A stretch of 64,000 nt of DNA from Nannocystis pusilla (GTDB taxonomy: Bacteria; Myxococcota_A; Polyangia; Nannocystales; Nannocystaceae), in assembly GCF_051105105.1 (NCBI RefSeq), contig NZ_CP185339.1; one strand, written 5' to 3'. The notes beneath the pieces were generated by a model. That model did not search any database and was not told the DNA's origin. It saw only the letters and a program-made list of their open reading frames with translations. The position numbers and the translations under genes were made by a program. This document shows, piece after piece, positions 1 through 64,000 of the stretch; positions within the stretch are counted from its first letter, which is position 1, and every line of letters begins with the position of its first letter.

Positions 1-723
1 GGCGTTGCCGAGCCCGTGAGCCAAAAGGAGGCGAGCATTCTCGACGCCCCCGGCGGCGAAGACGAACTGCCGCGCAGCGACGGTAAACTGGGCACCTCCA
101 GAGCCGTGGACATGCACGGCCTCGACTCGCGCGCCGCTGGGATCGCGCGCGACGGCCGTGACCGTGGCGCCGAGATGGACGACGACGTTCTCGTCGCCGG
201 CTAAACGTTCGGCGATACACGTCCGCGGCGGTGTGCCGACCTGGCGTGAACGCGTAGCGCCGCTCCGCCAGCAGCCCGCCCAGGATCGGGCGCTCCGGGC
301 CGGGCCGCGCGAACGAGGGGTGGAGACCGCAAATCTCGGCAGCGCGCCGCTGATAGTAAAGCAACTCGCTCCACGGGAGCGGCCACCCGCTGTGCTCGAC
401 CCATTCGCGGCGCTGCAGGTCCAGCTCGAGCAGCGGCGTACACCACCCGCCCCAGGCGTTTTGACTGCCCCCGAACATCCGCAGGCGAGACGCGGTGAGG
501 TAAAAGGGGTTGTCGTGGAGGATAGGGCCCGTGGCCCAACCGAGGTTCAGGGCCTGCGTCGCGGCGTCGAGTTCGAAGCCGCCGGACTCGAGGACCGCGA
601 CGGTCTTGCCCGTCCCCGCCAATTCGCCGGCGATGCAGATCCCCGCCGGGCCGGCGCCGACGATGCAGACATCGACGTCTCGGCGCGGGACGACGGCCTG
701 GCGAGCGTGATCGATCAGCATGG
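1..723 (-). CDS. GMC-family / FAD-dependent oxidoreductase, runs off the window start; apparent 1-nt frameshift near 205-220
   Basis: N-terminus MLIDHARQAVVPRRDVDVCIVGAGPAGICIAGELAGTGKTVAVLESGG (FAD Rossmann GxGxxG). The downstream frame gives LAGDENVVVHLGATVTAV...FVFAAGGVENARLLLAHGLGNA, typical of GMC oxidoreductases. The ATG overlaps the stop of the rSAM gene (TCATGA). Confidence 0.5.
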
Positions 724-740
724 CGCTCCGAATCGCTGGT

Positions 741-1724
741 TCATGAGTCGACGACGGGCAGCGAGACCTTTCGCCCGCGCGTCGCCCCGGTGACGGCGTC
801 CGCGATCCCGCAGCCTCGGCACGGGGACGGAATGTCCCCCCGAGACAAGGATTCGGCGGCCTCGCGCCTGCGCCGGGCGATCTCCTCCGGGGAATCGCGC
901 AGCACGTGCCCGAATCCCTGGCCGGGCTTCTTGCTGAAGCAGCACGCCATGACCTCGCCGTCGATGGTGAGATAGCCGCCACGCTCCAACCACGGGCACG
1001 TCCCTGCGGCGGGATCGAAGCCGGCGAACAGCGCACCGTAATAGGAGCGTGCGTCGGCTCGCGTGGAGGCGCGCTTCACCGCGGCATCGACCACCCACGC
1101 GTAGCCGCGCCAGAGCTCGTGCGGGACCTGCTGTTCGCGCATCGCGTCGTCGTAGTGGTCGGTGTAACAGCTCATGTCCTGCAGCAACTGGACGCCGATC
1201 CCGCCGTCGAGTTCGAGCTCCCGGTAGAGCTCCACGATGTCGTGGATCGCGGTCAGCGTGCGCCGCAAGATCGTGACCGAGAACCCGACCACCGGCCGAT
1301 CGCGGCCGAGCTCTCGGCGGCGCCGCACGAGCAGGCGAACGCCGTCGATCACCTTCGAGAGCTTGCCGCCGCGAATGACCCGAAATTCGTCGGCGTCGGC
1401 GGACTCCAGGGACACGTGGATCGACTCGACGCCGTGATGAATGAGCTGCTCGACCGTCTCGAGGCCCAAGAGGCTGCCGTTGGTGATCAGCGACACACGC
1501 AAGCCGCGCGCCCGGCACGCGGACACGAGGTCGAAGAAGCGCGCGTGCATCAGCGGCTCTCCCTCGCCCTGCAGCTCGACGTGCTCGAGGTCCGGGTGCA
1601 TGGCGAGGAACCGCTCGAAGGCTGGATAAGGGAGGTCTCCCTGGCGCATGAAACGACCGGCGCAGAATCCACAGGTGAAGTTGCAGCGCGTCGTCGGCTC
1701 GATCTGTGCGAATCGTAGGGTCAT
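741..1724 (-). CDS. radical SAM enzyme with C-terminal SPASM/twitch domain (peptide-modifying rSAM maturase type)
   Basis: CNFTCGFC (CxxxCxxC) near the N-terminus, plus C-terminal Cys cluster CPWLERGG...MACCFSKK...CRGCGIA. Lies 6 bp downstream of the GT gene. Confidence 0.85.
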   Translation of the reverse strand: MTLRFAQIEPTTRCNFTCGFCAGRFMRQGDLPYPAFERFLAMHPDLEHVELQGEGEPLMHARFFDLVSACRARGLRVSLITNGSLLGLETVEQLIHHGVESIHVSLESADADEFRVIRGGKLSKVIDGVRLLVRRRRELGRDRPVVGFSVTILRRTLTAIHDIVELYRELELDGGIGVQLLQDMSCYTDHYDDAMREQQVPHELWRGYAWVVDAAVKRASTRADARSYYGALFAGFDPAAGTCPWLERGGYLTIDGEVMACCFSKKPGQGFGHVLRDSPEEIARRRREAAESLSRGDIPSPCRGCGIADAVTGATRGRKVSLPVVDS

Positions 1725-1730
1725 GAGTCC

Positions 1731-3008
1731 TCACAGCGTCGTCGTGGCCCAGGGATCGGCGGACGCCGGCCGCAACACGGGCTGTCGGGTCTCGGCCAGG
1801 CGCTCGAGCAGGGACGCGCCGAGGTCCGGCGCGTTCAGCCGGGCGTGGCTCGCCATGATCCGCCGGGCGTTCGCGCGGAAGCCAGGCTCTGCGAGCACGC
1901 GACGGACCGCCGTGCGCAGCGCCTCGGGCGTGCAAGTCGTCGGATCGAGGCGAATCCCGGCCCCTGCCCATTCGCAACGAGCGGCGATCTCGCTCTGGTC
2001 AGCGGTGAGCGGGAGGAGGACCAGCGGAATGCCGCGGCTCAGCGCGGCATGGACGGCGCCGGCCCCGGCGTGCGTGATCGCCAGCGACAGGCGGTCGACG
2101 AGATCGAGGAATGGGACGAATCGCTCGAGCATGACGTTCGCGGGCAGCGCCCCGAACTCGGCGGGGTCGAAGTCGCGGACGACGGTCGCCACCACGCGCA
2201 CGGGCTCGCCGCCGAGCGCGGCGATGGCGAGCTCGATGACCACGGGATGCGCGTTGTAGGTCGCTCCCTGCGAGACGTAGACGATGGGCTCGTCGGTCGA
2301 CAGCGCCGCGATGCGGTCAGGCATCGCCGCGAGCGGCGCCTGCCACAGGAGCGGACCGATGAACCAAAATTGCGGCGGAAGGTCCGTGCGTGGATACTCG
2401 AACGCCGGCGAGCTGGCGAGCAGCACGAGCCATGGACTCGCAGCGGAACGCCACGGATGGCCACCGCTCGGCCGCAGACCGAGCGACGCCCGCGCCGCGT
2501 CCCACACGGCGACCTCGTCCGCTTCGCGGTCCCGCTGAATCAGGGTGGAGAGCCGCGCGAGCGTGCGGCCGCGCTCGGTCGTCGGTGGGGGCAGGCCGGG
2601 GCCGTGGGGGAAAAGAGGGTCGCGCGTCGGGATCGGGTAACAGCCGGCGAACAGGCTGGCGTGCGGCAGCGATCGCCGCTCGGCGAGCAGGCGCGGCGCG
2701 AACGGAAAGGTCCCGTCGACGAGGACGTTCGGGCAGAAGTCGTCGCAGACGCGGCCGAGCAGCTCGACCTGCGCCGGCAGCCGCTGCAGGGCGGCGCAGG
2801 GCCGCTCCGGGACTCGTGGGGCCTCTGGCCCGTAGACTCCGTTGCGGACGAAGAAGGAGCGCACTCCCGCGTGCTCGAGCCCGAGGTCGAGGTCGGGATC
2901 GAGGACATAGGCGACGTCGTGCCCCCGGGAGCGCAGGGCGAGGGCCAGGGGAACCGTGGGGAACAGGTCGCCGGGCTCGGGAGCGGGGCAGAACAGGAAG
3001 CGCGCCAT
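1731..3008 (-). CDS. GT-B fold glycosyltransferase (GT1/MGT, UDP-glycosyltransferase-like)
   Basis: C-terminal donor-binding signature ITHAGAGAVHAALSRGIPLVLLPLTADQ, ~425 aa. Confidence 0.8.
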   Translation of the reverse strand: MARFLFCPAPEPGDLFPTVPLALALRSRGHDVAYVLDPDLDLGLEHAGVRSFFVRNGVYGPEAPRVPERPCAALQRLPAQVELLGRVCDDFCPNVLVDGTFPFAPRLLAERRSLPHASLFAGCYPIPTRDPLFPHGPGLPPPTTERGRTLARLSTLIQRDREADEVAVWDAARASLGLRPSGGHPWRSAASPWLVLLASSPAFEYPRTDLPPQFWFIGPLLWQAPLAAMPDRIAALSTDEPIVYVSQGATYNAHPVVIELAIAALGGEPVRVVATVVRDFDPAEFGALPANVMLERFVPFLDLVDRLSLAITHAGAGAVHAALSRGIPLVLLPLTADQSEIAARCEWAGAGIRLDPTTCTPEALRTAVRRVLAEPGFRANARRIMASHARLNAPDLGASLLERLAETRQPVLRPASADPWATTTL

Positions 3009-3134
3009 CTCGTCCAGGGCCTCTTCAGGGGTGTCGGGTGGAGTCAGTTTTTCGGCTCCTCGAGCAGCGCGAAGCCGGAGGTGAAGCGGCTGAGGAGCGG
3101 CTGCGGATCGTGAGCCTCGCCGCGGGCCAGCTCG

Positions 3135-4077
3135 TCAGGGTGGGCGAGCGTCGGCGGGAGCGAGAGCGGAGACAGCACGGACCCCACGACCGCCGTCTCG
3201 ACGCGCCGGAGCAATTCCCTCACTCGCCGCACCAGCTCGATCTTGGCGGCGACGTGCGGCTCCCCCACGGCCTCTGGAACACTGGTCGCCGGCTTGTAAT
3301 CCGCATACCGGGTCATGCGAAGGACCTCGAGCATGTGCTCGACGACGTTCGAGCTCGTTGAAGGCTCGCAGCCCGAGGCTGAGCGACACCGACCACCCGA
3401 CGCCGGTGACGCGATGGACGGAGTACGCCGGGACGTAGAGCGCGTCGCCCGGGCGCAGCAAGAACTCCCGCGTGGGAGCGCCGAATGGCACTTCGCGGGC
3501 GGGATGCCACGACGGATCGCGCGAGAGCGCGAGCATGTCGTCGATCCGGACGCCCTCCTCGACGCGCCATCGCCGTTCTCCGTGGAGCTGAAGCGTGAAC
3601 ACCTCGGTGGTGTCGAAGTGGGTGCCAAGCCCGGACTCGGGGCCCGCGAGGAACAGATCGACATCCTCGGAGCGCGCGGGTCGCATGTACAGCATCGACA
3701 CCGACCGGCACAGGCTGCCGAACAGCGCCCGGAGGGCGGCCCAGCGCAGGGGCGTGTCCGGCCGGTGCCAGGTCTTGCTCATCTTGATCGCCGCGACGCA
3801 GCCGGCCTCGACGCCGCGCCGCAGATCTTCGGGGCTGGTGTGCGTCGTGAAGTACCGGGCGCCGTCTCGCGACCCCACTGCGAGGTACGGGACGGGCTGC
3901 GACGCGACCATGTCGGCGAGGTATTCGTCGACGCCGTAGGTCCCGACGAGCTCCAAGCCTGCCCCCGGGACATGGAGCGGCCGTTGCCCCCAGTGTCGCG
4001 CGAAGAATTCGGCGACCGAGCCGCCGAGCATCCGCGCGACCACGGCGTCCAGCAAATCCTGCTTCGATTCATTCATG
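3135..4077 (-). CDS. JmjC/cupin-4 type Fe(II)/2OG oxygenase (putative peptide hydroxylase); C-terminal end uncertain
   Basis: MNESKQ start overlaps the PhyH stop (CCCATGAATGA). Cupin core HFDTTEVFTLQLHGERRW...YVPAYSVHRVTG. The upstream part of the 600-aa ORF is an alternate-frame artefact. Confidence 0.6.
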
Positions 4078-4971
4078 GGGGGCCCGTTCGCCGCTATCTC
4101 TGACGATAGATTCACACGTGGGGGGAGGGTCGCAAGCCCCGCCTGCGCGGCCCGGCCAGCCCTTCGGCGCCGAGCGGTACGGCGGCGGCGGCGGCGGCAA
4201 CTCGGGCGATGGCGGCCAGACGACAGGAGTGCCGAGGCCCTCGATTCGCTCGCCGACTGCGATGCCTTCGCGATCGACCGACGCGTGCGGCCACGCCGTG
4301 CCGCGGGTGCTGCCGTCGGCGAAGAAGGTGACCGCGAACGCCTTACGCGTGCGCTGCGATCGATTCGCCGTGGCGAGGTGGAAGGTGAGGACGTGGTGGA
4401 AGGCGACGCTGCCGGGGCTGAGCTCGTGGAATGCCGGTTCGGCCAGCAGCGCCTGAAGTTCGGGCTTATGCAGGGGATCGTCGCCGCGGGAGATGTCGAG
4501 GTTGGTCGCCCGCCCGTGCAGGTGCGAGCCCGGCAGGTAACCGAGCGCGCCTGCCTCCCGCGTCGACCCGTTGAGCGAGATCCACGCGGTGATCGTTCGA
4601 GTCTCCGCGATGGAGAGCAGACGATAGTCCTGATGCACGCCGGTCTCGTCGCTCCCAGGCTCCTTGTAGAAGGACTGATCGCAATAGATGCGGAGCTTCG
4701 GCGCGCCGAGGAGCGCGCTGGCGATCGCCGCCAGCCGCGGCGCGAAGGTGTATGCGCGGACCTCCGGCGAATCCTCCCATAGGTTATAATGCTGCGTGAA
4801 CATCCGATCGTACGCGTCCCGCTCTGCCATCGGCGGCGGCGGGTCGGCACGTCGGACCAGGGCGGCGTCCACGGCCGCACACAGCCGCTCCGTCTCTTCG
4901 CGGGAGAACACTTCGGGGACGACCAGGTAGCCGTCACGGGCGAATTGAGCGACGTCGAGGGACGAGACCAC
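4069..4971 (-). CDS. phytanoyl-CoA dioxygenase (PhyH) family Fe(II)/2OG oxygenase
   Basis: PhyH-like fold with HQDY (HxD) and a distal His. Lies 16 bp downstream of the YcaO gene. Confidence 0.8.
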   Translation of the reverse strand: MVSSLDVAQFARDGYLVVPEVFSREETERLCAAVDAALVRRADPPPPMAERDAYDRMFTQHYNLWEDSPEVRAYTFAPRLAAIASALLGAPKLRIYCDQSFYKEPGSDETGVHQDYRLLSIAETRTITAWISLNGSTREAGALGYLPGSHLHGRATNLDISRGDDPLHKPELQALLAEPAFHELSPGSVAFHHVLTFHLATANRSQRTRKAFAVTFFADGSTRGTAWPHASVDREGIAVGERIEGLGTPVVWPPSPELPPPPPPYRSAPKGWPGRAGGACDPPPTCESIVRDSGERAPHE

Positions 4972-4986
4972 GCGTACCTCCGCGGT

Positions 4987-7170
4987 TCATGGAAAGCAGT
5001 GAGGGATCGGATTCAACGCATCCTCACTGGTGCGCGCCGGGTGGTACGCCATGCGTACCGGCGCCTCGTAGAGGCGGGACCCGCCGAGACGCAACAGCGG
5101 ACCGAAGCCGAGCGGCTGTAGGCCCGGCACGATCGCCCGCACGACCCGGATCCCGCTGTCGACGACGTCCGGCGCCGTGATGTCCACGCCGATGAGGTCG
5201 TGCCCGCGCCGGGCCAGCCGGTCAGACAGGGCGCAGAGATCATCGCACGCGTCGCTGGCGAGGGAGCGCTGCGGGACAATCGCCCGACGCGCCGACGCCC
5301 ACAAGAACGACGCGTGTCGCAGCCAATCGGGGTGTTCGTAGGCGCGGCTGTGATCCTCGAGCCGGAGGACCTCGCAGGGCGCGAGGGGTGGACGCGCGCT
5401 CCACCCCTCGGTGGCGTTGTGACTGGCGGCGTGGAGCTCGGAGAGCGCGCGTCCGAGGGCGAGCGCCGGATCGAGGGAGGCGCCTGCGCCGACGAGCAGC
5501 GCGGGTCGCTGGCCGTCGTCGCGGATGCCGAGCGCGAGGTACACGGGGACCGCCAGGTCGGTGCAGATATCGGCGACGCGCACCGCGTAACCGCGGGTCT
5601 CGACCTGGTCGACGAGGCGCCTGCAGACGACGTTGTCGATACTATCGACGTTGACCAGCGGCGGAGAGAGGCGGTGCAGCCAATGAATCATGAAGGCGTC
5701 GCGTTCGACGAGCTCGAGCGCGCCGTGGAGCAGCGCGGCCCCGCGGCTGCCGTGGGCCGCGACGCCGCTGGACGTTTCGCCGAGCAGCCAGTCGTCATGC
5801 CCGTACCACGCGCTGCTGCTCGGGACGAGCACCGGCCGGCCGCGAGTGAAGTTGTACCCGCACGTCCACCATAGCGGCCGCGCGGCGTCGAAGGGCTGGA
5901 ACGGGAAGCCGGACCGCAGGTATTGCGATGGCGAGAAGAGGGCGAGCGCGGTCGGCGAGAGCGCCCGCTCCGCGACCGCGGCGTACGTAGCGAGGAGGCC
6001 GGGCTTGGCCGGTGACAGGCCGCTGTAGCGCTCGACGGCCTCGATGATCGCCACGGCCTCGGCCTCGGCTCGACTCGCGGCCGCGCCGTGACACCAGTTA
6101 TTCAAGGCGCCCCCGGCCTCCTCGGGCTGGGGCATGGCGAAGCGCGCGACGGCGATGTGCGGGAGCGCGGGTTCGAGCGACTCGCACCCGCGCGGCGGCG
6201 GCATCCATGCTGCCACGCCGCATAGGTCGCTCACGAGCGGGGCGGCGCGGCGGCCCAGCTCGGCGAGGGCGATCGGGGGCTCGAGCCAGGCTGCCGGCGA
6301 GAGCGGGGAGGGTTCGTGATCTTCGGGGTCGGTCGGCGCCGCGCAGGCTTCGCAGCGCGGGTGCCGGACGAGTGTCGCCTCCGTTATCGCACGCGACTCA
6401 CGGTCGATCAGGGCCAGCCGAGCGCCATCGTCCGAGCGCGCGAGGAGTCGGGCGACCGTGGCGGCGATCGGCGCGGCGATGTCAGCGGCCTCCGCTTGCC
6501 CGATCCGCGACTCGGGCCGCCACATGCCGGTGCGCAGACGAGCGAGCCAGGCCCGCTCGAGCTCGATCGACGGTGAGATCGCCAGCCAGCGGAGCAGGAA
6601 GCAGCGGAAACAGGCGGAGCAGCCCGGCCGGATCAGCGGACCGACCAGGACGGCGTCGCCGAACGGGAGGATCGCGAGGAAGGCGAAGTGCGCCTCCAGG
6701 GCCGAACGATGGGTCGTCTCGATTCGAGCGAGATCGGGACCGTCCGGACAGAGGAGGCGTACGTCCGCAGCGGTGATTTCGTCCTCGCAAGCTCTCGCGG
6801 CGACGCCGAGCGCCTCGAGGCGGATCGCGACCGCTTGCGCGAGCGAGTTCTGCGGGGGGCTCATGACCGCCGGTATGTCGTGCTCCGCCGTCGCGGACTC
6901 GAGGGGGCCCTCCGCGAGGAATCCGAGCTGAGTGAGCGCGTCGAGCATGCGCAACGCGTAGAACGCGTCGCTCGTACGTTCACCGCTGAGCAAGGCGGAG
7001 AAATCGTGGGTGCCATCGAGCTTCGCCAAAATCCTCGCTGCTGCCGCCCTGTGGCCCGGATCGATCTGCAGGGCGCCGCGTACCGATCGCACGACGAGCT
7101 CGGCGCGAGCCTCGAAGACGTCACAACCGACGCAGAGCCTGGGTCGGTCCGGCAGAGTCTCGCTCCGCAT
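4987..7170 (-). CDS. fused E1-like (cyclodehydratase C-protein) / YcaO (D-protein) azoline-forming peptide maturase
   Basis: N-terminal half carries Cys pairs LCVGCD, PGCSACFRCF, HPRCEAC (E1-like Zn site). C-terminal half is a YcaO domain (AIIEAVERYSG..., PVLVPSSSAWYGHDDW, SELHAASHN). 727 aa. Confidence 0.85.
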   Translation of the reverse strand: MRSETLPDRPRLCVGCDVFEARAELVVRSVRGALQIDPGHRAAAARILAKLDGTHDFSALLSGERTSDAFYALRMLDALTQLGFLAEGPLESATAEHDIPAVMSPPQNSLAQAVAIRLEALGVAARACEDEITAADVRLLCPDGPDLARIETTHRSALEAHFAFLAILPFGDAVLVGPLIRPGCSACFRCFLLRWLAISPSIELERAWLARLRTGMWRPESRIGQAEAADIAAPIAATVARLLARSDDGARLALIDRESRAITEATLVRHPRCEACAAPTDPEDHEPSPLSPAAWLEPPIALAELGRRAAPLVSDLCGVAAWMPPPRGCESLEPALPHIAVARFAMPQPEEAGGALNNWCHGAAASRAEAEAVAIIEAVERYSGLSPAKPGLLATYAAVAERALSPTALALFSPSQYLRSGFPFQPFDAARPLWWTCGYNFTRGRPVLVPSSSAWYGHDDWLLGETSSGVAAHGSRGAALLHGALELVERDAFMIHWLHRLSPPLVNVDSIDNVVCRRLVDQVETRGYAVRVADICTDLAVPVYLALGIRDDGQRPALLVGAGASLDPALALGRALSELHAASHNATEGWSARPPLAPCEVLRLEDHSRAYEHPDWLRHASFLWASARRAIVPQRSLASDACDDLCALSDRLARRGHDLIGVDITAPDVVDSGIRVVRAIVPGLQPLGFGPLLRLGGSRLYEAPVRMAYHPARTSEDALNPIPHCFP

Positions 7171-7512
7171 GCGGCATGCGATACCACTGCGTCACGGCAT
7201 CGCCACGCAGCTCAGCGCCGACGGAGCTGTGATTCAGGGCCAAACGACGATATTCTGCAGAGCACATTGGTGACCCGGGGCGGAGGCTGCATCGCGGTCA
7301 GGAAGAAGCCGTCGTCGCGTCTTCACGGTGCGCGAGCGACGCGGCTATGTGGGCTCTCGAGATCGAGCCCTGCGCAGCGCATATCCGCTCGGAGCATTCG
7401 GCGCTGCGCGCCGAAAGACGGCGCCGACGACCCAAGGGGTAGACCGGCCCCTCGATGGCACGAATGGCGGAGGTCGCACCGCGCTCCTCGATGACGCGAC
7501 GCGCCTCCGCGG

Positions 7513-8385
7513 TCAGGGGGCGCGGTCCCGCGCTCGCGCCGGGTCGAAGCGCAGGCTGACCTCGACCGCGCGCCCGTCCGTGCCGCGCGCCGTCACCGAT
7601 TGGTCCTTCATCCTGTGCGTCAGGTGGAGGATGCCCAGCGGCTCCCCCGGGATGCCGGGTTCGTGGAACAGGCCGGTCGCCATCCGGTACTCCGGAAGCG
7701 CGAGATGACAGGTCCAGTTGCAGCGCGAGGGGAGCGGATAGACGGGGAGGCGCTCCATCCATAGCATGAAGTTCAGGGCGGTCTGGTCGGTCACCAGCCG
7801 TCCGCCGCAGGCCTCGATTCCCTGCTTCATCCATTCTCCCCACAGCTCCCAGTGCGGCGCGCCGGCGTGCAGAGCGAAGACGCCCGAGTTCACGTACGTC
7901 TGCATCAGCAGCGCCTCGATGGGGACCTGGCCGAAGTAGCAGCGCAAGCTGTCGATACGCCAATGCACGGCCAGGGGGCTGTGCCTGTAGAAGCGGTCGA
8001 TCTGGGGGACGATCGCCATCTTTCCCGTCGCGGCGGCCGCCGCGAGCCAGTCGAGCGCGAAGGGCTGCTGGACCCATGTGTCGGCATCGAGCCAGAGGTA
8101 CATGTCGTAACCGGGGAAGTGCCGCGGCAAGAACGGTCGCGCCGTCATCGCTCGCAATCCCGGCCTCTCGCGGGCGAGGTCCGCATCGATCGGGATGTCC
8201 CAGCCCGGCTTGACGATGTGAACCTCGTACTGCGCCAGCCACTCGAGCGTCTCGGGCGACAGGTCGAGGTCCAGTACGCCCAGCTCTCCGTGGATCGGCG
8301 GCCCCCACTGGAAGAGGGATTCGACGAGCCCCTTGAGGAGCGTCGCATACCCTTCGTCGGCGGCGGTCACGATCAGCAGGCGCAT
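7513..8385 (-). CDS. GT-A fold nucleotide-sugar glycosyltransferase (GT8-like, DxD)
   Basis: MRLLIVTAADEGYA...YLWLDADTW (DAD metal site). Confidence 0.75.
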   Translation of the reverse strand: MRLLIVTAADEGYATLLKGLVESLFQWGPPIHGELGVLDLDLSPETLEWLAQYEVHIVKPGWDIPIDADLARERPGLRAMTARPFLPRHFPGYDMYLWLDADTWVQQPFALDWLAAAAATGKMAIVPQIDRFYRHSPLAVHWRIDSLRCYFGQVPIEALLMQTYVNSGVFALHAGAPHWELWGEWMKQGIEACGGRLVTDQTALNFMLWMERLPVYPLPSRCNWTCHLALPEYRMATGLFHEPGIPGEPLGILHLTHRMKDQSVTARGTDGRAVEVSLRFDPARARDRAP

Positions 8386-8528
8386 GGGCGTTCCGGGGCG
8401 AGGGAGCGCGGCGAGACGGTTACGACCCAGAATAACGCCACCCGGGGCAGTGGCGAGCCCCAGAACAGGTCCATCTCGGTGAACAGCACACCCGGCGATC
8501 GCTCGCGGCCGCGGGCTCGGCTATAGAC

Positions 8529-9737
8529 ATGGTGATGCAGCTCTACTTTCCGTTCGCAGACGGAGCCTTCGGTTATCATTGTCGCGAGTGCGGCTTTCGC
8601 TGCTGTAAAGGTGCAGGGTTCTTTCCGACCGTGGCCGAGCACACATTTCTGAGCGAGCGTCATCCTTCGCTCGCGTTGTTCACGCTCAACGCGGCGCGCT
8701 CGGCTCAGGACCGGCTGATGGCGGTGGCCAATCACGACTGCTTCTTCCTCGCCGACAGCGGTCAGTGCAAGATACACACCCAGCATGGGCGGCAGCGCAA
8801 GCCATTATTCTGTCGATTGTTCCCGGCCGTACGCTTCACCCGCGTGGGTGCGCGGCTGGTGGTCGATCTGCACGATCTTTGTCCGATCCGTCCGTTCCAT
8901 GCTGGCTCCGAGGACTTCGTCTTGCGTCACGCCGAGCTGTGTGACGACCTGCACGCCGAGCTCGAGACCGTGCTCGCGCTGGCCGAGCCCGCACCCACCG
9001 ACGAGGCGGGCGTGCCGCGGCTCGAGCCGGCGCGGCTCGACTACGAGGCGTGGCTGCGCGACCTGGTGCAGGCGGAACCGCAGCTCGGGCTGTTCGAGTA
9101 CTGTGCGATCGACGACTGGAACGCGCAGCACGGCTGGCCAGCCGCACGCCCACCCAGCGCCGAGCTCGAGCGCGGCCGGCAAGAGGCACGGGCGCGGCTG
9201 CGAGCGATGGCAGCCCTGCTGCTCTGCGAAGACGAACTCGACGTCGATCGTATCGCCTGCGAGCGCTTGCTGCTGGCGCTCGCGCCGCGAGTGCGGCTCG
9301 CTCTCGCGTCGCGCCTGCCGCCCGCGCTCGGCAGCGCGGAGCTGTGGCGACTCGCGCACCGGATGGTGCTCGCGCTGGCGCTGTATTTGGAGGTGGTCGC
9401 CGCCACCGCGGGCTCGGCTGTCACGACCTCCACCGTGAACCACGCGCTCAAGGGCAGCTTGCTCTTGCTCGCGCTGCTGGCTCAGCTCGATCGGGTGCCG
9501 ACTTTCGGCGCGTCGCCGCTGCACGCCGTGGTGCTCGCTCCGCCTGCCGCGATCGAACACGAGCTGCTGACGGTGGTCGAGCAGATTCACGGTCCCACGC
9601 AGCCAGTGACGCTGGCGCAGATGGTGAGCGCAGCGAGCTCGTCGCGCCTGACCCGCTCGCGAGTCCTGCGCAACCTCGCGGAGCTGTCCTCACATTTGCG
9701 CTTCACGGACGCGGGCGAGGAAGAGCCGAGCCGGTGA
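8529..9737 (+). CDS. YkgJ/UPF0153-like Fe-S/zinc-chelating domain protein (CxxCxxCC) with long C-terminal extension
   Basis: YHCRECGFRCCKG motif near the N-terminus. Divergent from the GT-A/YcaO operon. Confidence 0.6.
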   Translation: MVMQLYFPFADGAFGYHCRECGFRCCKGAGFFPTVAEHTFLSERHPSLALFTLNAARSAQDRLMAVANHDCFFLADSGQCKIHTQHGRQRKPLFCRLFPAVRFTRVGARLVVDLHDLCPIRPFHAGSEDFVLRHAELCDDLHAELETVLALAEPAPTDEAGVPRLEPARLDYEAWLRDLVQAEPQLGLFEYCAIDDWNAQHGWPAARPPSAELERGRQEARARLRAMAALLLCEDELDVDRIACERLLLALAPRVRLALASRLPPALGSAELWRLAHRMVLALALYLEVVAATAGSAVTTSTVNHALKGSLLLLALLAQLDRVPTFGASPLHAVVLAPPAAIEHELLTVVEQIHGPTQPVTLAQMVSAASSSRLTRSRVLRNLAELSSHLRFTDAGEEEPSR

Positions 9738-10287
9738 CGCCGGGAGCCCTGCGGGGCCCCTCGCCTCCCGGGCGCGGCTCACCGTACAGGTGAAGTCCGA
9801 ACGGGATGCAATGGACCGACGCGTCGAAGTCGCTCCGGAGGCGATCGAGAGCGATTGCGCAGCCAGCCGGACGCCTGTGAGCGGATCTACGGAGACCGCG
9901 ATTCGATATTGCTTGAACTGATTGTTTGGATTCGAAAACGAGGGTCTTGCCCAGTGAACAATCGCAGACGCGCTCGCCGGCGACGCTCGGGCGCGAAGGT
10001 GCTCGCCTTATCGCGGACTGGCAGCCGTGGACCGACGGTGGTGCCGATGGGCGGCGAACACGTACACCGCCCGGCGGCAGCGCCGCCGTCGGGTGATCTT
10101 GACATACAGCAGCGTCTCGGAGACAACGTGGCTCCGATGAGCGGAGGGCCGAGCTTGCTATGAGGCGGGCGCTGCTCGCTCCTGCGTCACGGCGTGGGGA
10201 GGCTCTTCCGAATTTGAGTTCGGGGATTCGTCAAAGGGCGGCCCCGCAGCGAGGGCTCGCAGTCGCGGCCGCGCAAGGGAGGATCAG

Positions 10288-11463
10288 GTGCCAAGTTACG
10301 AGAAGATGTTCCAGGCCTCGCCAGGACTTCTGGCCACCGTGGACGCGAACGGCCACTTCCGCGCCCTGAATCCGACATGGGAGCGGGTCCTCGGCTGGTC
10401 CCTCGACGAGCTGAGGAGCAAGCCGTTCATCGAGTTCGTCCATCCGAGCGACCGCGAGGTCACGCTCGCCGAGGTGGCCGGCCTTCTCCAGGGCAACACC
10501 GTGGAACGGTTCGACAACCGCTACCTGTGCAAGGACGGCTCGTACAAATGGCTCGGCTGGGCCGCGCGGGTGGACCACGGGGACGAGCCGTCGGAGCAGC
10601 TCATCTATGCGACGGCGATCGACGTGACGGACGACCGGGAGCGGCAGTCGCAGCTCGAGCCCAGGCTGCAGGACGCCAAGGTCTACGAGAAGTTGTTCCG
10701 GGTCTCGGTGGGCCTCCTCGTCACTTTGGACTCGAACGGGTATTTCCGCCACGCCAACCCGGCGTGGGGGCGGCTCCTCGGCTGGAGCCCCGAGGAGATG
10801 ACGGCCAGGCCGTTCATCGAGTTCGTCCATCCCGACGACCGCCCGGCGACGATCGCCGAGGCCACGGCCCTGTTCGAGGGCAAGATGACCATTCGCTTCG
10901 ACAACCGCTATCAGTGCAAGGACGGCACCTACAGATGGCTCGCCTGGACCGCGTACATGGACCCGAGCGAGGACGAGTCGACCCGGCTCGTGTACGGCAC
11001 CGCCCATGACGTCACATCATACAAGGAGCTGCTCGGCGAGTTCGAACGGACGCTCGCGCGGCTCCGCGACACGATGGAGGCGATGTCGACGCCGTTCATC
11101 CCGATCACCGAGCGGATCGTGGTCATGCCGCTCGTCGGCCAGATGGACGCGGACCGGATCCACCAGGTGATGACCGTCGCGCTCGAAGGCGTCCAGTCGA
11201 CCCATGTGCAGGTGGTGATCCTCGACGTGACGGGGCTGCGCGACCTCGACACCCGCGTCGCGCGCGCGCTGCTCGACACGGCCAAGGGGCTGCAGCTGCT
11301 CGGTGCGAAGACGATCCTGACCGGAATCCGGCCCTCCCTGGCGCAGACGCTCGTCGGTCTCGGACTCGACCTGGGCAGCATCGTCACCAAGGGGACCCTC
11401 CAGAGCGCGATCGCTTCGGCGCTGAAGAACGACTTCAATTCGGGCAAGTCCGACCCCGTCTGA
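10288..11463 (+). CDS. PAS-PAS-STAS sensor (RsbR-like anti-sigma-antagonist-domain protein)
   Basis: Two PAS repeats (NPTWERVLGWS..., NPAWGRLLGWS...) then STAS (IPITERIVVMPLVGQMDADRIHQV...VQVVILDVTGL). GTG start after GGAGGA. Confidence 0.8.
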   Translation: MPSYEKMFQASPGLLATVDANGHFRALNPTWERVLGWSLDELRSKPFIEFVHPSDREVTLAEVAGLLQGNTVERFDNRYLCKDGSYKWLGWAARVDHGDEPSEQLIYATAIDVTDDRERQSQLEPRLQDAKVYEKLFRVSVGLLVTLDSNGYFRHANPAWGRLLGWSPEEMTARPFIEFVHPDDRPATIAEATALFEGKMTIRFDNRYQCKDGTYRWLAWTAYMDPSEDESTRLVYGTAHDVTSYKELLGEFERTLARLRDTMEAMSTPFIPITERIVVMPLVGQMDADRIHQVMTVALEGVQSTHVQVVILDVTGLRDLDTRVARALLDTAKGLQLLGAKTILTGIRPSLAQTLVGLGLDLGSIVTKGTLQSAIASALKNDFNSGKSDPV

Positions 11464-11518
11464 TCGCGTCGCCATCCCATCGACCAGTGATGGCGGACGC
11501 GGCCGGGGGCGCGGGCGC

Positions 11519-12130
11519 TCAGCGGCGTCGCAACACGCTGAACAGCGCCTTCGGCAGCGGGTCGAGCGTGCCCTGGTACACGGTCTCGGTCGCAGTCAGC
11601 AGCTCGAAGCGCGGCGCGAAGATCGTGCGGACCTCGTCGGGCGAGAACCGGTGCGGTCCGCCGTCGCCGGGCTGCAGCTTGCTGAAGGTCTTGAGCAGCA
11701 GCAGCCCGCCCGACGGGAGCCAGCGCGCGACGGCGTCGACGTAGGTGCCGCGCCGCGCCGGATCGATCACGTGGAAGCAGCCACGGTCGAACACCGCGTC
11801 GAAGCTCCCGGTCAGCCGCGACGCGAGCACGTCGTCCTGGACGAAGGTCACCGGAACCCCGTGCTCCTGCGCGAGCGCGGTGGCCTTCGCCACGGCGGTC
11901 GCCGACAGGTCGCTGCCGGTCGCCTCGAAGCCGCGGGCGGCGAGGGCGATCGCCTGCGTGCCCGGGCCGGTGCCGAGGTCGAGCAGCCGCCCGCGCGCGA
12001 GCCCGTGGTCGCGCAGCGCCGTGGCGAGGTCGGGGTCGAGCTCCGCGTAGTACCAGGGCAAGGTCTCGCCGGGCTGCTGGCGGTACAGGGTCTCCCAGTC
12101 GGGGAAGCGTTCGGTCTGCGGCGTCGTCAT
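11519..12130 (-). CDS. class I SAM-dependent methyltransferase
   Basis: LDLGTGPGTQAIALAARG motif I. Start taken at the internal MTTPQ because upstream ORF residues look non-coding. Confidence 0.75.
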   Translation of the reverse strand: MTTPQTERFPDWETLYRQQPGETLPWYYAELDPDLATALRDHGLARGRLLDLGTGPGTQAIALAARGFEATGSDLSATAVAKATALAQEHGVPVTFVQDDVLASRLTGSFDAVFDRGCFHVIDPARRGTYVDAVARWLPSGGLLLLKTFSKLQPGDGGPHRFSPDEVRTIFAPRFELLTATETVYQGTLDPLPKALFSVLRRR

Positions 12131-12457
12131 GCCGGGATGATAGCGACGCGCGCCGCGAGGGCCCGCCGGGCTGCCAGCGTATTGACAATATGCCAACAGA
12201 ATAACCCGCGCTGTCCGCGGCCTGCCGCGCAAAAGACGGCCAGAGGGACGAATGACGTGCGACGTTGAGGCCGAGTTCGCGGCCGGCGGCGACACGACGG
12301 TGCACGCTTTCTATACGACGAAGCTCGCCGCGCAGCACGGGCGGGGCCTGGCCGAGGACTGGGCGATCCCCAGCACGGTCCCGCCCGGTACGAACGCCGC
12401 ACGTAGCCGCGGAGCCGGCGAAAGCCCGCGCTCGGGTGCGTTGACACCGTCCACCGG

Positions 12458-12850
12458 GTGGGCGAAAGATCGCGGGTGGCTTTGGTCCCCGAGACTCACC
12501 TGTTGTCCTGCGGCGGATGCGACGAGTTGGTTCGCGCCGCCGATCCGATCTGTCCCTACTGCGGAGCGTCGCGGGCCCGCGCGGAGCGCACGGGCTCGTT
12601 GGCCGCGCTGGCCGCCGCGCTCGTGGTCGCCGCCTGCACCACCGGCCAGCCCGCATACGGCGGGCCCGACACCGATTCGGAGGGCACGGAGGTGACCCCG
12701 ACGGACGCGACGACGACGGACGCGACGACGACGACGGACGCGACGACGACGACGACGACGACGGACGCGACGACGACGGACGCGACGGGTACGACGGCAC
12801 CGACGACGGGCACGGGCTCGGAGTCGACCACCGACGACACGACCGGGTAG
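12458..12850 (+). CDS. small Zn-ribbon / membrane-anchored protein with Thr/Asp/Ala-rich repeat tail
   Basis: CGGC...CPYC, then hydrophobic AALVVAAC, then TDATTT repeats encoded by DNA tandem repeats. Confidence 0.4.
   Translation: MGERSRVALVPETHLLSCGGCDELVRAADPICPYCGASRARAERTGSLAALAAALVVAACTTGQPAYGGPDTDSEGTEVTPTDATTTDATTTTDATTTTTTTDATTTDATGTTAPTTGTGSESTTDDTTG
12700..12800 (+). repeat. coding tandem repeat (acggacgcgacgacgacg units) encoding Thr/Asp/Ala-rich linker
   Basis: Repeated GACGCGACGACGACG units visible in the sequence. Confidence 0.6.
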
Positions 12851-13094
12851 CGGCGCACGCCGATGCGCGACCTCGGGTGCGTCACCCGCGGACGAGGCCG
12901 CGCATTCGCGACGCCCCGGACGCCGCGATGCGAACGTGATCGTCCATGCCGCCCGCCGGCGTGAAATCGCCGTGAATTCGCGGACCGTCGGGGAGCGGGT
13001 AGGGTGACTCGACCTGGACGCCGAATGCAGCGTCGCACCGCCGGACCCGCGGACGATGTCGGTCCGGTGATTCAAGCAATGGAGCCATCCCGTC

Positions 13095-13974
13095 ATGAAT
13101 GCTCTGTCTCGCACCCTGTTGATTGTCACCCCCTGGATCGGTCTCGCATGCGATGTCCCGGAGGAATCCGCGACGCCGGCGGCCGCGGCCGTAGCTGACG
13201 ACGAAGCGGACGAGGAGGTCGCGGCCGCGGAGGCCCTGGAACCGGGCGAGCTGGGCGACCCGGAATGGTTGCAGGACACGGCCCCCGATCCCCAGGCGGG
13301 GCGCCGACGACGCCGTGTCCCCGCGCAGCCCCGAGGCGTGCGACGGCGTCGACAACGATTGCGACGCGGCGAGCCGCTGCGAGGCGACGAGCTGCGCCGA
13401 CATCGCGATCGAGGATCCGTCGGCGCTCGACGGCGATTATACGCTGCACGTCGACCTCGACCCGGACCGGCCGTGGACCGCGTACTGCCACGACATGGCC
13501 GGCGAGCCGCGGACCTACCTGTCGCTGGTCGCGGTCGGGGAAGGGCGTAACTTCGCGCAATACACCGGCGACAACTCGGTGCGGACCGCCTTCACGCGGG
13601 TGCGTATCGATCCGTCCACGCTGGCCGTCGACATCGACGACCTCACCTTCACCAGCTCGAGCGGCGCGCTCTACCACGGCCAGGAGCTGGTGACGGCGAT
13701 GCCGTACGGGGTCGCGGAGGGCTGCGGGTTCGGGGCGGAGCCGGGCGTCGCCAACGTCGACCTGACGGGCACGCCGTTCAAGATCGCCTCACCGTTCTGC
13801 ACGTCGGGCGCCTCCGCATTCGGCAGCGTGACGTTCAGTCAGGACGACCAGGTCGCGGACGTCGTGGGCGGCGGATATTGCGGCTGGACCTCGCCGACTT
13901 GCTCCTACGGCCCGCACCAGCTCATGAACACCGTGAACGGGTGGATCCTTCAGCTCGCGTACGTCGAGCCGTAG
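13095..13974 (+). CDS. lipoprotein with cysteine-rich CDGxDNDCD metal-binding-like motif; apparent frameshift ~13300
   Basis: Signal/lipobox MNALSRTLLIVTPWIGLAC and an acidic linker. The second frame (track ORF 13315..13974) continues SPEACDGVDNDCDAASRCEATSC... Confidence 0.5.
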
Positions 13975-14046
13975 AGCGGGCGGGCGTTACCCGGTTTCGC
14001 ACCCCGACACTTCGACAAGCGGCGTCCTGGCTTCGAGCCAGAGGAT

Positions 14047-15385
14047 TCAGCGACGCCGCGCCGCTTCCCGGAGGAGCAGCGGGAGCCTCACCGTGAACTC
14101 GCTGCCCTTGCCCGGACCGTCGCTGTGCGCGGCGACGGAGCCGCCGTGCAGCTCGACCAGGCGACGGACCAGCGCCAGGCCGATGCCGAGACCGCCTTGT
14201 GCCTGGTGGAAGGCGCGATCGGCCTGCGTGAACGGCTCGAAGACCTTCGGCAACATCTCGCCGGGGATCCCGGTGCCCGAGTCGGCGACGCGGATCAGCA
14301 CCAGCGCCTCGCCCGCGGCGAGCTCGACGGTGAGGCGGAGGTACCCGCCTTCCGGCGTGTACTTGGCTGCGTTGTCGAGCAGGTTCTCGACGACCTGGGT
14401 CAGGCGCGCGCGGTCGCCTTCGATCCAGATCGGCTCCTCCGGCACCGTGAGTTCGAGTCGATGGCGCCGCGCCTCGATCCGCGGCCGGGTCGCCTCGAGC
14501 GCCTCGCCGACGACCAGGGCGACGTTCGAGCGGCGCGCTCTGCAGCGTGAGCTTGTTTTGGACCAGCCGCGAGACGTTCGAGCAGAGCGTCGACGACGCG
14601 GTGCATCTGCCTGGTCTGCCGATCGATCACCTCGCGACACCAGCTCACCTGGGGATCGTCGAGCTCCTTGAGGCTCATCAGTTCGACTGCGCTGTGGATC
14701 GGCGCCAGCGGGTTGCGCAGCTCATGCGCCAGCATGGCCAGGAACTCGTCCTTCTGGCGGTCGGCCTCTCGCAATTGCGCGTGCGTTCGCCGCAGCGCCT
14801 CCTCGGCCCGCTGGCGCTCGGCGACCTCTCCGCCGAGAGTGCGGTTGGCCTCGGCCAAGCCGGCGTTGGCCTGCTCGAGCACCGCGTTGAGCTGCTCGAG
14901 CTCGCGGGTCTTCTCGGCCTGCAGGGTCGTGTTGGTGAGCGCGAGCTGGGCGTTGGCCTGCTCGAGCTCGCGGTTGGCCCGCACCAGCTCCTGGCGCTTC
15001 AGGAACAGCTCGACCAGCACCGACACCTTGCTGGCAGGATCTCGGGCACGATCGGGACGTAGACGTAGTCGACCGCGCCGAGCTCGTAGCCGCGGAGGGC
15101 GTCGAGCTCGGTCATGTCGTGGCCGGTGACGAAGATGATCGGCGTCCGCTCGAAGCGCGGGTGCTGGTGGATCCGCGCCGCGGTCTCGAAGCCGTCCATC
15201 TCCGGCATGCTGACGTCCAGGAGAATGACGGCGTATTCCTCGCGCAGCAACCTCTGCAGCGCCTCGGCGCCCGAGGAGGCGCGCACCAGGTTCTGCTCCA
15301 GCGGTGCGAGGATGGCCTCGTAGCTGAGCAGCCGGGCCGGCTGATCGTCGACGAGGAGAATGTTGACTCTTCCGGGCGTGCTCAT
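14047..15385 (-). CDS. hybrid response-regulator/histidine kinase (REC-coiled coil-HisKA-HATPase), three frames
   Basis: REC MSTPGRVNILLVDDQ...ILLDVSMPEMDG. HisKA LAHELRNPL. HATPase NLLDNAAKYT...DSGTGIP...GGLGIGL. The three track ORFs 14999..15862, 14400..15026 and 14047..14640 are collinear pieces. Confidence 0.7.
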
Positions 15386-15934
15386 GACGCCGTCTCCGTC
15401 AGCGACAATAAGAGATGATTGTGTGGACTGTGCAACTGTATGGACTGCGCCGGCGGTGAGAGGTGCCCCTTCTGGCCCCAGGATGTCCAGCGAAATCGAT
15501 GTCGCCGTCGTCTTGCGACTCGGCGGCCTGGGCAGGCTGTGCGTCCACGCGATCCGCCGGGCGCTGCGCGGGACCTCGGGCCCACCACGACGCGCTGCGA
15601 TCGATCGTCGTGGTAATGCAGAGGCCGGCGGGGCCTCGCCCGTCGCCCACGGTCGCGCGCGGCGGCATCGTCGCGATGCGCCCCGGTTTGACATCTCCGC
15701 GGTCCGTCTATCGCTTCGCCTGAAGCCCACGACGCCGTGCCGCGCCTCGCAGGATGGCGGAAATTGCGCGCCGCGGGTCGCGGGTCGCTCGTATCGAAGC
15801 GGCGATTCGCTCCCCGTCATCGAAGTGTTCATTGGCCGGTGAGTCTCCGCAAGGATTGTCATCCCGGGCGTACCTCGGCTTCGTGATCGACGCGGTCCTT
15901 CTCAGTCGGACTTCGGTGAGGTAATGGGAGAGTC

Positions 15935-18900
15935 ATGGTGCTCGACTCGGATGCCTCCGCCGGCCGCTCGGGCAGGTTGCACGTGCTCGCCGGTGGCGGC
16001 GAGATGGGCGCGCGCATGCGGGAGATCGACTGGGCGAAGACGCCGCTCGGCCCGGTCGACACCTGGCCGCAGAGCCTCAAGACCTGCGTGCGAATCATCC
16101 TGACCTCGCTCCAGCCGATGTTCGTCTGGTGGGGCGACGAGCTCATCAATCTCTACAACGACGCCTACAAGTCGATCGTCGGCGGCAAGCACCCCGAGGC
16201 GCTCGGCCAGCCCGCCTCCGTCGTATGGCGCGAGATCTGGGACCAGGTCGGGCCGCGCGCCGCGTCGGCGATGCGCCTCAACGAGGGCACGTACGACGAG
16301 GCGCTGCTGCTGATCATGGAGCGGTACGGCTACCCGGAGGAGACGTACTACACGTTCTCCTACAGCCCGGTGCCGAACGACCAGGGCGGGACCGGCGGGA
16401 TCATCTGCGCCAACACCGACGACACGCAGCGGATCATCGGCGAGCGCCAGCTCGCCCTGCTGCGCGAGCTCGCGGCCCGCACGACCGAGGCGCGCACGTG
16501 GGAAGAGGTGTGTGTCCGCGGCGCGGCGTCGCTGCAGACCAACCCGAAGGACCTGCCGTTCGCGCTGATCTACATCGCCGACGCCGACCGGCGCCGCGTG
16601 CAGCTCGCGGGGGCGGCCGGGCTCCCGCGCGGCCACGCCGGCGCGCCGGAGGTCGTGTCGACGCTCGAGGACTCCCTGTGGCCGTTCGCCGAGGCGCTCC
16701 AGGGGCACGAGCGCGTCGTCGAGTTGCCGCCTGTCCTCGGGGACATCCCCACCGGCGCCTGGCCGCGGCCGCCGACGCACGCGGTCGCGCTGCCGATCGC
16801 GCCGTCGGGGGAGACCGGTCGCGCCGGCGTCCTGCTCGTCGGGCTGAGCCCGTTCCGCAAGCTCGACGACAACTACCGCGGGTTCTTGCAGCTGGTCGCC
16901 GGGCAGCTCTCGGCCAGCATCGCCAACGCGCAGGCCTACGAGGAGGAGCGGCGGCGGGCCGAGGCGCTCGCCGAGCTCGATCGCGCCAAGACGATCTTCT
17001 TCAGCAACGTCAGCCACGAGTTCCGCACCCCGCTGACGTTGATGCTCGGCCCGCTCGAGGACGCGCTCTCGGCGGCGAAGCGCCGGCTCGAGGGCGCCGA
17101 CCTCGACACCGCGTACCGCAACGCCGTCCGCCTGCTCAAGCTCGTCAACGTCCTGCTCGACTTCTCGCGCATCGAGGCCGGCCGGATCCAGGCGTCTTAC
17201 GAGCCGACCGACCTGGCGGCGCTGACGACCGACCTGGCGAGCGCGTTCCGCTCGGCCATCGAGCGCGCCGGGCTCGTCTTCGACGTTCGACTGCCCGCCG
17301 CTCTCCGAGCCGATCCACGTCGACCACGACATGTGGGAGAAGATCGTGCTCAACCTGCTGTCGAACGCGCTCAAGTTCACGTTCGAGGGCACGATCGCGG
17401 TCGCGCTGCGCCTGCACGGCGACCGCGTCGAGCTGACCGTGCGGGACACCGGCACCGGCATCCCGGAGCACGAGCTGTCGCACCTGTTCCGCCGCTTTCA
17501 CCGGGTCCAGGGGGCGCGCTCACGGACTCACGAGGGCTCGGGGATCGGGCTCGCGCTGGTCCACGAGCTCGTGCGCCTGCACGACGGGACGATCCACGTC
17601 ACCAGCGAGGTCGGCGTCGGCACGACGTTCACGGTCACGCTCCCTCGCGGCCACGCGCACCTGCCCGCCGAAAAGATCCACGCCCGCCGCACGCAGACAT
17701 CGTCGGCGACCGGCGCGGCGCCGTACGTGCAGGAGGCGCTGCGCTGGCTCGCCGGCCCGCAGCAGGGCGACGACGACCTCGCCGCGGACGCGCTGGTGCC
17801 GGCCTCCGACCCGGCGCTCGACGCCGGACCGCCGGCGCGGATCCTGCTCGCCGACGACAACGCCGACATGCGCGACTACGTCGGCCGCGTGCTGCAGCAG
17901 CGGTGGATCGTCGACGCCGTCCCCGACGGCGCCGTCGCGCTCGCGGCGGCGCTGGAGAACCCGCCCGACCTCGTCTTGACCGACGTCATGATGCCGAACC
18001 TCGACGGCTTCGGCCTGCTCCGCGCGCTGCGCGAAGACCCGCGCACGCGGCGGCTCCCGGTGCTGATGCTGTCGGCGCGCGCGGGCGAGGAGTCGCGCGT
18101 CGAGGGCCTCGAGGCCGGCGCCGACGACTACCTCGTCAAGCCGTTCTCCGCGCGCGAGCTGGTCGCTCGCGTCGCCACGCACCTGCAGATCGCCCGCCTG
18201 CGCGCCGCGGCGGAGCGCGAGCGCGAGAAGCTGTACGACCTGTTCATGCAGGCGCCCGTGCCGATCGCCGTGTTCGTCGGTCCGGAGCACCGCTACGAGG
18301 TCGCCAACCCGCCGTACTGCGAGATGCTCGGGCGCCCGGAGCTGGTCGGCAAGACCGTGCGCGAGGCGTTCCCGGAGATCGGCGAGCACGCGGTGATCAA
18401 GTCGCTCGACGCCGTGTTGGCGACCGGTCAGCCCGTCCACGTGTTCGAGCTCAACATCCCGATCCTGCGTCAGGGCGCGATCCGGGACGCGTTCTTCAAC
18501 TACGTCGCGCAGCCGATCCGCGACCCGAGCGACGCGGTCACCGGCGCCATGGTCGTCGCCTTCGAGGTCACCGAGCAGGTGCTCGCGCGTCAACGCGTCG
18601 AGCGGCTCTCCGAGGAGCTGGCGCTCTCGAACAAGGAGCTCGATCAATTCGCCTACGTCGCCTCGCACGACCTCAAGGCGCCGCTGCGGGGGATCGCCAG
18701 CCTGTCGCAGTGGATCGAGGAGGCGCTCGCCGACAAGCTCGACGAGGAGTCGCAGCGGCACATGCTGCTGCTGCGCAGGCGCGTGCTCCGGCTCGAGACG
18801 CTGATCGACGGGATCCTCCATTACTCGCGCGCCGGCCGCATGCGCGTCGACGCGGTCACCGTCGACACCGGTCAGTTGCTGGCCGAGGTGGTCGAACTGC

Positions 18901-19298
18901 TGAGCCCGCCGCCCTCCGCCCGGATTATGATCGCTCCCGGCATGCCGACGCTGATCACCGAGCGCGTCCCGCTCCAGCAGGTGTTCCAGAACCTGATCAG
19001 CAACGCCCTGAAGCACGCGCGCCGCGACGATGTCCACATCGCAATCGCGTGGCGCGACTGCGGCCAGTCGTACGAATTCTCGTTCCGGGATGACGGGCCG
19101 GGAATCGCGCCTGAATTCCACGAAAGGATTTGGGGCCTGTTCCAGACGCTCGAGTCGCGCGACAAATTCGAGGGCGCAGGGATCGGGCTGTCGGTCGTCA
19201 AGAAGATCGTCGAGAGCCGCGGAGGCAGCGTCGCCCTCGAGTCGCAACCCGGCGCAGGCGCCACGTTCTTCGTGCGCTGGCCCAAGCGCTCCGGCTGA
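15935..19298 (+). CDS. large hybrid sensor histidine kinase (PAS/GAF-HisKA-HATPase-REC-PAS-HisKA-HATPase); frameshift ~17285
   Basis: SHEFRTPL H-box, NLLSNALKFT...DTGTGIP, REC ILLADDNADMRD...LTDVMMPNLDG, second H-box ASHDLKAPL, second HATPase. Confidence 0.75.
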
Positions 19299-19387
19299 CA
19301 GCGGGCGCGGCGCGCCTTGCTTTCTTCGCCAGTCACGCCGAAGCTGACTCTTCATCCTGCCGGCGACCGCCCTGACCACGAGCCCCG

Positions 19388-19801
19388 ATGGACAACCGCG
19401 AGCTGCACATCCTGCTGGTCGATGACGACGAGGTCGACGTCCTGACCGTAAGGCGCGCCTTCCAGCGCAACCGGCTGACCAACCCGATCCACGTCGCCAA
19501 CAACGGGCTCGAGGCGCTGGACAAGCTGCGCGACGGCTCGCTGGGGCCGCGCCGGCTGGTGCTGCTCGACATCAACATGCCGAAGATGAACGGCATCGAG
19601 TTCTTGCGGGTCCTCCGCGCCGACCCGGCGCTGCAGACCACGGCGGTCGTCGTACTTACGACCTCGAACGAGGAGCGCGACAAGATCGACGCGTTCAAGC
19701 TCAACGTCGCCGGTTACCTGCTCAAGCCGGTCACGTTCGGCAACTTCATCGACCTGATGGCGACGCTCAACAAGTACTGGACCCTGGTCGAGATGCCGTG
19801 A
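19388..19801 (+). CDS. single-domain CheY-like response regulator
   Basis: LLVDDDEVD...LLDINMPKMNG...LKP. Confidence 0.85.
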   Translation: MDNRELHILLVDDDEVDVLTVRRAFQRNRLTNPIHVANNGLEALDKLRDGSLGPRRLVLLDINMPKMNGIEFLRVLRADPALQTTAVVVLTTSNEERDKIDAFKLNVAGYLLKPVTFGNFIDLMATLNKYWTLVEMP

Positions 19802-21297
19802 CCCCGCCTCACCCCGATCAGGAGAACGTTTCGAGCCCGCGCCCCGGCGACCCGGTGCGCGTGCTGGTGATCGACGACGACGAGCTCGACCGCGAGCTTG
19901 TCCGTCGAGCTTTCGGCAAGTCCGGCCTCGAGGTCACGCTGATCGAGGAGGACGACCCGATCGCCGCGCTCGCGCGCTTGCGGCGGTCGCCGGTCGAGGT
20001 CGTGGTGCTCGACTATCAATTCCCGCGTCACGACGGGATGGTCGTGCTTCGCGGGCTGCGGGAGCTCGACGTGTTCATGCCGGCGATCGTGCTCACCGGG
20101 CACGAGGACACCGCGCTGGCGGTCGAGCTGATGAAGAACGGGGCGGTCGACTACATCGCCAAGGGCGCGCTGACGCCTCAGCGGCTCGGGCAGAGCGTCC
20201 GTCACGCGCTGCGCCTGCGCGCGTCGGAGCTGGCGGCCCGCGCGGCGCAGGAGGCCCTGCGCGCGAGCGAGGAGTTCAGCCGGAGGATCCTCGAGTCGAG
20301 CCACGACGGCATCGTCGTGCTCGACCTCGAGGGGCGCATGCTGTCGATCAGCCCCGGCGGCCTGCGCATGCTCGGCGCTGCCGAGCCCGGTCAGCTCCAC
20401 GGCCGTCCGTGGGTCGAGATGTGGAGCCTGGCGCATCGCCAGGAGGTCGCCGAGGCGCTCGCCACGGCGCGGGAGGGCAAGGTCGGTCGGGTCGTCGGGC
20501 GCGGCCCGACGCTCGACGGCGCGCCGGTGTGGTGGGACGTCATCGTCTCGCCGGTGCTCGACGCGAGCGGCAAGCCGGAGCGGCTGGTCGCCACTGCGCG
20601 CGACGTCACCGAGCAGCGACGCCAGGCGGAGTTCGAGCAACAGCTGATCGGGATCGTCAGCCACGACCTGCGCAACCCGCTGTCGGCGATGCTGTACGGC
20701 GCCACGTTGATGGCCGAGACCCTGTCGCCCGACTCGCCGCACGCCGACGTCGTGCAGCGGATCGTCCGCAGCGGCGAGCGAGCGAGCCGATTGATCCGCG
20801 ACCTGCTCGACTTCACCCAGGTGCGCGCGAGCGGGCGGCTCCCGATCGATCCCCAGCCGGTCGAGATCCACGAGGTGTGCCGGCAGGTCGTCGACGAGAT
20901 GGCGCTCAACCATCCCGACCGCGTCATCGTCCATGAGGCCGAGGGCGACGGCGAAGGCCGCTGGGATCCCGATCGGCTCGCCCAGGCGGTCGGCAACCTC
21001 GTCCGCAACGCGCTCAGCTACGGCCTCGCCGGCACGCCGGTCACCGTCCGCAGCGTCGGCCACGGTGCGCGCGCGCAGGTGCTCGTCCACAACGACGGCC
21101 CGCCCATCCCGCCGGAGTCGATCTCGTCGCTGTTCCAGCCGTTCCGCCGCGGCGAGCAGCGCCTCGATCGCGAGCGCAGCATCGGCCTCGGCCTGTTCAT
21201 CGTCCGCGAGATCGTCGACGCGCACGGCGGTGACGTGGCCGTGCGCTCGGCCGCGGGCGAAGGGACGACCTTCCACATCGACCTGCCGCGCTCGTAG
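19798..21297 (+). CDS. hybrid histidine kinase (REC-PAS-HisKA-HATPase)
   Basis: VLVIDDDELD...VLDYQFPRHDG, PAS, SHDLRNPL, NLVRNALSYG...HNDGPPIP...GLGLFIV. Overlaps the previous gene by 4 nt. Confidence 0.85.
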   Translation: MTPPHPDQENVSSPRPGDPVRVLVIDDDELDRELVRRAFGKSGLEVTLIEEDDPIAALARLRRSPVEVVVLDYQFPRHDGMVVLRGLRELDVFMPAIVLTGHEDTALAVELMKNGAVDYIAKGALTPQRLGQSVRHALRLRASELAARAAQEALRASEEFSRRILESSHDGIVVLDLEGRMLSISPGGLRMLGAAEPGQLHGRPWVEMWSLAHRQEVAEALATAREGKVGRVVGRGPTLDGAPVWWDVIVSPVLDASGKPERLVATARDVTEQRRQAEFEQQLIGIVSHDLRNPLSAMLYGATLMAETLSPDSPHADVVQRIVRSGERASRLIRDLLDFTQVRASGRLPIDPQPVEIHEVCRQVVDEMALNHPDRVIVHEAEGDGEGRWDPDRLAQAVGNLVRNALSYGLAGTPVTVRSVGHGARAQVLVHNDGPPIPPESISSLFQPFRRGEQRLDRERSIGLGLFIVREIVDAHGGDVAVRSAAGEGTTFHIDLPRS

Positions 21298-21455
21298 GCG
21301 ACGGCCGCAGGTCCGTTGGGCGCCCTCCAGCTCGCGGGCCGTTCGCGTCGCGTCGACCTCCTGTTGCTCAATCGCAGTACGAGCGTGCGTTCGAGCGGTG
21401 GAGCGTGGTGGCCGACGACGACCCGGCGTCGTTCGACGCCAGGTCGCGCGGGCGT

Positions 21456-22115
21456 TCAGGCGGCGGCGAGCTGGGGGTCGAGGGCGAGGCGGGAGTGTAC
21501 GCGCTGCAGCAGCGCGGCTTCGTCGGCGGAGACCTCGCCATCGGCGCCGGCGATGGCCTCGAGGTAGCGGTAGACGGCGAGCTTCTGCGGCTCGTCGAGG
21601 ACCTGCGCGAGTACGCCGGCCAGGTCGACCGGGTCCGGGAGGTCCTTCGGCCGCTGCAGCAGGCGCAGCAGCGCGTCGGCCTCGAAGTCGTCGAACAGGT
21701 TGGCGCCGATCCGGATCGCCGTGCTCACCTCGTCGCGCTCGATCTTGCCGTCAGCGGCGATCATCGCCGCGGCGAGGCCGTACGCGACGTGCACGATGCT
21801 CAAGCCGGCGTCGTCGGGCGGGATCCCGGCCTCCGCGAGCGCCTTGCGGACGGCCGCCGGATCGGGGCTCAGGACGGCGCCGCGGAAGACCCCGTAGACC
21901 AGCAGGAAGGGGTTGATGACAAGCGCTGTGATGCTGAACCAGCCGACCACGGCGGACAGGCCGACCTCCTTGAAGATCGACTTGCGCACACACGAACGGC
22001 AGCCGATGAACTTCTTGGTGCCGATCTGATATGCGATGAGAAATCCGCGGACATAGGGTAGGGTGGCTAAGGTATCGAGCTCGCGTTCCTGGCACGTGGG
22101 GCAGCGGTGGGGCAT
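21456..22115 (-). CDS. Zn-ribbon / transmembrane / TerB-like domain protein
   Basis: MPHRCPTCQ...CRSC, a TM helix, then a TerB-like helical domain (DGKIERDEV, ADGEVSADEAALL). Start taken at the internal Met. Confidence 0.55.
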   Translation of the reverse strand: MPHRCPTCQERELDTLATLPYVRGFLIAYQIGTKKFIGCRSCVRKSIFKEVGLSAVVGWFSITALVINPFLLVYGVFRGAVLSPDPAAVRKALAEAGIPPDDAGLSIVHVAYGLAAAMIAADGKIERDEVSTAIRIGANLFDDFEADALLRLLQRPKDLPDPVDLAGVLAQVLDEPQKLAVYRYLEAIAGADGEVSADEAALLQRVHSRLALDPQLAAA

Positions 22116-22868
22116 AGCATCCTCCTGTCGTTCGGACAGCGCCTCGCACTGTACCAGACTGGACCACGGCGCCGACGGACGGAGCTCGTCGCGGCATGTC
22201 GGGGCTCCGGCGGCCGTGCGGACGCTGTTTCGTTCGATCGGGGCGGGACGCTCGGACCGGAGGGGGCCCTGCTGGCCCGGGGCAAACCGTCGGCCCACCG
22301 ACGCGGATGGGTTCGGAGCTGCTCCGAACCAGGGGCCTTCTCCGGGTCTCGATTCGCACTGTGAACATTGACCCGGCCGGTCTTCAATAGACGTACTGCA
22401 GCAGCTCGGGCCAGCCGTCGAGCTCGTGGAGCCGTCGCTGGTGGCCGTGGAGCCGTCGCTGGTGGCCGTTCACTGGCCCGGCGGGTGACGGCGCTTCGCC
22501 GGGCGCTCCGCGAGCGATCCACGAATTTCACCGGCGCAGGGCAGGGCGCGTGCGCCATCGATGCATTGCGACGCATGTCCCGTGCATCGGAGATGTCATT
22601 GTCAGTAGGACTCGCGTCCCCCCACTCGAGCGGGCGTCGGCGAGCCTGAGCTCGGTACCTGTCCCGAAGGACGTTCAAGACATTCGAGCGCAGCGAGGGA
22701 TATTCCCAAGGGCCCAGGCAACCTCTCTGCCCTGCGGAGCTTGCGCGCGAGCGTCTTTTGCCTCCGTGCTGCAGTCGCACGGGCGTCTCGCTTCGACGAG
22801 AGAGTTCAGGCGTCGCGCGCTCGCTTGCCGCCCCCGCGGACCCGTCGCAAGAGGGCTCCGGGGTCATC

Positions 22869-23534
22869 ATGCGCTTGCTCCTCCCTCGAAACATGTTCCT
22901 CACGCTGGCCGGCGCGCTCGTTGCGGTGCTGTTCTCGGGCTGCGCCAAGCGTGGTTCGCAGGACCCCGCCGATCCCGAGGTCGCGCCCGGACCTGCCGAG
23001 CAGAAGATCGCCGGCGGCACGCTGTTCGAGAAGCACTGCGCGAAGTGCCACGGCGCGCTCGGCAAGGGCAAGGACGATGCGCCGGCGGTGGTCGGCGAGG
23101 CGGCGCTGGCCCGCTTCAACAACGCGCAGGACCTGTTCGACTTCATCCGCAAAGAGATGCCCAAGGACAACCCGGGCAGCCTCAAAGAGGGCGAGTACTG
23201 GGCGATCGTCGCCTTCGACCTCAAGGCCAACGGGGTCGACGCCGACGAGACCGTCGGCCCGCAGAACGCGTCCACCTTCATGCTCCACTCGGAAGGCGAC
23301 AAGGCCGACGACAAGCAGGACGCGGCCAAGGGCGACCACACCGACGACCGGGTCTCGTCGGACGTCAACGAGTACACGTTCGGTGAGAGCGCCTCGCCGG
23401 CGGCGACTCACGGGACGTGGACGATGACGTCGCTGAAGTACTGGCTCGAGAGCGACTTGTCCTTGCAGATCGTGCCGCTGATCAGGTGCTCGCCCTGGTC
23501 GAAGACGATCTGCACGTCGTGGGTGTCGGGGTAG
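22869..23534 (+). CDS. lipoprotein c-type cytochrome (single CxxCH); 3' end uncertain
   Basis: MRLLLPRNMFLTLAGALVAVLFSGC lipobox; CAKCH heme motif. Confidence 0.6.
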   Translation: MRLLLPRNMFLTLAGALVAVLFSGCAKRGSQDPADPEVAPGPAEQKIAGGTLFEKHCAKCHGALGKGKDDAPAVVGEAALARFNNAQDLFDFIRKEMPKDNPGSLKEGEYWAIVAFDLKANGVDADETVGPQNASTFMLHSEGDKADDKQDAAKGDHTDDRVSSDVNEYTFGESASPAATHGTWTMTSLKYWLESDLSLQIVPLIRCSPWSKTICTSWVSG

Positions 23535-25120
23535 ACGACGATGCTCTCCGGCCCCGAGTCGGTCGGGAACGAGGTGATGTTCTGGACCAGCACCGGCGCC
23601 TGGCCGGCGACGCCGCTCCACTTGTAGAGGCGGTACGGCCCCGCGGCGCCGTCCTTCGGTCCGCCGAGGATCAGCATCGCCGCGTGTACCGGCGACCACG
23701 CCATCCCGCGCACGCGCAGGCCGCCGAGGTCGAGCAGGACGGCCTCGCCGAACTGCGCGACGGCGCCGCCCAGCACCGCGTCGGCGTTGAGCAGCGTAAC
23801 CAGGATGGCGTCCGTGCCTTGCAGCGGGTTGCGGAAGCCGATCACCAATTGCTTGGGGCGCTGCGCGGTCGGCAGCCAGGCGAGACCCTCGATGTTGGCG
23901 CCGTTCACCTTGGGCGCGAGGTTGGCGTCGGTGGACTTGCTCAGGTTGGCGGCGGTGGTGAGCGTGGCGATCACGCTCGCGTTCGGCGTCAGCCAGTTGG
24001 CGCTCTTGACCATGTCGTCGAGCAGCTTCGAGGTGTAGCCGGCGCCCGTCAGCGACACGTTCGGTGCGGTCCCGGCAACGTCGACGGCGAAGAAGCGGTA
24101 ACGCATGCGCTCGAGGTTGCCGCTCTTGTCGCGCCCGTGCGAGCTGACGACGTAGATCCGGTCGCCGATCCGCGCCGCGTCCTCGAGGTCGGCCTCGTCG
24201 GAGCTCGACAGGCCGATGCTGGCGGACACGTCGAAGGTCTTGGCGGCGTTGGCGTCGGCGCCGCGCCGGTAGACCCGCAGACCCTGGTTCTCGTCGTTGC
24301 CGTCGAGGAAGTAGGCGCCGTCGAGGGCGACGCCGAAGGAACCGTCGCAGCTCTGCCTGTAAATGCCGGGCGTCGGGTCGAGCACGACCTCGCCGCCGTC
24401 GTCACCGGTGGTGCCGCCCTCCTCGGCCTCGTGCCAGGTGACGCTCAGCTTGGGCCGCTTGGCCTTGGTGCCGTACTCGCTGGCGCGGAACTCGAGGCGA
24501 TTGCTGGTACCCGCACCGTCGAGGAAAAAGCCGCGGTTGCTGCCCGGGTTCGCCACCCACTGCTGCACCAGCGCGACGCCGGCGGCGTTGAGCGAGAAGG
24601 TGACGGCGCCGGTGTCGGCCGCCGAGAACGAGCCGAGCGCGACGGTCCCGCGGTCGTTCACGCCGTAGCCGCCCGCCGTCTGCCAGCTGCTGCCGGTGTT
24701 CCACACGTTCCAGGTCGCGTTCGCCTCGTTCCACGCGCGCCTGGCCTCGTACAGCGAGAACGTCTCCGGGCTCTTGTCGGAGATCTCGAGCGTGACGCTG
24801 ACCGACTCGACGACCGCGGTGGTCGGGATCGCGGCGCTCAGGTCCCACGACAGCAGCGCCAGCACCTCGGTGTCCGCCTCGACCGACAGGCTGGTGTCGG
24901 CGCCGTTCTTGGCGCTGGGCGAGTCGCCGTCGAGCATGGTATCGCGCGTGCCGGCGTAGCTGGTGGTCGGCGCCTGGCCGTCCTGGAAGCTGACGGTCAC
25001 CGGCCCGCCGGCGCGCGCGACCACGGCATCGTCGTCGCCGTCTTCGCAACCGTGTGCCATGAACGCGAGCGCGCCGCTCGCAACGAGGGACAGAATATGA
25101 ATGCAGCGAGTGTGATGCAT
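23408..25120 (-). CDS. secreted lipoprotein of unknown function (beta-rich, 570 aa)
   Basis: Signal plus lipobox ALAFMAHGC. No alternative frame looks coding. Confidence 0.6.
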   Translation of the reverse strand: MHHTRCIHILSLVASGALAFMAHGCEDGDDDAVVARAGGPVTVSFQDGQAPTTSYAGTRDTMLDGDSPSAKNGADTSLSVEADTEVLALLSWDLSAAIPTTAVVESVSVTLEISDKSPETFSLYEARRAWNEANATWNVWNTGSSWQTAGGYGVNDRGTVALGSFSAADTGAVTFSLNAAGVALVQQWVANPGSNRGFFLDGAGTSNRLEFRASEYGTKAKRPKLSVTWHEAEEGGTTGDDGGEVVLDPTPGIYRQSCDGSFGVALDGAYFLDGNDENQGLRVYRRGADANAAKTFDVSASIGLSSSDEADLEDAARIGDRIYVVSSHGRDKSGNLERMRYRFFAVDVAGTAPNVSLTGAGYTSKLLDDMVKSANWLTPNASVIATLTTAANLSKSTDANLAPKVNGANIEGLAWLPTAQRPKQLVIGFRNPLQGTDAILVTLLNADAVLGGAVAQFGEAVLLDLGGLRVRGMAWSPVHAAMLILGGPKDGAAGPYRLYKWSGVAGQAPVLVQNITSFPTDSGPESIVVYPDTHDVQIVFDQGEHLISGTICKDKSLSSQYFSDVIVHVP

Positions 25121-25309
25121 GGGATGACGCGACCATCGGGCCGGACAGGCCCGCGCCGGGCATCCTAGGCATTCTCGATCATGAATGCGGTGACATGTCG
25201 GTCACAGCCCGGCGGCACCCCGTCACGACGGCGTGAGCATGTCGTCACGCGGACGAGCCGCGCGACGAGCTCCCGGCCTCCGCGATGCGGGCCGTCTGCC
25301 ATGAGACGG

Positions 25310-26131
25310 TCAGCGGTTGGTTGCGAGCATTCTCCTCGCCAGGACCGCCCCGCCCACCGCGCTGCCGCCGACGATGACTGCATAGGCGATCCCCGCGATC
25401 AAGTAATCCGAGTCCGAACTGAGTCGCCAGGCCACCACGCCCGCCGCGGCGATAAGTCCCGCTGCCGCGCCGCCGATCGCCAGGACCTTGATGAACATTC
25501 GTCGTAGTTCGGCCGGCGGCGGCGCGGCGAGAGCGGGCCAGCGGGCGAGGGCCTCGGCGGGCGGTCGGGCCGTGAGTCGCACGCACTCCTCGCTCTCGGC
25601 CCGCCACAGGGCGCGACCGCCAAACGCCTGCGACCAGCGCTCGTCCAGCAAGAAGCCGTCGCGCTGCCGGACGAGCTCGGCCAGCTCGCCGGCGAGGGCG
25701 GGTGTGTCCCTGGCGTCGATGTCGATCCGCGACAGGCGCACGCGCTGGAAGAACAGGCCGATGACGAGCTCCACGCCGAGCTGGCGCCACTGGCTCGTCG
25801 GTATGAACGCTGCGAGGTCCCGACCGATCACGACGATTCCGTCGCGCGCGCGCGGGCCGATGGATTGACTGGCGTCGGTCACGAAGGCCCGCCGCGCGGG
25901 CGCGGCCGTGCCGGCGTCGGGCTCGAGCGGCTCCGGTCCGCGTCGCTCGGCGAGCCGCAGCCTCAGCCTCGCCAGAGCGGCCGCGCCGATCGCCGCGACT
26001 GCCGCGAGAATCCCGAACACCCCATCCCGCTCCGCGGCTGCCAATCCGCCGAGCACGAGCGTCACCAGCAGCGAGGCCGCGAGCATCAGGCCGAGCATGG
26101 GCGTGGACTGTTCCCGCGAGCGCAACGCCAT
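25310..26131 (-). CDS. hypothetical membrane protein
   Basis: N- and C-terminal hydrophobic segments; start chosen at the internal Met. Confidence 0.3.
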   Translation of the reverse strand: MALRSREQSTPMLGLMLAASLLVTLVLGGLAAAERDGVFGILAAVAAIGAAALARLRLRLAERRGPEPLEPDAGTAAPARRAFVTDASQSIGPRARDGIVVIGRDLAAFIPTSQWRQLGVELVIGLFFQRVRLSRIDIDARDTPALAGELAELVRQRDGFLLDERWSQAFGGRALWRAESEECVRLTARPPAEALARWPALAAPPPAELRRMFIKVLAIGGAAAGLIAAAGVVAWRLSSDSDYLIAGIAYAVIVGGSAVGGAVLARRMLATNR

Positions 26132-26377
26132 GCGCCTGCGATAACACGCCCAAGTCCCGCACTGGCGGTCGGGTATGCGCAGTCGACGCCTTTCTACTCT
26201 GAAGCGCTGCGCGCGCAATGTGGTCTTCGGGCCGACGCAGAGCCCAACGTCTCCCGGCGCTGCACCAACGATGTCGACCACTTCCGCTCGTGGCGCCTGC
26301 AGGGGCCGACGAGCGCGTGGCGCGTTGTGGCGCATTCAGGAAAACATTTTCTGGCGATGGGTTATCGTGGTTTCGGC

Positions 26378-27340
26378 ATGGACGAGCGTTCGAGCGGCTC
26401 CGAGGACGCGCCCGCGACGGCGCTGGCAGATGATTGGTCCGTCCTCCTGGCAGTGACCGAGCAGTTGAACGCGGCGACGGCCCGCGAGGCGACGCTGCAG
26501 GCATTCCTCCTGCCGGCGCCGCGGCGCGACGAGGCCGAGGTCGTGCTCTGCACCGTCGAGCACGACGCGGACGACAGGCCGGAGTGGCTCTCGGTGGCGG
26601 TGGTCCGGCCTGCAGCGGTGCGGCCGGCGCGGTCCCGTGTCGGCGACCGCCACCACCTCCCTGACATGCCGTTTTCGCGGTTCTGGCTCGAGCAACCGGG
26701 AGTGCCGGTGCTCGTCGGGTCCGCCGCGACCGATCCGCGGATCGATCCGGTCCTGCGCGACGTCTGGGCGGCCGCCGGTATCAAGGCGGCGCTGCTGATC
26801 GCGTTGACCCTGCGCGCCCGCGTCGTCGGCGTGTTCTCGATCCAGTGGAGCTGCGAGGTGCCGCTCGGCCCGCGGGAGCGGCGGATCTACCAGATCCTCT
26901 CGCGCAACGCGGCGCTGCTGCTGGAGAACATGGTGATCGTCGATCGCCTGCAGGCCGCGCTGGCCGAGCGGAGCGCGCCGCTGATCCCGATCACCGACGA
27001 CATCCTGGTCATGCCGCTGATCGGCACGCTCGACGAGACTCGCCGCGCGCGGATCCTCGAGGTGGCGCTGCAGGGGTCGTCCGCGGCGCGGGTCACGATC
27101 ATCGACATCACCGGCGTCCCGTCGCTCGACGTCCACGCCGCCGCGCTCCTCACCAGCACCGCCCAGGCGCTGCGGCTGCTCGGCGTGCTCCCGATCCTGA
27201 GCGGCGTGCGTGCGGAGGTCGCCCGGGATCTGATGGCTTTCGGCGACCCGCTGACCGGCATCGTGACCTGCGGGACGCTCCAGGCCGGCGTCGAATACGC
27301 CCTGCGGCAGCTCGGCAAGCCGTATTCGCGCGCGATCTAG
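26378..27340 (+). CDS. GAF-STAS sensor protein (RsbR-like)
   Basis: C-terminal STAS IPITDDILVMPLIGTLDETRRARILE...VTIIDITGVP, closely parallel to the 10288 gene. Confidence 0.7.
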   Translation: MDERSSGSEDAPATALADDWSVLLAVTEQLNAATAREATLQAFLLPAPRRDEAEVVLCTVEHDADDRPEWLSVAVVRPAAVRPARSRVGDRHHLPDMPFSRFWLEQPGVPVLVGSAATDPRIDPVLRDVWAAAGIKAALLIALTLRARVVGVFSIQWSCEVPLGPRERRIYQILSRNAALLLENMVIVDRLQAALAERSAPLIPITDDILVMPLIGTLDETRRARILEVALQGSSAARVTIIDITGVPSLDVHAAALLTSTAQALRLLGVLPILSGVRAEVARDLMAFGDPLTGIVTCGTLQAGVEYALRQLGKPYSRAI

Positions 27341-27381
27341 GCCCGCCGTCGGGGAGCGCGTCGTCGTGGTATATCGCGGCG

Positions 27382-28159
27382 ATGGCGACCTTATCCGAGT
27401 CGGGCCGGCGCGCCGGGACGAACGTGCTCCGCGAATGGATGCCCGACCGGATCCTCCGCCTCATGGTGTTGCAGCAATTGATCGACGCCGGTGAGATCGA
27501 GCCGATCACCGCCGAGACGGTGTACCCGGCGGTGCGCGGCCAGCCATTCGACGCGTGGGCGGAAGACGGCCATCGATTCAACGAGGACATCGCGGCGTAC
27601 GTCGACGACACGCCGGTCGACGAGGCGATGCTGGCGAGGGTGACGCGGTTGCCCACGGACCCGAGCGCGGACCTCGTGTTCGTGATCTGGCCGCAATTCG
27701 ACGGCGAGAGCGACGAGTTCGAACGTCACCGATCTGTCGGGGCTCGAGCGCTTGCCCGCGCTCGCGGAGCTGTTCGTCGAGGTCCGCCGCCAGGCCGACC
27801 TCGCGGTCGTGGCGCGTTGCGCCCGCCTGACCGCGGCGTCGCTGGACTGCCGCGTGCCTCTCGACCTCTCCCCGCTGGCCGCCCTGCGCGGGCTGCAGAC
27901 GCTGGAGCTGCTGCACGCCGAGAACGTCGCCGACCTCGCCTGGCTGCGCGCGCTGCCGGAGCTGACCGCGCTGCGGCTGCACGGCGATCCGCAGGCGCTC
28001 GATCTGCGGCCCCTGCTCGACGTGCCCGCGCTCGCCTCGGTCGCCCTGCTGCGCACCGCGTTCGTCGAGGGGACGAATCCGTCCGTGCTGGCGTTCGGGG
28101 ACAACGCGCTGGTCCTCGCCGCCCTGTTCGTCCGCGGCGTCGCGGTGGAGACGCGCTGA
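27382..28159 (+). CDS. leucine-rich-repeat protein; frameshift ~27720
   Basis: N-terminal frame MATLSESGRRAGTNV... is joined by a shift at ttcgaacgtc to LRR-like LSGLERLPALAELFV...LQTLELLHAENVADLAWLRALPELTALRL. Confidence 0.5.
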
Positions 28160-28255
28160 GTCTGCCCGACGGTCGGGCCGGTTCGCCCCGGTCGAGGCCG
28201 CCGGAGAGCCGGGACGTCGCGGCGTGTCCTTCGCCTTGACAAATGGTTCACGAGC

Positions 28256-28753
28256 ATGAACCATTTGTTCACGCAAACCATGGCCCGCGCCCCCGACGAT
28301 CCAGTGAACGCGCGCCTGGGCGCCCTGCTCGAGGCGTTCATGAACCGGGTCGCCCATCCGCGCGGGCGCGCGCTGGCGTTCTTGACCCGGTCGTCGGTCA
28401 CCGTCGACCAGGCGATCCTCGTCGACCACGCGCTGACCCGGCCCGGCAGCACCCCGACCAGCCTGGCGGCGACGATGAACCTGTCACTGCCCTCGATCAG
28501 CCAGATGATCGAGCGGCTGGCGCGGCTCGGCATGCTCCGGCGCACCGAGGACCCGGCCGATCGCCGGCGCAAGACGATCGCGGCCACCCCGAAGGCCCGA
28601 AGGTTCCTCCGCGAGCTGCAGGCGGTCCGCTCGCAGGAGTTCTCGGCCGGCGCGGCTGCCCTATCGCCCGCCACGCAGCAGCGGCTCGTCGCGGCGCTCG
28701 AACGAGCGCTGGCCGAGCTCGACCCCGACCCGTCCGCAGGAGCACCGCGATGA
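28256..28753 (+). CDS. MarR family transcriptional regulator
   Basis: Winged-HTH region and conserved DRRRK. Confidence 0.85.
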   Translation: MNHLFTQTMARAPDDPVNARLGALLEAFMNRVAHPRGRALAFLTRSSVTVDQAILVDHALTRPGSTPTSLAATMNLSLPSISQMIERLARLGMLRRTEDPADRRRKTIAATPKARRFLRELQAVRSQEFSAGAAALSPATQQRLVAALERALAELDPDPSAGAPR

Positions 28754-29118
28754 TTCAGCTCGACCACCTGGCCGTCGAGGCGCGCGACGTCGCCGCCTCG
28801 GCGCGATTTCTGGCCGGCATCCTCGGCCTCGCGGACCCCGTGCCCGAGGGCGAGGACGACGACATGTTCCGCATCGACCTCGACCACGGGGTGTTCGTCC
28901 TGTTCTCGCCGGCGAGCGAGCCGCGCTTCTCACACGTTGCTTTCCGCGTCGACGCTGCTCGCTTCGACGGCATCGTCGACCGTCTGCGCGCGCGCGGGGT
29001 CGCGTTCGGCAACGATCACGACGACACCCGCAACTACCGGACCGACGACTTCCTCGGCGGCGCGGGCCGCGTCTATTTTCACGACGCCGACGGCCACCTG
29101 TGGGAGGTGACCTGCTGA
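28750..29118 (+). CDS. VOC/glyoxalase-family protein
   Basis: MIQLDHLAVEARDV...HVAFRV...; ATGA overlap with marR. Confidence 0.8.
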   Translation: MIQLDHLAVEARDVAASARFLAGILGLADPVPEGEDDDMFRIDLDHGVFVLFSPASEPRFSHVAFRVDAARFDGIVDRLRARGVAFGNDHDDTRNYRTDDFLGGAGRVYFHDADGHLWEVTC

Positions 29119-29136
29119 AGCCGTTCGCCGCGCGCC

Positions 29137-30676
29137 TCAGGGCGCGAAGGCGTCGAGCTCGATGCGGAGCGCGCGGACGACGATCTCGCCCGGGAGGCTG
29201 CCGTGCAGGCGCAGGCCGACCGCCAGCGAGTTGCCGTTCGCCTGCGCGTGCGTGGCGACGAGGGTGTCGCCGAACTCCGCCCACGCGTCGGAGGTCGCGA
29301 GCCGCGGGATGGGCAGCGTGAGGACCTCGAGCGGGTCGGCGCCGTCCATGGTCACGCGGAACACGTGCAGCGTCGAGGTGGTGGCGTCGCTGACCACCGA
29401 GGGCTGGCAGAAGCAGCCGAAGCGCTCCTCGCACTCGAGGGTGTACTCGTAGGTGGTGTCGAGCTGGGTGGTGACCACGACTGCCCAGGCGAGGCCGTCC
29501 GGCGTGCGGGCGAGCGTGGCGGTGTGGTCCTCGAAACCGGTGGCGGTCTCGATGCACGACGCCGGGCACTTGTCGTCGTCGTCGGGGAACACGGAACCTT
29601 CGCACATGCTCTCGAGCAGGCCGAAGCCGGGGAGCTGGGCGGCGGCGCTGGTCTCGTCGTCGACCGGCCAGGCGACCTCGAGGAGGGCGTCGTCCTGGAT
29701 GAGCGCGGCGAACGGAGCCCCGACCGGCGGGGTCGGCTGCGCGCTCGGGACGAGGAAGTAGTGCTGGCCGTCGGACGAGTTGAAGTTCTTGCCGAGGCGC
29801 TGCACGGCGCCGTCGACCTCGACGTTCGAGCCAGTACAAGGAGTCCTCCTTCCGCATGTCGGCGGCGAGGAGGCGGCCCTTCGCGTCGCGCCCGAACCTG
29901 GGCGTGCCATAGCCGCCGGTCGGGAAGGCGACGGGGGCGCTGGTCCATGTGCCCTGGTCGTCGCGGACGAGCTCGCGGAAATCCTCGGGCCCCTCGCCGA
30001 AGTGCCAGATGTGCGGCCGGCCGTCGGGGAGGACCTGGAACCCGGCCAGCGGCTCGCCGGCGATGCCCACGTGGGCGGTCTCCTCGGCCCAGTCGTGCGC
30101 CTCGGCGACGTAGGCGATGTCCGCGTCGGTGGGCTCGAGCGTGCCCTGGACCTCGGCGGCGAGGTGCAGGTCGCCGCCGGGGCCGGCGGCGAGGTGAATC
30201 GTGCTGCGCGCGAAGCGGGCCGGCAGCGTGACTCGCTGGGCCGAGTCGGTGGTGACGCGGAAGAGCATGCTGTCGGAGCTGCTCGAGGTGGCAACCCAGG
30301 TGACGTTGGGCGTGGGGACGACGCGGACGCCAGGGCCGCCGAATTCGGAGTCGCCGCAGCGAAGCTCGACGTTGGCCGAGATCGGGCACGTGCCGGAGGG
30401 ACAGACGGCAGCGGCGTGGTCGCCCGGGAAGACCTGGACGTTGCACGCGGACGGCGGCGGATCGACGGTCGTGGTCGACGTCGTGGTCGGCTCGTCGAGC
30501 GTGGTGGTGGTGGTCGGGGTGAGGGTGGTGGTCGTCGTGGTCTCGCCGGGATCGGTGGTGCCGTCGGTGGTGGTCTGGGTGCCGCCGTCGGTGGTGGCGT
30601 CGCTGGTCGAGGTCGAAGGGCCACACGCGAGCGACAGGACGCTGGCGTTGGCGAGGAGCATAAGTAGGCTGCGCAT
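29137..30676 (-). CDS. lipoprotein with Thr-rich linker, unknown function; frameshift ~29825
   Basis: MRSLLMLLANASVLSLAC lipobox plus a TTTTLTPTTTTT linker. The C-terminal half continues in the 29137..30858 frame. Confidence 0.6.
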
Positions 30677-30948
30677 GCGCGGGAGGCTATCACGGACCCG
30701 GAGCGCGGCGGGGCAAACAATCGGCAAGGGAGACTCGCCGTTCGTGACAGTCGCCCGAGGCAATGGCGGCTCGGCATTGCATGTACCGCAGGCGTTCCGA
30801 GGTTTCCGCACACGCTGCGCGTGACGCGTGGGGCGAGCGTTGCAGCCCCTCGCGACATCGCGCGGGGCGCTTGCTCCCACTTTCAACGCGGTTCGAGTCG
30901 TCGGCGAGATCGGGTATAAGTCCCGCCGCTGCCGGAGAGCGAAGACGG

Positions 30949-32403
30949 ATGAGACAGTTGCTTGGGTTTGGGATGGTATGGGCCGCTGTTCTGCTCACCG
31001 CGTGCGGCGGCGACGGAGGCACGAGCACCGAGACGGGCGGAGGCGGCACGACGTCGTCGTCGACGACGGGAGGAGGGGACACGAGCTCGAGCAGCTCGAT
31101 CTCGTCTTCGCCCACCACGACGAGCGACGGCACCAGCACGAGCACGGGCACGAGCGACGCGAGCACGTCATCGCCCACCACGACGGGCGACGACGCCGCG
31201 CCCGACTGGGTCTCGGAGGTGCCCGCGGACGGCGGCTGGTTCGAGCTCACGGCCTCCGAGCCGTTCGAGCAGTGGGCGGCGGCGAACCTCGAGCCCGCGA
31301 CCGGCTACCTCGGCTCGGCGCCCATCGGTGCGGTCCGCGACGCGTACTGCAACCCGATCTTCGATCACGCGGGCAAGGCGTTCTACATGTTCGGCGGCGG
31401 GCACTTCGATGGCAGCATCAACGCCGTCTTCAAGCTCGACGCAAAGACGCTGAAATACAGCGTCGCGGTGCCGCCGACGCCGCCCTCGGCGTATCCGCCT
31501 GCCTATACCGCGCCGAACTCTGCCATCGTCTATCCGTCCGGGGCGTCGAACGGGTTCTTCCAGAGCGCGGAGACGCTGATGGATCCCGCCGATACGCCCT
31601 TCGCGGCGCCGTTCGCCGCGCCCCAGGCGAGCCACACCTATTCGGCGATGAGCTTCGTCGACGGCAAGCTGGTGCTGCATTACGGCCCCGTGCGCGACGC
31701 CGACGTGGTGAGCGGGACGTGGACCTACCTCGACAAGGACATGTACGGGCCGCAGCTCGTCGAGTTCGACCCCAACTACGGCGAGGCGGTGCTCCAGTCG
31801 GGTACGCACACTGCCAACGATCGGGAGACGGGCAAGGCGTGGACGACCCTCGTCTCCGGCGACGCCGGCCTGAACTGGCGCACGCGCGTGCTCGTGATCG
31901 AACCGACGACGCACACGATCGAGGCGGTGGTGAACGCCCCGTGGGACGTGAACGGCAGCTCGTCGATCGTGGTCGGTGGGTCGCACGTGTACCTGTTCAC
32001 GCCGACGGTGGCCGACGAGGTGAAGACCTCGACTCGCGGCTGGCGCATCGACAAGGCGACGCTCGCGGTCGAGCACCTGACGCTCACCGGCGAGCTGCCG
32101 AGCTGGCCCGACGGCGCGCCGACCCAGGAGAGCGTGCCCGTCTTCTACGACGGGGCCCGGCTGAACTTCTGGAACTACAGCGTCGACGCCGATCGCGACG
32201 CGTTCTTCCGCCTCGAGCTCGCGCCCGCGAGCGGCTCCGGCACGCAGGAGGATCCGTACGTGCTGACGGCCGAGCGAGACCAGCGCCCGGTCTCGACGAT
32301 GCCCGCGCCCGCGCTGACGTACGACCTGACCTACATCGACGACTGGGGTGTCGTGCTGTTTCTGCCGAAGGCCAACGCCAAGCTGTGGGCGATCAAGCTC
32401 TGA
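30949..32403 (+). CDS. lipoprotein with Ser/Thr-rich linker, unknown function
   Basis: MRQLLGFGMVWAAVLLTAC lipobox plus an S/T-rich linker. Confidence 0.6.
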   Translation: MRQLLGFGMVWAAVLLTACGGDGGTSTETGGGGTTSSSTTGGGDTSSSSSISSSPTTTSDGTSTSTGTSDASTSSPTTTGDDAAPDWVSEVPADGGWFELTASEPFEQWAAANLEPATGYLGSAPIGAVRDAYCNPIFDHAGKAFYMFGGGHFDGSINAVFKLDAKTLKYSVAVPPTPPSAYPPAYTAPNSAIVYPSGASNGFFQSAETLMDPADTPFAAPFAAPQASHTYSAMSFVDGKLVLHYGPVRDADVVSGTWTYLDKDMYGPQLVEFDPNYGEAVLQSGTHTANDRETGKAWTTLVSGDAGLNWRTRVLVIEPTTHTIEAVVNAPWDVNGSSSIVVGGSHVYLFTPTVADEVKTSTRGWRIDKATLAVEHLTLTGELPSWPDGAPTQESVPVFYDGARLNFWNYSVDADRDAFFRLELAPASGSGTQEDPYVLTAERDQRPVSTMPAPALTYDLTYIDDWGVVLFLPKANAKLWAIKL

Positions 32404-32524
32404 CTCCACGGACAACGGCCGAGGCCGGCAGAGCCGTCGCTCGCGCCGCGAGGACCCGCACCCGTGGACCTTCAGCCGTGTCGCGCAGGCGTTGCACTCT
32501 GAGGGTCCCTCCGAGGAGAGACCC

Positions 32525-33112
32525 ATGCGTGGACTCAAAACGCTCGTATGTGCCCTCGCGCTCGCTGCCTGCGAAGGCGGCGATGGTGGCGCCGACAGCA
32601 ACAACGGTCAGGTCAGCGCCGAGCTCGAGGGCTACTGCATCGCCACCTTCACGGGCAGCCACGAGATCCTCAACCTCAGCGGCGGCGTCGCGCTCCGCGT
32701 CGAGGAGGGGCAGCGCTATTTGCTCACCGGTCTGCCGGACTGGCCGGCGATCGTGTACCAGCACGAGGACGGGGCGTTCGACCTCGAGCTCGACGTGGCC
32801 ACCGCGCCGATCGAGGCGCCGTGCCTGGCCGAAGGCGCGGCGCTGACGGGGGAGTACGTCGCGTTCGCCGAGCTCGAGTTGTATTCGGACCAGGCCCTGC
32901 AAAACCTGGTGTGCACGATCGAGAAGTTCGCGAGCGGCAGCGGGATGGGCTTCGGCTACGGCTACGTCGCGGACCTCGTCTACGAGGTCATCCCTGGCGG
33001 CGCTTTCTGCGACGGCCTGAAGTCGGGCTACGTGCGGGCGACGCGGATCATGATCGGCGACATGGGCCACGTCGGGGTGCCGATCTGGCAGCTCTTCAAG
33101 CTGCAGGAGTGA
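32525..33112 (+). CDS. lipoprotein, unknown function
   Basis: MRGLKTLVCALALAAC lipobox. Confidence 0.55.
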   Translation: MRGLKTLVCALALAACEGGDGGADSNNGQVSAELEGYCIATFTGSHEILNLSGGVALRVEEGQRYLLTGLPDWPAIVYQHEDGAFDLELDVATAPIEAPCLAEGAALTGEYVAFAELELYSDQALQNLVCTIEKFASGSGMGFGYGYVADLVYEVIPGGAFCDGLKSGYVRATRIMIGDMGHVGVPIWQLFKLQE

Positions 33113-33222
33113 GAGCGGTCGAGGCGAGAGCGTCGAGCTGACCTCGGCGGCTGTGCGGCCGCGCCGTGCGATCGACGGTGTCGCGGCTGCGCCTCGCAGG
33201 GTATCCTCCGCACGGGGGCGCC

Positions 33223-34074
33223 ATGACGATAGACATCGACCATTTGTGGTCCGAGATCATCGACGAGCAGGACGGCTGGCGGGAGCTCCACGTCAATTGC
33301 ATCTTCGCCGACGAGGTCGACTTGCCGTCGCTGCTGGCGCGGCCCGAGCTCGACGCGACCTGCGAGCTGTGGATCGAGCACTGGATGACCGCCGATGCGC
33401 TGCGGGACGACTATCGCCCGTGGTTCGACGCCCTGGCCGGACGACCGTTGCCGGGGCTGCGCAGCCTGACTTTCGGGGGCTATTCGGACCGCTCGATCGA
33501 CGCACATCTGGGGACGGCGGCCGGGCTCGCCGCGACGCTGGAGACGCTCGAGCGCCTGGTGCTCGTCGGCGACGGCTCCCAGCTCGTCCCGATCCGTGCG
33601 CCGCGACTGCGCGAGCTGTGGCTCGAGCACGGCGCCTTCCCGGCCGCGGTCGCGCGGGAGGTGCTGGCGACCAGCGTGTTGCCGTCGCTGGTGGCGGCCC
33701 GGATCCGGCTGAACAACATGGACGGCAGAGATCCGGATCTGGCGACGTTCGGCCGGATCGCCGCGCTGTTCGAGCGCGACGACATCAAGCTCGAGCATCT
33801 CACGCTCTCGGGCGTGGCGTTCGCACGCGACGACTTCGCGGCGCTGCTCGCCTCGCCGGTGACGACCCACCTGAAGCTGCTCGACCTCGGCCGCGGTTGC
33901 ACGGTCGAGGGCGGCGCCGAGACGGTGCTGAAGCTCCGCGAGCGGCTCCCGGACGTGCTCGTCGTGCCGCCAATGGGCGTCGAGGCGGCCGCGCTCGTCG
34001 CCGGCGGGCTCCGGTCCTGCGCGCGCCACGAGCTCCATGCGATGATCGGCCCGGCGGTCCCCAGTCGCTGGTAG
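33223..34074 (+). CDS. leucine-rich repeat-like protein
   Basis: LxxLxL periodicity (LETLERLVLVG, LRELWLEH, LKLLDLG). Confidence 0.5.
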   Translation: MTIDIDHLWSEIIDEQDGWRELHVNCIFADEVDLPSLLARPELDATCELWIEHWMTADALRDDYRPWFDALAGRPLPGLRSLTFGGYSDRSIDAHLGTAAGLAATLETLERLVLVGDGSQLVPIRAPRLRELWLEHGAFPAAVAREVLATSVLPSLVAARIRLNNMDGRDPDLATFGRIAALFERDDIKLEHLTLSGVAFARDDFAALLASPVTTHLKLLDLGRGCTVEGGAETVLKLRERLPDVLVVPPMGVEAAALVAGGLRSCARHELHAMIGPAVPSRW

Positions 34075-34364
34075 TTCACGACGGCGCAACAGGCCGGTGG
34101 ATGCCGCCCGGCGAGCAACCACGGTAACGAGGCGGGCTCGCCCGAGCCGCGCGAGCACGAGGTCGATGCGCTCGGGTCGCCAGCGAGCCGTGAGCGGCGC
34201 GACGGGCGAGTTGCAGCGGTGCGAACGCGCCTCGCACCGTTGCGACGACGCGGCGACCCGCGACGCGTACACTCGCAGCATTCGCTCGCAGGCGCGACTG
34301 TGAGCATTGTTCACGGCGCGCGCGAGCCACGACGGATTCATCCGTCAGGCACGAGGAACCAACC

Positions 34365-34580
34365 ATGAAGAAGCTTGCATTCATCCTGTCCTTCGCCGTC
34401 GGCGTCATCGTCGCCAACACCGCGCTGGCCGCCCAGCCCGCCAAGGCCTGCACCGCCAGCAACGAGGGCGAGACCGTGACCACGTGGAACAAGGCGCACA
34501 CGCGCTCGGAGACCTACCTCTGCAGCTCGGGCTGGCAGCTTATCCGCGTCTGCGCCAACGGCATCTGCGAAGACTACTGA
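34365..34580 (+). CDS. small secreted cysteine-rich peptide (71 aa, 6 Cys in the mature part)
   Basis: MKKLAFILSFAVGVIVANTALAAQP signal peptide, GGAACCAACC before the ATG, locally lower GC. Confidence 0.55.
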   Translation: MKKLAFILSFAVGVIVANTALAAQPAKACTASNEGETVTTWNKAHTRSETYLCSSGWQLIRVCANGICEDY

Positions 34581-34597
34581 GGTCGTCGCTCCTGCGC

Positions 34598-35545
34598 TCA
34601 TTTGGACTCGACCCGCCCGAGCGGCTCGGGCGCACGGGTCAGCGCATTTTGGGCGTCCTGCCACGCCGGGTCTCCGGGGTAGAGCTGCGTGCGGAGGTAG
34701 GCCGCCGAGAGGCGCTGGACGACGGCGACGCGGTCAGGGTTCTCGTCGGTGGTCTCGGCGGCGTCGTAGCCCGAGACGCCGCCGAGGCCGTGCCCCGCGT
34801 CGAACAGGGTGAGCAGGGACTTGGGGCCAGGCGAGAGGACGTAGGGATCGGCGTGCCAGGCGGCGCCCGCGGTCGTCAGGTGGGGAGACCCGTCCTTGTC
34901 GCCGGCGACGACGAGCGCGGGCGTCGTCATCGTCGAGAAGTCGATCGTCGAGAAGAATGGGTAGTGCTCGGCTGCGTATTGGCTGAGGGTGTCGCCTCGG
35001 CCGGGCGCGGCGAGCAGCACGCCCGCGCGGATCCGCGGCTCTGTGAGGCTCACCTCGGTGCCGTCGCGCGGATCTCGGAGCCGCGCGCCGAGCAGCACGC
35101 TCGCGGTGTGACCGCCCATCGAGTGGCCGAGGACGGCGACCTTGCTGCGATCGAGGCGCCCGGCGAGCGCAGGCGCGGCGCGCTCGAGCGCGTCGAGCTG
35201 GTCGAGGATCCGCTTCATGTCCTCGACGCGCGCGCGCCAGAAGAGCGGCGCATCCGGGTGATCGGAGCTGCGGAAGGGGAGCGTCTTCGAGTCGAGGTGG
35301 GTGGGCTGGATCACGACGAAGCCGTGGGCCGCGAAATAGTGGGCGAGGGGGCCGTAGCCGTTCAGGGAGGACAGATGGTTGGAGGGGCCGTGGCCGTGCG
35401 AGAGCAGCAGGATGGGCAGCTCGCCGCCGGTCACGGGCGCCGAGACGCGCAGCTGGAGCTCCACGGGGCGGCCGGGGGCGGGGAGCACGATGGGGCTGAT
35501 CGAGAGGACCTGGGCGGGGCGCGCTGCGAAATTGGGCTCGGTCAT
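34598..35545 (-). CDS. alpha/beta hydrolase (dienelactone-hydrolase/PAF-acetylhydrolase-like)
   Basis: GHSMGG nucleophile elbow; start at the internal MTEPNF. Confidence 0.75.
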   Translation of the reverse strand: MTEPNFAARPAQVLSISPIVLPAPGRPVELQLRVSAPVTGGELPILLLSHGHGPSNHLSSLNGYGPLAHYFAAHGFVVIQPTHLDSKTLPFRSSDHPDAPLFWRARVEDMKRILDQLDALERAAPALAGRLDRSKVAVLGHSMGGHTASVLLGARLRDPRDGTEVSLTEPRIRAGVLLAAPGRGDTLSQYAAEHYPFFSTIDFSTMTTPALVVAGDKDGSPHLTTAGAAWHADPYVLSPGPKSLLTLFDAGHGLGGVSGYDAAETTDENPDRVAVVQRLSAAYLRTQLYPGDPAWQDAQNALTRAPEPLGRVESK

Positions 35546-35587
35546 GGTGTGGAGTTCCTTCGCCCTCCTTGGTAGCTCCGGCCACCG

Positions 35588-36454
35588 GTGTCCGATTGGA
35601 AGGACCGGACATTTCCGGATCGATGCTCGCGCCGGCTTGAACGATCGCCGTGGGCGCGCGACAGTGGGTGGGTGCTGCACCCGCTGAGCGCCACCGCCGC
35701 GACCTCTCCGCTCTCGCGCTTCATCGAGGACGTGCTCGTGCTCGAGCCGGATGCCGGACGCGCGCGTTACGAACGGCTGCCCGACGGCAGGACCACGATC
35801 GTGTTCCGCGTGTTCGAGGAGGGCCACAGCGGCGATGTGTGCGTCGTCGGCCCGCGGAGGCGCGCGCTGTTCAAGGACGCCGGCGGCGTCGCGCGGGCGA
35901 TCATCCTGCAGTTCAAGCCCGGCTGGTCGACGGCGCTCCTCGGCGTGGCCGCCAGCGCGCTGACGGATCGGGTCGTGCCGCTGGAAGACATCTGGGGCCG
36001 TCCGGGCAGCGAGCTCTGCCACGAGCTGCTGGCGACGCAGAGCCTGCCGGAGGTGCTCGAGCGGGTGTCTCGCGCGATCGCGTCGCGGACGCGCGACAGC
36101 TTCGAGACGTCATCGGCACGGCTGGCGCGCCGCGCGGTTCACCTGTTCGAAGCAGGCGAGGCCCGGGTGGAGCGCGTGGCGGAGCAGCTCGGCGTCACGG
36201 CGCGGCACCTTCGCCGCACCTTCACGGAGTGCGTCGGCATCGGCCCGAAGGACTTCGCGCGGACGGTCCGCCTGCGACGCGCGGTACGGTTGGCGGCGAC
36301 GTCGAAGGACTGGGCGCGCATCGCCGCCGACGCGGGCTATTACGATCAGGCGCACCTTATCACCGATTTCCGCGAGCTCGTCGGGCTGACGCCGGGCACC
36401 TTTCAGAGGCGTCGCGTCGGCTCCGGTGAAGCGGAGGTCGGGCTCCGCGATTGA
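35588..36454 (+). CDS. AraC family transcriptional regulator
   Basis: C-terminal dual HTH (VERVAEQLGVTARHLRRTF...IAADAGYYDQAHLITDFRELVGLTP). Divergent from the hydrolase gene. Confidence 0.7.
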   Translation: MSDWKDRTFPDRCSRRLERSPWARDSGWVLHPLSATAATSPLSRFIEDVLVLEPDAGRARYERLPDGRTTIVFRVFEEGHSGDVCVVGPRRRALFKDAGGVARAIILQFKPGWSTALLGVAASALTDRVVPLEDIWGRPGSELCHELLATQSLPEVLERVSRAIASRTRDSFETSSARLARRAVHLFEAGEARVERVAEQLGVTARHLRRTFTECVGIGPKDFARTVRLRRAVRLAATSKDWARIAADAGYYDQAHLITDFRELVGLTPGTFQRRRVGSGEAEVGLRD

Positions 36455-36469
36455 GCGCCGACGCGGCCG

Positions 36470-38152
36470 TCAGGCTTGCCAGAGGCGGAGGCCGTACGCG
36501 TCGGCGGCGACGCAGAGCACGCCGTCGACCGAGAGGGCGAGCCCCTCGGCGTCGATCGTGATGCGCGGGCGCTCGGGGTTGCGTCCGAGGTCGACCCGCT
36601 CGACGAGCGTGCCCTGCTTCGCGTCGTAGAGGCTCGCGGCGCTCGTCACGGTCTTGCTGGCCGGATCGTAGACGCGCTCGCTGACGACGAGGCGCGCGCC
36701 GTCGGGCGAGAAGGCGAGGTGGAAGCCGGCGTCGGGGGTCTCGTCCGGGTGCACGGCACCGCCCTGGAGCTCGTGGAGGACGCGACCGGACTCGAGCTCG
36801 ACGATCCGCACGGCCGTTCGCTTGCCGATGGTGCCGAGAGCCACGAGCGCGCCGTCGGCCGAGGCGGCGAACACCGCGGCGCCGGCCCAGGTCGTCACGA
36901 GCGCGCCGGTCGCGAGATCGAAGAGCTTCACCGCGGACGGGCCAGTGAGCTGCATGGTGCCCGGGTCGTAGGCCTGGATGTGGGCGAGCAACCGGTCGCC
37001 GGCGGCGCCGAGCCGGCGCACGTTCTTCACGCGGGGCAGCGTCTTCAGCGTCCGCTGCATGGCCAGATCGAGGACGTGCAGGGTGTCGGCGGTGTCGGCG
37101 ACGACGACCCGGTCGCCCACACAGGCCACTGCGGTGAGCGCAGGACCGGGCCGCCACGGCTCGCGGTGGAGCGACTTGCCCGTGGCGCACGCGCGCAGCA
37201 CGAGCCGATCGGCGGGCTCGCTCCCCCGCGGTTGCTCGAGCACCGCGACGGTCTGGCCGTCGGCGGACAGGTCCATCGCGGCCGCGTGCTTCTGCTTCCA
37301 CAGGCGCTCGCGTCGGCCCACGTCGTAGACGAAGAGCTCGTAGTCGGCGCCCCAGACGGCGAGGCGCTGGCCGTCGGGGCTGAACGCCACGCCACGCGGG
37401 GCGTCCTCGTCGAGGACCGCGGGCGGCTGCTTCAGCGAGGGGAGGGACGGGCGGACGACCGGCTGATCGCCGGCGGGGGCGAGCACCTGCGGGCGCACCG
37501 GGCCGGGCGCTTTCTTCTTCGGCAGGCGCGCGAGGAGGGGGGCCCACTCTTCCGCCGGGACGTCCTCGAAGGCGCGCTCGAGCTCGGCGCGCAGATCGAT
37601 GTTGAGGCTGGCCTCGGCCTTCTTGTCGAGGAAGGCGAAGTACCAGCGCCAGGTGCCGAACTTCGAGAACCACGCGACGAAGTCGGCGAACGTGAGGCCC
37701 TTCAGGGGGTACGCCGCGTCGGCGCGGTGGACGAGGTAGATCGTCGGCTCCTCGGCGAAGTAGTCGATGGCGAGCTCGTTCGACTCGCCCGCGACGCTGG
37801 CGAGCAGCTTGAGGCGCATGCGGAGGTTGAGCTGGTCGAGCGACTTCTTGTCGGAGTAGTCCCCGTGCTCGTTGAAGAACCGCTCGTAGAAGGGGAGGTC
37901 CGTCCACTCGAGCTCGTCCAAGTCGGCCTTCTTGACGACGCTGTGCTCGCGGAACGCCCCCTTCTTGAGCCCGCCGAACATCTCGGCGAGACCGACGAGG
38001 ACGGCCTCCTGGCCGTTCCAGGACAGCTTCAGGCCGTCGCTCTTGGCGTAGAAGCGGGCGACGTTGCGCGGCAGACCGCCCGGGAGGACGGCGGCGATCG
38101 CCGGCTTGAGCTTCGCCAGCTTGCTCGAGGGGGACTTGAGGCGGCGTTCCAT
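36470..38152 (-). CDS. WD40/beta-propeller repeat protein with N-terminal alpha domain
   Basis: Repeated FSPDG...L...D motifs. Confidence 0.6.
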   Translation of the reverse strand: MERRLKSPSSKLAKLKPAIAAVLPGGLPRNVARFYAKSDGLKLSWNGQEAVLVGLAEMFGGLKKGAFREHSVVKKADLDELEWTDLPFYERFFNEHGDYSDKKSLDQLNLRMRLKLLASVAGESNELAIDYFAEEPTIYLVHRADAAYPLKGLTFADFVAWFSKFGTWRWYFAFLDKKAEASLNIDLRAELERAFEDVPAEEWAPLLARLPKKKAPGPVRPQVLAPAGDQPVVRPSLPSLKQPPAVLDEDAPRGVAFSPDGQRLAVWGADYELFVYDVGRRERLWKQKHAAAMDLSADGQTVAVLEQPRGSEPADRLVLRACATGKSLHREPWRPGPALTAVACVGDRVVVADTADTLHVLDLAMQRTLKTLPRVKNVRRLGAAGDRLLAHIQAYDPGTMQLTGPSAVKLFDLATGALVTTWAGAAVFAASADGALVALGTIGKRTAVRIVELESGRVLHELQGGAVHPDETPDAGFHLAFSPDGARLVVSERVYDPASKTVTSAASLYDAKQGTLVERVDLGRNPERPRITIDAEGLALSVDGVLCVAADAYGLRLWQA

Positions 38153-38682
38153 GCCGGCGCGAAGACACCACGGATCGGGGCGCGAAGAGAAGCGGAGATC
38201 CCCGGATGCTCATGAGGCGAGGCCGGCTCGCAGGGGGACGCAGTCCGAGGCATACGTGTCGCTTTTTCGAGTGGCTCCTTCGCCTCGCTCGCGCGCGGAG
38301 ATTCAGGGGCGAGATGCAGGCGTCTCCTGGTCGACAGCGATCGGCTCGCCCGTTCTTCGGTGATTGGAAAGTGGTCACGGCCGCTGCGGCCGAGCACGCT
38401 CGCCAGAGGGGATAATCGGCCGCAACCTGCGCCGACGGGCTTTCCCAAGCGGTCCGTCGCGCAGCGGTCGGGCGCGCGGGCGGGATGTCGCTGCGGCCGC
38501 GCCAGGTCGGCGGCGTCGATCATGGTTCCCGGGTGGTGCGTCTCCTCCGCCTCGCTCCGCTGCTTCTGCTGTGCGCGTGCCCTCTCACCGTGCGCATCGA
38601 GGAGCACGCGGCGGTCGAACCGGCAGCCGTCGCGCCCGCCCGCGAGACCTGCGAGAACGCGATCCCGGGCGCTTGCGCCACG

Positions 38683-39063
38683 GAGATGGTGCTGGCGTCC
38701 GTCGTCCAGTACATGACGTTCTTCGCCGAGCTGTGCGGAGCCCTGGTGATCGCAGTCGCGGTGCTGCGGGCGCTGGCTCGCTTCGTGCCGCACCTGCCGC
38801 GCCGCGCCTCGCCGCACGACACGTATCAGGACGAGATCCGGCTGCAGCTCGGCAAGTCGCTGGCGCTGGCGCTCGAGTTCGAACTGGCGGCCGACATCCT
38901 CAAGACCGCGGTGGTGCCGTCGCTGGCGGTGATAGGTCAGCTGGCTGCGATCGTGGTCCTGCGGACGCTGCTGAACTACTTCCTCGAGCGCGAGCTCCGA
39001 CAGGCAGAGAGCCGCGGAGCGGGGCGCGAGACGGCCGAGCTCGCGCGCGAGCGGCCGGGGTGA
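38683..39063 (+). CDS. DUF1622-family small membrane protein
   Basis: MVLASVVQYMTFFAELCGALVIAVAVLRAL...EIRLQLGKSLALALEFELAADILKTAV. Confidence 0.55.
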   Translation, partial: EMVLASVVQYMTFFAELCGALVIAVAVLRALARFVPHLPRRASPHDTYQDEIRLQLGKSLALALEFELAADILKTAVVPSLAVIGQLAAIVVLRTLLNYFLERELRQAESRGAGRETAELARERPG

Positions 39064-39093
39064 AGTTCGCGTGCGTCGTGCGAGCGCCGGGGA

Positions 39094-41322
39094 TCACAGC
39101 AGCTTGTCGAGGGTGATCGGGAGCTCGCGGATTCGCCGGCCCGTCGCGTGAAACACGGCGTTGGCGATCGCGGCCGCGACGCCGACGATCCCGATCTCGC
39201 CGAGGCCCTTGACGCCGAGCGGGTTGACGACGTCGTCGCGCTCCTCGACGAACACGACGTCGATCGCGGGCACGTCGGCGTGCACGGGGACGTGGTACTC
39301 GCCGAGGTTGTGATTGACGAAGCGGCCGAGCCCGTGGTCGAGCATGCTGTGCTCCTCGAGCGCCATGCCGATGCCCCACACCACGCCGCCGAGGATCTGG
39401 CTGCGCGCGGTCTTGGGGTTCAAGATCCGTCCGCCCGCGACCGCGCTGACGACTCGCCTCACCGTCACGGTGCCGAGCGCCTCGTCGACCGCGACCTCGA
39501 CGAACACCGCCGAGTGAGCGTTGCTGGTGTAGCGTGATTGACGGGCGAGGTCGGGGATCGCGGTGGCTTGCTCGGCGATGCTGCCGAGGCCGGCGTGGCG
39601 CATGACCGCGGCGATCGGCACGGCCGGGGCGACGCCGCTGCGCAGGCGCAGGCCGCGGTCGACGAACTCGACGTCTTCGAGCGCGCGTCCGCCGAAGGGC
39701 GAGTCGGGCATGGTCTGCGCCAGCTTCAACAGGCTGTGCTGCAGCGCGCGACACACCGCGAGCACGGCGGAGCCGACCGAGGAGGCGGTGGCCGAGCCGC
39801 CCTGGATCATCGCCGGCGGCAACGCGGTGTCGCCGAGCTCGAAGCGGACCGCGGCGAGCGGCAAGCCGAGCTGCTCGGCGGCGATCTGGGACATGATCGT
39901 GTAAGTGCCGGGGCCGATCTCGCCGCTGGCGCTGGCGACGTGCAGCCGGCCGTCGGCGGTCAGCAGCGCCTTGGCCTGCGACGGGGCCTGCTGCGCCTCC
40001 CAGATGCCGGTGGCCATGCCCCAGCCGATCTGCAGCCCGCCCTCGCGCATCGATCGCGCGGCCGGCGAGCGCCGGTGCCAGCCGAACCGCGCCGCGCCCT
40101 CGCGGTAGCAGTCGCGCAGGGCCTTGCTCGAGAACGGGCGCCGGTGGTCCTGGTCCTCCTCGGCGTAGTTCTTGAGCCGCAGCGCCAGCGGGTCGAGGTC
40201 CAGCGCGTCGGCCAGCTCGTCGATCGCCGACTCGAGCGCCCACAGGCCGGTGACGGCGCCCGGCGCACGGGCGTCGATCGGGGTGTAGAGGTCGAGCGCG
40301 GCCACGCCGTACTCGAGCCGCGTGTTCGGGCACTCGTAGAGCACGCCGGACCAGGGGACCACGTTCTCGCAGTAATCCTCGAAGCGCGAGGTGTTGCCGA
40401 CTGCTTCGTGGATCAGCGCGCGCAGCCTGCCGTCTCGCTCGGCGCCGAGGGCCACGCGCTGGCGCGTCCACGGGCGGTAGCCGATCGTGAACATCTGCTG
40501 GCGGCTGAGCACCACCCGGACCGAGCGCCGCAGCTCGCGGGCGGCCAGCACCGCGAGGAACAATTGATATTGCGGGCGCAGGCCCGAGCCGAAGCCGCCG
40601 CCGACGAACGGGGTGACGACGCGGACCTGGTCGCTCGCCAGGCCGAACACCTTGCACACGTAGTCGCGGCTGTTGGTCACGCCCTGGGTCTTGTCGTGGA
40701 TCGTCAGGCTGCCGTCGGCCTCGACGATCACGGTGGTGGCGTGCGGCTCCATCGGGTTGTGGTGCAGCGCGTGGTGCTCGTAGGTCGCCTCGACGCGCAC
40801 GGGCGCGGCCGCGAGGGCCTCGTCGGCGCGCCCGCGCGGCTTCGGCGGCGGGGTGTAGCCCTTCTTGCCGCGGGCCGGCTCGTGCGCCTCGGCCTCGACC
40901 TGGGTGAGGCGGGTCTCGTGCGGCGCGGTCTCGTAGTCGACCTTGACCAGGCCCGCGGCGTGGCGCGCCAGCTCGAAGCTCTCGGCGACCACGAGCGCGA
41001 CAGGCTGACCGCTGAACTGGATCTCGGCGTCGTGCAGCGGGCGCAGCGGCGAGCCGCCAGGGGCGACCATGTCGCGCCAGCTGCGGTCGCGCCAGGCCAG
41101 CCGCGGGGTGTTCTCGTGGGTGTAGACCTGCAGCACGCCGGGCAGCGCGAGCGCCTCGGCGGCGTCGATGCGGACGATCTTGCCGCGGGCGATCGCGCTG
41201 GTGACGACAAAACCGTGCACGAGGTCGGGCGCAGTGAACTCGCCGGCGTAACGAGCCTGGCCAGTGACCTTGGCCCGGCCGTCCACGCGATCGTGAGGTG
41301 CGCCGGTCTTGCCCGTGGTCAT
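39094..41322 (-). CDS. xanthine dehydrogenase/aldehyde oxidase family molybdopterin-binding subunit
   Basis: ~740 aa from MTTGKTGAPHDRV..., with the Mo-binding motif GGGFG. Confidence 0.85.
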   Translation of the reverse strand: MTTGKTGAPHDRVDGRAKVTGQARYAGEFTAPDLVHGFVVTSAIARGKIVRIDAAEALALPGVLQVYTHENTPRLAWRDRSWRDMVAPGGSPLRPLHDAEIQFSGQPVALVVAESFELARHAAGLVKVDYETAPHETRLTQVEAEAHEPARGKKGYTPPPKPRGRADEALAAAPVRVEATYEHHALHHNPMEPHATTVIVEADGSLTIHDKTQGVTNSRDYVCKVFGLASDQVRVVTPFVGGGFGSGLRPQYQLFLAVLAARELRRSVRVVLSRQQMFTIGYRPWTRQRVALGAERDGRLRALIHEAVGNTSRFEDYCENVVPWSGVLYECPNTRLEYGVAALDLYTPIDARAPGAVTGLWALESAIDELADALDLDPLALRLKNYAEEDQDHRRPFSSKALRDCYREGAARFGWHRRSPAARSMREGGLQIGWGMATGIWEAQQAPSQAKALLTADGRLHVASASGEIGPGTYTIMSQIAAEQLGLPLAAVRFELGDTALPPAMIQGGSATASSVGSAVLAVCRALQHSLLKLAQTMPDSPFGGRALEDVEFVDRGLRLRSGVAPAVPIAAVMRHAGLGSIAEQATAIPDLARQSRYTSNAHSAVFVEVAVDEALGTVTVRRVVSAVAGGRILNPKTARSQILGGVVWGIGMALEEHSMLDHGLGRFVNHNLGEYHVPVHADVPAIDVVFVEERDDVVNPLGVKGLGEIGIVGVAAAIANAVFHATGRRIRELPITLDKLL

Positions 41323-42316
41323 GCGCGTGGCCCTCCGGCGACCGCCTGCTGCAGCGCGCGGACCACCGCGCGACGGACGAGGGCGATCTTGAAGTCGTTG
41401 TGGCCGCAGCCGCGAGCGTCGCGCACGAGGTGCTCGCCGACGGCGGCGAACAGGGCGTCGTCGGGCTTCTGGCCGCGCAGCAGCGCCTCGGCCGTCGGGT
41501 CGCGCCACGGCTTGTGCGCGACGCCGCCGAGCGCGAGGCGAGCCTCGCCGATCGTGCCGTCGACCATCCTCAGGCCGACGGCCACCGACACCAGGGCGAA
41601 CGCGTAAGAGTGACGATCGCGGACCTTGAGGTAGGTCGAGTGGGCGGCGAAGCCCTCGCGCGGCAGCGCGACGGCGGTGACGAGCTCGCCCGGCTGCAAG
41701 GTGGTGTCGCGTTCGGGCGCGTCGCCGGGCAGGCGGTGGAACTCGGCGAACTCGATCGCGCGGGCGCCGGCGGGGCCGGTGACGTGCACGGTGGCCGCGA
41801 GCGCGGCCAGGGCGACGCACATGTCCGAAGGATGGACCGCGATGCAATGCTCGCTGGCGCCGAGGATCGCGTGGATCCGGTTGACGCCGGCGCGCGCCGG
41901 GCAGCCGCTGCCGGGGGCGCGCTTGTTGCAGGGCAGGGCGGCGTCGTAGAAGTAATAGCAGCGGGTGCGCTGCAGCAGGTTGCCGCCGGTGCTGGCCATG
42001 TTGCGCAGCTGCGGCGAGGCGCCGGCGAGGATCGCCTGCGACAGCAGCGGATAGCGAGACACGACCTCGGGGTGATAGGCGACCTCGCTGTTGCTGACGA
42101 GGGCGCCGATCTCGAGGCCGCCGTCCGGCGACGACTTCACGGCGCGCAGCGGCAGGCGGGTGATGTCGATGAGCCGGCTCGGCGCGGCGATCCGCTCCTT
42201 CATCAGGTCGACGAGGTTGGTCCCGCCGGCGATGAACTGGGCGGCGCCGTCCGCTGCGGCCGCGTGCACTGCCTCGGCGACGTCGCCCGCCCGGGTGTAG
42301 CCGAACCGGTTCACGC
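41319..42316 (-). CDS. FAD-binding subunit of xanthine dehydrogenase family molybdoenzyme
   Basis: VNRFGYTRAGDVAEAV...QFIAGGTNLVDLMK (FAD_binding_5). GTG start overlaps the 2Fe-2S gene stop. Confidence 0.8.
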
Positions 42317-42793
42317 GTCCCTCCGCGGCCGCATGGCCTGGCCGATCGCGGCGACGATGTTGGGGTAGGCGCCGCAGCGGCACAGGTTGCCGCTCATGAG
42401 CTCGCGGATCTGGTCCTCGCTGCGCGCGTGGCCCTCGGCGATGAGGCCGACGGCCGAGCAGATCTGGCCCGGCGTGCAGTAGCCGCACTGGAACGCGTCG
42501 TTCTCGATGAACGCCTGCTGCAGCGGGTGCAGGGCGTCGCCCTCGGCCAGGCCCTCGATGGTGGTGACGCTGGCGCCGTCGCGCATCACCGCGAGGCTGA
42601 GGCAGCTGTTGATGCGGACACCGTCGACGAGCACGGTGCAGGCGCCGCACTGGCCGTGGTCGCAGCCCTTCTTGCTGCCGGTGAGGCCGAGGCGCTCGCG
42701 CAGCAGGTCGAGCAGGGTGGTCCAGGGCGCGACCTGCAGGCGCAGCGTGGACCCGTTCACCTTCAAGGTGATGGCGCAGGTGTCGTCGCCCAT
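42311..42793 (-). CDS. (2Fe-2S)-binding small subunit of xanthine dehydrogenase family molybdoenzyme
   Basis: CDHGQCGACTV...CGYCTPG...CRCG. Confidence 0.85.
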   Translation of the reverse strand: MGDDTCAITLKVNGSTLRLQVAPWTTLLDLLRERLGLTGSKKGCDHGQCGACTVLVDGVRINSCLSLAVMRDGASVTTIEGLAEGDALHPLQQAFIENDAFQCGYCTPGQICSAVGLIAEGHARSEDQIRELMSGNLCRCGAYPNIVAAIGQAMRPRRDA

Positions 42794-42989
42794 GTCGGCA
42801 GCATGGGCGCGACGGTCGGGTGCGCGAGCGGTCGCGGCCTGGCGCGCCCGCGGGGCGTTCGAGGACGGTCGACGCCGGTGCGCGGCGCAAGACCCGCTCG
42901 GCGGAGCGGCTCGCGTCGGGCCGCTGTCGGGCGCGAAGCCGACCGCGTCCGGTTGTCGAGCCGAGGAGGTCGGGCTAGCGTCTCGTCGA

Positions 42990-43363
42990 TGAAGTCCCTC
43001 GCCGATTACGAGCAGAAGTTCGACCGGCTCCACGAGGATTGTCCCGTCCGCGCCGCGCTCGACGTCATCCGCGGGCGCTGGAAGCCCTCGATCTTCTACG
43101 AGCTCAAGGACGGCCCGCGGCGCTTCTCGCAGCTGCAGGCGGCGCTCGCCGGCATCACCGCGCAGGCGCTGACCGTGCAGCTGCGCCAGCTCGAGGCCGA
43201 CGGCGTGGTCGTCCGCACCGTGCACGCGGACGAGAGCCCGCTGCGCGTCGAGTACGCGCTGAGCGAGTCGGGCAAGACGCTGTCGGGCGTGCTGGACCAG
43301 CTCGAGGTGTGGGGCGCGGCCTATATGGAGCGGCGCGGCGCGACGCGCTCGCGGGTCGCCTGA
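42990..43363 (+). CDS. HxlR family transcriptional regulator
   Basis: CPVRAALDVIRGRWKPSIFYEL...RFSQLQ. Confidence 0.85.
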
Positions 43364-43439
43364 GTCGCTCACTTTTTGGTGAGCAGCTCGAAAATTTACG
43401 ACGAGGCACGCAGCGGGGGGCGTCGCTAGATTGCTCGCC

Positions 43440-44099
43440 ATGCACAAGCTCCTCGTCGTCGATGCCAGCGGGCGCGTCACTCGCTCGATCACCCGTCGTC
43501 TCACCCGCCGCTTCGCCGAGGTCTGGCGCGCGCGCGAGCCCGGCGGCGTGGTGCTTCACCGGGACGTGGGGCTCGAGCCGCCGCCGCCGGTCGACGAGCC
43601 GTGGATCGCGGCCGCGTTCGGCGACCCTGCGGCGCGCTCCGAGGCCGGGCACGCGGCGCTGCGGACGAGCGACGCGCTGATCGACGAGCTCGCGGCCGCC
43701 GACGCGGTGGTGATCGGCGCGCCCATGTACAACTTCGGCATGCCGGCGCAGCTCAAGGCGTACTTCGACCAGGTGATCCGCGTGGGCCGGACCTTCGGCT
43801 TCGACGCGGCCGCGGCCGAGCCCTACCAGCCGCTGCTGCGCGCGCGGCCGGTGGTCGTGATCGTCTCGCTCGGCGACGGGGCCTTGAACCCGGGCGGGGC
43901 GCTGGCGCACCTCAACTTCCTCGAGCCGCACCTGACGACCTGCCTCGGCTTCATCGGCCTGACCAACGTCACGTTCGTCCGCGTCGGCTTCGACGAATTT
44001 CAGGACGGCCGCTTCCGGGCCTCGGTCGCCGCCGCCGAGGCCGAGGTCGACGAGCTCGCCGCGCGCCTCGCCGGTCCCGGCACGCGCCTGGCGTCGTGA
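43440..44099 (+). CDS. FMN-dependent NADH-azoreductase / flavodoxin-like quinone reductase family
   Basis: MHKLLVVDAS...VVIGAPMYNFGMPAQLKAYFD. Confidence 0.8.
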   Translation: MHKLLVVDASGRVTRSITRRLTRRFAEVWRAREPGGVVLHRDVGLEPPPPVDEPWIAAAFGDPAARSEAGHAALRTSDALIDELAAADAVVIGAPMYNFGMPAQLKAYFDQVIRVGRTFGFDAAAAEPYQPLLRARPVVVIVSLGDGALNPGGALAHLNFLEPHLTTCLGFIGLTNVTFVRVGFDEFQDGRFRASVAAAEAEVDELAARLAGPGTRLAS

Positions 44100-44191
44100 G
44101 CGACATACGGCCGGCGTCAGTGCGGTGCACTGACTCGCGTGCGGTCGATGGCGCTGCCGGACTGCGGTAAGCTCGGCCCGCGGAGGAGCAC

Positions 44192-45268
44192 ATGCGCGTG
44201 AGGACGGCAGCGAGACTGGCGATCGCCGCGGCGATCGTCGCGGCTCCGGGGACGGCGCGGGCGTGGAACGCGAGCGGGCACCGGATCGTCGCCCGCATCG
44301 CCTGGGACGAGCTGACGCGGGCGCAGCAGGTGTTCGCGTCGGAGCTGCTGGTCCGTCACCCGCGCTTCGCCGAGGACTTCGCGGCCCGCATGCCGCCCGA
44401 GATCGCGGCGCGCCCGGCCGACGACGCCCAGCGGCAGCAGTGGGTGTTCATGCACGCGGCGATCTGGCCCGACCTGCTGAAGGGCGAGAACAAGCAGCTG
44501 ACGGAGAAGATCGCGGCGCTGCCCGCCGGCGCGGAGAAGGCCGAGCTCGAGCGCCGGCTCGCCAACGTCAAGCGCCACGACAACCCGACGTGGCACTACG
44601 ACAACAAGCCGATCCACATCGACCCGTACGCGCTGCCGGCGATCGCCCCGCCGGCGACGCGACCGGTCGGGGTCCAGCAGGCGCTGCCGAACGCGCTGCG
44701 CGAGCTCGACGATCGCGGCCTGCCGGTCGAGCGCCGGGCGGTCGCGCTCGCGTGGGTGCTCCACCTGGTCGGCGACTCGCACCAGCCGCTGCACACCGTG
44801 GCGCTGTTCTCGTCGCGGCACCTGCCGCAGGGCGACCTCGGCGGCAACGCCTTCATCGTCCGGCTGCCCGGAGCGCCCGGCGCCACGCCGACCCGGCTGC
44901 ACGCGGTGTGGGACGACATGCTCGGCGACGATCCGAAGACCGAGCGCGCCGCCAAGAGCCGCATCGTCGCCGCCAACCCGCGGCGGAGCCTGAAGCCGGA
45001 GCTGACGGCCTCGGACGGCGCCGGGGGGGTCGAGGCGATGGTCAATCTGTGGCTCGACGAGAGCTTCCGCGCCGCCGACGCCAGCGTGTACGACGCTCGT
45101 CTGCGCAGCGCGTTGCTGGCCCCGCTCGCCGCCGGCGCGACCTCGCCGTTCCCGATCGCGCTCGACCGCCGCTACCTGCAGGCGGCGCGCGCGGTGGCGA
45201 TGCGCCGCGCGGCCCTGGCCGGGTATCGCCTCGCCGATTGCATCGCCCGGGCCGAGAGCCGGCGGTGA
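44192..45268 (+). CDS. S1/P1 nuclease family (secreted Zn endonuclease)
   Basis: Signal peptide then AWNASGHRIVA (mature N-terminal Trp), plus HLVGDSHQPLH. Confidence 0.8.
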   Translation: MRVRTAARLAIAAAIVAAPGTARAWNASGHRIVARIAWDELTRAQQVFASELLVRHPRFAEDFAARMPPEIAARPADDAQRQQWVFMHAAIWPDLLKGENKQLTEKIAALPAGAEKAELERRLANVKRHDNPTWHYDNKPIHIDPYALPAIAPPATRPVGVQQALPNALRELDDRGLPVERRAVALAWVLHLVGDSHQPLHTVALFSSRHLPQGDLGGNAFIVRLPGAPGATPTRLHAVWDDMLGDDPKTERAAKSRIVAANPRRSLKPELTASDGAGGVEAMVNLWLDESFRAADASVYDARLRSALLAPLAAGATSPFPIALDRRYLQAARAVAMRRAALAGYRLADCIARAESRR

Positions 45269-45285
45269 CGCGGCGGTTTTGAGCG

Positions 45286-45470
45286 ATTGTGAGGACATGT
45301 CCGATTGGACACGTCATCCCATCTCGCCCTGTTCATGGTGGCCGGCTGACCCTCGGGACATGCCGGAATGGCCATGTATCGCAGCGTCGCACGCCGTTGC
45401 CGCGGCGACCATGCTGCTCTTTCAGTCATGCCCGGAGGGGCATGCCTCAAAGGTCATCCAGCCGAAGCCT
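45286..45470. repeat. cluster of GGACATGTCC-type palindromic repeats (low-GC island) between convergent genes
   Basis: gaGGACATGTCCgattGGACACGTCA...cGGGACATGCCggaaTGGCCATGTA...aGTCATGCCCggagGGGCATGCCtc. Confidence 0.6.
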
Positions 45471-46291
45471 CGCCGGCCAGCAGCGCCTGCACGCGGGCCA
45501 GCGAGGCCGCGATCGCGGCCTGGGGCCGGCCAGGGTCGCCGTCCGGGACCAGGACCTCGCCGACGCGCACGCGCCCCGGCGAGCGCGTCTCGGCGTAGGC
45601 GCCGGCGCAGGCGTGGCGGCCGAACGGGCCGAGGTCGAACTCGTGGTGCTCGGCGATCGTCCGCAGCGTCCGCGGATCGGCGGGCAGCTCCTCGTGGGCG
45701 CGGGTGACGACGACGCAGCGCGGGGTCGGCAGGCCGACCGCCAGGGCCAGACCCGAGGGGCCGCGGAGGTCGCGGCCGAGCAGCGCGTCCTCCGAGAAGG
45801 CGCCGGGCGCGTCGCCGTCGTCGAGCAGGAAGTTGGGGCGGAAGCGGCGGGGGTCCCATTCGACCTCCGGCTGCAGCGCCCGCAGGTGCGCCAGGGTCCG
45901 GGTGGTGAGCACGTGGACCGGGGCGAAGTCCTGGTGGCGGCCGGGCGCGGCGAAGCGGCCGGGGACGTCGCCGGCGGCCTGCAGCCGCACGCGGCGGCCG
46001 AGCAGGGACGACAGCGCGGGCTCGAACGTCCGCGCCCTCGACGACCTCGCCGCCCGGCAGCGTCACGCGCAGCGGCAGCGGGGCGTCGCGGTCGGCGAGC
46101 AGCGCCGCCCGGCAGGCGCGCAGGGCCGGGTGCGTCGGCCCGCGCTTGTTGGCGATCGCCTCGCCGGTGTCAACGTCGACCGCCACGTACCGGCGATCGC
46201 CGTCGCAGCCCGCGTGATCGACGTAGGTCTCGGGCAACGACTCGCCCAGCATCGCCTTGACGGGGTAGCGCCAGATCGCCAGGACGCCCAT
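45454..46291 (-). CDS. MOSC-domain protein; frameshift ~46025
   Basis: MGVLAIWRYPVKAMLGE beta-barrel N-terminus; the second frame gives the MOSC core FRPNFLLD...CVVVT. Confidence 0.65.
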
Positions 46292-46617
46292 GGTCTCCTC
46301 CGGGCGCCAGAGTAGCCCGGCGGGCGGGGCGGACGAGATGTCCGAAGGGACATCTGGTGACAGGACCGGCACCGGGCCGGGCGAGCGCCGCGGGACCCCC
46401 GCGGTGCGCGAAATGACGCCGACCGCCGATGCGGACGCGGAAGTCGCGTCGCCGGGCCGATTGGCAGCATTTGCGCGGGGCATCGGTGCCCGCAATTGGG
46501 GCACGGGCCGTCTCCAGGCGTGGGATCTCGCGTGCGATGAATCCGGCGCAGGTGCGTTCATCGGGCCTGCTCCGAGCCTGCGGCGGCGGTCGCCGCGCCC
46601 GCCCACGCGGGGCGGTC

Positions 46618-49074
<2,457 letters not shown>

Positions 49075-49120
49075 ATCGCACTCCGGGCAATCACCGTTGC
49101 GAGCGCTCCGCGCCTGGCCT

Positions 49121-50293
49121 ATGACCGGACTGCTCATGCGTCGCGTGATTCGTCATTCATCGTTATTGGCAGCCCTGGCCGTCGCTTCTCCGGCCTGTTT
49201 CCTCGAGGACCTGCTGGACGGCGATTCGAGCCCCGTGCAGCACGACACCATCGCGCTGTCGACCGGCATCGACGTGGCCTACCGCGAGCTCGGCGACCCC
49301 GACGGCGACGTGGTCATCTTCCTCCACGGCTACACCGATACGTCGCGCTCCTTCTTGCCGACGGCGCTGGCGCTCCACCACCTCGACGACGATTATCACC
49401 TGTACATCCTCGATCAGCGCGGCCACGGCGGCTCGTCGATGCCGCCCGCGGCCGACTGCGCGGCGGCGCCGGCCTCGTGCTTCGAGCCGGCCGACATGGC
49501 CGACGACGTGATCGCGTTCATGGACGCCAAGGGCATCGCCCGCGCCTCGATCGTCGGCCACTCGATGGGCAGCTTCGTCGCCCAGGAGCTCGGCCTGTCG
49601 CACCCGCAGCGGGTCGACAAGCTGGTGCTGATCGGCACCGCCGCGAGCGTGGTCGGCAACGTGGTGCTGCAGGACTACATCCTCGCCGAGCCGGTCGAGG
49701 GCTCGTGGAAGGCCGGCTTCGAGGCCCAGGGCCTGCAATTCCCCGAGGAGGTCTACGAGCTCGATCCGCTCGACGCGAACGCCGACGCGCAGGCGTGGAT
49801 CGAGGGCGCGTGGGTGGTCGACCCGGCCGCCGACCCCGACTTCCTGGCCTCGATCGTGCCCGAGACCGCGGCGACGCGGATGGGCACGTGGATCGGCGTG
49901 GCCCGGGCGCTGCTGCAGACCGACAACACCCAGCGCCTGCAGGACCTGAGCGTGCCGACGCTGATCATTTGGGCCACCCAGGACGGCTTCTTCTACGACG
50001 ACCCCGACCAGCAGGCGCTGCGCGCCGCGCTCGACGTGGCCGTCGACGCCTGCAAGCTCGAGTACTGGTTCAAGCAGTACGGCAAGCGCCCGCTCGGCCC
50101 CGACGGGGTGCAGGTCGACGACATCGGCCACAACACGCAGTGGGCCACCCCGGAGGAGGTCGCCCGCGACCTGAAGGCGTACCTCGGCACCGGCAAGCCG
50201 ACGACGGACTGGTATTACTCGGCCGACGGCGATCCGCAGCACATCGTCACCCAGAAGAAGGCGGCGCCGCTGATCCACGGCAAGTGCGAGTGA
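49121..50293 (+). CDS. alpha/beta hydrolase lipoprotein
   Basis: LAALAVASPAC lipobox; GHSMGS nucleophile elbow. Confidence 0.75.
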   Translation: MTGLLMRRVIRHSSLLAALAVASPACFLEDLLDGDSSPVQHDTIALSTGIDVAYRELGDPDGDVVIFLHGYTDTSRSFLPTALALHHLDDDYHLYILDQRGHGGSSMPPAADCAAAPASCFEPADMADDVIAFMDAKGIARASIVGHSMGSFVAQELGLSHPQRVDKLVLIGTAASVVGNVVLQDYILAEPVEGSWKAGFEAQGLQFPEEVYELDPLDANADAQAWIEGAWVVDPAADPDFLASIVPETAATRMGTWIGVARALLQTDNTQRLQDLSVPTLIIWATQDGFFYDDPDQQALRAALDVAVDACKLEYWFKQYGKRPLGPDGVQVDDIGHNTQWATPEEVARDLKAYLGTGKPTTDWYYSADGDPQHIVTQKKAAPLIHGKCE

Positions 50294-50396
50294 CGGGCGC
50301 CTCGGTCGCGGTGCCGGTCCCGCGAACGCGGCGGAGCTCGCTGCTGCGATTCGCCGGCGCGGCCGTCCGGGGGCGCCGGGCCTCCGACAGCCGCGC

Positions 50397-51712
50397 TTGA
50401 CAGGCGGTCGCCGTAGATCTTTACGTGAGGCGATGCTCGCCGCTCCCCGGGTCTCGCTGGCCGTCCTCCTCGTGCTCGTCGCCTGCGGCGGCGGAGAGGG
50501 CGAGAGCAGCGCCACGGAGACGGGGACCGCCGCGACTTCGACGGAGCCGTCGACCTCGACCACCACCGGCACCGGGACCACGACCACCACGGAGGCCGCG
50601 CCGACGACCACGAGCTCGAGCGGCGACCCGAGCACCACCGGCGCGCCGCTCGAGGGCTACGCCAATCCGGCGCTGTGGCTGTGTCACCCGGACAAGCCGG
50701 CAGGCCCGACGCCTGCCTCTCGGCCGACCTGACCGCGACCGAGCTGCTGCCCGACGGCGGGACCGCGATCGTCGAGCACACGATCGCCGCCGCCCCGGCG
50801 TTCGACTGCTTCTACGTCTACCCGACCGTCGACATCCGCCTGCAGCCGGGTCAGACCGAGAGCTTCGACGACCTCGATCAGGAGCTCGACCCGCTGCTCA
50901 ACCAGGCGGCCCGCTTCACCTCGATGTGCCGGATGTTCGCGCCGCTGTACCACCAGGTGACGATCGGCACCTACGGCAGCGACCAGGCCGAGGCGCTGCT
51001 GACCGCGGCGTACCAGGACGTGCTCGCCGCGTTCGAGAGCTACCTCGAGCGCCACGCCGACGGCCGGCCGCTCTTGATCCTCGGCCACTCGCAGGGCACG
51101 TACATGACGACGCGGCTGATCCAGGAGGTCGTCGAGCCCGACCCGGCCCTGCGCGAGCGGCTGCTGGCGGCGTTCCTGCTCGGCGGCTCGTTCAGCGTGC
51201 CGTTCGGCGCGGCGATCGGCGGCACGCTCTCGACCATCCCGCTGTGCGACAGCGCCGAGCAGCTCGGCTGCGTCGTCGCCTACCGCACCTACGCGGCCGA
51301 GCTGCCGCCGGAGGGCGGCTCGAACGCGCCCGACCTCCCCGGCAACAACGTCGCCTGCACCAACCCGGCCGCGCCCGGCGGCGGCTCGGGGCGCGCCCGC
51401 GGGGCGTTCTTCCCCAACTTCACCCACCAGGAGGCGGTGTTCCCGAAGATCGACTTCGGCGCGGCGATCGATACGCCCTTCGTGGTGATGCGCGACTTCT
51501 ACGGGCTGTCGTGCCAGACCGACGGCGAGGGTCAGCATTTCCTCGCGGTCGCGCCCGCGCCCGACGCCGGCGACGTGCGCACCGACCCTGTCGACATCAC
51601 CGCGCCGCTGTTCGCCCCGGGCTTCCTCGGCCTGCACGTGCTCGACTACAACTACGCGCTGCAGGACCTGCTCGACGCGGCCGCGGCCAAGGCGGCCGCC
51701 GCGGGGCTATGA
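50397..51712 (+). CDS. lipoprotein with Thr-rich linker plus DUF3089-like alpha/beta hydrolase domain; frameshift ~50700
   Basis: LVLVACGGG lipobox, Thr-rich linker, GHSQGT, second frame. Confidence 0.6.
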
Positions 51713-51714
51713 AC

Positions 51715-51800
51715 CGGAGGACATGTCCCGAGGAGAATGTCCGAAGGAGCATGTCCTGTGCGGCATGTCGAAATGAACATGGCCTGAAGGCCACATCAAA
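51715..51800. repeat. array of ATGTCC repeats at 14-15 bp spacing in a convergent intergenic region
   Basis: acATGTCCcgaggagaATGTCCgaaggagcATGTCCtgtgcggcATGTCGaaatgaACATGG. Confidence 0.6.
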
Positions 51801-51803
51801 AGT

Positions 51804-52247
51804 TCAATCGAGCGGCCGCGTCATGAGCACCCGCGGCGGGGCGGTGAAGCCGGAGCGGCGGTAGAGCTCGATGGCGGGCGTGTTGTCGGTGCGGACCATC
51901 AGGTGGACCGCGCGGGCCCCGTGGGCGCGGGCGGAGGCGAGGGCGGCGTCGAGGAACAGGCGGCCGCGACCGGCGCCGCGGACCTCGGCCCGCAGATACA
52001 GCTCGGTGAGGAAAGCGTCGCGTCCGCCCCACTCGAGGTCGAAGCCCCAGGTGAGCACGAAGTAGCCGAGCGGCGCGTCGCCGTCGAGGCCGAGGACCAC
52101 CGTGCCGAGCCCGGGCGAGCCGATCAGGGTCCGCAGCGGCGCCTCGCCGGGCCCGCGGCGCCACGGGATGTGCTCCAGGCGGTTGAAGTCCTCCATCATG
52201 TCGAGGATCGCGGGGACATCGGAGCTGGTGGCCGGGCGAAAGTGCAT
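51804..52247 (-). CDS. GNAT family N-acetyltransferase
   Basis: AEVRGAGRGRLFLDAALASARAHGARAVHLMVRTDNTPAIELYRRSGF. Confidence 0.8.
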   Translation of the reverse strand: MHFRPATSSDVPAILDMMEDFNRLEHIPWRRGPGEAPLRTLIGSPGLGTVVLGLDGDAPLGYFVLTWGFDLEWGGRDAFLTELYLRAEVRGAGRGRLFLDAALASARAHGARAVHLMVRTDNTPAIELYRRSGFTAPPRVLMTRPLD

Positions 52248-52338
52248 CGTGCCGGCACTATAGGCCCACCGCGGAGCTTGCGCGCCGGCGGCCGGTTTCA
52301 CGCGTCCGGGGGCCCCCAGGGCCAGCGGGCGCCGATCC

Positions 52339-54205
<1,867 letters not shown>

Positions 54206-54219
<14 letters not shown>

Positions 54220-56599
54220 GCGCCGGGCCGCGCTGACGCTGCTGCCGGTCTTGCTGCAGGTCTTGCTGTCGGTCTTGGCCTGCGCCCCGCGCGGGCCGGC
54301 GACCGCGGAGCCAGGTGCGCCGAAGGACATGTCCAAAGAGACATCCGGTGCGGCCGCGGTGGCGGCCTGTGACAAGCAGGCGAGCGCGGTCCAGGACGGG
54401 CTGGTGCGCCTGGCCGATCGCTACCTGTGGGAGGAGATCGAGCTGCTCGTGCAGGCCCACGCGGCGACCCGCGGCCGGCCCGACGCGACCCGCTGCGCCG
54501 AGGCGACCCGCGCGGCGCTGACGACCGTGACGCTGCGCTGGGCCGAGCAGGGGGCCGAGTCGGGCGGGTCGCAGAGCCACGCGCTGGCCCGCCAGGCCTA
54601 CGCGGCGCTGCGCAAGCACTTCCCCGCCGAGGCCGAGGCGCCGCTGCTGCACCACGCGATGGGCAAGCTCGAGTGGGCCCGCGCCGAGCGCCTGACGCTC
54701 GAGATCGGCGAGCGCACCCTGACCGACGACGCGCTGCGCGAGGCCCACGCCCACCACCGCGCCGCCCTGGCCGGCGGGCTGCCGACCGAGCAGGCCGCCC
54801 GCTCGGCCCGGGCCCAGCTCGACGCGGTCCGCCGCGTGCGCGAGGGGGAGCCTGCTCCATGGGTCATGTCTGAACAGACATGCCTGCCGGACCCGCGCGG
54901 CCGCTGCACCGACCCGGTCCCGCGCGTCGCTCCCGGCGAGATGACGGCCGGCGACCGCGAGTGGCTGGCCGCCTACGACGCCTTCCTCGCCGAGCCCGGG
55001 CTGCAGGGCACGCCCGAGGCCGGGCAGGTCGCGGTCGAGCGGGCCGAGCTGCTGATGCGATACCGCCGCTGGGACGAGGCCGAGACCAGCCTGCGCGCCG
55101 TCAGCGGGCCGGCGCGCGAGCAGGCGCGGGTGCTGCTGGTCGGCCTGCTGCTGGCGCGCTGGATGGAGGCCGCCAGCGCCGGCGAGCGCTCGGCCGCCCG
55201 CGTCGCGCTCGTCACCACGGCGGTCGAGGTCGAGGCCGCTGGCGGGCCGCAGGTGGCCCAGGTGGCGGCGCTGCGGCGCGCGGCACTGTGGGCCCAGGCC
55301 GAGGAGTCGGAGGCGGTCGGGGACGACGCCCGCTGCGGCGCGGCCTTCGAGGCGCTCTACGCCGACCTCGGCGCCGACCTCGACGCCGCGGCCGAGGCGG
55401 CCGACGGCGCCGGTCGCTGCTACGAGCGCGCCGGCCTGACGCAGAAGGCGATCGACTGGCTCGAGCGCATGGCCGACGTCCACCGCGAGGACCCGCGGGC
55501 CCCCGACGCGGTGCTGCGGCTGGCCCGCTTGCACGAGCGGATCTTGAACGACGAGCAGGCCCGCGACCGCTACCTCGATCTGGTGGCCCGCGCCCCGCGG
55601 CACCGCGCCGCCGCGACCGCCCGCCGCCGCTCGCTGATCCTGAGCCTGCGCGCCGGGACATTGCCCGAAGGACAGCTCGACGCGCTGATCCGCGGCCGCC
55701 CGGAGGAGCGCACGCTGGCGGCGGCGATCCAGTTCCGCGCGGTGTTCCGCCCCGGCGTCACGCCCGAAGCGGCCGAGAAGTACATCGAGCGGTTCGGCAA
55801 GGAGGGCGGGCCGCGGCGGCTGGCGATCGCCCACGCGCGCGCGGCCGAGGCGTGGCTGCGGGTGTCCTGCCCGGTCCCCGGGGCCGAGGGCCTGTGCGTC
55901 GAGTTCGGCCGCGACCGCACGCCGGCGCGGGTGGTGGCCCGCCTGCCCAAGCCGCACGCCAAGGGCCGCGAGCACCTCGACCGCGCGCAGAAGCTGCTGC
56001 CCGAGGTCAGCGGCGGCGAGGTCGACAAGCTCGAGGCGCCGATCGCCGTCGACGCCGAGGAGGCGCGGGCCGCCAGCCGCCAGGTCGCGCTGCTGCAGGG
56101 CGACCTCGACGCCGAGTCGGCGCTCACCAGCCAGCCGCCGAAGAGCCTCGACCCGGCCCGCTCGCGCGCGTGGCTCGAGGTCCGCAAGGCCGAGGTCGAG
56201 CGCATGAGCGCGGTCTACGAGACCGCGACCGCGGGCGGGGCGGGCGGCCGCGATCAGTCGGCGGCGCTGGTCGAGACCCGCAAGGCGCAGGTGTACGAGT
56301 CCGACCTGGCGCTGCTCGACGAGGTGGCCGCCGCCGTCGAGGCCGCCGGCGACGCCGGCCTGGCCCAGCAGATGCGCGAGCTGGCGGCCCAGCGCCGCGA
56401 GGCGGTGTTCACGGCCTACGCCCGCTGCCTCGACCACGTGGCCGCGTGGGGCCACGACGCCGGAGGCCAGAGCGCCCTGTGCCGCGCCGGCCTCGGCCGC
56501 CTGGTCGGTCGCTACGAGGAGCCGCTGGAGTACGCGCCCGACCACGATGGGCGGGTGATCGTCGGCGCGGCGGCCAGAGCCTCGGGCCCGCCGCGGTGA
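54206..56599 (+). CDS. TPR-like helical-repeat lipoprotein, overlaps kinase gene end
   Basis: LLQVLLSVLAC lipobox. Confidence 0.55.
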
Positions 56600-56699
56600 G
56601 GCGGAGAGCTTGCGAACGGCGGGCGGGAACCACCGGCGCGCGGACAAGCCGCGAGCTCGCTGCCGTCATGACGACGGACTCGCCGCGGCGACGCGCGGG

Positions 56700-56812
56700 A
56701 GCAGAGCGCGAGATCGATGAGACATGCTCGAAGTACCATGTTTCATCGAGCATGTCGCATTGTACATGCCGATGAAGACATGTCCATCAGGGCATGTCCG
56801 AACAGGCAGCCT
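56700..56812. repeat. array of ~6 (A/C)CATGTCC-like repeats at ~14-bp spacing in a convergent intergenic region
   Basis: gagACATGCTCG..taCCATGTTTC..gaGCATGTCGC..gtACATGCCg..agACATGTCCa..gGCATGTCCg. Confidence 0.6.
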
Positions 56813-57926
56813 CAGTCGCCGAGCTCGCGCAGCAGGATCCGCGCGCGCAGGCGGCGGCGCTCGTCGGCGCCGAGCCCGTCGACGTAGGCCCGCAGGAGCG
56901 CGCGGGCCTCGGCGCGGGCGGCCGGGTCGGCGGCGTCGGCCAGCAGGATGCCGAGGTTGAAGGTCAGCTCGGGCGGCAGCTTGGCGGGCGCCGTAGTGTC
57001 GAGCCCGAGGCTCGGAGAGCGCGTTGCGGTAGGCGGCCTCGGCGGGCTCGCGCTCGCGGCGGCGGGCGTGGCTCACCCCGAGGCCGAGGAACGCCGCGTA
57101 GCGCAGGCGCGGCGAGGGCGCGGCGGAGGCCTGCTGGTACAGCCGCACCGCCTCGTCGAGGTTGCCGGCCGCGAGCTCGGCGGCGGCCCAGGCGAGCGCC
57201 GCGGCGTGGTCGTCGGGCGCCAGCTCGAGCGCGCGGGCGAAGCGGCGCCGACCGTCCACCGGATCGGCCGAGCGGAAGGCGATCCGCCCGCACGCGGCCG
57301 CCAGCACCGCCGCGCCCTCGCGGTCGCGCAGGCGCGCGAGCAGCGGGTCGGCGCGGTCGCGGCAGATCGGCGCGGCCCGCTCGCGCGGGTCGGCGTCGTG
57401 CAGCGCGGTGAAGCGCAGCGCCAGGCTCAGGGCGTAGGGGTCGTCGGCGGTGACCGCCAGGGCGGCCGCAACGTCGCGCGCCAGGGCGGCCGCGTCGATC
57501 GGCCCGTCGCGCTTGCCCGGGTCCTCGGGCCGCCGCGCCCTGAAGTCGAGGTACGCCGAGAACGTCGCGGGTCAGGCGGTAGACCGCGCGCGCGCCGGCC
57601 GTCAGCGGCAGCTCGCCGACGGCCGCGTCGATGTCGCCGACCCGCCCCGACTCGTGGGCCAGCACCGCCAGCGCGTAGGCCCGCGCGGTCGAGCCCGGCT
57701 CGCGGCGCAGCAGGGCGAACCGGATCGCCAGCGCGCCCGCGTCGTCGCCGCAGCGGAGCAGCACGTCGGCCCGGGTGAGCGCGCGGGAGCTGTCCCCGGG
57801 GACAGGCGCCGGGGCGCACGGATCGATCTCGGGCACGGCCGGGGGCGGGGCCGGCGGCGCCTTGTCCGGCGCCGTCTGACGCGCGCAGGCGAGCAGGAGC
57901 GCGCAGAGGAGCAGGGCGCGGGGCAC
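56810..57926 (-). CDS. TPR-repeat lipoprotein, two frameshifts
   Basis: MPRALLLCALLLAC lipobox. Three collinear frames are joined at 57558-57567 (GAACGTC) and ~56980 (C-run). Confidence 0.5.
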
Positions 57927-58083
57927 GGGGCGGCGAGGATATCAGCGCGGGGCGAACTTCTCCACGAAGCGGAGGCGCCGGGGCCGGCCGCGGACCGGCA
58001 GGTCGTCGGCGCCGCAGAACCATGCTTCGCCGGTCACGAGGCCGCAGTTTGACGAGGGGTGCATCGGAGCACCGCCCGGCCTG

Positions 58084-58350
58084 CTACGAGCGATCGCGGT
58101 CCAGACGGTCCAGGTCCACGTCCGAGCGTCGCGCCGAGAGGGCATGGCGGTCCCGCCACTCTTGCATGCACCGCCAGCACCCGAGGCGGTCGAGCTCGTG
58201 GCGCCGCCGCATCACGGTCTCGTCGCGCGCGCCGGTCGCCAGCGCCCGCTCGAACAGGGCCTCGCACTCGCGGCAGATCCACACCGGGAAGAGCAGCACC
58301 GCCTCGATCAGGTCGATCAGGCGGTCCTCCTCGCGCGCGGTGAAGACGTG
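58084..58350 (-). CDS. small CxxC...CxxC zinc-ribbon protein (hypothetical)
   Basis: CRECEALFER...CWRCMQEW. The upstream part of the track ORF is a repeat-derived artefact. Confidence 0.3.
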   Translation of the reverse strand, partial: HVFTAREEDRLIDLIEAVLLFPVWICRECEALFERALATGARDETVMRRRHELDRLGCWRCMQEWRDRHALSARRSDVDLDRLDRDRS

Positions 58351-58671
58351 TGCGCAGGCGCCGAGCGTGCCGCTCTGGCCCGTGCCGCTCGCAACGAATC
58401 GAGCCCATGGCCGCGATCTTGCCCGTCGAGCTCGCCCGGTCCGGCCCCTCGTGGCGCGAGTGGGAGCCGCAGGACGACCGCGCCCGCGGCGCGAGTCTTC
58501 GCCACGTCTGCCGGAAGTAACATGTCCTTGGGGACATGTCATGACATTGTCATCGATTCGCCGCCTCCCGCGCCGGCGGCTTCCCCGCCGTGAGCAGAGG
58601 CCGATCTGCGGCGAATGTCGATACCCTGAATAGGCAGAGTCGACGCGCGTCCGTGCGCACCGAGGTTTTAA

Positions 58672-59175
58672 ATGAAAATGCACAAGCTCTTCCTGACCCT
58701 GTTGGCGCTCCTCTTCAGCGTGACCGGTTGCAGCTTCACGCTCTCGTCGCACGGCGGTTGGGGGTCGGAGGGGCCCGCGCCGCGGATGGCCAGCCGCGGT
58801 TACGGCTGGGCCTCCGCGGGCGACCCGGGCCTGCACGGCCGCGGCAAGCCGGCCCGCCGCGTCGACGCCGGCGAGCGCCCCGCGACGAAGCCGGCCGGCG
58901 CGGCGCCCACCAAGGCGAAGCAGCCGGGGATCACGTGGGCGGGCGAGGTGCCGCAGAAGGCGAAGAAGCCAGGGATCACGTGGGCGGGCGAGGTGCCGCA
59001 GAAGGCGAAGAAGCCGGGGATCACGTGGGCGGGCGAGGTGCCGCAGAAGGCGAAGAAGCCGGGGATCACGTGGGCCGGGAAGGTGCCGCCGAAGCGGGCG
59101 AAGCAGCCGAGCAAGCCCGCCGGCAAGCGGCCGGCGATCACGTGGGCCGGCACGGTCCCGCCGCGCCCGCAATGA
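58672..59175 (+). CDS. lipoprotein with ~4.5 tandem 15-aa repeats (PGITWAGEVPQKAKK)
   Basis: MKMHKLFLTLLALLFSVTGC lipobox; 45-bp DNA tandem repeats 58921-59130. Confidence 0.65.
   Translation: MKMHKLFLTLLALLFSVTGCSFTLSSHGGWGSEGPAPRMASRGYGWASAGDPGLHGRGKPARRVDAGERPATKPAGAAPTKAKQPGITWAGEVPQKAKKPGITWAGEVPQKAKKPGITWAGEVPQKAKKPGITWAGKVPPKRAKQPSKPAGKRPAITWAGTVPPRPQ
58921..59130 (+). repeat. 45-bp coding tandem repeat x ~4.5
   Basis: ccggggatcacgtgggcgggcgaggtgccgcagaaggcgaagaag repeated. Confidence 0.8.
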
Positions 59176-59224
59176 GGTCGAGCAGGCGCGGCGCGCGAGG
59201 CGCTCGCTGAACCTGCTCACACGG

Positions 59225-59320
59225 CCATGTCCATGAGGACATGGCCGTTTTTGTTGCGCCGGTGCTGGCGCGTCGCGTTCTTCTCATGACTAATCGGACA
59301 TGTCCTCTCAGACCGGCGCG
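59225..59320. repeat. inverted repeat CCATGTCC-atga-GGACATGG plus GGACATGTCC palindrome
   Basis: ggCCATGTCCatgaGGACATGGcc ... aatcGGACATGTCCtc. Confidence 0.6.
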
Positions 59321-59361
59321 GCGCTCGCCGGACCGCGTGCTCACGAGCTCCCACGCGCTCA

Positions 59362-59673
59362 GGGCGTGAAGGTCTCGCAGGCCGCGTCGACGACGGTCGT
59401 CAGCGCCTCCGCGAAGACGTCGCCGATCGGATCGTCGCCGCGCTTCTTGCACCTCGTGCGGTACATGCCGCGCGCGCCGAACGTCCCCGCGACCTCGCGC
59501 AGCACCTCGGAGTCCTTGACCTCGCCGCCGTAGGCGTTGTCGCAGCCGCCCTCGTCGCCGCCGATGCCGAGGAACACCACGCGCTCCGCGTCGCCCTTGG
59601 CGGCGACGATGGCGTCGTGGACCTCCGCGGCGTCGTCGGGGCCGACCAGCGACTCGTCCTCGTCGGTGATCAT
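59362..59673 (-). CDS. small hypothetical protein (104 aa) translationally coupled to ATP-grasp gene
   Basis: MITDEDESLVGPDDAAEVHDAIVAAKGDAERVVFLGIGGDEGGCDNAYGG.... ATGA overlap with the upstream gene stop. Confidence 0.45.
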
Positions 59674-60572
59674 GGCCTGGTCGGCTGCGGATCCCAGGCG
59701 GCCAGGGCCCGATAAAACACCTCCGGATCGAGCAGCGGCGGCAGGCCGGCGACCTGGCCGTCGCCGAGCTCGATCGCGGTCCAACCTCCCGCTGCCCGCT
59801 CGGCGAGGTCGAGGCTGAAGAAGCGGCTCGGCACGCGGCGCGCGAGGTCGGCGAAGTCCGGGGGCGCGGCGGTGTCGGCGATCTCCCACGCCGGCGCCTC
59901 GACGAGCGCGCGCCCGTCGGCGATGAACCGCCGCCATTCGCGGGGCAGGGGCATCCCGCTCCTCGGGTGGTTCCCGAGCGGCACCAGCGGCTCGTAGGCG
60001 CGGAAGACCAGGCCGCCGACGAGGTCGTCGCCCTGGCGCTCGAGGAAGTTGCCGACCACGCGACGGACCTCGGCGACGTCGTCGGCGGCGCGGATGAAGC
60101 ACGCGTCGTTCCACTCGTGCTTGCGCGACTTGACGTAGTCCTTGACGATGAGCGCGCGCCCGCCGAAGCGCACCAGAGCGGCCGCGATCTGCGGCTCCTG
60201 CAGGCCGTCCTCACGCGGCAGCACGACGGTCTCCGGGGTGTCGTCGCCGAGGTGCGGCAGCGCGGCGGGCAGCAGGTGGGCGCTGCGGTAGGCCGCGGGG
60301 TCATTGACGAGCTGCAGGCCGCGCGCGCCGAGGCCGGCGTGCAGCGCGTCGTAGGCGGCCGGCGGCACCATCCAGCCGCGGTAGACCGCGACCTCGACCG
60401 CCTCGCTCGCCTGTACCCGGCGCAGCGCGGCGCCGACGTCTCCCGTCACCAGCGCCTCGAAGTCGACGCACGACCACGCGATGCCGACCGCGTCGGCGGC
60501 GGCGACCTCGGGCGCGAACGCGCGATCGGGCCGGCGCTCGAGCAAAGGGTCGGTGCAGAACAGTACGCGCAT
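59670..60572 (-). CDS. ATP-grasp domain protein (R2K-clade/DUF4343-like amidoligase)
   Basis: ~300 aa with ATP-grasp-like Lys/Arg positions (RALIVKDYVKSRKHEWNDACFI...). Confidence 0.65.
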   Translation of the reverse strand: MRVLFCTDPLLERRPDRAFAPEVAAADAVGIAWSCVDFEALVTGDVGAALRRVQASEAVEVAVYRGWMVPPAAYDALHAGLGARGLQLVNDPAAYRSAHLLPAALPHLGDDTPETVVLPREDGLQEPQIAAALVRFGGRALIVKDYVKSRKHEWNDACFIRAADDVAEVRRVVGNFLERQGDDLVGGLVFRAYEPLVPLGNHPRSGMPLPREWRRFIADGRALVEAPAWEIADTAAPPDFADLARRVPSRFFSLDLAERAAGGWTAIELGDGQVAGLPPLLDPEVFYRALAAWDPQPTRP

Positions 60573-60696
60573 GCGGGCATCCTAGCGGGCGTCGGCGCGC
60601 GAGGCAGGACCTGCCGTCGCGGGTCCGTGCGCGACATCGGCCGGCAACAGCCAGTACACCGCTCTGTTACGATGGCGCGTCGGGGGGGGAAGGGGT

Positions 60697-62827
60697 TTGA
60701 TCGCCAACTTGGTCTCGGCGCTGACGGGTAACGCGGCGCTGTTCACGTTCACCGCCTCCGCCGGAGATCTCGAAGTGGTCCGCTTCGCCGGCTTCGAGGC
60801 GGTCTCGTCGCTGTTCGAGCTTCGCATCGAGCTCGCGGGCCCCGAGATCGACCTCGCGGCGCTGGTCGACAAGCCGGCGCTGCTGACGATCGGCGGCGTC
60901 GAGTCGCCGCGCCAGATCCACGGCCTCGTGTGCGGCGCCGAGTACAGCGGCGAGCTGCGCCAGCACCATATCTACGAGGTGACGTTCGTGCCGCGGGTGT
61001 GGCGGCTGACGCGGCGCCAGGACAGCCGGATCTTCCAGCGCAAGACGACGCAGACGATCGTCGGCGAGGTGCTCGAGAAGGCCGGGATCCCGCGCGACTG
61101 GTTCCGCTTCGACCTGTTCTCCTCGTACAACCCGCGCGACTACTGCGTGCAGTACCGCGAGTCGGACTGGGACTTCGTCAGCCGGCTGCTCGAGGAGGAC
61201 GGCATCTATTATTACTTCGAGCACAGCGCCGAGAAGCACGTGCTCGTGATGAGCGACAAGCCCGGCGCGCCCACGATCGCGGGGCCGCAGGAGGTGTGGT
61301 GGGCCCCGCCGCACGGGTTCGTGCGCGGGCAGGAGCACATCACCCGCTTCCGCCTGCTCGAGGGCGTGCGCACCGGCAAGTCCGCGCTGCGCGACCACAA
61401 CCTTCACAAGCCCGACCAGCAGATGGACGCCAGCGAGACGGCATCTCTGGCCACCGACCTCGAGGTCTACGACTTCCCCGGCGAGTACCAGGAGAGCGGC
61501 GGGCGCACCTCGGACCAGGGCGCCGGCCTGGCGAAGATCCGGCTCGAGGCGATGCAGCACGACCGCCGCCGCGGCCTCGGCGAGAGCGACTGCCCGCGGC
61601 TCGTGCCCGGCTACTCGTTCACGCAGGCCGGCCACCAGCGCGGCGACCTCGACGGCGACTACAAGCTGCTGCGCGTCGAGCACAGGGGCGAGCAGTCGCA
61701 GGTGCTCGAGCAGGACGCCGGCACCGAGTTCTCCTACAACAACAGCTTCGTGTGCATCGAGGCCAAGACGCCGTACCGGCCGCCGCGCGTGACCCCGCGG
61801 CCGACGGTGCGAGGCGTGCAGACGGCCACCGTGGTCGGTCCGCCCAACGAGGAGATCTACGTCGACGAGCACGCGCGGGTGAAGGTGCAGTTCCACTGGG
61901 ACCGCAGCGACAAGTTCAGCGAAGACTCGTCGTGCTGGGTCCGCGTCAGTCAGCTATGGGCCGGCAACTCGTGGGGCGCGATGTTCATCCCGCGGATCGG
62001 CCACGAGGTGCTGGTCGACTTCATCGAGGGCGACCCCGATCGCCCGGTGATCGTCGGCCGGATCTACCACGGCCTCAACCTGCCGCCGTACCCGCTGCCG
62101 GAGCAGAAGACCAAGAGCACCATCAAGTCGGACACCTATCAGGGGGCCGGCTACAACGAGCTGCGCTTCGAGGACCAGAAGGGGATCGAGCAGATCTTCA
62201 TGCACGCGCAGCGCAACATGGACATCCGCGTCCTGCACGACCGGATGGAGAGCGTGCTGCACAACCGCCACCTGACCGTCGGCAGCAACGACGGCGGGGC
62301 CAAGATCGGCGACTACTACGAGAACATCTGGCGCGACCACCACTGGCGCATCGATCGCAACCGCAACGAGCACGTCGGCGGCGACCTGCGGATCCGCGTC
62401 GGCGGCATCGACGGCGTCGGCCACGTCGACACGATCATCGAGGGCAACCGCCGCGAGCTGGTGATGCAGAGCCAGAAGCCTCGAGGTCAAGGCCGACCTC
62501 AAGATCAAGATCGGCGGCGGCCACCACGAGCAGGTCCTAGGCGACGTCCACCGCAAGGTCACCGGCCTGCTGTCGGTCGAGGCGCTCAAGGAGGTCCACT
62601 ACAAGTCGTCCAAGGTCGTGATCGAGGCGTCGCAGGGGCTGACCGTCCGCGGCCCCGGCGGCTTCATCACCATTCACTCGGGCGGCATCGACATCGTCGG
62701 CACGCTGGTGAAGATCAACAGCGGCGGCTCGGCGCTCACCGGCACGGCCGCCGGCCCGCTGAACCCCGACGAGGCCAAGCCGGTCGAACCGACCAAGCCC
62801 GACCCGGCCGACAGCGGCGGCATCTGA
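60697..62827 (+). CDS. vgrG: type VI secretion system spike protein VgrG; frameshift ~62477
   Basis: Phage gp27/gp5-like regions (VTFVPRVWRLTRRQDSRIFQ; WAGNSWGAMFIPRIGHEVLVDFIEGDPDRPVIVGRIYHG). The C-terminal beta-helix continues in track ORF 62618..62827. Confidence 0.85.
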
Positions 62828-62842
62828 CCCGAAGGACACGTC

Positions 62843-63469
62843 ATGCCGCCCGCAGCCCGCATCACTGACATGCACGTGTGCCCGGTGCCGACCCACGTCG
62901 GCGGCCCGGTGGTCGTCGGCGAGACCTCGGTGCTGATCGGCATGATGCCGGCCGCGCGCGAGGGCGACAAGCTGGTGTGCGCGACCGGCCCCGACAGCGT
63001 CGCCCGCGGCGAGCCGTCGGTGATCATCGGCAACAAGCCCGCCGCGCGCCTCGGCGACCCGACCACCCACGGCGGCACGATCGTCGTCGGCTGCCCGACC
63101 GTGATCATCGGCTCGTCGGCCCAGGTCGAGGCGCTGCGCACCGACAAGCCGTTCTGCGAGGAGTGCGAGAAGCAGCGCAACACCACGCTGATCCTCGACC
63201 ACCGCTACCACGACGACGAGCCGGTGCAGGAGGCCGAGTACGAGGTCGAGCTGCGCGACGGCACGATCCTCAAGGGCAAGCTCGACGCGGGCGGCCAGGC
63301 CCGCATCGAGGGCGTGCCCCCCGAGCGGGCCCGCGTGCGCTACGGCCCCGACGTGCGCCAGTGGGAGCGCAAGGAGCAGACGCCGAACCCGACCTTCAAG
63401 GAAGAATTCTCCGACGGCGACGCCGACGCGCTGATCGACGCCGTCACCGGCGAGGGACAGCAGCGATGA
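62843..63469 (+). CDS. PAAR-domain protein (T6SS spike tip) with C-terminal extension
   Basis: PAAR motifs MMPAAREGDK and NKPAARLGDP. Confidence 0.85.
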   Translation: MPPAARITDMHVCPVPTHVGGPVVVGETSVLIGMMPAAREGDKLVCATGPDSVARGEPSVIIGNKPAARLGDPTTHGGTIVVGCPTVIIGSSAQVEALRTDKPFCEECEKQRNTTLILDHRYHDDEPVQEAEYEVELRDGTILKGKLDAGGQARIEGVPPERARVRYGPDVRQWERKEQTPNPTFKEEFSDGDADALIDAVTGEGQQR

Positions 63470-64000
63470 GCGGCGGCGAGTACATGCGCGCCATCACCGA
63501 CGTCGGTGAGTGGATCTGGGGCCTCGTCCGCGGCGGGTTCAACGAGCAGCAGTCGATCAGCCAGATCATCGTCGACGCGATCATCGGCATGATCCCCGTG
63601 GTCGGCAACGTCACCGCGGTGCGCGACCTGCTGGCGGTGGTCATCCGCCTCGCCGACCACCCGGAGCGGCGCCAGGAGACCATGCAGTGGGTCGAGCTGG
63701 CGATCTGCCTGTTCGCGCTGATCCCGGTGGCGGGCGGCGCGATCAAGGGCGTCGGCCGGCTGCTCGCGCGGGTCGGCCGCAACGCCGCCGAGGCGGCGCC
63801 GGTGCTGCGCGAGGCGATCGAGCTGCTCAACCGGCTCGGCTCCGGCAACGCGGTCCGCTTCATCCGCGAGCTCGACCTGTCGCGCTACACCGCCGAGCTG
63901 CAGCGCCACTTCCGTCAGCTGGTCGGGCGCGTGACCACCACGGTCGACGCGATCCTGCGCCGCGGGCGGTGGGTGCTGCCCAACAGCATGACGGAGCGCC
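63466..64000 (+). CDS. putative T6SS effector (N-terminal region with hydrophobic helices), truncated by window end
   Basis: ATGA overlap with the PAAR stop. MSGGEYMRAITDVGEWIWGLVRGGFNEQQSISQIIVDAIIGMIPVVGNVTAVRDLLAVVIRL...WVELAICLFALIPVAGGAIKGVG. Open reading frame runs to the window end. Confidence 0.5.
   Translation, partial: MSGGEYMRAITDVGEWIWGLVRGGFNEQQSISQIIVDAIIGMIPVVGNVTAVRDLLAVVIRLADHPERRQETMQWVELAICLFALIPVAGGAIKGVGRLLARVGRNAAEAAPVLREAIELLNRLGSGNAVRFIRELDLSRYTAELQRHFRQLVGRVTTTVDAILRRGRWVLPNSMTER

Follow-up and report, generated by a model that had tools for sequence, protein, structure and literature searches.

A stretch of 64,000 nucleotides from Nannocystis pusilla (contig NZ_CP185339.1), here called the window, carries a family of short palindromic repeats that form low-GC islands within a 72% GC genome. 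An earlier note on this DNA had considered operators of one dimeric transcription factor, a MITE- or REP-like mobile repeat, and a recombination- or defence-related motif. We asked how these repeats are built, how far they have spread, where they lie relative to genes and what might recognise them.

Repeat copies and array architecture

The palindromic repeat family is real, with all counts in the window far above expectation. GGACATGTCC occurred exactly at 45293, 51719, 54325 and 59296 (4 observed, 0.07 expected), and 14 sites matched it with at most one mismatch (0.9 expected). For ACATGTCC-N4-GGACATGT at up to three mismatches, 11 sites were found against 0.05 expected. Units with at most two mismatches and an in-phase partner numbered 18, compared with 1.3 in simulations. 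The clustering in the 45-59 kb half of the window, as proposed earlier, was confirmed, and with one exception the instances listed there are members (Table 1), the copy within 59221..59255 being placed at 59223-59246. The exception is the pair at 22571..22598, which was rejected as a canonical member, its units being 18 bp and not 14 bp apart; it is a chance match or a decayed copy. Copies had been described as scattered across intergenic regions, which is mostly true; the exceptions are one copy inside a kinase gene and two elements inside a lipoprotein ORF, both of which the earlier note had placed correctly.

Table 1 Repeat copies in the window, with their genomic context and their state in the related genomes ILAH1 and N. 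punicea.
Feature	Coordinates	Strand	Context	Comparison and remarks
Weak units ACGCATGTCC + GGAGATGTCA	22571..22598		Non-canonical	Out of register
Two-unit element GGACATGTCC gatt GGACACGTCA	45293..45316		25 bp past S1/P1 nuclease gene stop, convergent intergenic region	Diverged copy in both ILAH1 and N. punicea
Degenerate two-unit element GGACATGCCG gaat GGCCATGTAT	45356..45379		Same convergent region as 45293	Conserved in ILAH1
Degenerate two-unit element AGTCATGCCC ggag GGGCATGCCT	45424..45447		Ends 7 bp before MOSC gene stop	Compensated arm variant CATGCCC/GGGCATG; ILAH1 has GGGCATGTCC
Two-unit element CGAGATGTCC gaag GGACATCTGG	46334..46357		Divergent promoter region, 42 bp upstream of MOSC start codon (46292)	Operator-like copy; identical including spacer in ILAH1 and N. 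punicea; fold z-score -4.0
Array, 5-6 units, 14-bp register	51719..51798		7 bp past DUF3089 gene stop; ends before convergent GNAT gene stop	TRF period 14; array retained behind DUF3089 in ILAH1 and N. punicea
Copy inside kinase gene	53502		Coding	
Two-unit element GGACATGTCC aaag AGACATCCGG	54325..54348		Coding: N-terminal linker of lipoprotein/TPR ORF 54206-56599	ILAH1: arms identical, spacer different at 3/4 positions
Degenerate two-unit element GGTCATGTCT gaac AGACATGCCT	54862..54885		Inside lipoprotein/TPR ORF 54206-56599	Canonical register if degenerate C/G beside spacer is counted
Six-unit array	56720..56799		Between convergent lipoprotein/TPR gene (stop 56599) and minus-strand gene (stop 56812)	CATG at 56723, 56737, 56751, 56765, 56779, 56793 (14-bp steps; TRF period 14); ILAH1: all six CATG cores identical, spacers diverged, compensatory T-A to C-G change between units 1 and 3; fold z-score -5.6
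TAACATGTCC ttgg GGACATGTCA, the window's only perfect 16-mer	58518..58541		Divergent region, between small minus-strand gene 58084-58407 and lipoprotein gene 58672-59175	ILAH1: degenerate copy AAAATGTCC tttg GGCCATGTC
GGCCATGTCC atga GGACATGGCC, compensated arms, 12-bp extended stem, then TTTTGTT	59221..59255	+	46 bp past lipoprotein gene stop	Resembles a canonical intrinsic terminator; best terminator-like match in 44-64 kb; fold -25.8 kcal/mol, z-score -5.2; 100% conserved in ILAH1
Exact unit GGACATGTCC (59296-59305) + decayed partner TCTCATGACT	59282..59305		Convergent region, before minus-strand ORF ending at 59359	ILAH1: exact unit kept, flanks diverged

The family is built on the inverted repeat CATGTCC-N4-GGACATG, with (G)GACATGTCC-N4-GGACATGTC(C) as the minimal form. 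Each arm is close to a palindrome, which lets elements join head to tail; the resulting arrays have 2-7 units and a strict 14-bp period. This tandem register, recovered by TRF as period 14, was absent from the earlier note. Among the non-ascertained copies plus the window, the spacing was N4 in 26 cases, N3 and N5 in one case each and N18 in nine, and no exact unit was without a partner at +/-14. The spacer sequence is free, the stem barely extends past the motif, and nothing is conserved in the flanks beyond the ~10-bp arms, so that the family is not a MITE. In terminal units the spacer-side half was better conserved than the outer half, pointing to an entity centred on the spacer. Arrays occasionally grow by direct 14-bp slippage: adjacent spacers were identical more often than by chance, and one locus (L096) had four identical 14-bp units.

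Abundance and placement relative to genes

A scan of 185,579 species genomes for the element matched at least 120 loci; 98 of the 120 matches listed were Nannocystis/Nannocystaceae loci, scattered along the chromosomes. Units at up to one mismatch numbered 11 per 21 kb in the window, 10 in ILAH1 and 13 in N. punicea; 21 kb from the sister-genus strain ST9 contained no such unit. The repeat family is specific to the genus Nannocystis. Viral contigs, when scanned, yielded only eight isolated matches. The literature searches found no matching element, in line with the earlier note's failure to recognise one, and the family is apparently undescribed.

Arrays are found mainly a short way past stop codons, with convergent gene pairs the favoured setting. 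Array density was 3.5 per kb in convergent intergenic DNA, 1.3 in tandem regions, 0.39 in divergent ones and 0.12 in coding DNA, all upper estimates since the tiles were selected for carrying a perfect element; convergent regions were ~9-fold denser in arrays than divergent ones. We estimate roughly 1,500-3,000 arrays per ~12-Mb genome. The 322 arrays in total included 92 in convergent regions, 15 in divergent regions and 83 in coding DNA, the last count being uncertain with a tile gene map from a simple GC3-based caller (80% coverage). Arrays in tandem regions lay a median of 65 bp past the preceding stop codon and 236 bp short of the following start. The same picture emerged when genes were called independently in ILAH1 and N. 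punicea. The positional count favoured the 3' ends of genes, not promoters. This location makes the regulon reading fail for most copies.

Most window arrays, too, sit between convergent genes, at 3' ends and not at promoters, which the earlier note had not described; two copies (46334 and 58518) are in divergent promoter regions. Across species (87% protein identity), arrays stay at the same gene ends, and units and spacers turn over. By analogy with REPs, the 3'-end bias may only reflect tolerated insertion sites.

Sequence constraint and arm co-variation

Clear constraint was seen only on the central CATG of each unit, which diverged by 3.9%, compared with 10.1% for intergenic DNA (p = 0.009), 16% for the outer arm positions and 21% for the spacer. 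Spacers and outer positions evolve ~2x faster than other intergenic DNA; an excess of spacers changed at several positions together was not significant.

Compensated arm changes were more frequent than in shuffles (132 vs 72 +/- 8), and single-sided uncompensated changes exceeded them by ~8 to 1. In co-directional contexts there was no G-U sense/antisense asymmetry (G-U 50, A-C 52). A U-tract accompanied ~7% of arrays, and more than 90% were without one. T-rich tails were somewhat enriched and sense-biased (tandem 6 vs 1; convergent 6.5%; background 2.6%).

Match to PadR operators

The canonical PadR operator is ATGT-N8-ACAT (PMC3506622, PMC5428041), and B. subtilis PadR reads the 6-6-6 layout CNTGNA-N6-TNCANG (PMC5728393). 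The two-unit element contains ATGT-N8-ACAT exactly and fits the 6-6-6 layout; the constrained C, T and G of CATG correspond to the PadR contacts (PMC5728393). Position 11/18 is C/G in the Nannocystis element and A/T in the B. subtilis site. A spacer that is strict in length and free in sequence is what a dimer site would show. Adjacent array sites have a CATG half-site in common, so neighbouring dimers would clash.

In each of 8 actinobacterial genomes the identical 20-mer was found twice, ~45 bp upstream of PadR-family genes, and it is the presumed PadR auto-operator in Kribbella, Nocardia and Amycolatopsis; this identity was ascertained by the search pattern, and the independent match comprises only ATGT-N8-ACAT and the CATG contact pattern. 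No PadR gene was found in the window, in 98 Nannocystis tiles or in two orthologous loci, and the best 120 relatives of the actinobacterial PadR were all actinobacterial. PadR operators also differ in being one or two promoter sites, whereas the Nannocystis elements occur in an estimated thousands of copies, mostly after stop codons and in overlapping arrays. The compensatory arm changes are unexpected for a plain duplex operator and favour a hairpin-level process.

Discussion

REP and BIME sequences of Enterobacteria, Pseudomonas and Stenotrophomonas, which are RAYT-associated, share many features with the family: short, lineage-specific, extragenic palindromes in hundreds to thousands of copies, a strong 3'-end and convergent preference, regular clustered arrays, conserved stems with variable loops, and some copies that are terminators or mRNA stabilisers. 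A REP-like repeat (genus-wide, high-copy, extragenic) is the best supported of the three earlier options. A classical REP/REPIN copied by a RAYT (IS200/IS605-type Y1) transposase that recognises an ssDNA hairpin would agree with these likenesses, with arrays that recall BIMEs, and with arm co-variation lacking RNA-strand bias, as fits a DNA hairpin. It is nevertheless rather unlikely, as the GTAG or CGTC end tag that defines RAYT-type REPs (PMC3733652) showed no enrichment (GTAG 7-9, controls 7-10; CGTC 32-50, controls 54-58) and the Pfam scan of array-adjacent genes (including 17/23 genes bracketed on both sides) turned up no Y1 transposase. The absence of a common loop or flank sequence gives no sign of copy-and-paste from master copies. 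Unlike REPs, moreover, the units are only 10 bp and self-palindromic, so that the arrays are direct and inverted repeats at once, the linker is exactly 4 nt, and the elements are islands of low GC. Hairpins of RNA or ssDNA could also act without a dedicated duplex-binding protein, as bidirectional terminators or mRNA 3'-end stabilisers like some REPs, their common sequence coming from descent and local slippage. Such a role is suggested by the 3'-end and especially convergent location, the significant arm co-variation (including one change between the near-identical genomes of the window and ILAH1), strongly negative fold z-scores for several arrays, the extended stem and U-tract at 59221-59255, and the T-rich tails. 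Intrinsic (Rho-independent) terminators are likewise stem-loops right after stops that often serve two convergent genes. In Neisseria, inverted DUS pairs act as terminators, and DUS/USS are often inverted pairs in terminators. We still hold this explanation to be unlikely on balance, given the missing G-U asymmetry, the scarcity of U-tracts, the predominance of uncompensated changes and a stem hardly longer than the motif. One window copy, 59221-59255, combines the full stem with a U-tract, and the stems of the arrays, unlike those of terminators, are AT-richer than their surroundings. Intrinsic terminators have no common stem sequence, and hairpins alone leave unexplained the genus-wide fixed arm sequence, the constrained CATG amid fast-evolving neighbours and the near-absolute N4 spacing.

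A neutral by-product, in which slippage-prone palindromes spread and decay where harmless and have no host function, would account for the visible slippage and for array positions that mostly evolve faster than other intergenic DNA, and the context bias is as compatible with tolerance as with function. This is quite improbable: the CATG core shows constraint when compared with neutral DNA, different species retain arrays at the same gene ends despite unit turnover, and slippage by itself could not have placed one 10-mer at thousands of unlinked sites. We judge a signal for recombination, DNA uptake or self-recognition, along the lines of DUS/USS or to Neisseria dRS3/NIME (ATTCCC-N8-GGGAAT, thought to be a recombinase target; PMC1797815), very unlikely. 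The dRS3 layout is similar, namely an abundant intergenic 20-bp inverted repeat with short conserved arms, a free centre and arrays varying in length between strains, and frequent exchange between copies could cause the fast evolution of spacers and outer positions. However, dRS3 copies lie 50-150-bp RS elements apart and are linked to phage integration, whereas Nannocystis units are 4 nt apart, and no recombinase, phage or competence gene was associated with them in the DNA examined. The few isolated viral matches and the non-significant excess of multi-position spacer changes also count against it, and variable spacers would block exchange between copies by a tyrosine recombinase. As for the leading idea of the earlier note, operators of one transcription factor with the adjacent MOSC, hydrolases, kinase, lipoproteins and ATP-grasp as its regulon, the dimer-site geometry and the PadR operator match (PMC3506622) stand, as do the MOSC-upstream copy, perfectly conserved in three species, and the perfect copy at 58518 between divergent genes. 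The neighbour-gene regulon itself is unsupported for most copies and highly improbable: few arrays are in divergent regions, arrays hug the upstream stop codon, the estimated number of sites is far beyond any regulon, copies on the promoter side precede genes of unrelated function, and the N. punicea array remains behind DUF3089 despite a different downstream gene.

To the reading we prefer, a REP-like family whose arms are recognised by a dimeric, possibly PadR-like, candidate protein and which acts as 3'-end punctuation, we assign a probability of about 0.5. The conserved arms would be the recognition site of a sequence-specific dimeric protein reading the duplex, with a PadR-type winged-helix dimer as the best candidate, and they may still be able to form a hairpin or cruciform. 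Such elements could serve as REP-like punctuation at the ends of transcription units, where a protein-bound palindrome or hairpin might block or insulate read-through, U-tract terminators being few in this 72% GC genome. A minority of copies, such as 59221-59255, may have turned into canonical terminators. Overall, the family looks like a genome punctuation mark recognised by a protein, not a set of gene switches. A few promoter-proximal copies, for example the one upstream of MOSC, are probably ordinary operators of that protein.

Occurrence in the window and across genomes

The repeats are built from a near-palindromic unit of about 10 bp, GGACATGTCC. Four exact copies were found in the window, while 0.07 were expected from dinucleotide-preserving shuffles. 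With up to one mismatch there were 14 sites (expectation 0.9). The element, two units around a 4-nt spacer (ACATGTCC-N4-GGACATGT), matched 11 times with up to three mismatches (expectation 0.05), and 18 units had an in-phase partner, compared with 1.3 in simulated sequence. The motif thus occurs above background. All instances listed in the earlier note were genuine members except one, which is out of register because its two weak units stand 18 bp apart. The low-GC islands also give rise to the spurious short peptides of six-frame translations, as had been proposed.

For a species-level scan, one genome from each of 185,579 species was searched with the exact pattern ACATGTCC-N4-GGACATGT, and at least 120 loci (L-numbers) matched. 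Nannocystis and other Nannocystaceae supplied 98 among the matches listed, from about eleven genomes and at positions spread along whole chromosomes. A scan of viral contigs gave only eight isolated matches, which is chance level. For the DUF3089 protein of the window, identity was 96% with the protein of Nannocystis sp. ILAH1 and 87% with the one of N. punicea. Two window proteins searched for by exact sequence had no record. The orthologous 21-kb locus held 11 units with up to one mismatch in the window, 10 in ILAH1 and 13 in N. punicea, and none in the sister-genus Nannocystaceae strain ST9 (61% protein identity). Array density was ~0.13 per kb in the window and ~0.26 per kb in the tiles (stretches around Nannocystis matches) after removal of the ascertained copy. 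Extrapolation from these densities, rather than a direct count, gives an estimate of ~1,500-3,000 arrays per 12-Mb genome. The repeats form a genus-wide, strongly non-random family of extragenic palindromic repeats.

Coordinates of repeat copies and other features. Window positions are in window numbering; L-numbers are loci matched in the species-level scan or orthologous loci
Feature	Sequence	Position
Exact GGACATGTCC units	Window	45293, 51719, 54325, 59296
Arrays between convergent genes	Window	45293-45447, 51719-51798, 56720-56799, 59221-59305
Six CATG cores of array 56720-56799	Window	56723, 56737, 56751, 56765, 56779, 56793
Period 14 by TRF	Window	51723-51756, 56779-56806
Copies in divergent regions, at promoter position	Window	46334-46357, 58518-58541
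Copies inside coding sequence	Window	54325, 54862
Terminator-like copy	Window	59221-59255
Out-of-register weak units	Window	22571-22598
CCTG/CAGG sub-family sites	L029, L079, L020, L035; possibly window	635-672; 440-533; 3556-3593; 7357-7380; 57786-57809
Actinobacterial PadR locus	L015; likewise L028, L047, L049, L116, L021, L063, L066	1010-1063 (L015)
Long convergent intergenic region	N. punicea (L130)	13667-14508
Small separate palindrome TGACATTGTCA	Window	58541-58553
Frame-switching stretch, minus strand	Window	56812-57940
Frame switches of this stretch (near)	Window	57050-57075, 57440-57570
Intact 370-aa counterpart	ILAH1 (L129)	16393-17505
Remnant ORF, lipoprotein to ATP-grasp gene	Window	59359-59682
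362-aa gene, same interval	ILAH1 (L129)	18945-20033
Lipoprotein ORF	Window	58672-59175
45-bp tandem repeat in this ORF	Window	58912-59094
21-bp tandem repeat	Window	22425-22469
CGACGA-type repeats	Window	12699-12808
ATP-grasp and VgrG genes with downstream ORFs	Window	59670-63469

Anatomy of units and arrays

Anatomy was determined on 835 kb of Nannocystis DNA, consisting of 98 tiles of 8 kb and the window. Here, 434 units (up to one mismatch) fell into 322 arrays. Most arrays had two units (190) or one (80), and the others had three (27), four (12), five (9), six (3) or seven (1). The window arrays are tandem with a 14-bp period, a register unnoticed in the earlier note and detected at two places by TRF. 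Spacing within ATGTCC-N-GGACAT, counted on the window and on copies outside the search-pattern selection, was 4 nt in 26 cases, 3 and 5 nt in one case each, and 18 nt (4 + 14) in nine. None of the exact units was solitary: a partner at ±14 was always present with up to six mismatches (up to five in 56 of 57), while control offsets typically gave 6-8.

By information profile, conservation ended within about 2 nt of the arms, loops and flanks were unrelated between copies, and the 4-nt spacer had no consensus. In terminal units, conservation was higher in the spacer-side half than in the outer half, whichever pair of mirrored positions was compared (C4 0.95 versus G7 0.64, for example). Selection therefore acts on the spacer-centred inverted repeat CATGTCC-N4-GGACATG and not on the lone 10-mer. 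A sub-family, CCTGTCC-N4-GGACAGG, likewise points to a spacer-centred inverted repeat, since its units are not self-palindromic and yet pair up as perfect inverted repeats. Of the double changes at its unit position 5, 24 were compensated and 2 were not, and the sub-family may indicate a paralogous binder or a second specificity. Self-palindromic units have no defined orientation; the sub-family shows both inverted and direct arrangements.

Arrays sometimes lengthen by direct slippage, as in locus L096, where four 14-bp units are all identical. Adjacent spacers were identical at 1.30 of 4 positions, compared with 1.09 ± 0.09 by chance, and the mirrored spacers expected from fold-back array growth were not seen. 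One unusually long convergent intergenic region of N. punicea (840 bp) carries several arrays, with seven or more units in total. In the window, a small separate palindrome, TGACATTGTCA, adjoins a perfect hairpin, and its ILAH1 copy differs by one base.

Placement relative to genes

Context counts rest on a GC3-based gene map. Arrays were densest in convergent intergenic regions (92 arrays, 3.5 per kb), followed by tandem (100, 1.3 per kb) and divergent regions (15, 0.39 per kb) and coding sequence (83, 0.12 per kb). Overall, intergenic density was 10-30 times the coding density (322 arrays, 835 kb). Arrays in tandem regions were nearer to the preceding stop (median 65 bp) than to the following start (median 236 bp). 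With independent gene calls in ILAH1 and N. punicea, every intergenic array came after a gene end.

The earlier note had raised, as one option, operators of one transcription factor. A positional bias is present at the 3′ ends of genes. This placement is the opposite of what an operator regulon predicts, and such a regulon is unsupported for most copies, with 15 of the 322 arrays in divergent regions and most after stops.

Conservation between species

The same gene ends carry arrays in the window, ILAH1 and N. punicea; in the latter, the array behind DUF3089 has been kept despite a different downstream gene. Divergence classes were taken from whole-locus alignments of eight species pairs, which supersede an earlier orthologue test on only 9 pairs, partly ascertained and too small. 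Divergence was 5.9% in coding and 10.1% in alignable intergenic sequence. Compared with the latter, the CATG core diverged less (3.9%, p = 0.009), and the outer arm positions (16.3%, p = 0.004) and the spacer (21.4%, p = 2e-7) diverged more. Constraint is limited to the CATG core, and the remainder of each array turns over fast. The exception is a copy that precedes the MOSC gene start by 42 bp and is identical in all three species including its spacer. Spacers with simultaneous changes at several positions seemed over-represented, but the excess was not significant.

Hairpins and terminators

The arms co-vary. There were 132 compensated double changes, versus 72 ± 8 with shuffled partners (maximum of 1000 shuffles, 96). 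An individual case is a T-A to C-G compensatory change in units 1 and 3 of the array at 56.7 kb between the window and ILAH1, which are about 96% identical. Several arrays had fold z-scores of -4 to -5.6 relative to shuffled sequence. Uncompensated arm changes outnumbered compensated ones by about 8 : 1, and stem extension past the motif was weak (9 vs 2 elements with at least five extra pairs). In co-directional contexts, wobble-compatible changes numbered 50 on the sense and 52 on the antisense strand, and there is thus no sign of strand-specific RNA selection.

An intrinsic terminator consists of a stable stem-loop followed by a U-tract at the 3′ end of a gene. Stem-loop and 3′-end position were present here, but a T-rich tail followed only about 7% of arrays, and canonical intrinsic terminators were rejected as an explanation for most copies. 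The tail was found on the sense side of 6 of 88 tandem arrays and on the antisense side of one, and on 11 of 168 convergent sides, with a background of 2.6%. In the window, a single copy has the full stem-loop plus U-tract form. With its 12-bp stem and the TTTTGTT that follows, it is a terminator of textbook type, and it is fully conserved in ILAH1. Rfam gave no match near the gathering score across 40-64 kb of the window. From these results, the potential to pair is kept up either in the DNA itself or by the way in which copies originate.

Comparison with known repeats and operators

High-copy extragenic palindromes have been known above all in gamma- and beta-proteobacteria, where they are tied to RAYT (Y1, IS200/IS605-type) transposases; the transposase gene is flanked by repeats, and clusters have units in alternating orientation. 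The Nannocystis repeats resemble REP/BIME in copy number, lineage restriction, extragenic 3′-end placement and clustering, and are short, imperfect, high-copy palindromes (322 arrays in 835 kb). One end of a REP element bears a conserved tetranucleotide, GTAG or CGTC (PMC3733652). The Nannocystis family differs in having no such tag or conserved flank: GTAG was found at 7-9 of 318 arrays versus 7-10 in control windows, and CGTC at 32-50 of 318 versus 54-58. By Pfam, there was no transposase among the 17 scanned of 23 genes bracketed by arrays on both sides (~0.8 Mb, ~11 genomes), a sample in which a single-copy gene is easily missed. A MITE has terminal inverted repeats around a conserved body of 50-500 bp and a target-site duplication. 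Of the MITE/REP-like origin proposed in the earlier note, the REP-like part holds for placement, abundance and clustering, while MITEs are ruled out by the free 4-nt spacer and by the lack of conserved sequence beyond the arms. MrpC-type sites (GTGTC-N8-GACAC) differ in spacing. The layout of conserved arms and a free centre is shared with Neisseria dRS3 (ATTCCC-N8-GGGAAT), which forms dynamic arrays and is a proposed recombinase target (PMC1797815); no recombinase or phage genes were found beside arrays in the DNA examined. Literature searches with GGACATGTCC returned only papers on the eukaryotic p53 half-site, a sequence coincidence. In the searchable literature, work on palindromic repeats of Nannocystis or myxobacteria and on REP/RAYT did not describe the element, in agreement with the earlier note. 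We regard the family as apparently undescribed REP-like repeats.

The closest operator is that of PadR, an inverted repeat ATGT-N8-ACAT (PMC3506622, PMC5428041). ACATGTCC-N4-GGACATGT contains it exactly, as ATGT-(CCNNNNGG)-ACAT, with a strict N4 (26:1:1); a dimer site would be expected to combine such a fixed spacer length with a free spacer sequence. Base contacts of Bacillus subtilis PadR are CNTGNA-N6-TNCANG (PMC5728393). With CATGTC-CNNNNG-GACATG, the Nannocystis core shares this 6-6-6 layout, and the contacted C, T and G match its most constrained bases, while position 11/18 is A/T in B. subtilis and C/G in Nannocystis. PadR operators also differ in position: they lie in promoters of the regulator or its target, and only few Nannocystis copies lie at a promoter while most follow stops. 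Neighbouring sites within an array share CATG, an overlap that weighs against the PadR reading.

Eight of the 22 non-Nannocystis loci among the matches listed are one orthologous locus (Kribbella, Nocardia, Amycolatopsis). Two copies of one 20-mer, ACATGTCC-N4-GGACATGT, 30 bp apart, lie there ~45 bp upstream of the start of a PadR-family gene (PF03551 + PF10400), which is divergent from a short-chain dehydrogenase gene. The pair is probably an uncharacterised auto-regulated PadR operator; its 16-base identity with the Nannocystis element follows from the search pattern. No PadR gene adjoins the remaining matches from other phyla, which look like chance hits. Members of the PadR orthogroup occur widely among Actinobacteria, and the best 120 relatives of the Kribbella PadR were all actinobacterial. 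No PadR gene was found in ORFs of the window, the tiles or the ILAH1 and N. punicea loci (phmmer and an HMM of the eight actinobacterial PadRs on window/tile ORFs). A Pfam scan of 20 genes facing promoter-side copies and 10 array-bracketed genes gave no DNA-binding candidate and no transposase.

Other features of the window

On the minus strand, the third-codon-position GC signal of one stretch switches frame twice, and its ILAH1 counterpart is one intact gene; the stretch may be a frameshifted pseudogene or contain sequence errors. Between the lipoprotein and ATP-grasp genes, the window is ~860 bp shorter than ILAH1 and keeps only a remnant ORF of ~108 codons. Inside a lipoprotein ORF, 4.1 copies of a 45-bp tandem repeat (94% matches) encode repeated KAKKPGITWAGEVPQ. 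Other repeats are a perfect 21-bp × 2.1 tandem repeat and CGACGA-type repeats with periods 15, 18 and 33, the latter probably inside coding sequence. The R2K-clade ATP-grasp gene adjoins a gene for VgrG, the type VI secretion spike, and the repeat-rich stretch stops at this boundary.

Significance

The 14-bp register, the 3′-end placement, the constrained CATG core and the co-varying arms are observed features of the family. Our main reading, with a probability of about 0.5, is that the arms are a putative site of a sequence-specific dimeric protein (best candidate, a winged helix of PadR type), that the arrays are REP-like punctuation of transcription-unit ends, and that a few copies act as ordinary terminators or operators. 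It seems rather unlikely that Nannocystis has recruited a PadR-like or other winged-helix dimer for a role in architecture or termination across the genome. Such a dimer would bind the ~1,500-3,000 palindrome arrays after genes, and a bound array would be a sequence-specific roadblock or insulator ending transcription between convergent genes, in a genome whose GC content would be too high for ordinary U-tract terminators. If true, this would be a protein-plus-palindrome termination system of a kind not described in bacteria.

The motif can serve as a diagnostic marker of Nannocystis DNA in metagenomes, and gene calling is aided because arrays mark gene ends. REP-like genome-wide punctuation is now seen in a myxobacterial genus with 12-Mb, 72% GC genomes. 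It is built from a different part than REP, a 10-bp self-palindromic unit in a 14-bp register, without the REP tag and with a sequence identical to the operator of a common regulator family. If the PadR-like binder is true, a transcription-factor site would have multiplied to become a structural or termination signal of the whole chromosome, and the family would give a handle on how transcription-unit ends are marked in very GC-rich bacteria.

What the first reader, a model, noticed from the sequence alone, without database searches (positions are those of the whole stretch)
56700..56812. Phased array: six (A/C)CATGTCC-like units at 14-bp periodicity between two convergent gene ends; a second array at 51715-51800
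The units are gagACATGCTCG, taCCATGTTTC, gaGCATGTCGC, gtACATGCCG, agACATGTCC and gGCATGTCC, each about 14 bp after the previous. They lie in the 210-bp gap between the 3' ends of the 54206 (+) and 56810 (-) genes. At 51715-51800 there are ATGTCC x3 plus ATGTCG and ACATGG at 14-15 bp spacing, between the 3' ends of the hydrolase (+) and GNAT (-) genes. Phased direct repeats in terminator-side intergenic regions fit a small RNA/structured element, a nucleoid- or partition-type protein binding array, or remnants of a repeat-mediated insertion better than a promoter.
Basis: seen in the sequence. Interest (0 to 1): 0.6.

Follow-up and report, generated by a model that had tools for sequence, protein, structure and literature searches.

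The report
Phased CATG palindrome arrays, Nannocystis
The two arrays are real members of an apparently undescribed repeat family confined to the myxobacterial genus Nannocystis: strings of 14-bp CATG-centred palindromes that sit just after stop codons, mostly between convergent genes, much as REP elements do in E. coli but on a far stricter lattice.

Summary
CATG cores lie at exactly 14-bp steps: six at 56723-56793, and five to six at 51708/51722-51778. No shuffle of the window gives even three in register. The window is from a Nannocystis (Myxococcota).

- **Unit:** a 14-bp near-palindrome, aaGGrCATGyCCtt.
- **Arrays:** 3-9 units, found in at least seven Nannocystis genomes and many metagenome contigs, and absent from more distant relatives.
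- **Position:** about 70% lie between convergent genes, about 25-30% after the upstream gene of a co-directional pair and about 1% in divergent gaps, with a median of 9 nt from a stop codon. This matches E. coli REPs.
- **Evolution:** between orthologous arrays the cores are 72/72 conserved against 69% for other positions. The register is rigid (14 bp: 390 pairs; 13 bp: 7; 15 bp: 17). Unit number changes in whole 14-bp steps.
- **Folding:** both strands fold strongly, but this follows mostly from the palindromic motif. Covariation specific to pairing is weak, and an apparent sense-strand bias failed replication.

My best reading is a REP/BIME-like 3'-end element that works in both directions and is read by a sequence-specific factor. 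Whether it acts as RNA hairpins or as a protein lattice on DNA is unresolved. It is a new variant of a known kind, of moderate to high interest.

The parts
56718..56801 (.). Array 1: six 14-bp units with CATG cores at 56723, 56737, 56751, 56765, 56779 and 56793. It lies 15 nt from the stop of the - gene and about 120 nt from the stop of the + gene.
   Evidence: exact register. (RNA fold -43.6/-38.8 kcal/mol, z -5.9/-4.6 on the + and - strands). (6/6 cores conserved in ILAH1, no indels).
51703..51786 (.). Array 2: five units with cores at 51722, 51736 (AATG), 51750, 51764 and 51778, plus a degenerate first unit (CTATGA) that overlaps the DUF3089 stop codon. It fills the gap up to the GNAT stop, which is 23 nt beyond the last core.
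   Evidence: (z -2.9/-4.2). (alignment with ILAH1, N. punicea and L124).
45291..45449 (.). Degenerate member in the convergent gap between the S1/P1 nuclease (+) and the MOSC protein (-). It contains GGACATGTCC-gatt-GGACACGTC (45293-45315) and phased pairs at 45359/45373 and 45427/45441. The orthologous gap in N. punicea holds a full six-unit array.
59221..59248 (+). Two-unit hairpin ACGGCCATGTCC-atga-GGACATGGCCGT followed by TTTTGTTG. This is a textbook intrinsic terminator 46 nt after the stop of the lipoprotein gene 58672-59175, and it is conserved in ILAH1.
   Evidence: 12-bp stem, 8 G-C pairs, T-tail. (-25.8 kcal/mol, z -3.9). (same hairpin at L001 18805).
59280..59307 (.). Phased pair CATGACTAATCGGACATGTCC in the same convergent gap. 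It includes a perfect GGACATGTCC at 59296.
58516..58543 (.). Two-unit palindrome ACATGTCC-ttgg-GGACATGT with cores at 58521 and 58535. By the ILAH1 gene map it lies in a divergent (promoter-side) gap upstream of 58672, so it is an atypical member or an unrelated operator.
   Evidence: (weak fold, z -0.7).
54206..56599 (+). Flanking gene: a 797-aa TPR-like lipoprotein whose 3' gap holds array 1. Its orthologues in six genomes all have an array downstream.
56812..57926 (-). Flanking convergent gene (370 aa in ILAH1). In the window it carries two 1-nt insertions. Its stop lies 15 nt from the last unit of array 1.
50675..51712 (+). Flanking gene: DUF3089 hydrolase. The first, degenerate unit of array 2 overlaps its stop codon.
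51804..52301 (-). Flanking convergent gene: GNAT acetyltransferase. Its 3' end keeps an array in every genome examined, even where the convergent neighbour is a different gene.

Best explanation
The arrays belong to a repeat family specific to the genus Nannocystis and built like REP/BIME elements. Each unit is a 14-bp near-palindrome, aaGGrCATGyCCtt. Units stand head to tail with no slack, in arrays of 3-9 that occupy the promoter-free DNA just after stop codons, mostly between convergent genes.

Shown: arrays grow and shrink by whole 14-bp units. The non-core bases drift at about the rate of unconstrained DNA. The CATG cores, the purine/pyrimidine flanks and the register are held by selection. 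The presence of an array at a given gene's 3' end is kept across species even when its content or its neighbouring gene changes.

Inferred mechanism: the array is a 3'-end element that works in both directions. Because every unit is self-complementary, a transcript entering from either side folds into stacked hairpins with 10-bp stems and 4-nt loops. These would limit read-through into the opposing gene and/or protect the mRNA 3' end from exonucleases, as shown for E. coli REPs. Because hairpins alone need neither a fixed CATG nor a fixed spacer, a sequence-specific factor must additionally read the units. This could be a host protein on DNA or RNA, or a REP-transposase-like enzyme. That factor is inferred and has not been identified.
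For: - **Register and cores:**. CATG-CATG distances are 282 (14 bp) vs 2 (13) and 6 (15) in the genome loci, 40/0/1 in loci retrieved by protein and so not selected for the pattern, and 390/7/17 in the metagenome loci.
- **Genus restriction:** a scan of 185,579 species genomes for five phased cores returned 38 Nannocystis loci from six named species. All 82 other loci were plain 7/14-bp tandem repeats (successive-unit non-core identity, median 0.92 vs 0.41). There is no array in relatives with 73% or lower identity of the flanking protein, and only two units at 83%.
- **Context:** 38 convergent, 17 co-directional (the clear cases next to the upstream gene's stop) and 0 divergent. This was replicated as 51/17/1, with a median of 9 nt from stop codon to first core. 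E. coli REPs are about 60/40/1% (doi 10.64898/2026.03.23.713779).
- **Selection:** cores are 40/40 conserved between window and ILAH1 vs 94/126 for non-core positions, with no indels inside arrays although the flank has several. In four orthologous pairs the figures are 72/72 vs 124/180.
- **Persistence at 3' ends:** six genomes keep an array after the TPR gene and after the GNAT gene, although unit number (3-7), position in the gap and the neighbouring gene all differ.
- **Whole-unit change:** L233 and L254/L294 differ by exactly 14 bp, and L086 has six near-identical units.
- **Folding:** mean z is -4.7 on both strands. Real arrays are more stable than pseudo-arrays assembled from units of other arrays (-38.3 vs -35.1 +/- 1.1 kcal/mol). 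Real substitutions preserve folding better than random ones (z -7.3), and still slightly better than motif-respecting ones (z -2.4).
- **A working terminator:** a two-unit member followed by a U-tract is a canonical intrinsic terminator and is conserved in ILAH1.
Against: - Most of the folding energy and most of the 'fold preservation' follow from the palindromic motif itself. Pairing-specific covariation is weak (z about -2.4 to -3.5) and rests largely on one orthologous pair.
- The sense-strand bias expected for RNA-level selection appeared in the genome sample (G.U tolerated; p about 0.04). It was not reproduced in the independent metagenome sample (12/30 arrays; GT 33 vs AC 35).
- The arrays themselves lack U-tracts. 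Only 2-3 of 22 good two-unit hairpins have one, and hairpins without U-tracts are poor intrinsic terminators in at least some GC-rich bacteria (title and abstract of PMC3993855).
- A hairpin model does not explain the invariant CATG or the fixed 4-nt spacers.
- No transcript data were available.
- No RAYT-type transposase was found in 1.5 Mb of held Nannocystis-like DNA. This is a weak negative.
Confidence: 0.45

Rival explanations
1. A protein lattice on double-stranded DNA. A sequence-specific, probably dimeric, DNA-binding protein recognises each RRRCATGYYY palindrome. At a 14-bp step successive dimers are rotated by about 120 degrees, so they would coat 40-120 bp as a helical filament. Placed at gene 3' ends, this would act as a transcriptional roadblock or insulator, or recruit a topoisomerase or nucleoid protein where convergent transcription piles up supercoils. 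E. coli REP/BIME elements are reported to bind several proteins.
For: - The 4-bp core is invariant and the flanks are symmetric R/Y.
- The register is rigid even in the 4-nt spacers, and 1-nt indels are absent from arrays although present in the flanking intergenic DNA.
- There is no reproducible strand asymmetry.
- Fold preservation is largely explained by a per-position motif model.
Against: - Arrays are tightly coupled to stop codons (median 9 nt) and almost absent from promoter gaps. That is typical of transcript-end elements and not of known bacterial DNA-binding arrays.
- Units within an array are somewhat more complementary to each other than to units of other arrays, and their order matters.
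- The commonest unit is asymmetric (GGGCATGTCC/GGACATGCCC, 38/297) and tends to alternate in orientation. This makes perfect inverted repeats and is not expected for independent dimer sites.
- Unit number is variable (3-9), so no complex of fixed size is implied.
- No candidate protein has been identified.
Confidence: 0.3
2. A mostly selfish or neutral repeat. A minisatellite-like palindromic unit expands by replication slippage, or is spread by a dedicated enzyme, and persists only where it does no harm, that is in promoter-free gaps. It would have no host function.
For: - Whole-unit gain and loss occurs between close relatives, and L086 looks like a recent expansion with near-identical units.
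- Unit number, position in the gap and sequence turn over between species.
- Not every convergent gap has an array: in my rough gene map of the window the three very short convergent gaps (overlapping to about 56 bp) lack one (coordinates; inference).
- The same 3'-gap distribution is seen for E. coli REPs, which are thought to descend from mobile elements.
Against: - Cores are 72/72 conserved vs 69% for neighbouring positions in orthologous arrays.
- There are no 1-nt indels inside arrays.
- Arrays are present at the same gene ends in six genomes, and both gene ends keep an array after a rearrangement separated them.
- Arrays at different loci are not copies of each other (successive-unit non-core identity, median 0.41), so there has been no recent burst from a master copy.
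- No transposase was found (weak).
Confidence: 0.17
3. An RNA lattice for a ring-shaped or multimeric RNA-binding factor. Examples would be a Rho-type hexamer, whose subunits each cover roughly 13-14 nt (recalled from memory), or a protein-sponge small RNA with repeated CAUG or GGA motifs.
For: The period is 14 nt with a pyrimidine-C motif (YCC) after each core on both strands. Arrays of 5-6 units (70-84 nt) are common. The position is at the 3' end.
Against: - Unit number ranges from 3 to 9 with no cap at six.
- G equals C in the arrays and they are strongly self-paired, the opposite of known Rho-loading sites.
- There is no room for a promoter of an independent small RNA and no Rfam match.
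- GGA is present in only about half of the units.
Confidence: 0.05

Closest known systems
REP elements and their clusters (BIMEs) of Enterobacteria, Pseudomonas, Xanthomonas and Stenotrophomonas
   Same: Both are extragenic, specific to a genus or species, and palindromic. Both occur singly, as doublets and in regularly spaced clusters (PMC2817692). The placement is nearly identical: E. coli REPs are about 60% convergent, 40% tandem and 1% divergent, against 69-74%, 25-31% and 0-1% here. REPs act as 3'UTR terminators and stabilisers, and in both directions between convergent genes (doi 10.64898/2026.03.23.713779).
   Different: The unit is 14 bp, not about 35-40 bp. Each unit is itself a palindrome centred on an invariant CATG, whereas REPs, as I recall, carry their conserved tetranucleotide (GTAG) at the 5' end of the palindrome. 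Units abut on an exact lattice with no variable linkers. Alternating orientation is only a weak tendency. Non-core positions are highly diverged (about 40% identity between neighbouring units). [quoted passage not shown] No RAYT transposase has been found so far.
Intrinsic (Rho-independent) and bidirectional terminators, including the repeated mycobacterial terminator motif TRIT
   Same: Both are GC-containing hairpins directly after stop codons and are symmetric, so usable from both sides. One two-unit member with a U-tract (59221-59248) meets the consensus. TRIT is a precedent for a repeated, conserved terminator sequence in a GC-rich genome (PMC3384566).
   Different: The arrays carry no U-tract. 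They have several hairpin-forming units where a terminator has one, and an invariant core sequence with a fixed period, none of which a terminator needs.
Tandem protein-binding arrays: plasmid iterons, ParR/parC-type centromeres, omega-repressor heptads and MetJ metboxes (all recalled from memory)
   Same: Both are short sites repeated head to tail at a fixed step, with a conserved core and variable spacers, and read cooperatively by small dimeric proteins.
   Different: Those arrays lie at origins, partition loci or promoters next to their cognate gene, with one or a few per replicon. These appear to number in the hundreds per genome, lie in 3' gaps and avoid promoters.
Minisatellites/VNTRs, such as the 7- and 14-bp tandem repeats found in all other genomes by the same scan
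   Same: Both have head-to-tail units and gain or lose whole units.
   Different: Ordinary tandem repeats have near-identical units (median non-core identity 0.92). Here only the core and the R/Y pattern are kept (0.41), and TRF barely detects the arrays (scores 40-47).

Membership tests
REP/BIME (repetitive extragenic palindromes) | Extragenic, placed at gene 3' ends (between convergent or co-directional genes, almost never divergent) | tested here: met
   compared with the E. coli figures.
REP/BIME (repetitive extragenic palindromes) | High copy number (more than 100 per genome) | tested here: inconclusive
Density is about one array of five or more units per 30 kb in the window, and about one secondary array per 15 kb in the held loci. 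That implies hundreds per 12-13 Mb genome, but no whole genome was counted.
REP/BIME (repetitive extragenic palindromes) | Imperfect palindrome able to form a stable stem-loop | tested here: met
   Two adjacent units give a 10-bp stem with a 4-nt loop. Fold z is about -4.7 on both strands.
REP/BIME (repetitive extragenic palindromes) | Clusters of regularly spaced units in alternating orientation (BIME) | tested here: inconclusive
   Regular spacing is met to an extreme degree. Alternation is only a weak tendency: GT->AC 24 and AC->GT 16 vs GT->GT 12 and AC->AC 8, and reverse-complement similarity at odd lags is 3.05 vs 2.82.
REP/BIME (repetitive extragenic palindromes) | Associated RAYT (IS200/IS605-like Y1 transposase) gene flanked by the repeats | tested here: inconclusive
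   tblastn of E. coli RayT against 1.5 Mb of held Nannocystis-like DNA gave only chance hits. This covers only a fraction of one genome equivalent, and complete genomes could not be searched with these tools.
Intrinsic terminator | GC-rich hairpin followed directly by a U-tract | tested here: not met
   The arrays themselves have no T-run. Only the two-unit hairpin at 59221-59248 qualifies, and 2-3 of 22 good two-unit hairpins have a T-rich tail.
Simple tandem repeat (micro/minisatellite) | Near-identical head-to-tail units | tested here: not met
   Median non-core identity between successive units is 0.41, against 0.92 in the non-Nannocystis hits. TRF scores are 40-47.
Transcription-factor operator, iteron or centromere array | Located in promoter, origin or partition regions, few per replicon, next to a cognate gene | tested here: not met
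   0/55 and 1/69 classifiable arrays lie in divergent gaps. The neighbouring genes are dispersed and unrelated.
MITE or other small mobile element | Defined length, terminal inverted repeats and many near-identical copies at non-orthologous sites | tested here: not met
   Arrays differ in length (3-9 units) and in sequence at every locus, and they are held at orthologous sites across species. Target-site duplications were not searched for systematically.
Known RNA families (Rfam 15) | Match to a curated covariance model | tested here: not met
   There are no matches at gathering score in the window. With the E-value threshold, only two chance-level matches appear elsewhere in 51.5-59.5 kb.

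The most novel reading that the evidence does not exclude
The arrays are the DNA (or RNA) half of a dedicated system that marks gene ends. A Nannocystis-specific factor would read CATG-centred palindromes on a strict 14-bp lattice and insulate convergent transcription units. This would be a sequence-programmed, protein-dependent bidirectional terminator or roadblock of a kind not described in bacteria, with the number of units tuning its strength.
Probability: 0.2. Interest if true: 0.85.

Novelty: new variant of a known kind. Interest (0 to 1): 0.6.

Why it matters
REP-type repeats are abundant in some bacteria, yet what they do is still debated 40 years on. This family offers an unusually clean version of the problem: a 4-bp invariant core, an exact lattice, a countable number of units, clear purifying selection and stable orthologous sites across a genus. 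That makes two questions directly testable, by moving the spacing by one base, by swapping CATG while keeping the pairing, or by changing the unit number. The first is whether the element acts as RNA hairpins or as a DNA-bound protein array. The second is how convergent genes are insulated in GC-rich genomes that have few canonical terminators. Nannocystis species are also producers of natural products with 12-13 Mb genomes, so compact bidirectional 3'-end parts would be useful for engineering them. If a dedicated reader protein exists, it would be a new class of factor that marks gene ends.

Tried and rejected
1. **Rfam.** Nothing matched at gathering score or by E-value.
2. **Promoter.** One sigma-70-like match lies inside array 1 on the minus strand. 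Its -10 hexamer is not conserved in ILAH1, so I treated it as chance.
3. **Strand-specific RNA selection.** In the genome sample the sense strand folded better (p = 0.037), and G..T units (49) outnumbered A..C units (29). The independent metagenome sample showed no such bias, so I dropped this as evidence.
4. **Compensatory evolution.** The signal is strong against a random-substitution null (z -7.3), but it shrinks to z -2.4 once the per-position purine/pyrimidine motif is respected.
5. **Fixed size of six units** (a hexamer-type reader). The metagenome sample has 3-9 units with no cap.
6. **Multi-species covariation alignment.** This was not feasible, because orthologous gaps hold arrays that are not alignable unit by unit beyond close relatives.
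7. **PadR-type operator ATGT-N8-ACAT** (recalled from memory). It would need +1 = T followed by -1 = A, which is seen in only about 29% of unit junctions. The likeness of RRRCATGYYY to the p53 half-site is a coincidence.
8. **Mobile element between two arrays in L005.** The interval holds ordinary ORFs that my strict gene filter had missed.
9. **RAYT transposase.** No hit in the held DNA. This is inconclusive.
10. **Viral contigs with phased CATG.** These are mostly microsatellites. The few degenerate ones are directional direct repeats next to terminase genes, and the shared CATG and 14-bp step were imposed by my search pattern.
11. **Analogous arrays with another core or period in more distant Nannocystaceae.** None found.
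12. **Literature.** Searches found no description of these repeats.

Full report
**Observation.** In 56700-56812, CATG starts at 56723, 56737, 56751, 56765, 56779 and 56793, every step being exactly 14 bp. In 51700-51800, ATG starts at 51709, 51723, 51737, 51751, 51765 and 51779, with the full CATG at 51722, 51750, 51764 and 51778. No other place in the 64-kb window has three or more CATG at any fixed period of 6-39 bp apart from the 28-bp harmonic. Three phased CATG occur 5 times, against none in 100 dinucleotide-preserving shuffles. Both arrays are local GC troughs, at 51-57% against a window average of 71%. Each lies between the stop codons of convergent genes. Array 2 is between a DUF3089 hydrolase and a GNAT acetyltransferase. 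Array 1 is between a 797-aa TPR-like lipoprotein and a gene on the minus strand whose stop is at 56812-56814.

**Anatomy.** The units are not simple direct repeats. Each is a near-palindrome centred on CATG with purines before it, pyrimidines after it and an A/T-enriched 4-nt spacer, giving the consensus aaGGrCATGyCCtt. The perfect 10-mer GGACATGTCC occurs four times in the window, where base composition predicts about 0.06. Two-unit versions with the same 14-bp step occur at 45.3, 58.5 and 59.2 kb. One of them, ACGGCCATGTCC-atga-GGACATGGCCGT followed by TTTTGTTG at 59221-59248, is a textbook intrinsic terminator behind the gene 58672-59175. The commonest 10-mer across the family is the asymmetric GGGCATGTCC/GGACATGCCC (38 of 297 units). 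Neighbouring units tend weakly to alternate in orientation.

**Source and distribution.** The flanking DUF3089 protein is 96% identical to that of Nannocystis sp. ILAH1 and 87% identical to that of N. punicea. The syntenic loci of both carry arrays at the same gaps. Of these, 38 came from six named Nannocystis species. The other 82 were all ordinary 7- or 14-bp tandem repeats. Median identity of non-core positions between successive units is 0.92 in those, against 0.41 in Nannocystis. Relatives whose DUF3089 protein is 73% identical or less have no phased array of any tetranucleotide. One at 83% has just two units behind the same stop codon. A second, differently designed scan of metagenome contigs (GGACATGCCC plus two further phased cores) again hit its limit. 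It yielded 97 arrays on 91 high-GC contigs. Sampling density suggests hundreds of arrays per 12-13 Mb genome, but this is an inference and no whole genome was counted. I found no description of these repeats in the literature library.

**Context.** With a GC3-based gene call, 67 arrays from the genome loci fall 38 in convergent gaps, 17 in co-directional gaps and 0 in divergent gaps. The clear co-directional cases lie next to the stop of the upstream gene. The metagenome set gives 51, 17 and 1, with a median of 9 nt between a stop codon and the first core. Many arrays fill the whole space between two stop codons. By my rough gene map of the window, all four convergent gaps of 90 bp or more hold a member, and the three very short ones do not (inference). 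This distribution is almost the same as that of E. coli REP elements, at about 60% convergent, 40% tandem and 1% divergent (doi 10.64898/2026.03.23.713779).

**Evolution.**
- *Window versus ILAH1.* Coding DNA is about 97% identical. In the two arrays all 40 core bases are conserved, but only 94 of 126 non-core bases are. There is no indel inside the arrays, although the adjoining intergenic DNA has several.
- *Four orthologous pairs.* Cores are 72/72 conserved, against 124/180 for non-core positions.
- *Register.* CATG-CATG distances of 14, 13 and 15 bp number 282, 2 and 6 in the genome loci. They number 40, 0 and 1 in loci retrieved by protein, which were therefore not selected for the pattern, and 390, 7 and 17 in the metagenome loci.
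- *Length change.* Close relatives differ by exactly one 14-bp unit (L233 against L254/L294). One N. pusilla array has six almost identical units, which looks like a recent expansion (L086).
- *Longer distances.* Over these, the content turns over but the presence does not. The gap behind the TPR gene holds an array in all six genomes examined, with 3-7 units, sometimes at the other end of the gap. The GNAT 3' end keeps its array although its convergent neighbour differs. Where DUF3089 has been separated from GNAT, in N. punicea, it has an array of its own.

Together these results rule out a neutral repeat expansion. They show selection on the cores, on the register, and on having an array at these gene ends.

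**Hairpins or protein sites?** Single-stranded arrays fold strongly on both strands, with a mean z of -4.7 against dinucleotide shuffles. That is largely unavoidable for tandem palindromes, so I tested for complementarity beyond the motif.
- Real arrays are more stable than pseudo-arrays assembled from units of other arrays (-38.3 against -35.1 +/- 1.1 kcal/mol). They are also more stable than their own units in shuffled order (-37.0 +/- 0.4).
- Substitutions between orthologous arrays preserve folding far better than random substitutions (z -7.3). They do so only slightly better than substitutions drawn from the position-specific motif (z -2.4, carried mainly by one pair).
- A bias expected for RNA-level selection appeared in the genome sample: the sense strand folded better and G..U-compatible units were in excess (p about 0.04). 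It was absent in the independent metagenome sample, so I do not count it.
- Arrays lack U-tracts, which only 2-3 of 22 good two-unit hairpins carry.

The dominant constraint is therefore the motif on its lattice. Pairing-specific constraint is real at best at a low level.

**Interpretation.** The family behaves like REP/BIME elements in where it sits, in being palindromic, clustered and lineage-specific, and in having a member that is a bona fide terminator. By analogy with the experimentally supported role of REPs as 3'UTR terminators and stabilisers that can act in both directions between convergent genes, my best reading is a bidirectional 3'-end element. A hairpin element needs neither an invariant CATG nor an invariant 4-nt spacer, so something that reads sequence and distance must also be involved. 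That could be a host protein on DNA or RNA, or an enzyme that maintains the repeats. I put 0.45 on this composite. I put 0.30 on a purely DNA-level protein lattice (roadblock or topology), 0.17 on an essentially selfish or neutral repeat, and 0.05 on an RNA lattice for a ring-shaped factor or a sponge RNA. A fixed six-unit complex is not supported, since arrays run from 3 to 9 units.

**Comparison and novelty.** Against REP/BIME the differences are substantial: a 14-bp unit that is itself a palindrome, an invariant central tetranucleotide, an exact head-to-tail lattice, strongly diverged non-core positions, positional stability across species, and no RAYT transposase seen so far. The RAYT result is only a weak negative, from 1.5 Mb searched. 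The arrays fail the tests for intrinsic terminators (no U-tract), simple tandem repeats, operator, iteron or centromere arrays, MITEs, and any Rfam family. I therefore file them as a new variant of a known kind and not as a member of the REP family proper.

**Limits.**
- Gene calls were made with a simple GC3 rule, and a few contexts are misassigned. Array 1 itself was scored co-directional because its minus-strand neighbour is frameshifted in the window.
- Both collection scans were truncated.
- The orthologue-based tests rest on four pairs.
- No expression, binding or methylation data exist here.

Noticed in passing
window 56812-57926 (- strand): The gene convergent with array 1 changes reading frame twice. 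Against the intact 370-aa ILAH1 orthologue, the window has 1-nt insertions near 57009 and 57561. It is either a pseudogene or carries assembly indel errors.
   Followed up: partly
window 54325-54334 and 54865-54882: A perfect unit, GGACATGTCC, lies inside the coding region of the TPR lipoprotein gene. It is the top motif score in the window and reaches the maximum possible score in ILAH1 at L001 13868. A two-unit pair lies further in. Both are conserved in ILAH1. Whether these are chance or functional intragenic members is unknown.
   Followed up: partly
window 58516-58560: The two-unit palindrome ACATGTCC-ttgg-GGACATGT is followed by a second palindrome, ATGACATTGTCAT. By the ILAH1 gene map it sits in a divergent, promoter-side gap upstream of the lipoprotein gene 58672. 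It is the only promoter-side member seen here and could be an operator.
   Followed up: partly
window 58912-59094: A 45-bp tandem repeat of 4.1 copies with 94% matches (TRF score 324) lies inside the lipoprotein gene 58672-59175, so the protein has a 15-aa repeat.
   Followed up: no
window 56786-56759 (- strand): A sigma-70-like match (TGGACA-16-TACAAT, 10 of 12) is formed by units of array 1. The -10 hexamer is not conserved in ILAH1.
   Followed up: partly
L086 3549-3622; L233 989-1048 vs L254 7301-7346 and L294 9357-9402; L074 7720-7963: These show array dynamics. An N. pusilla array has six near-identical units. Close relatives differ by exactly one 14-bp unit. A 71-bp higher-order repeat carries three units in each copy.
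   Followed up: yes
L137 6665-6750 (also L166, L168, L157, L135, L159): Viral contigs carry degenerate, directional CATG repeats at a 14-bp step (taATaCATGCttac). In L137, the only one whose gene context I examined, they lie in the non-coding stretch upstream of the terminase and portal genes and may be packaging or regulatory sites. The likeness to the Nannocystis arrays was imposed by the search pattern.
   Followed up: partly
L002 4580-4760 (N. punicea): Three direct copies of a unit of about 50 bp (…gccctgaatcgcctggcggattgcatcggccgcgcggagag…) lie just upstream of the six-unit array in the S1/P1-nuclease/MOSC gap.
   Followed up: no
window 12699-12808: A compound CGACGA-type repeat with periods of 15, 18, 27 and 33 bp (TRF scores 111-137).
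   Followed up: no
window 51782-51793: A small separate hairpin, GGCC-tgaa-GGCC, lies directly after the last unit of array 2 and before the GNAT stop. It is mutated to GGAC in ILAH1.
   Followed up: no
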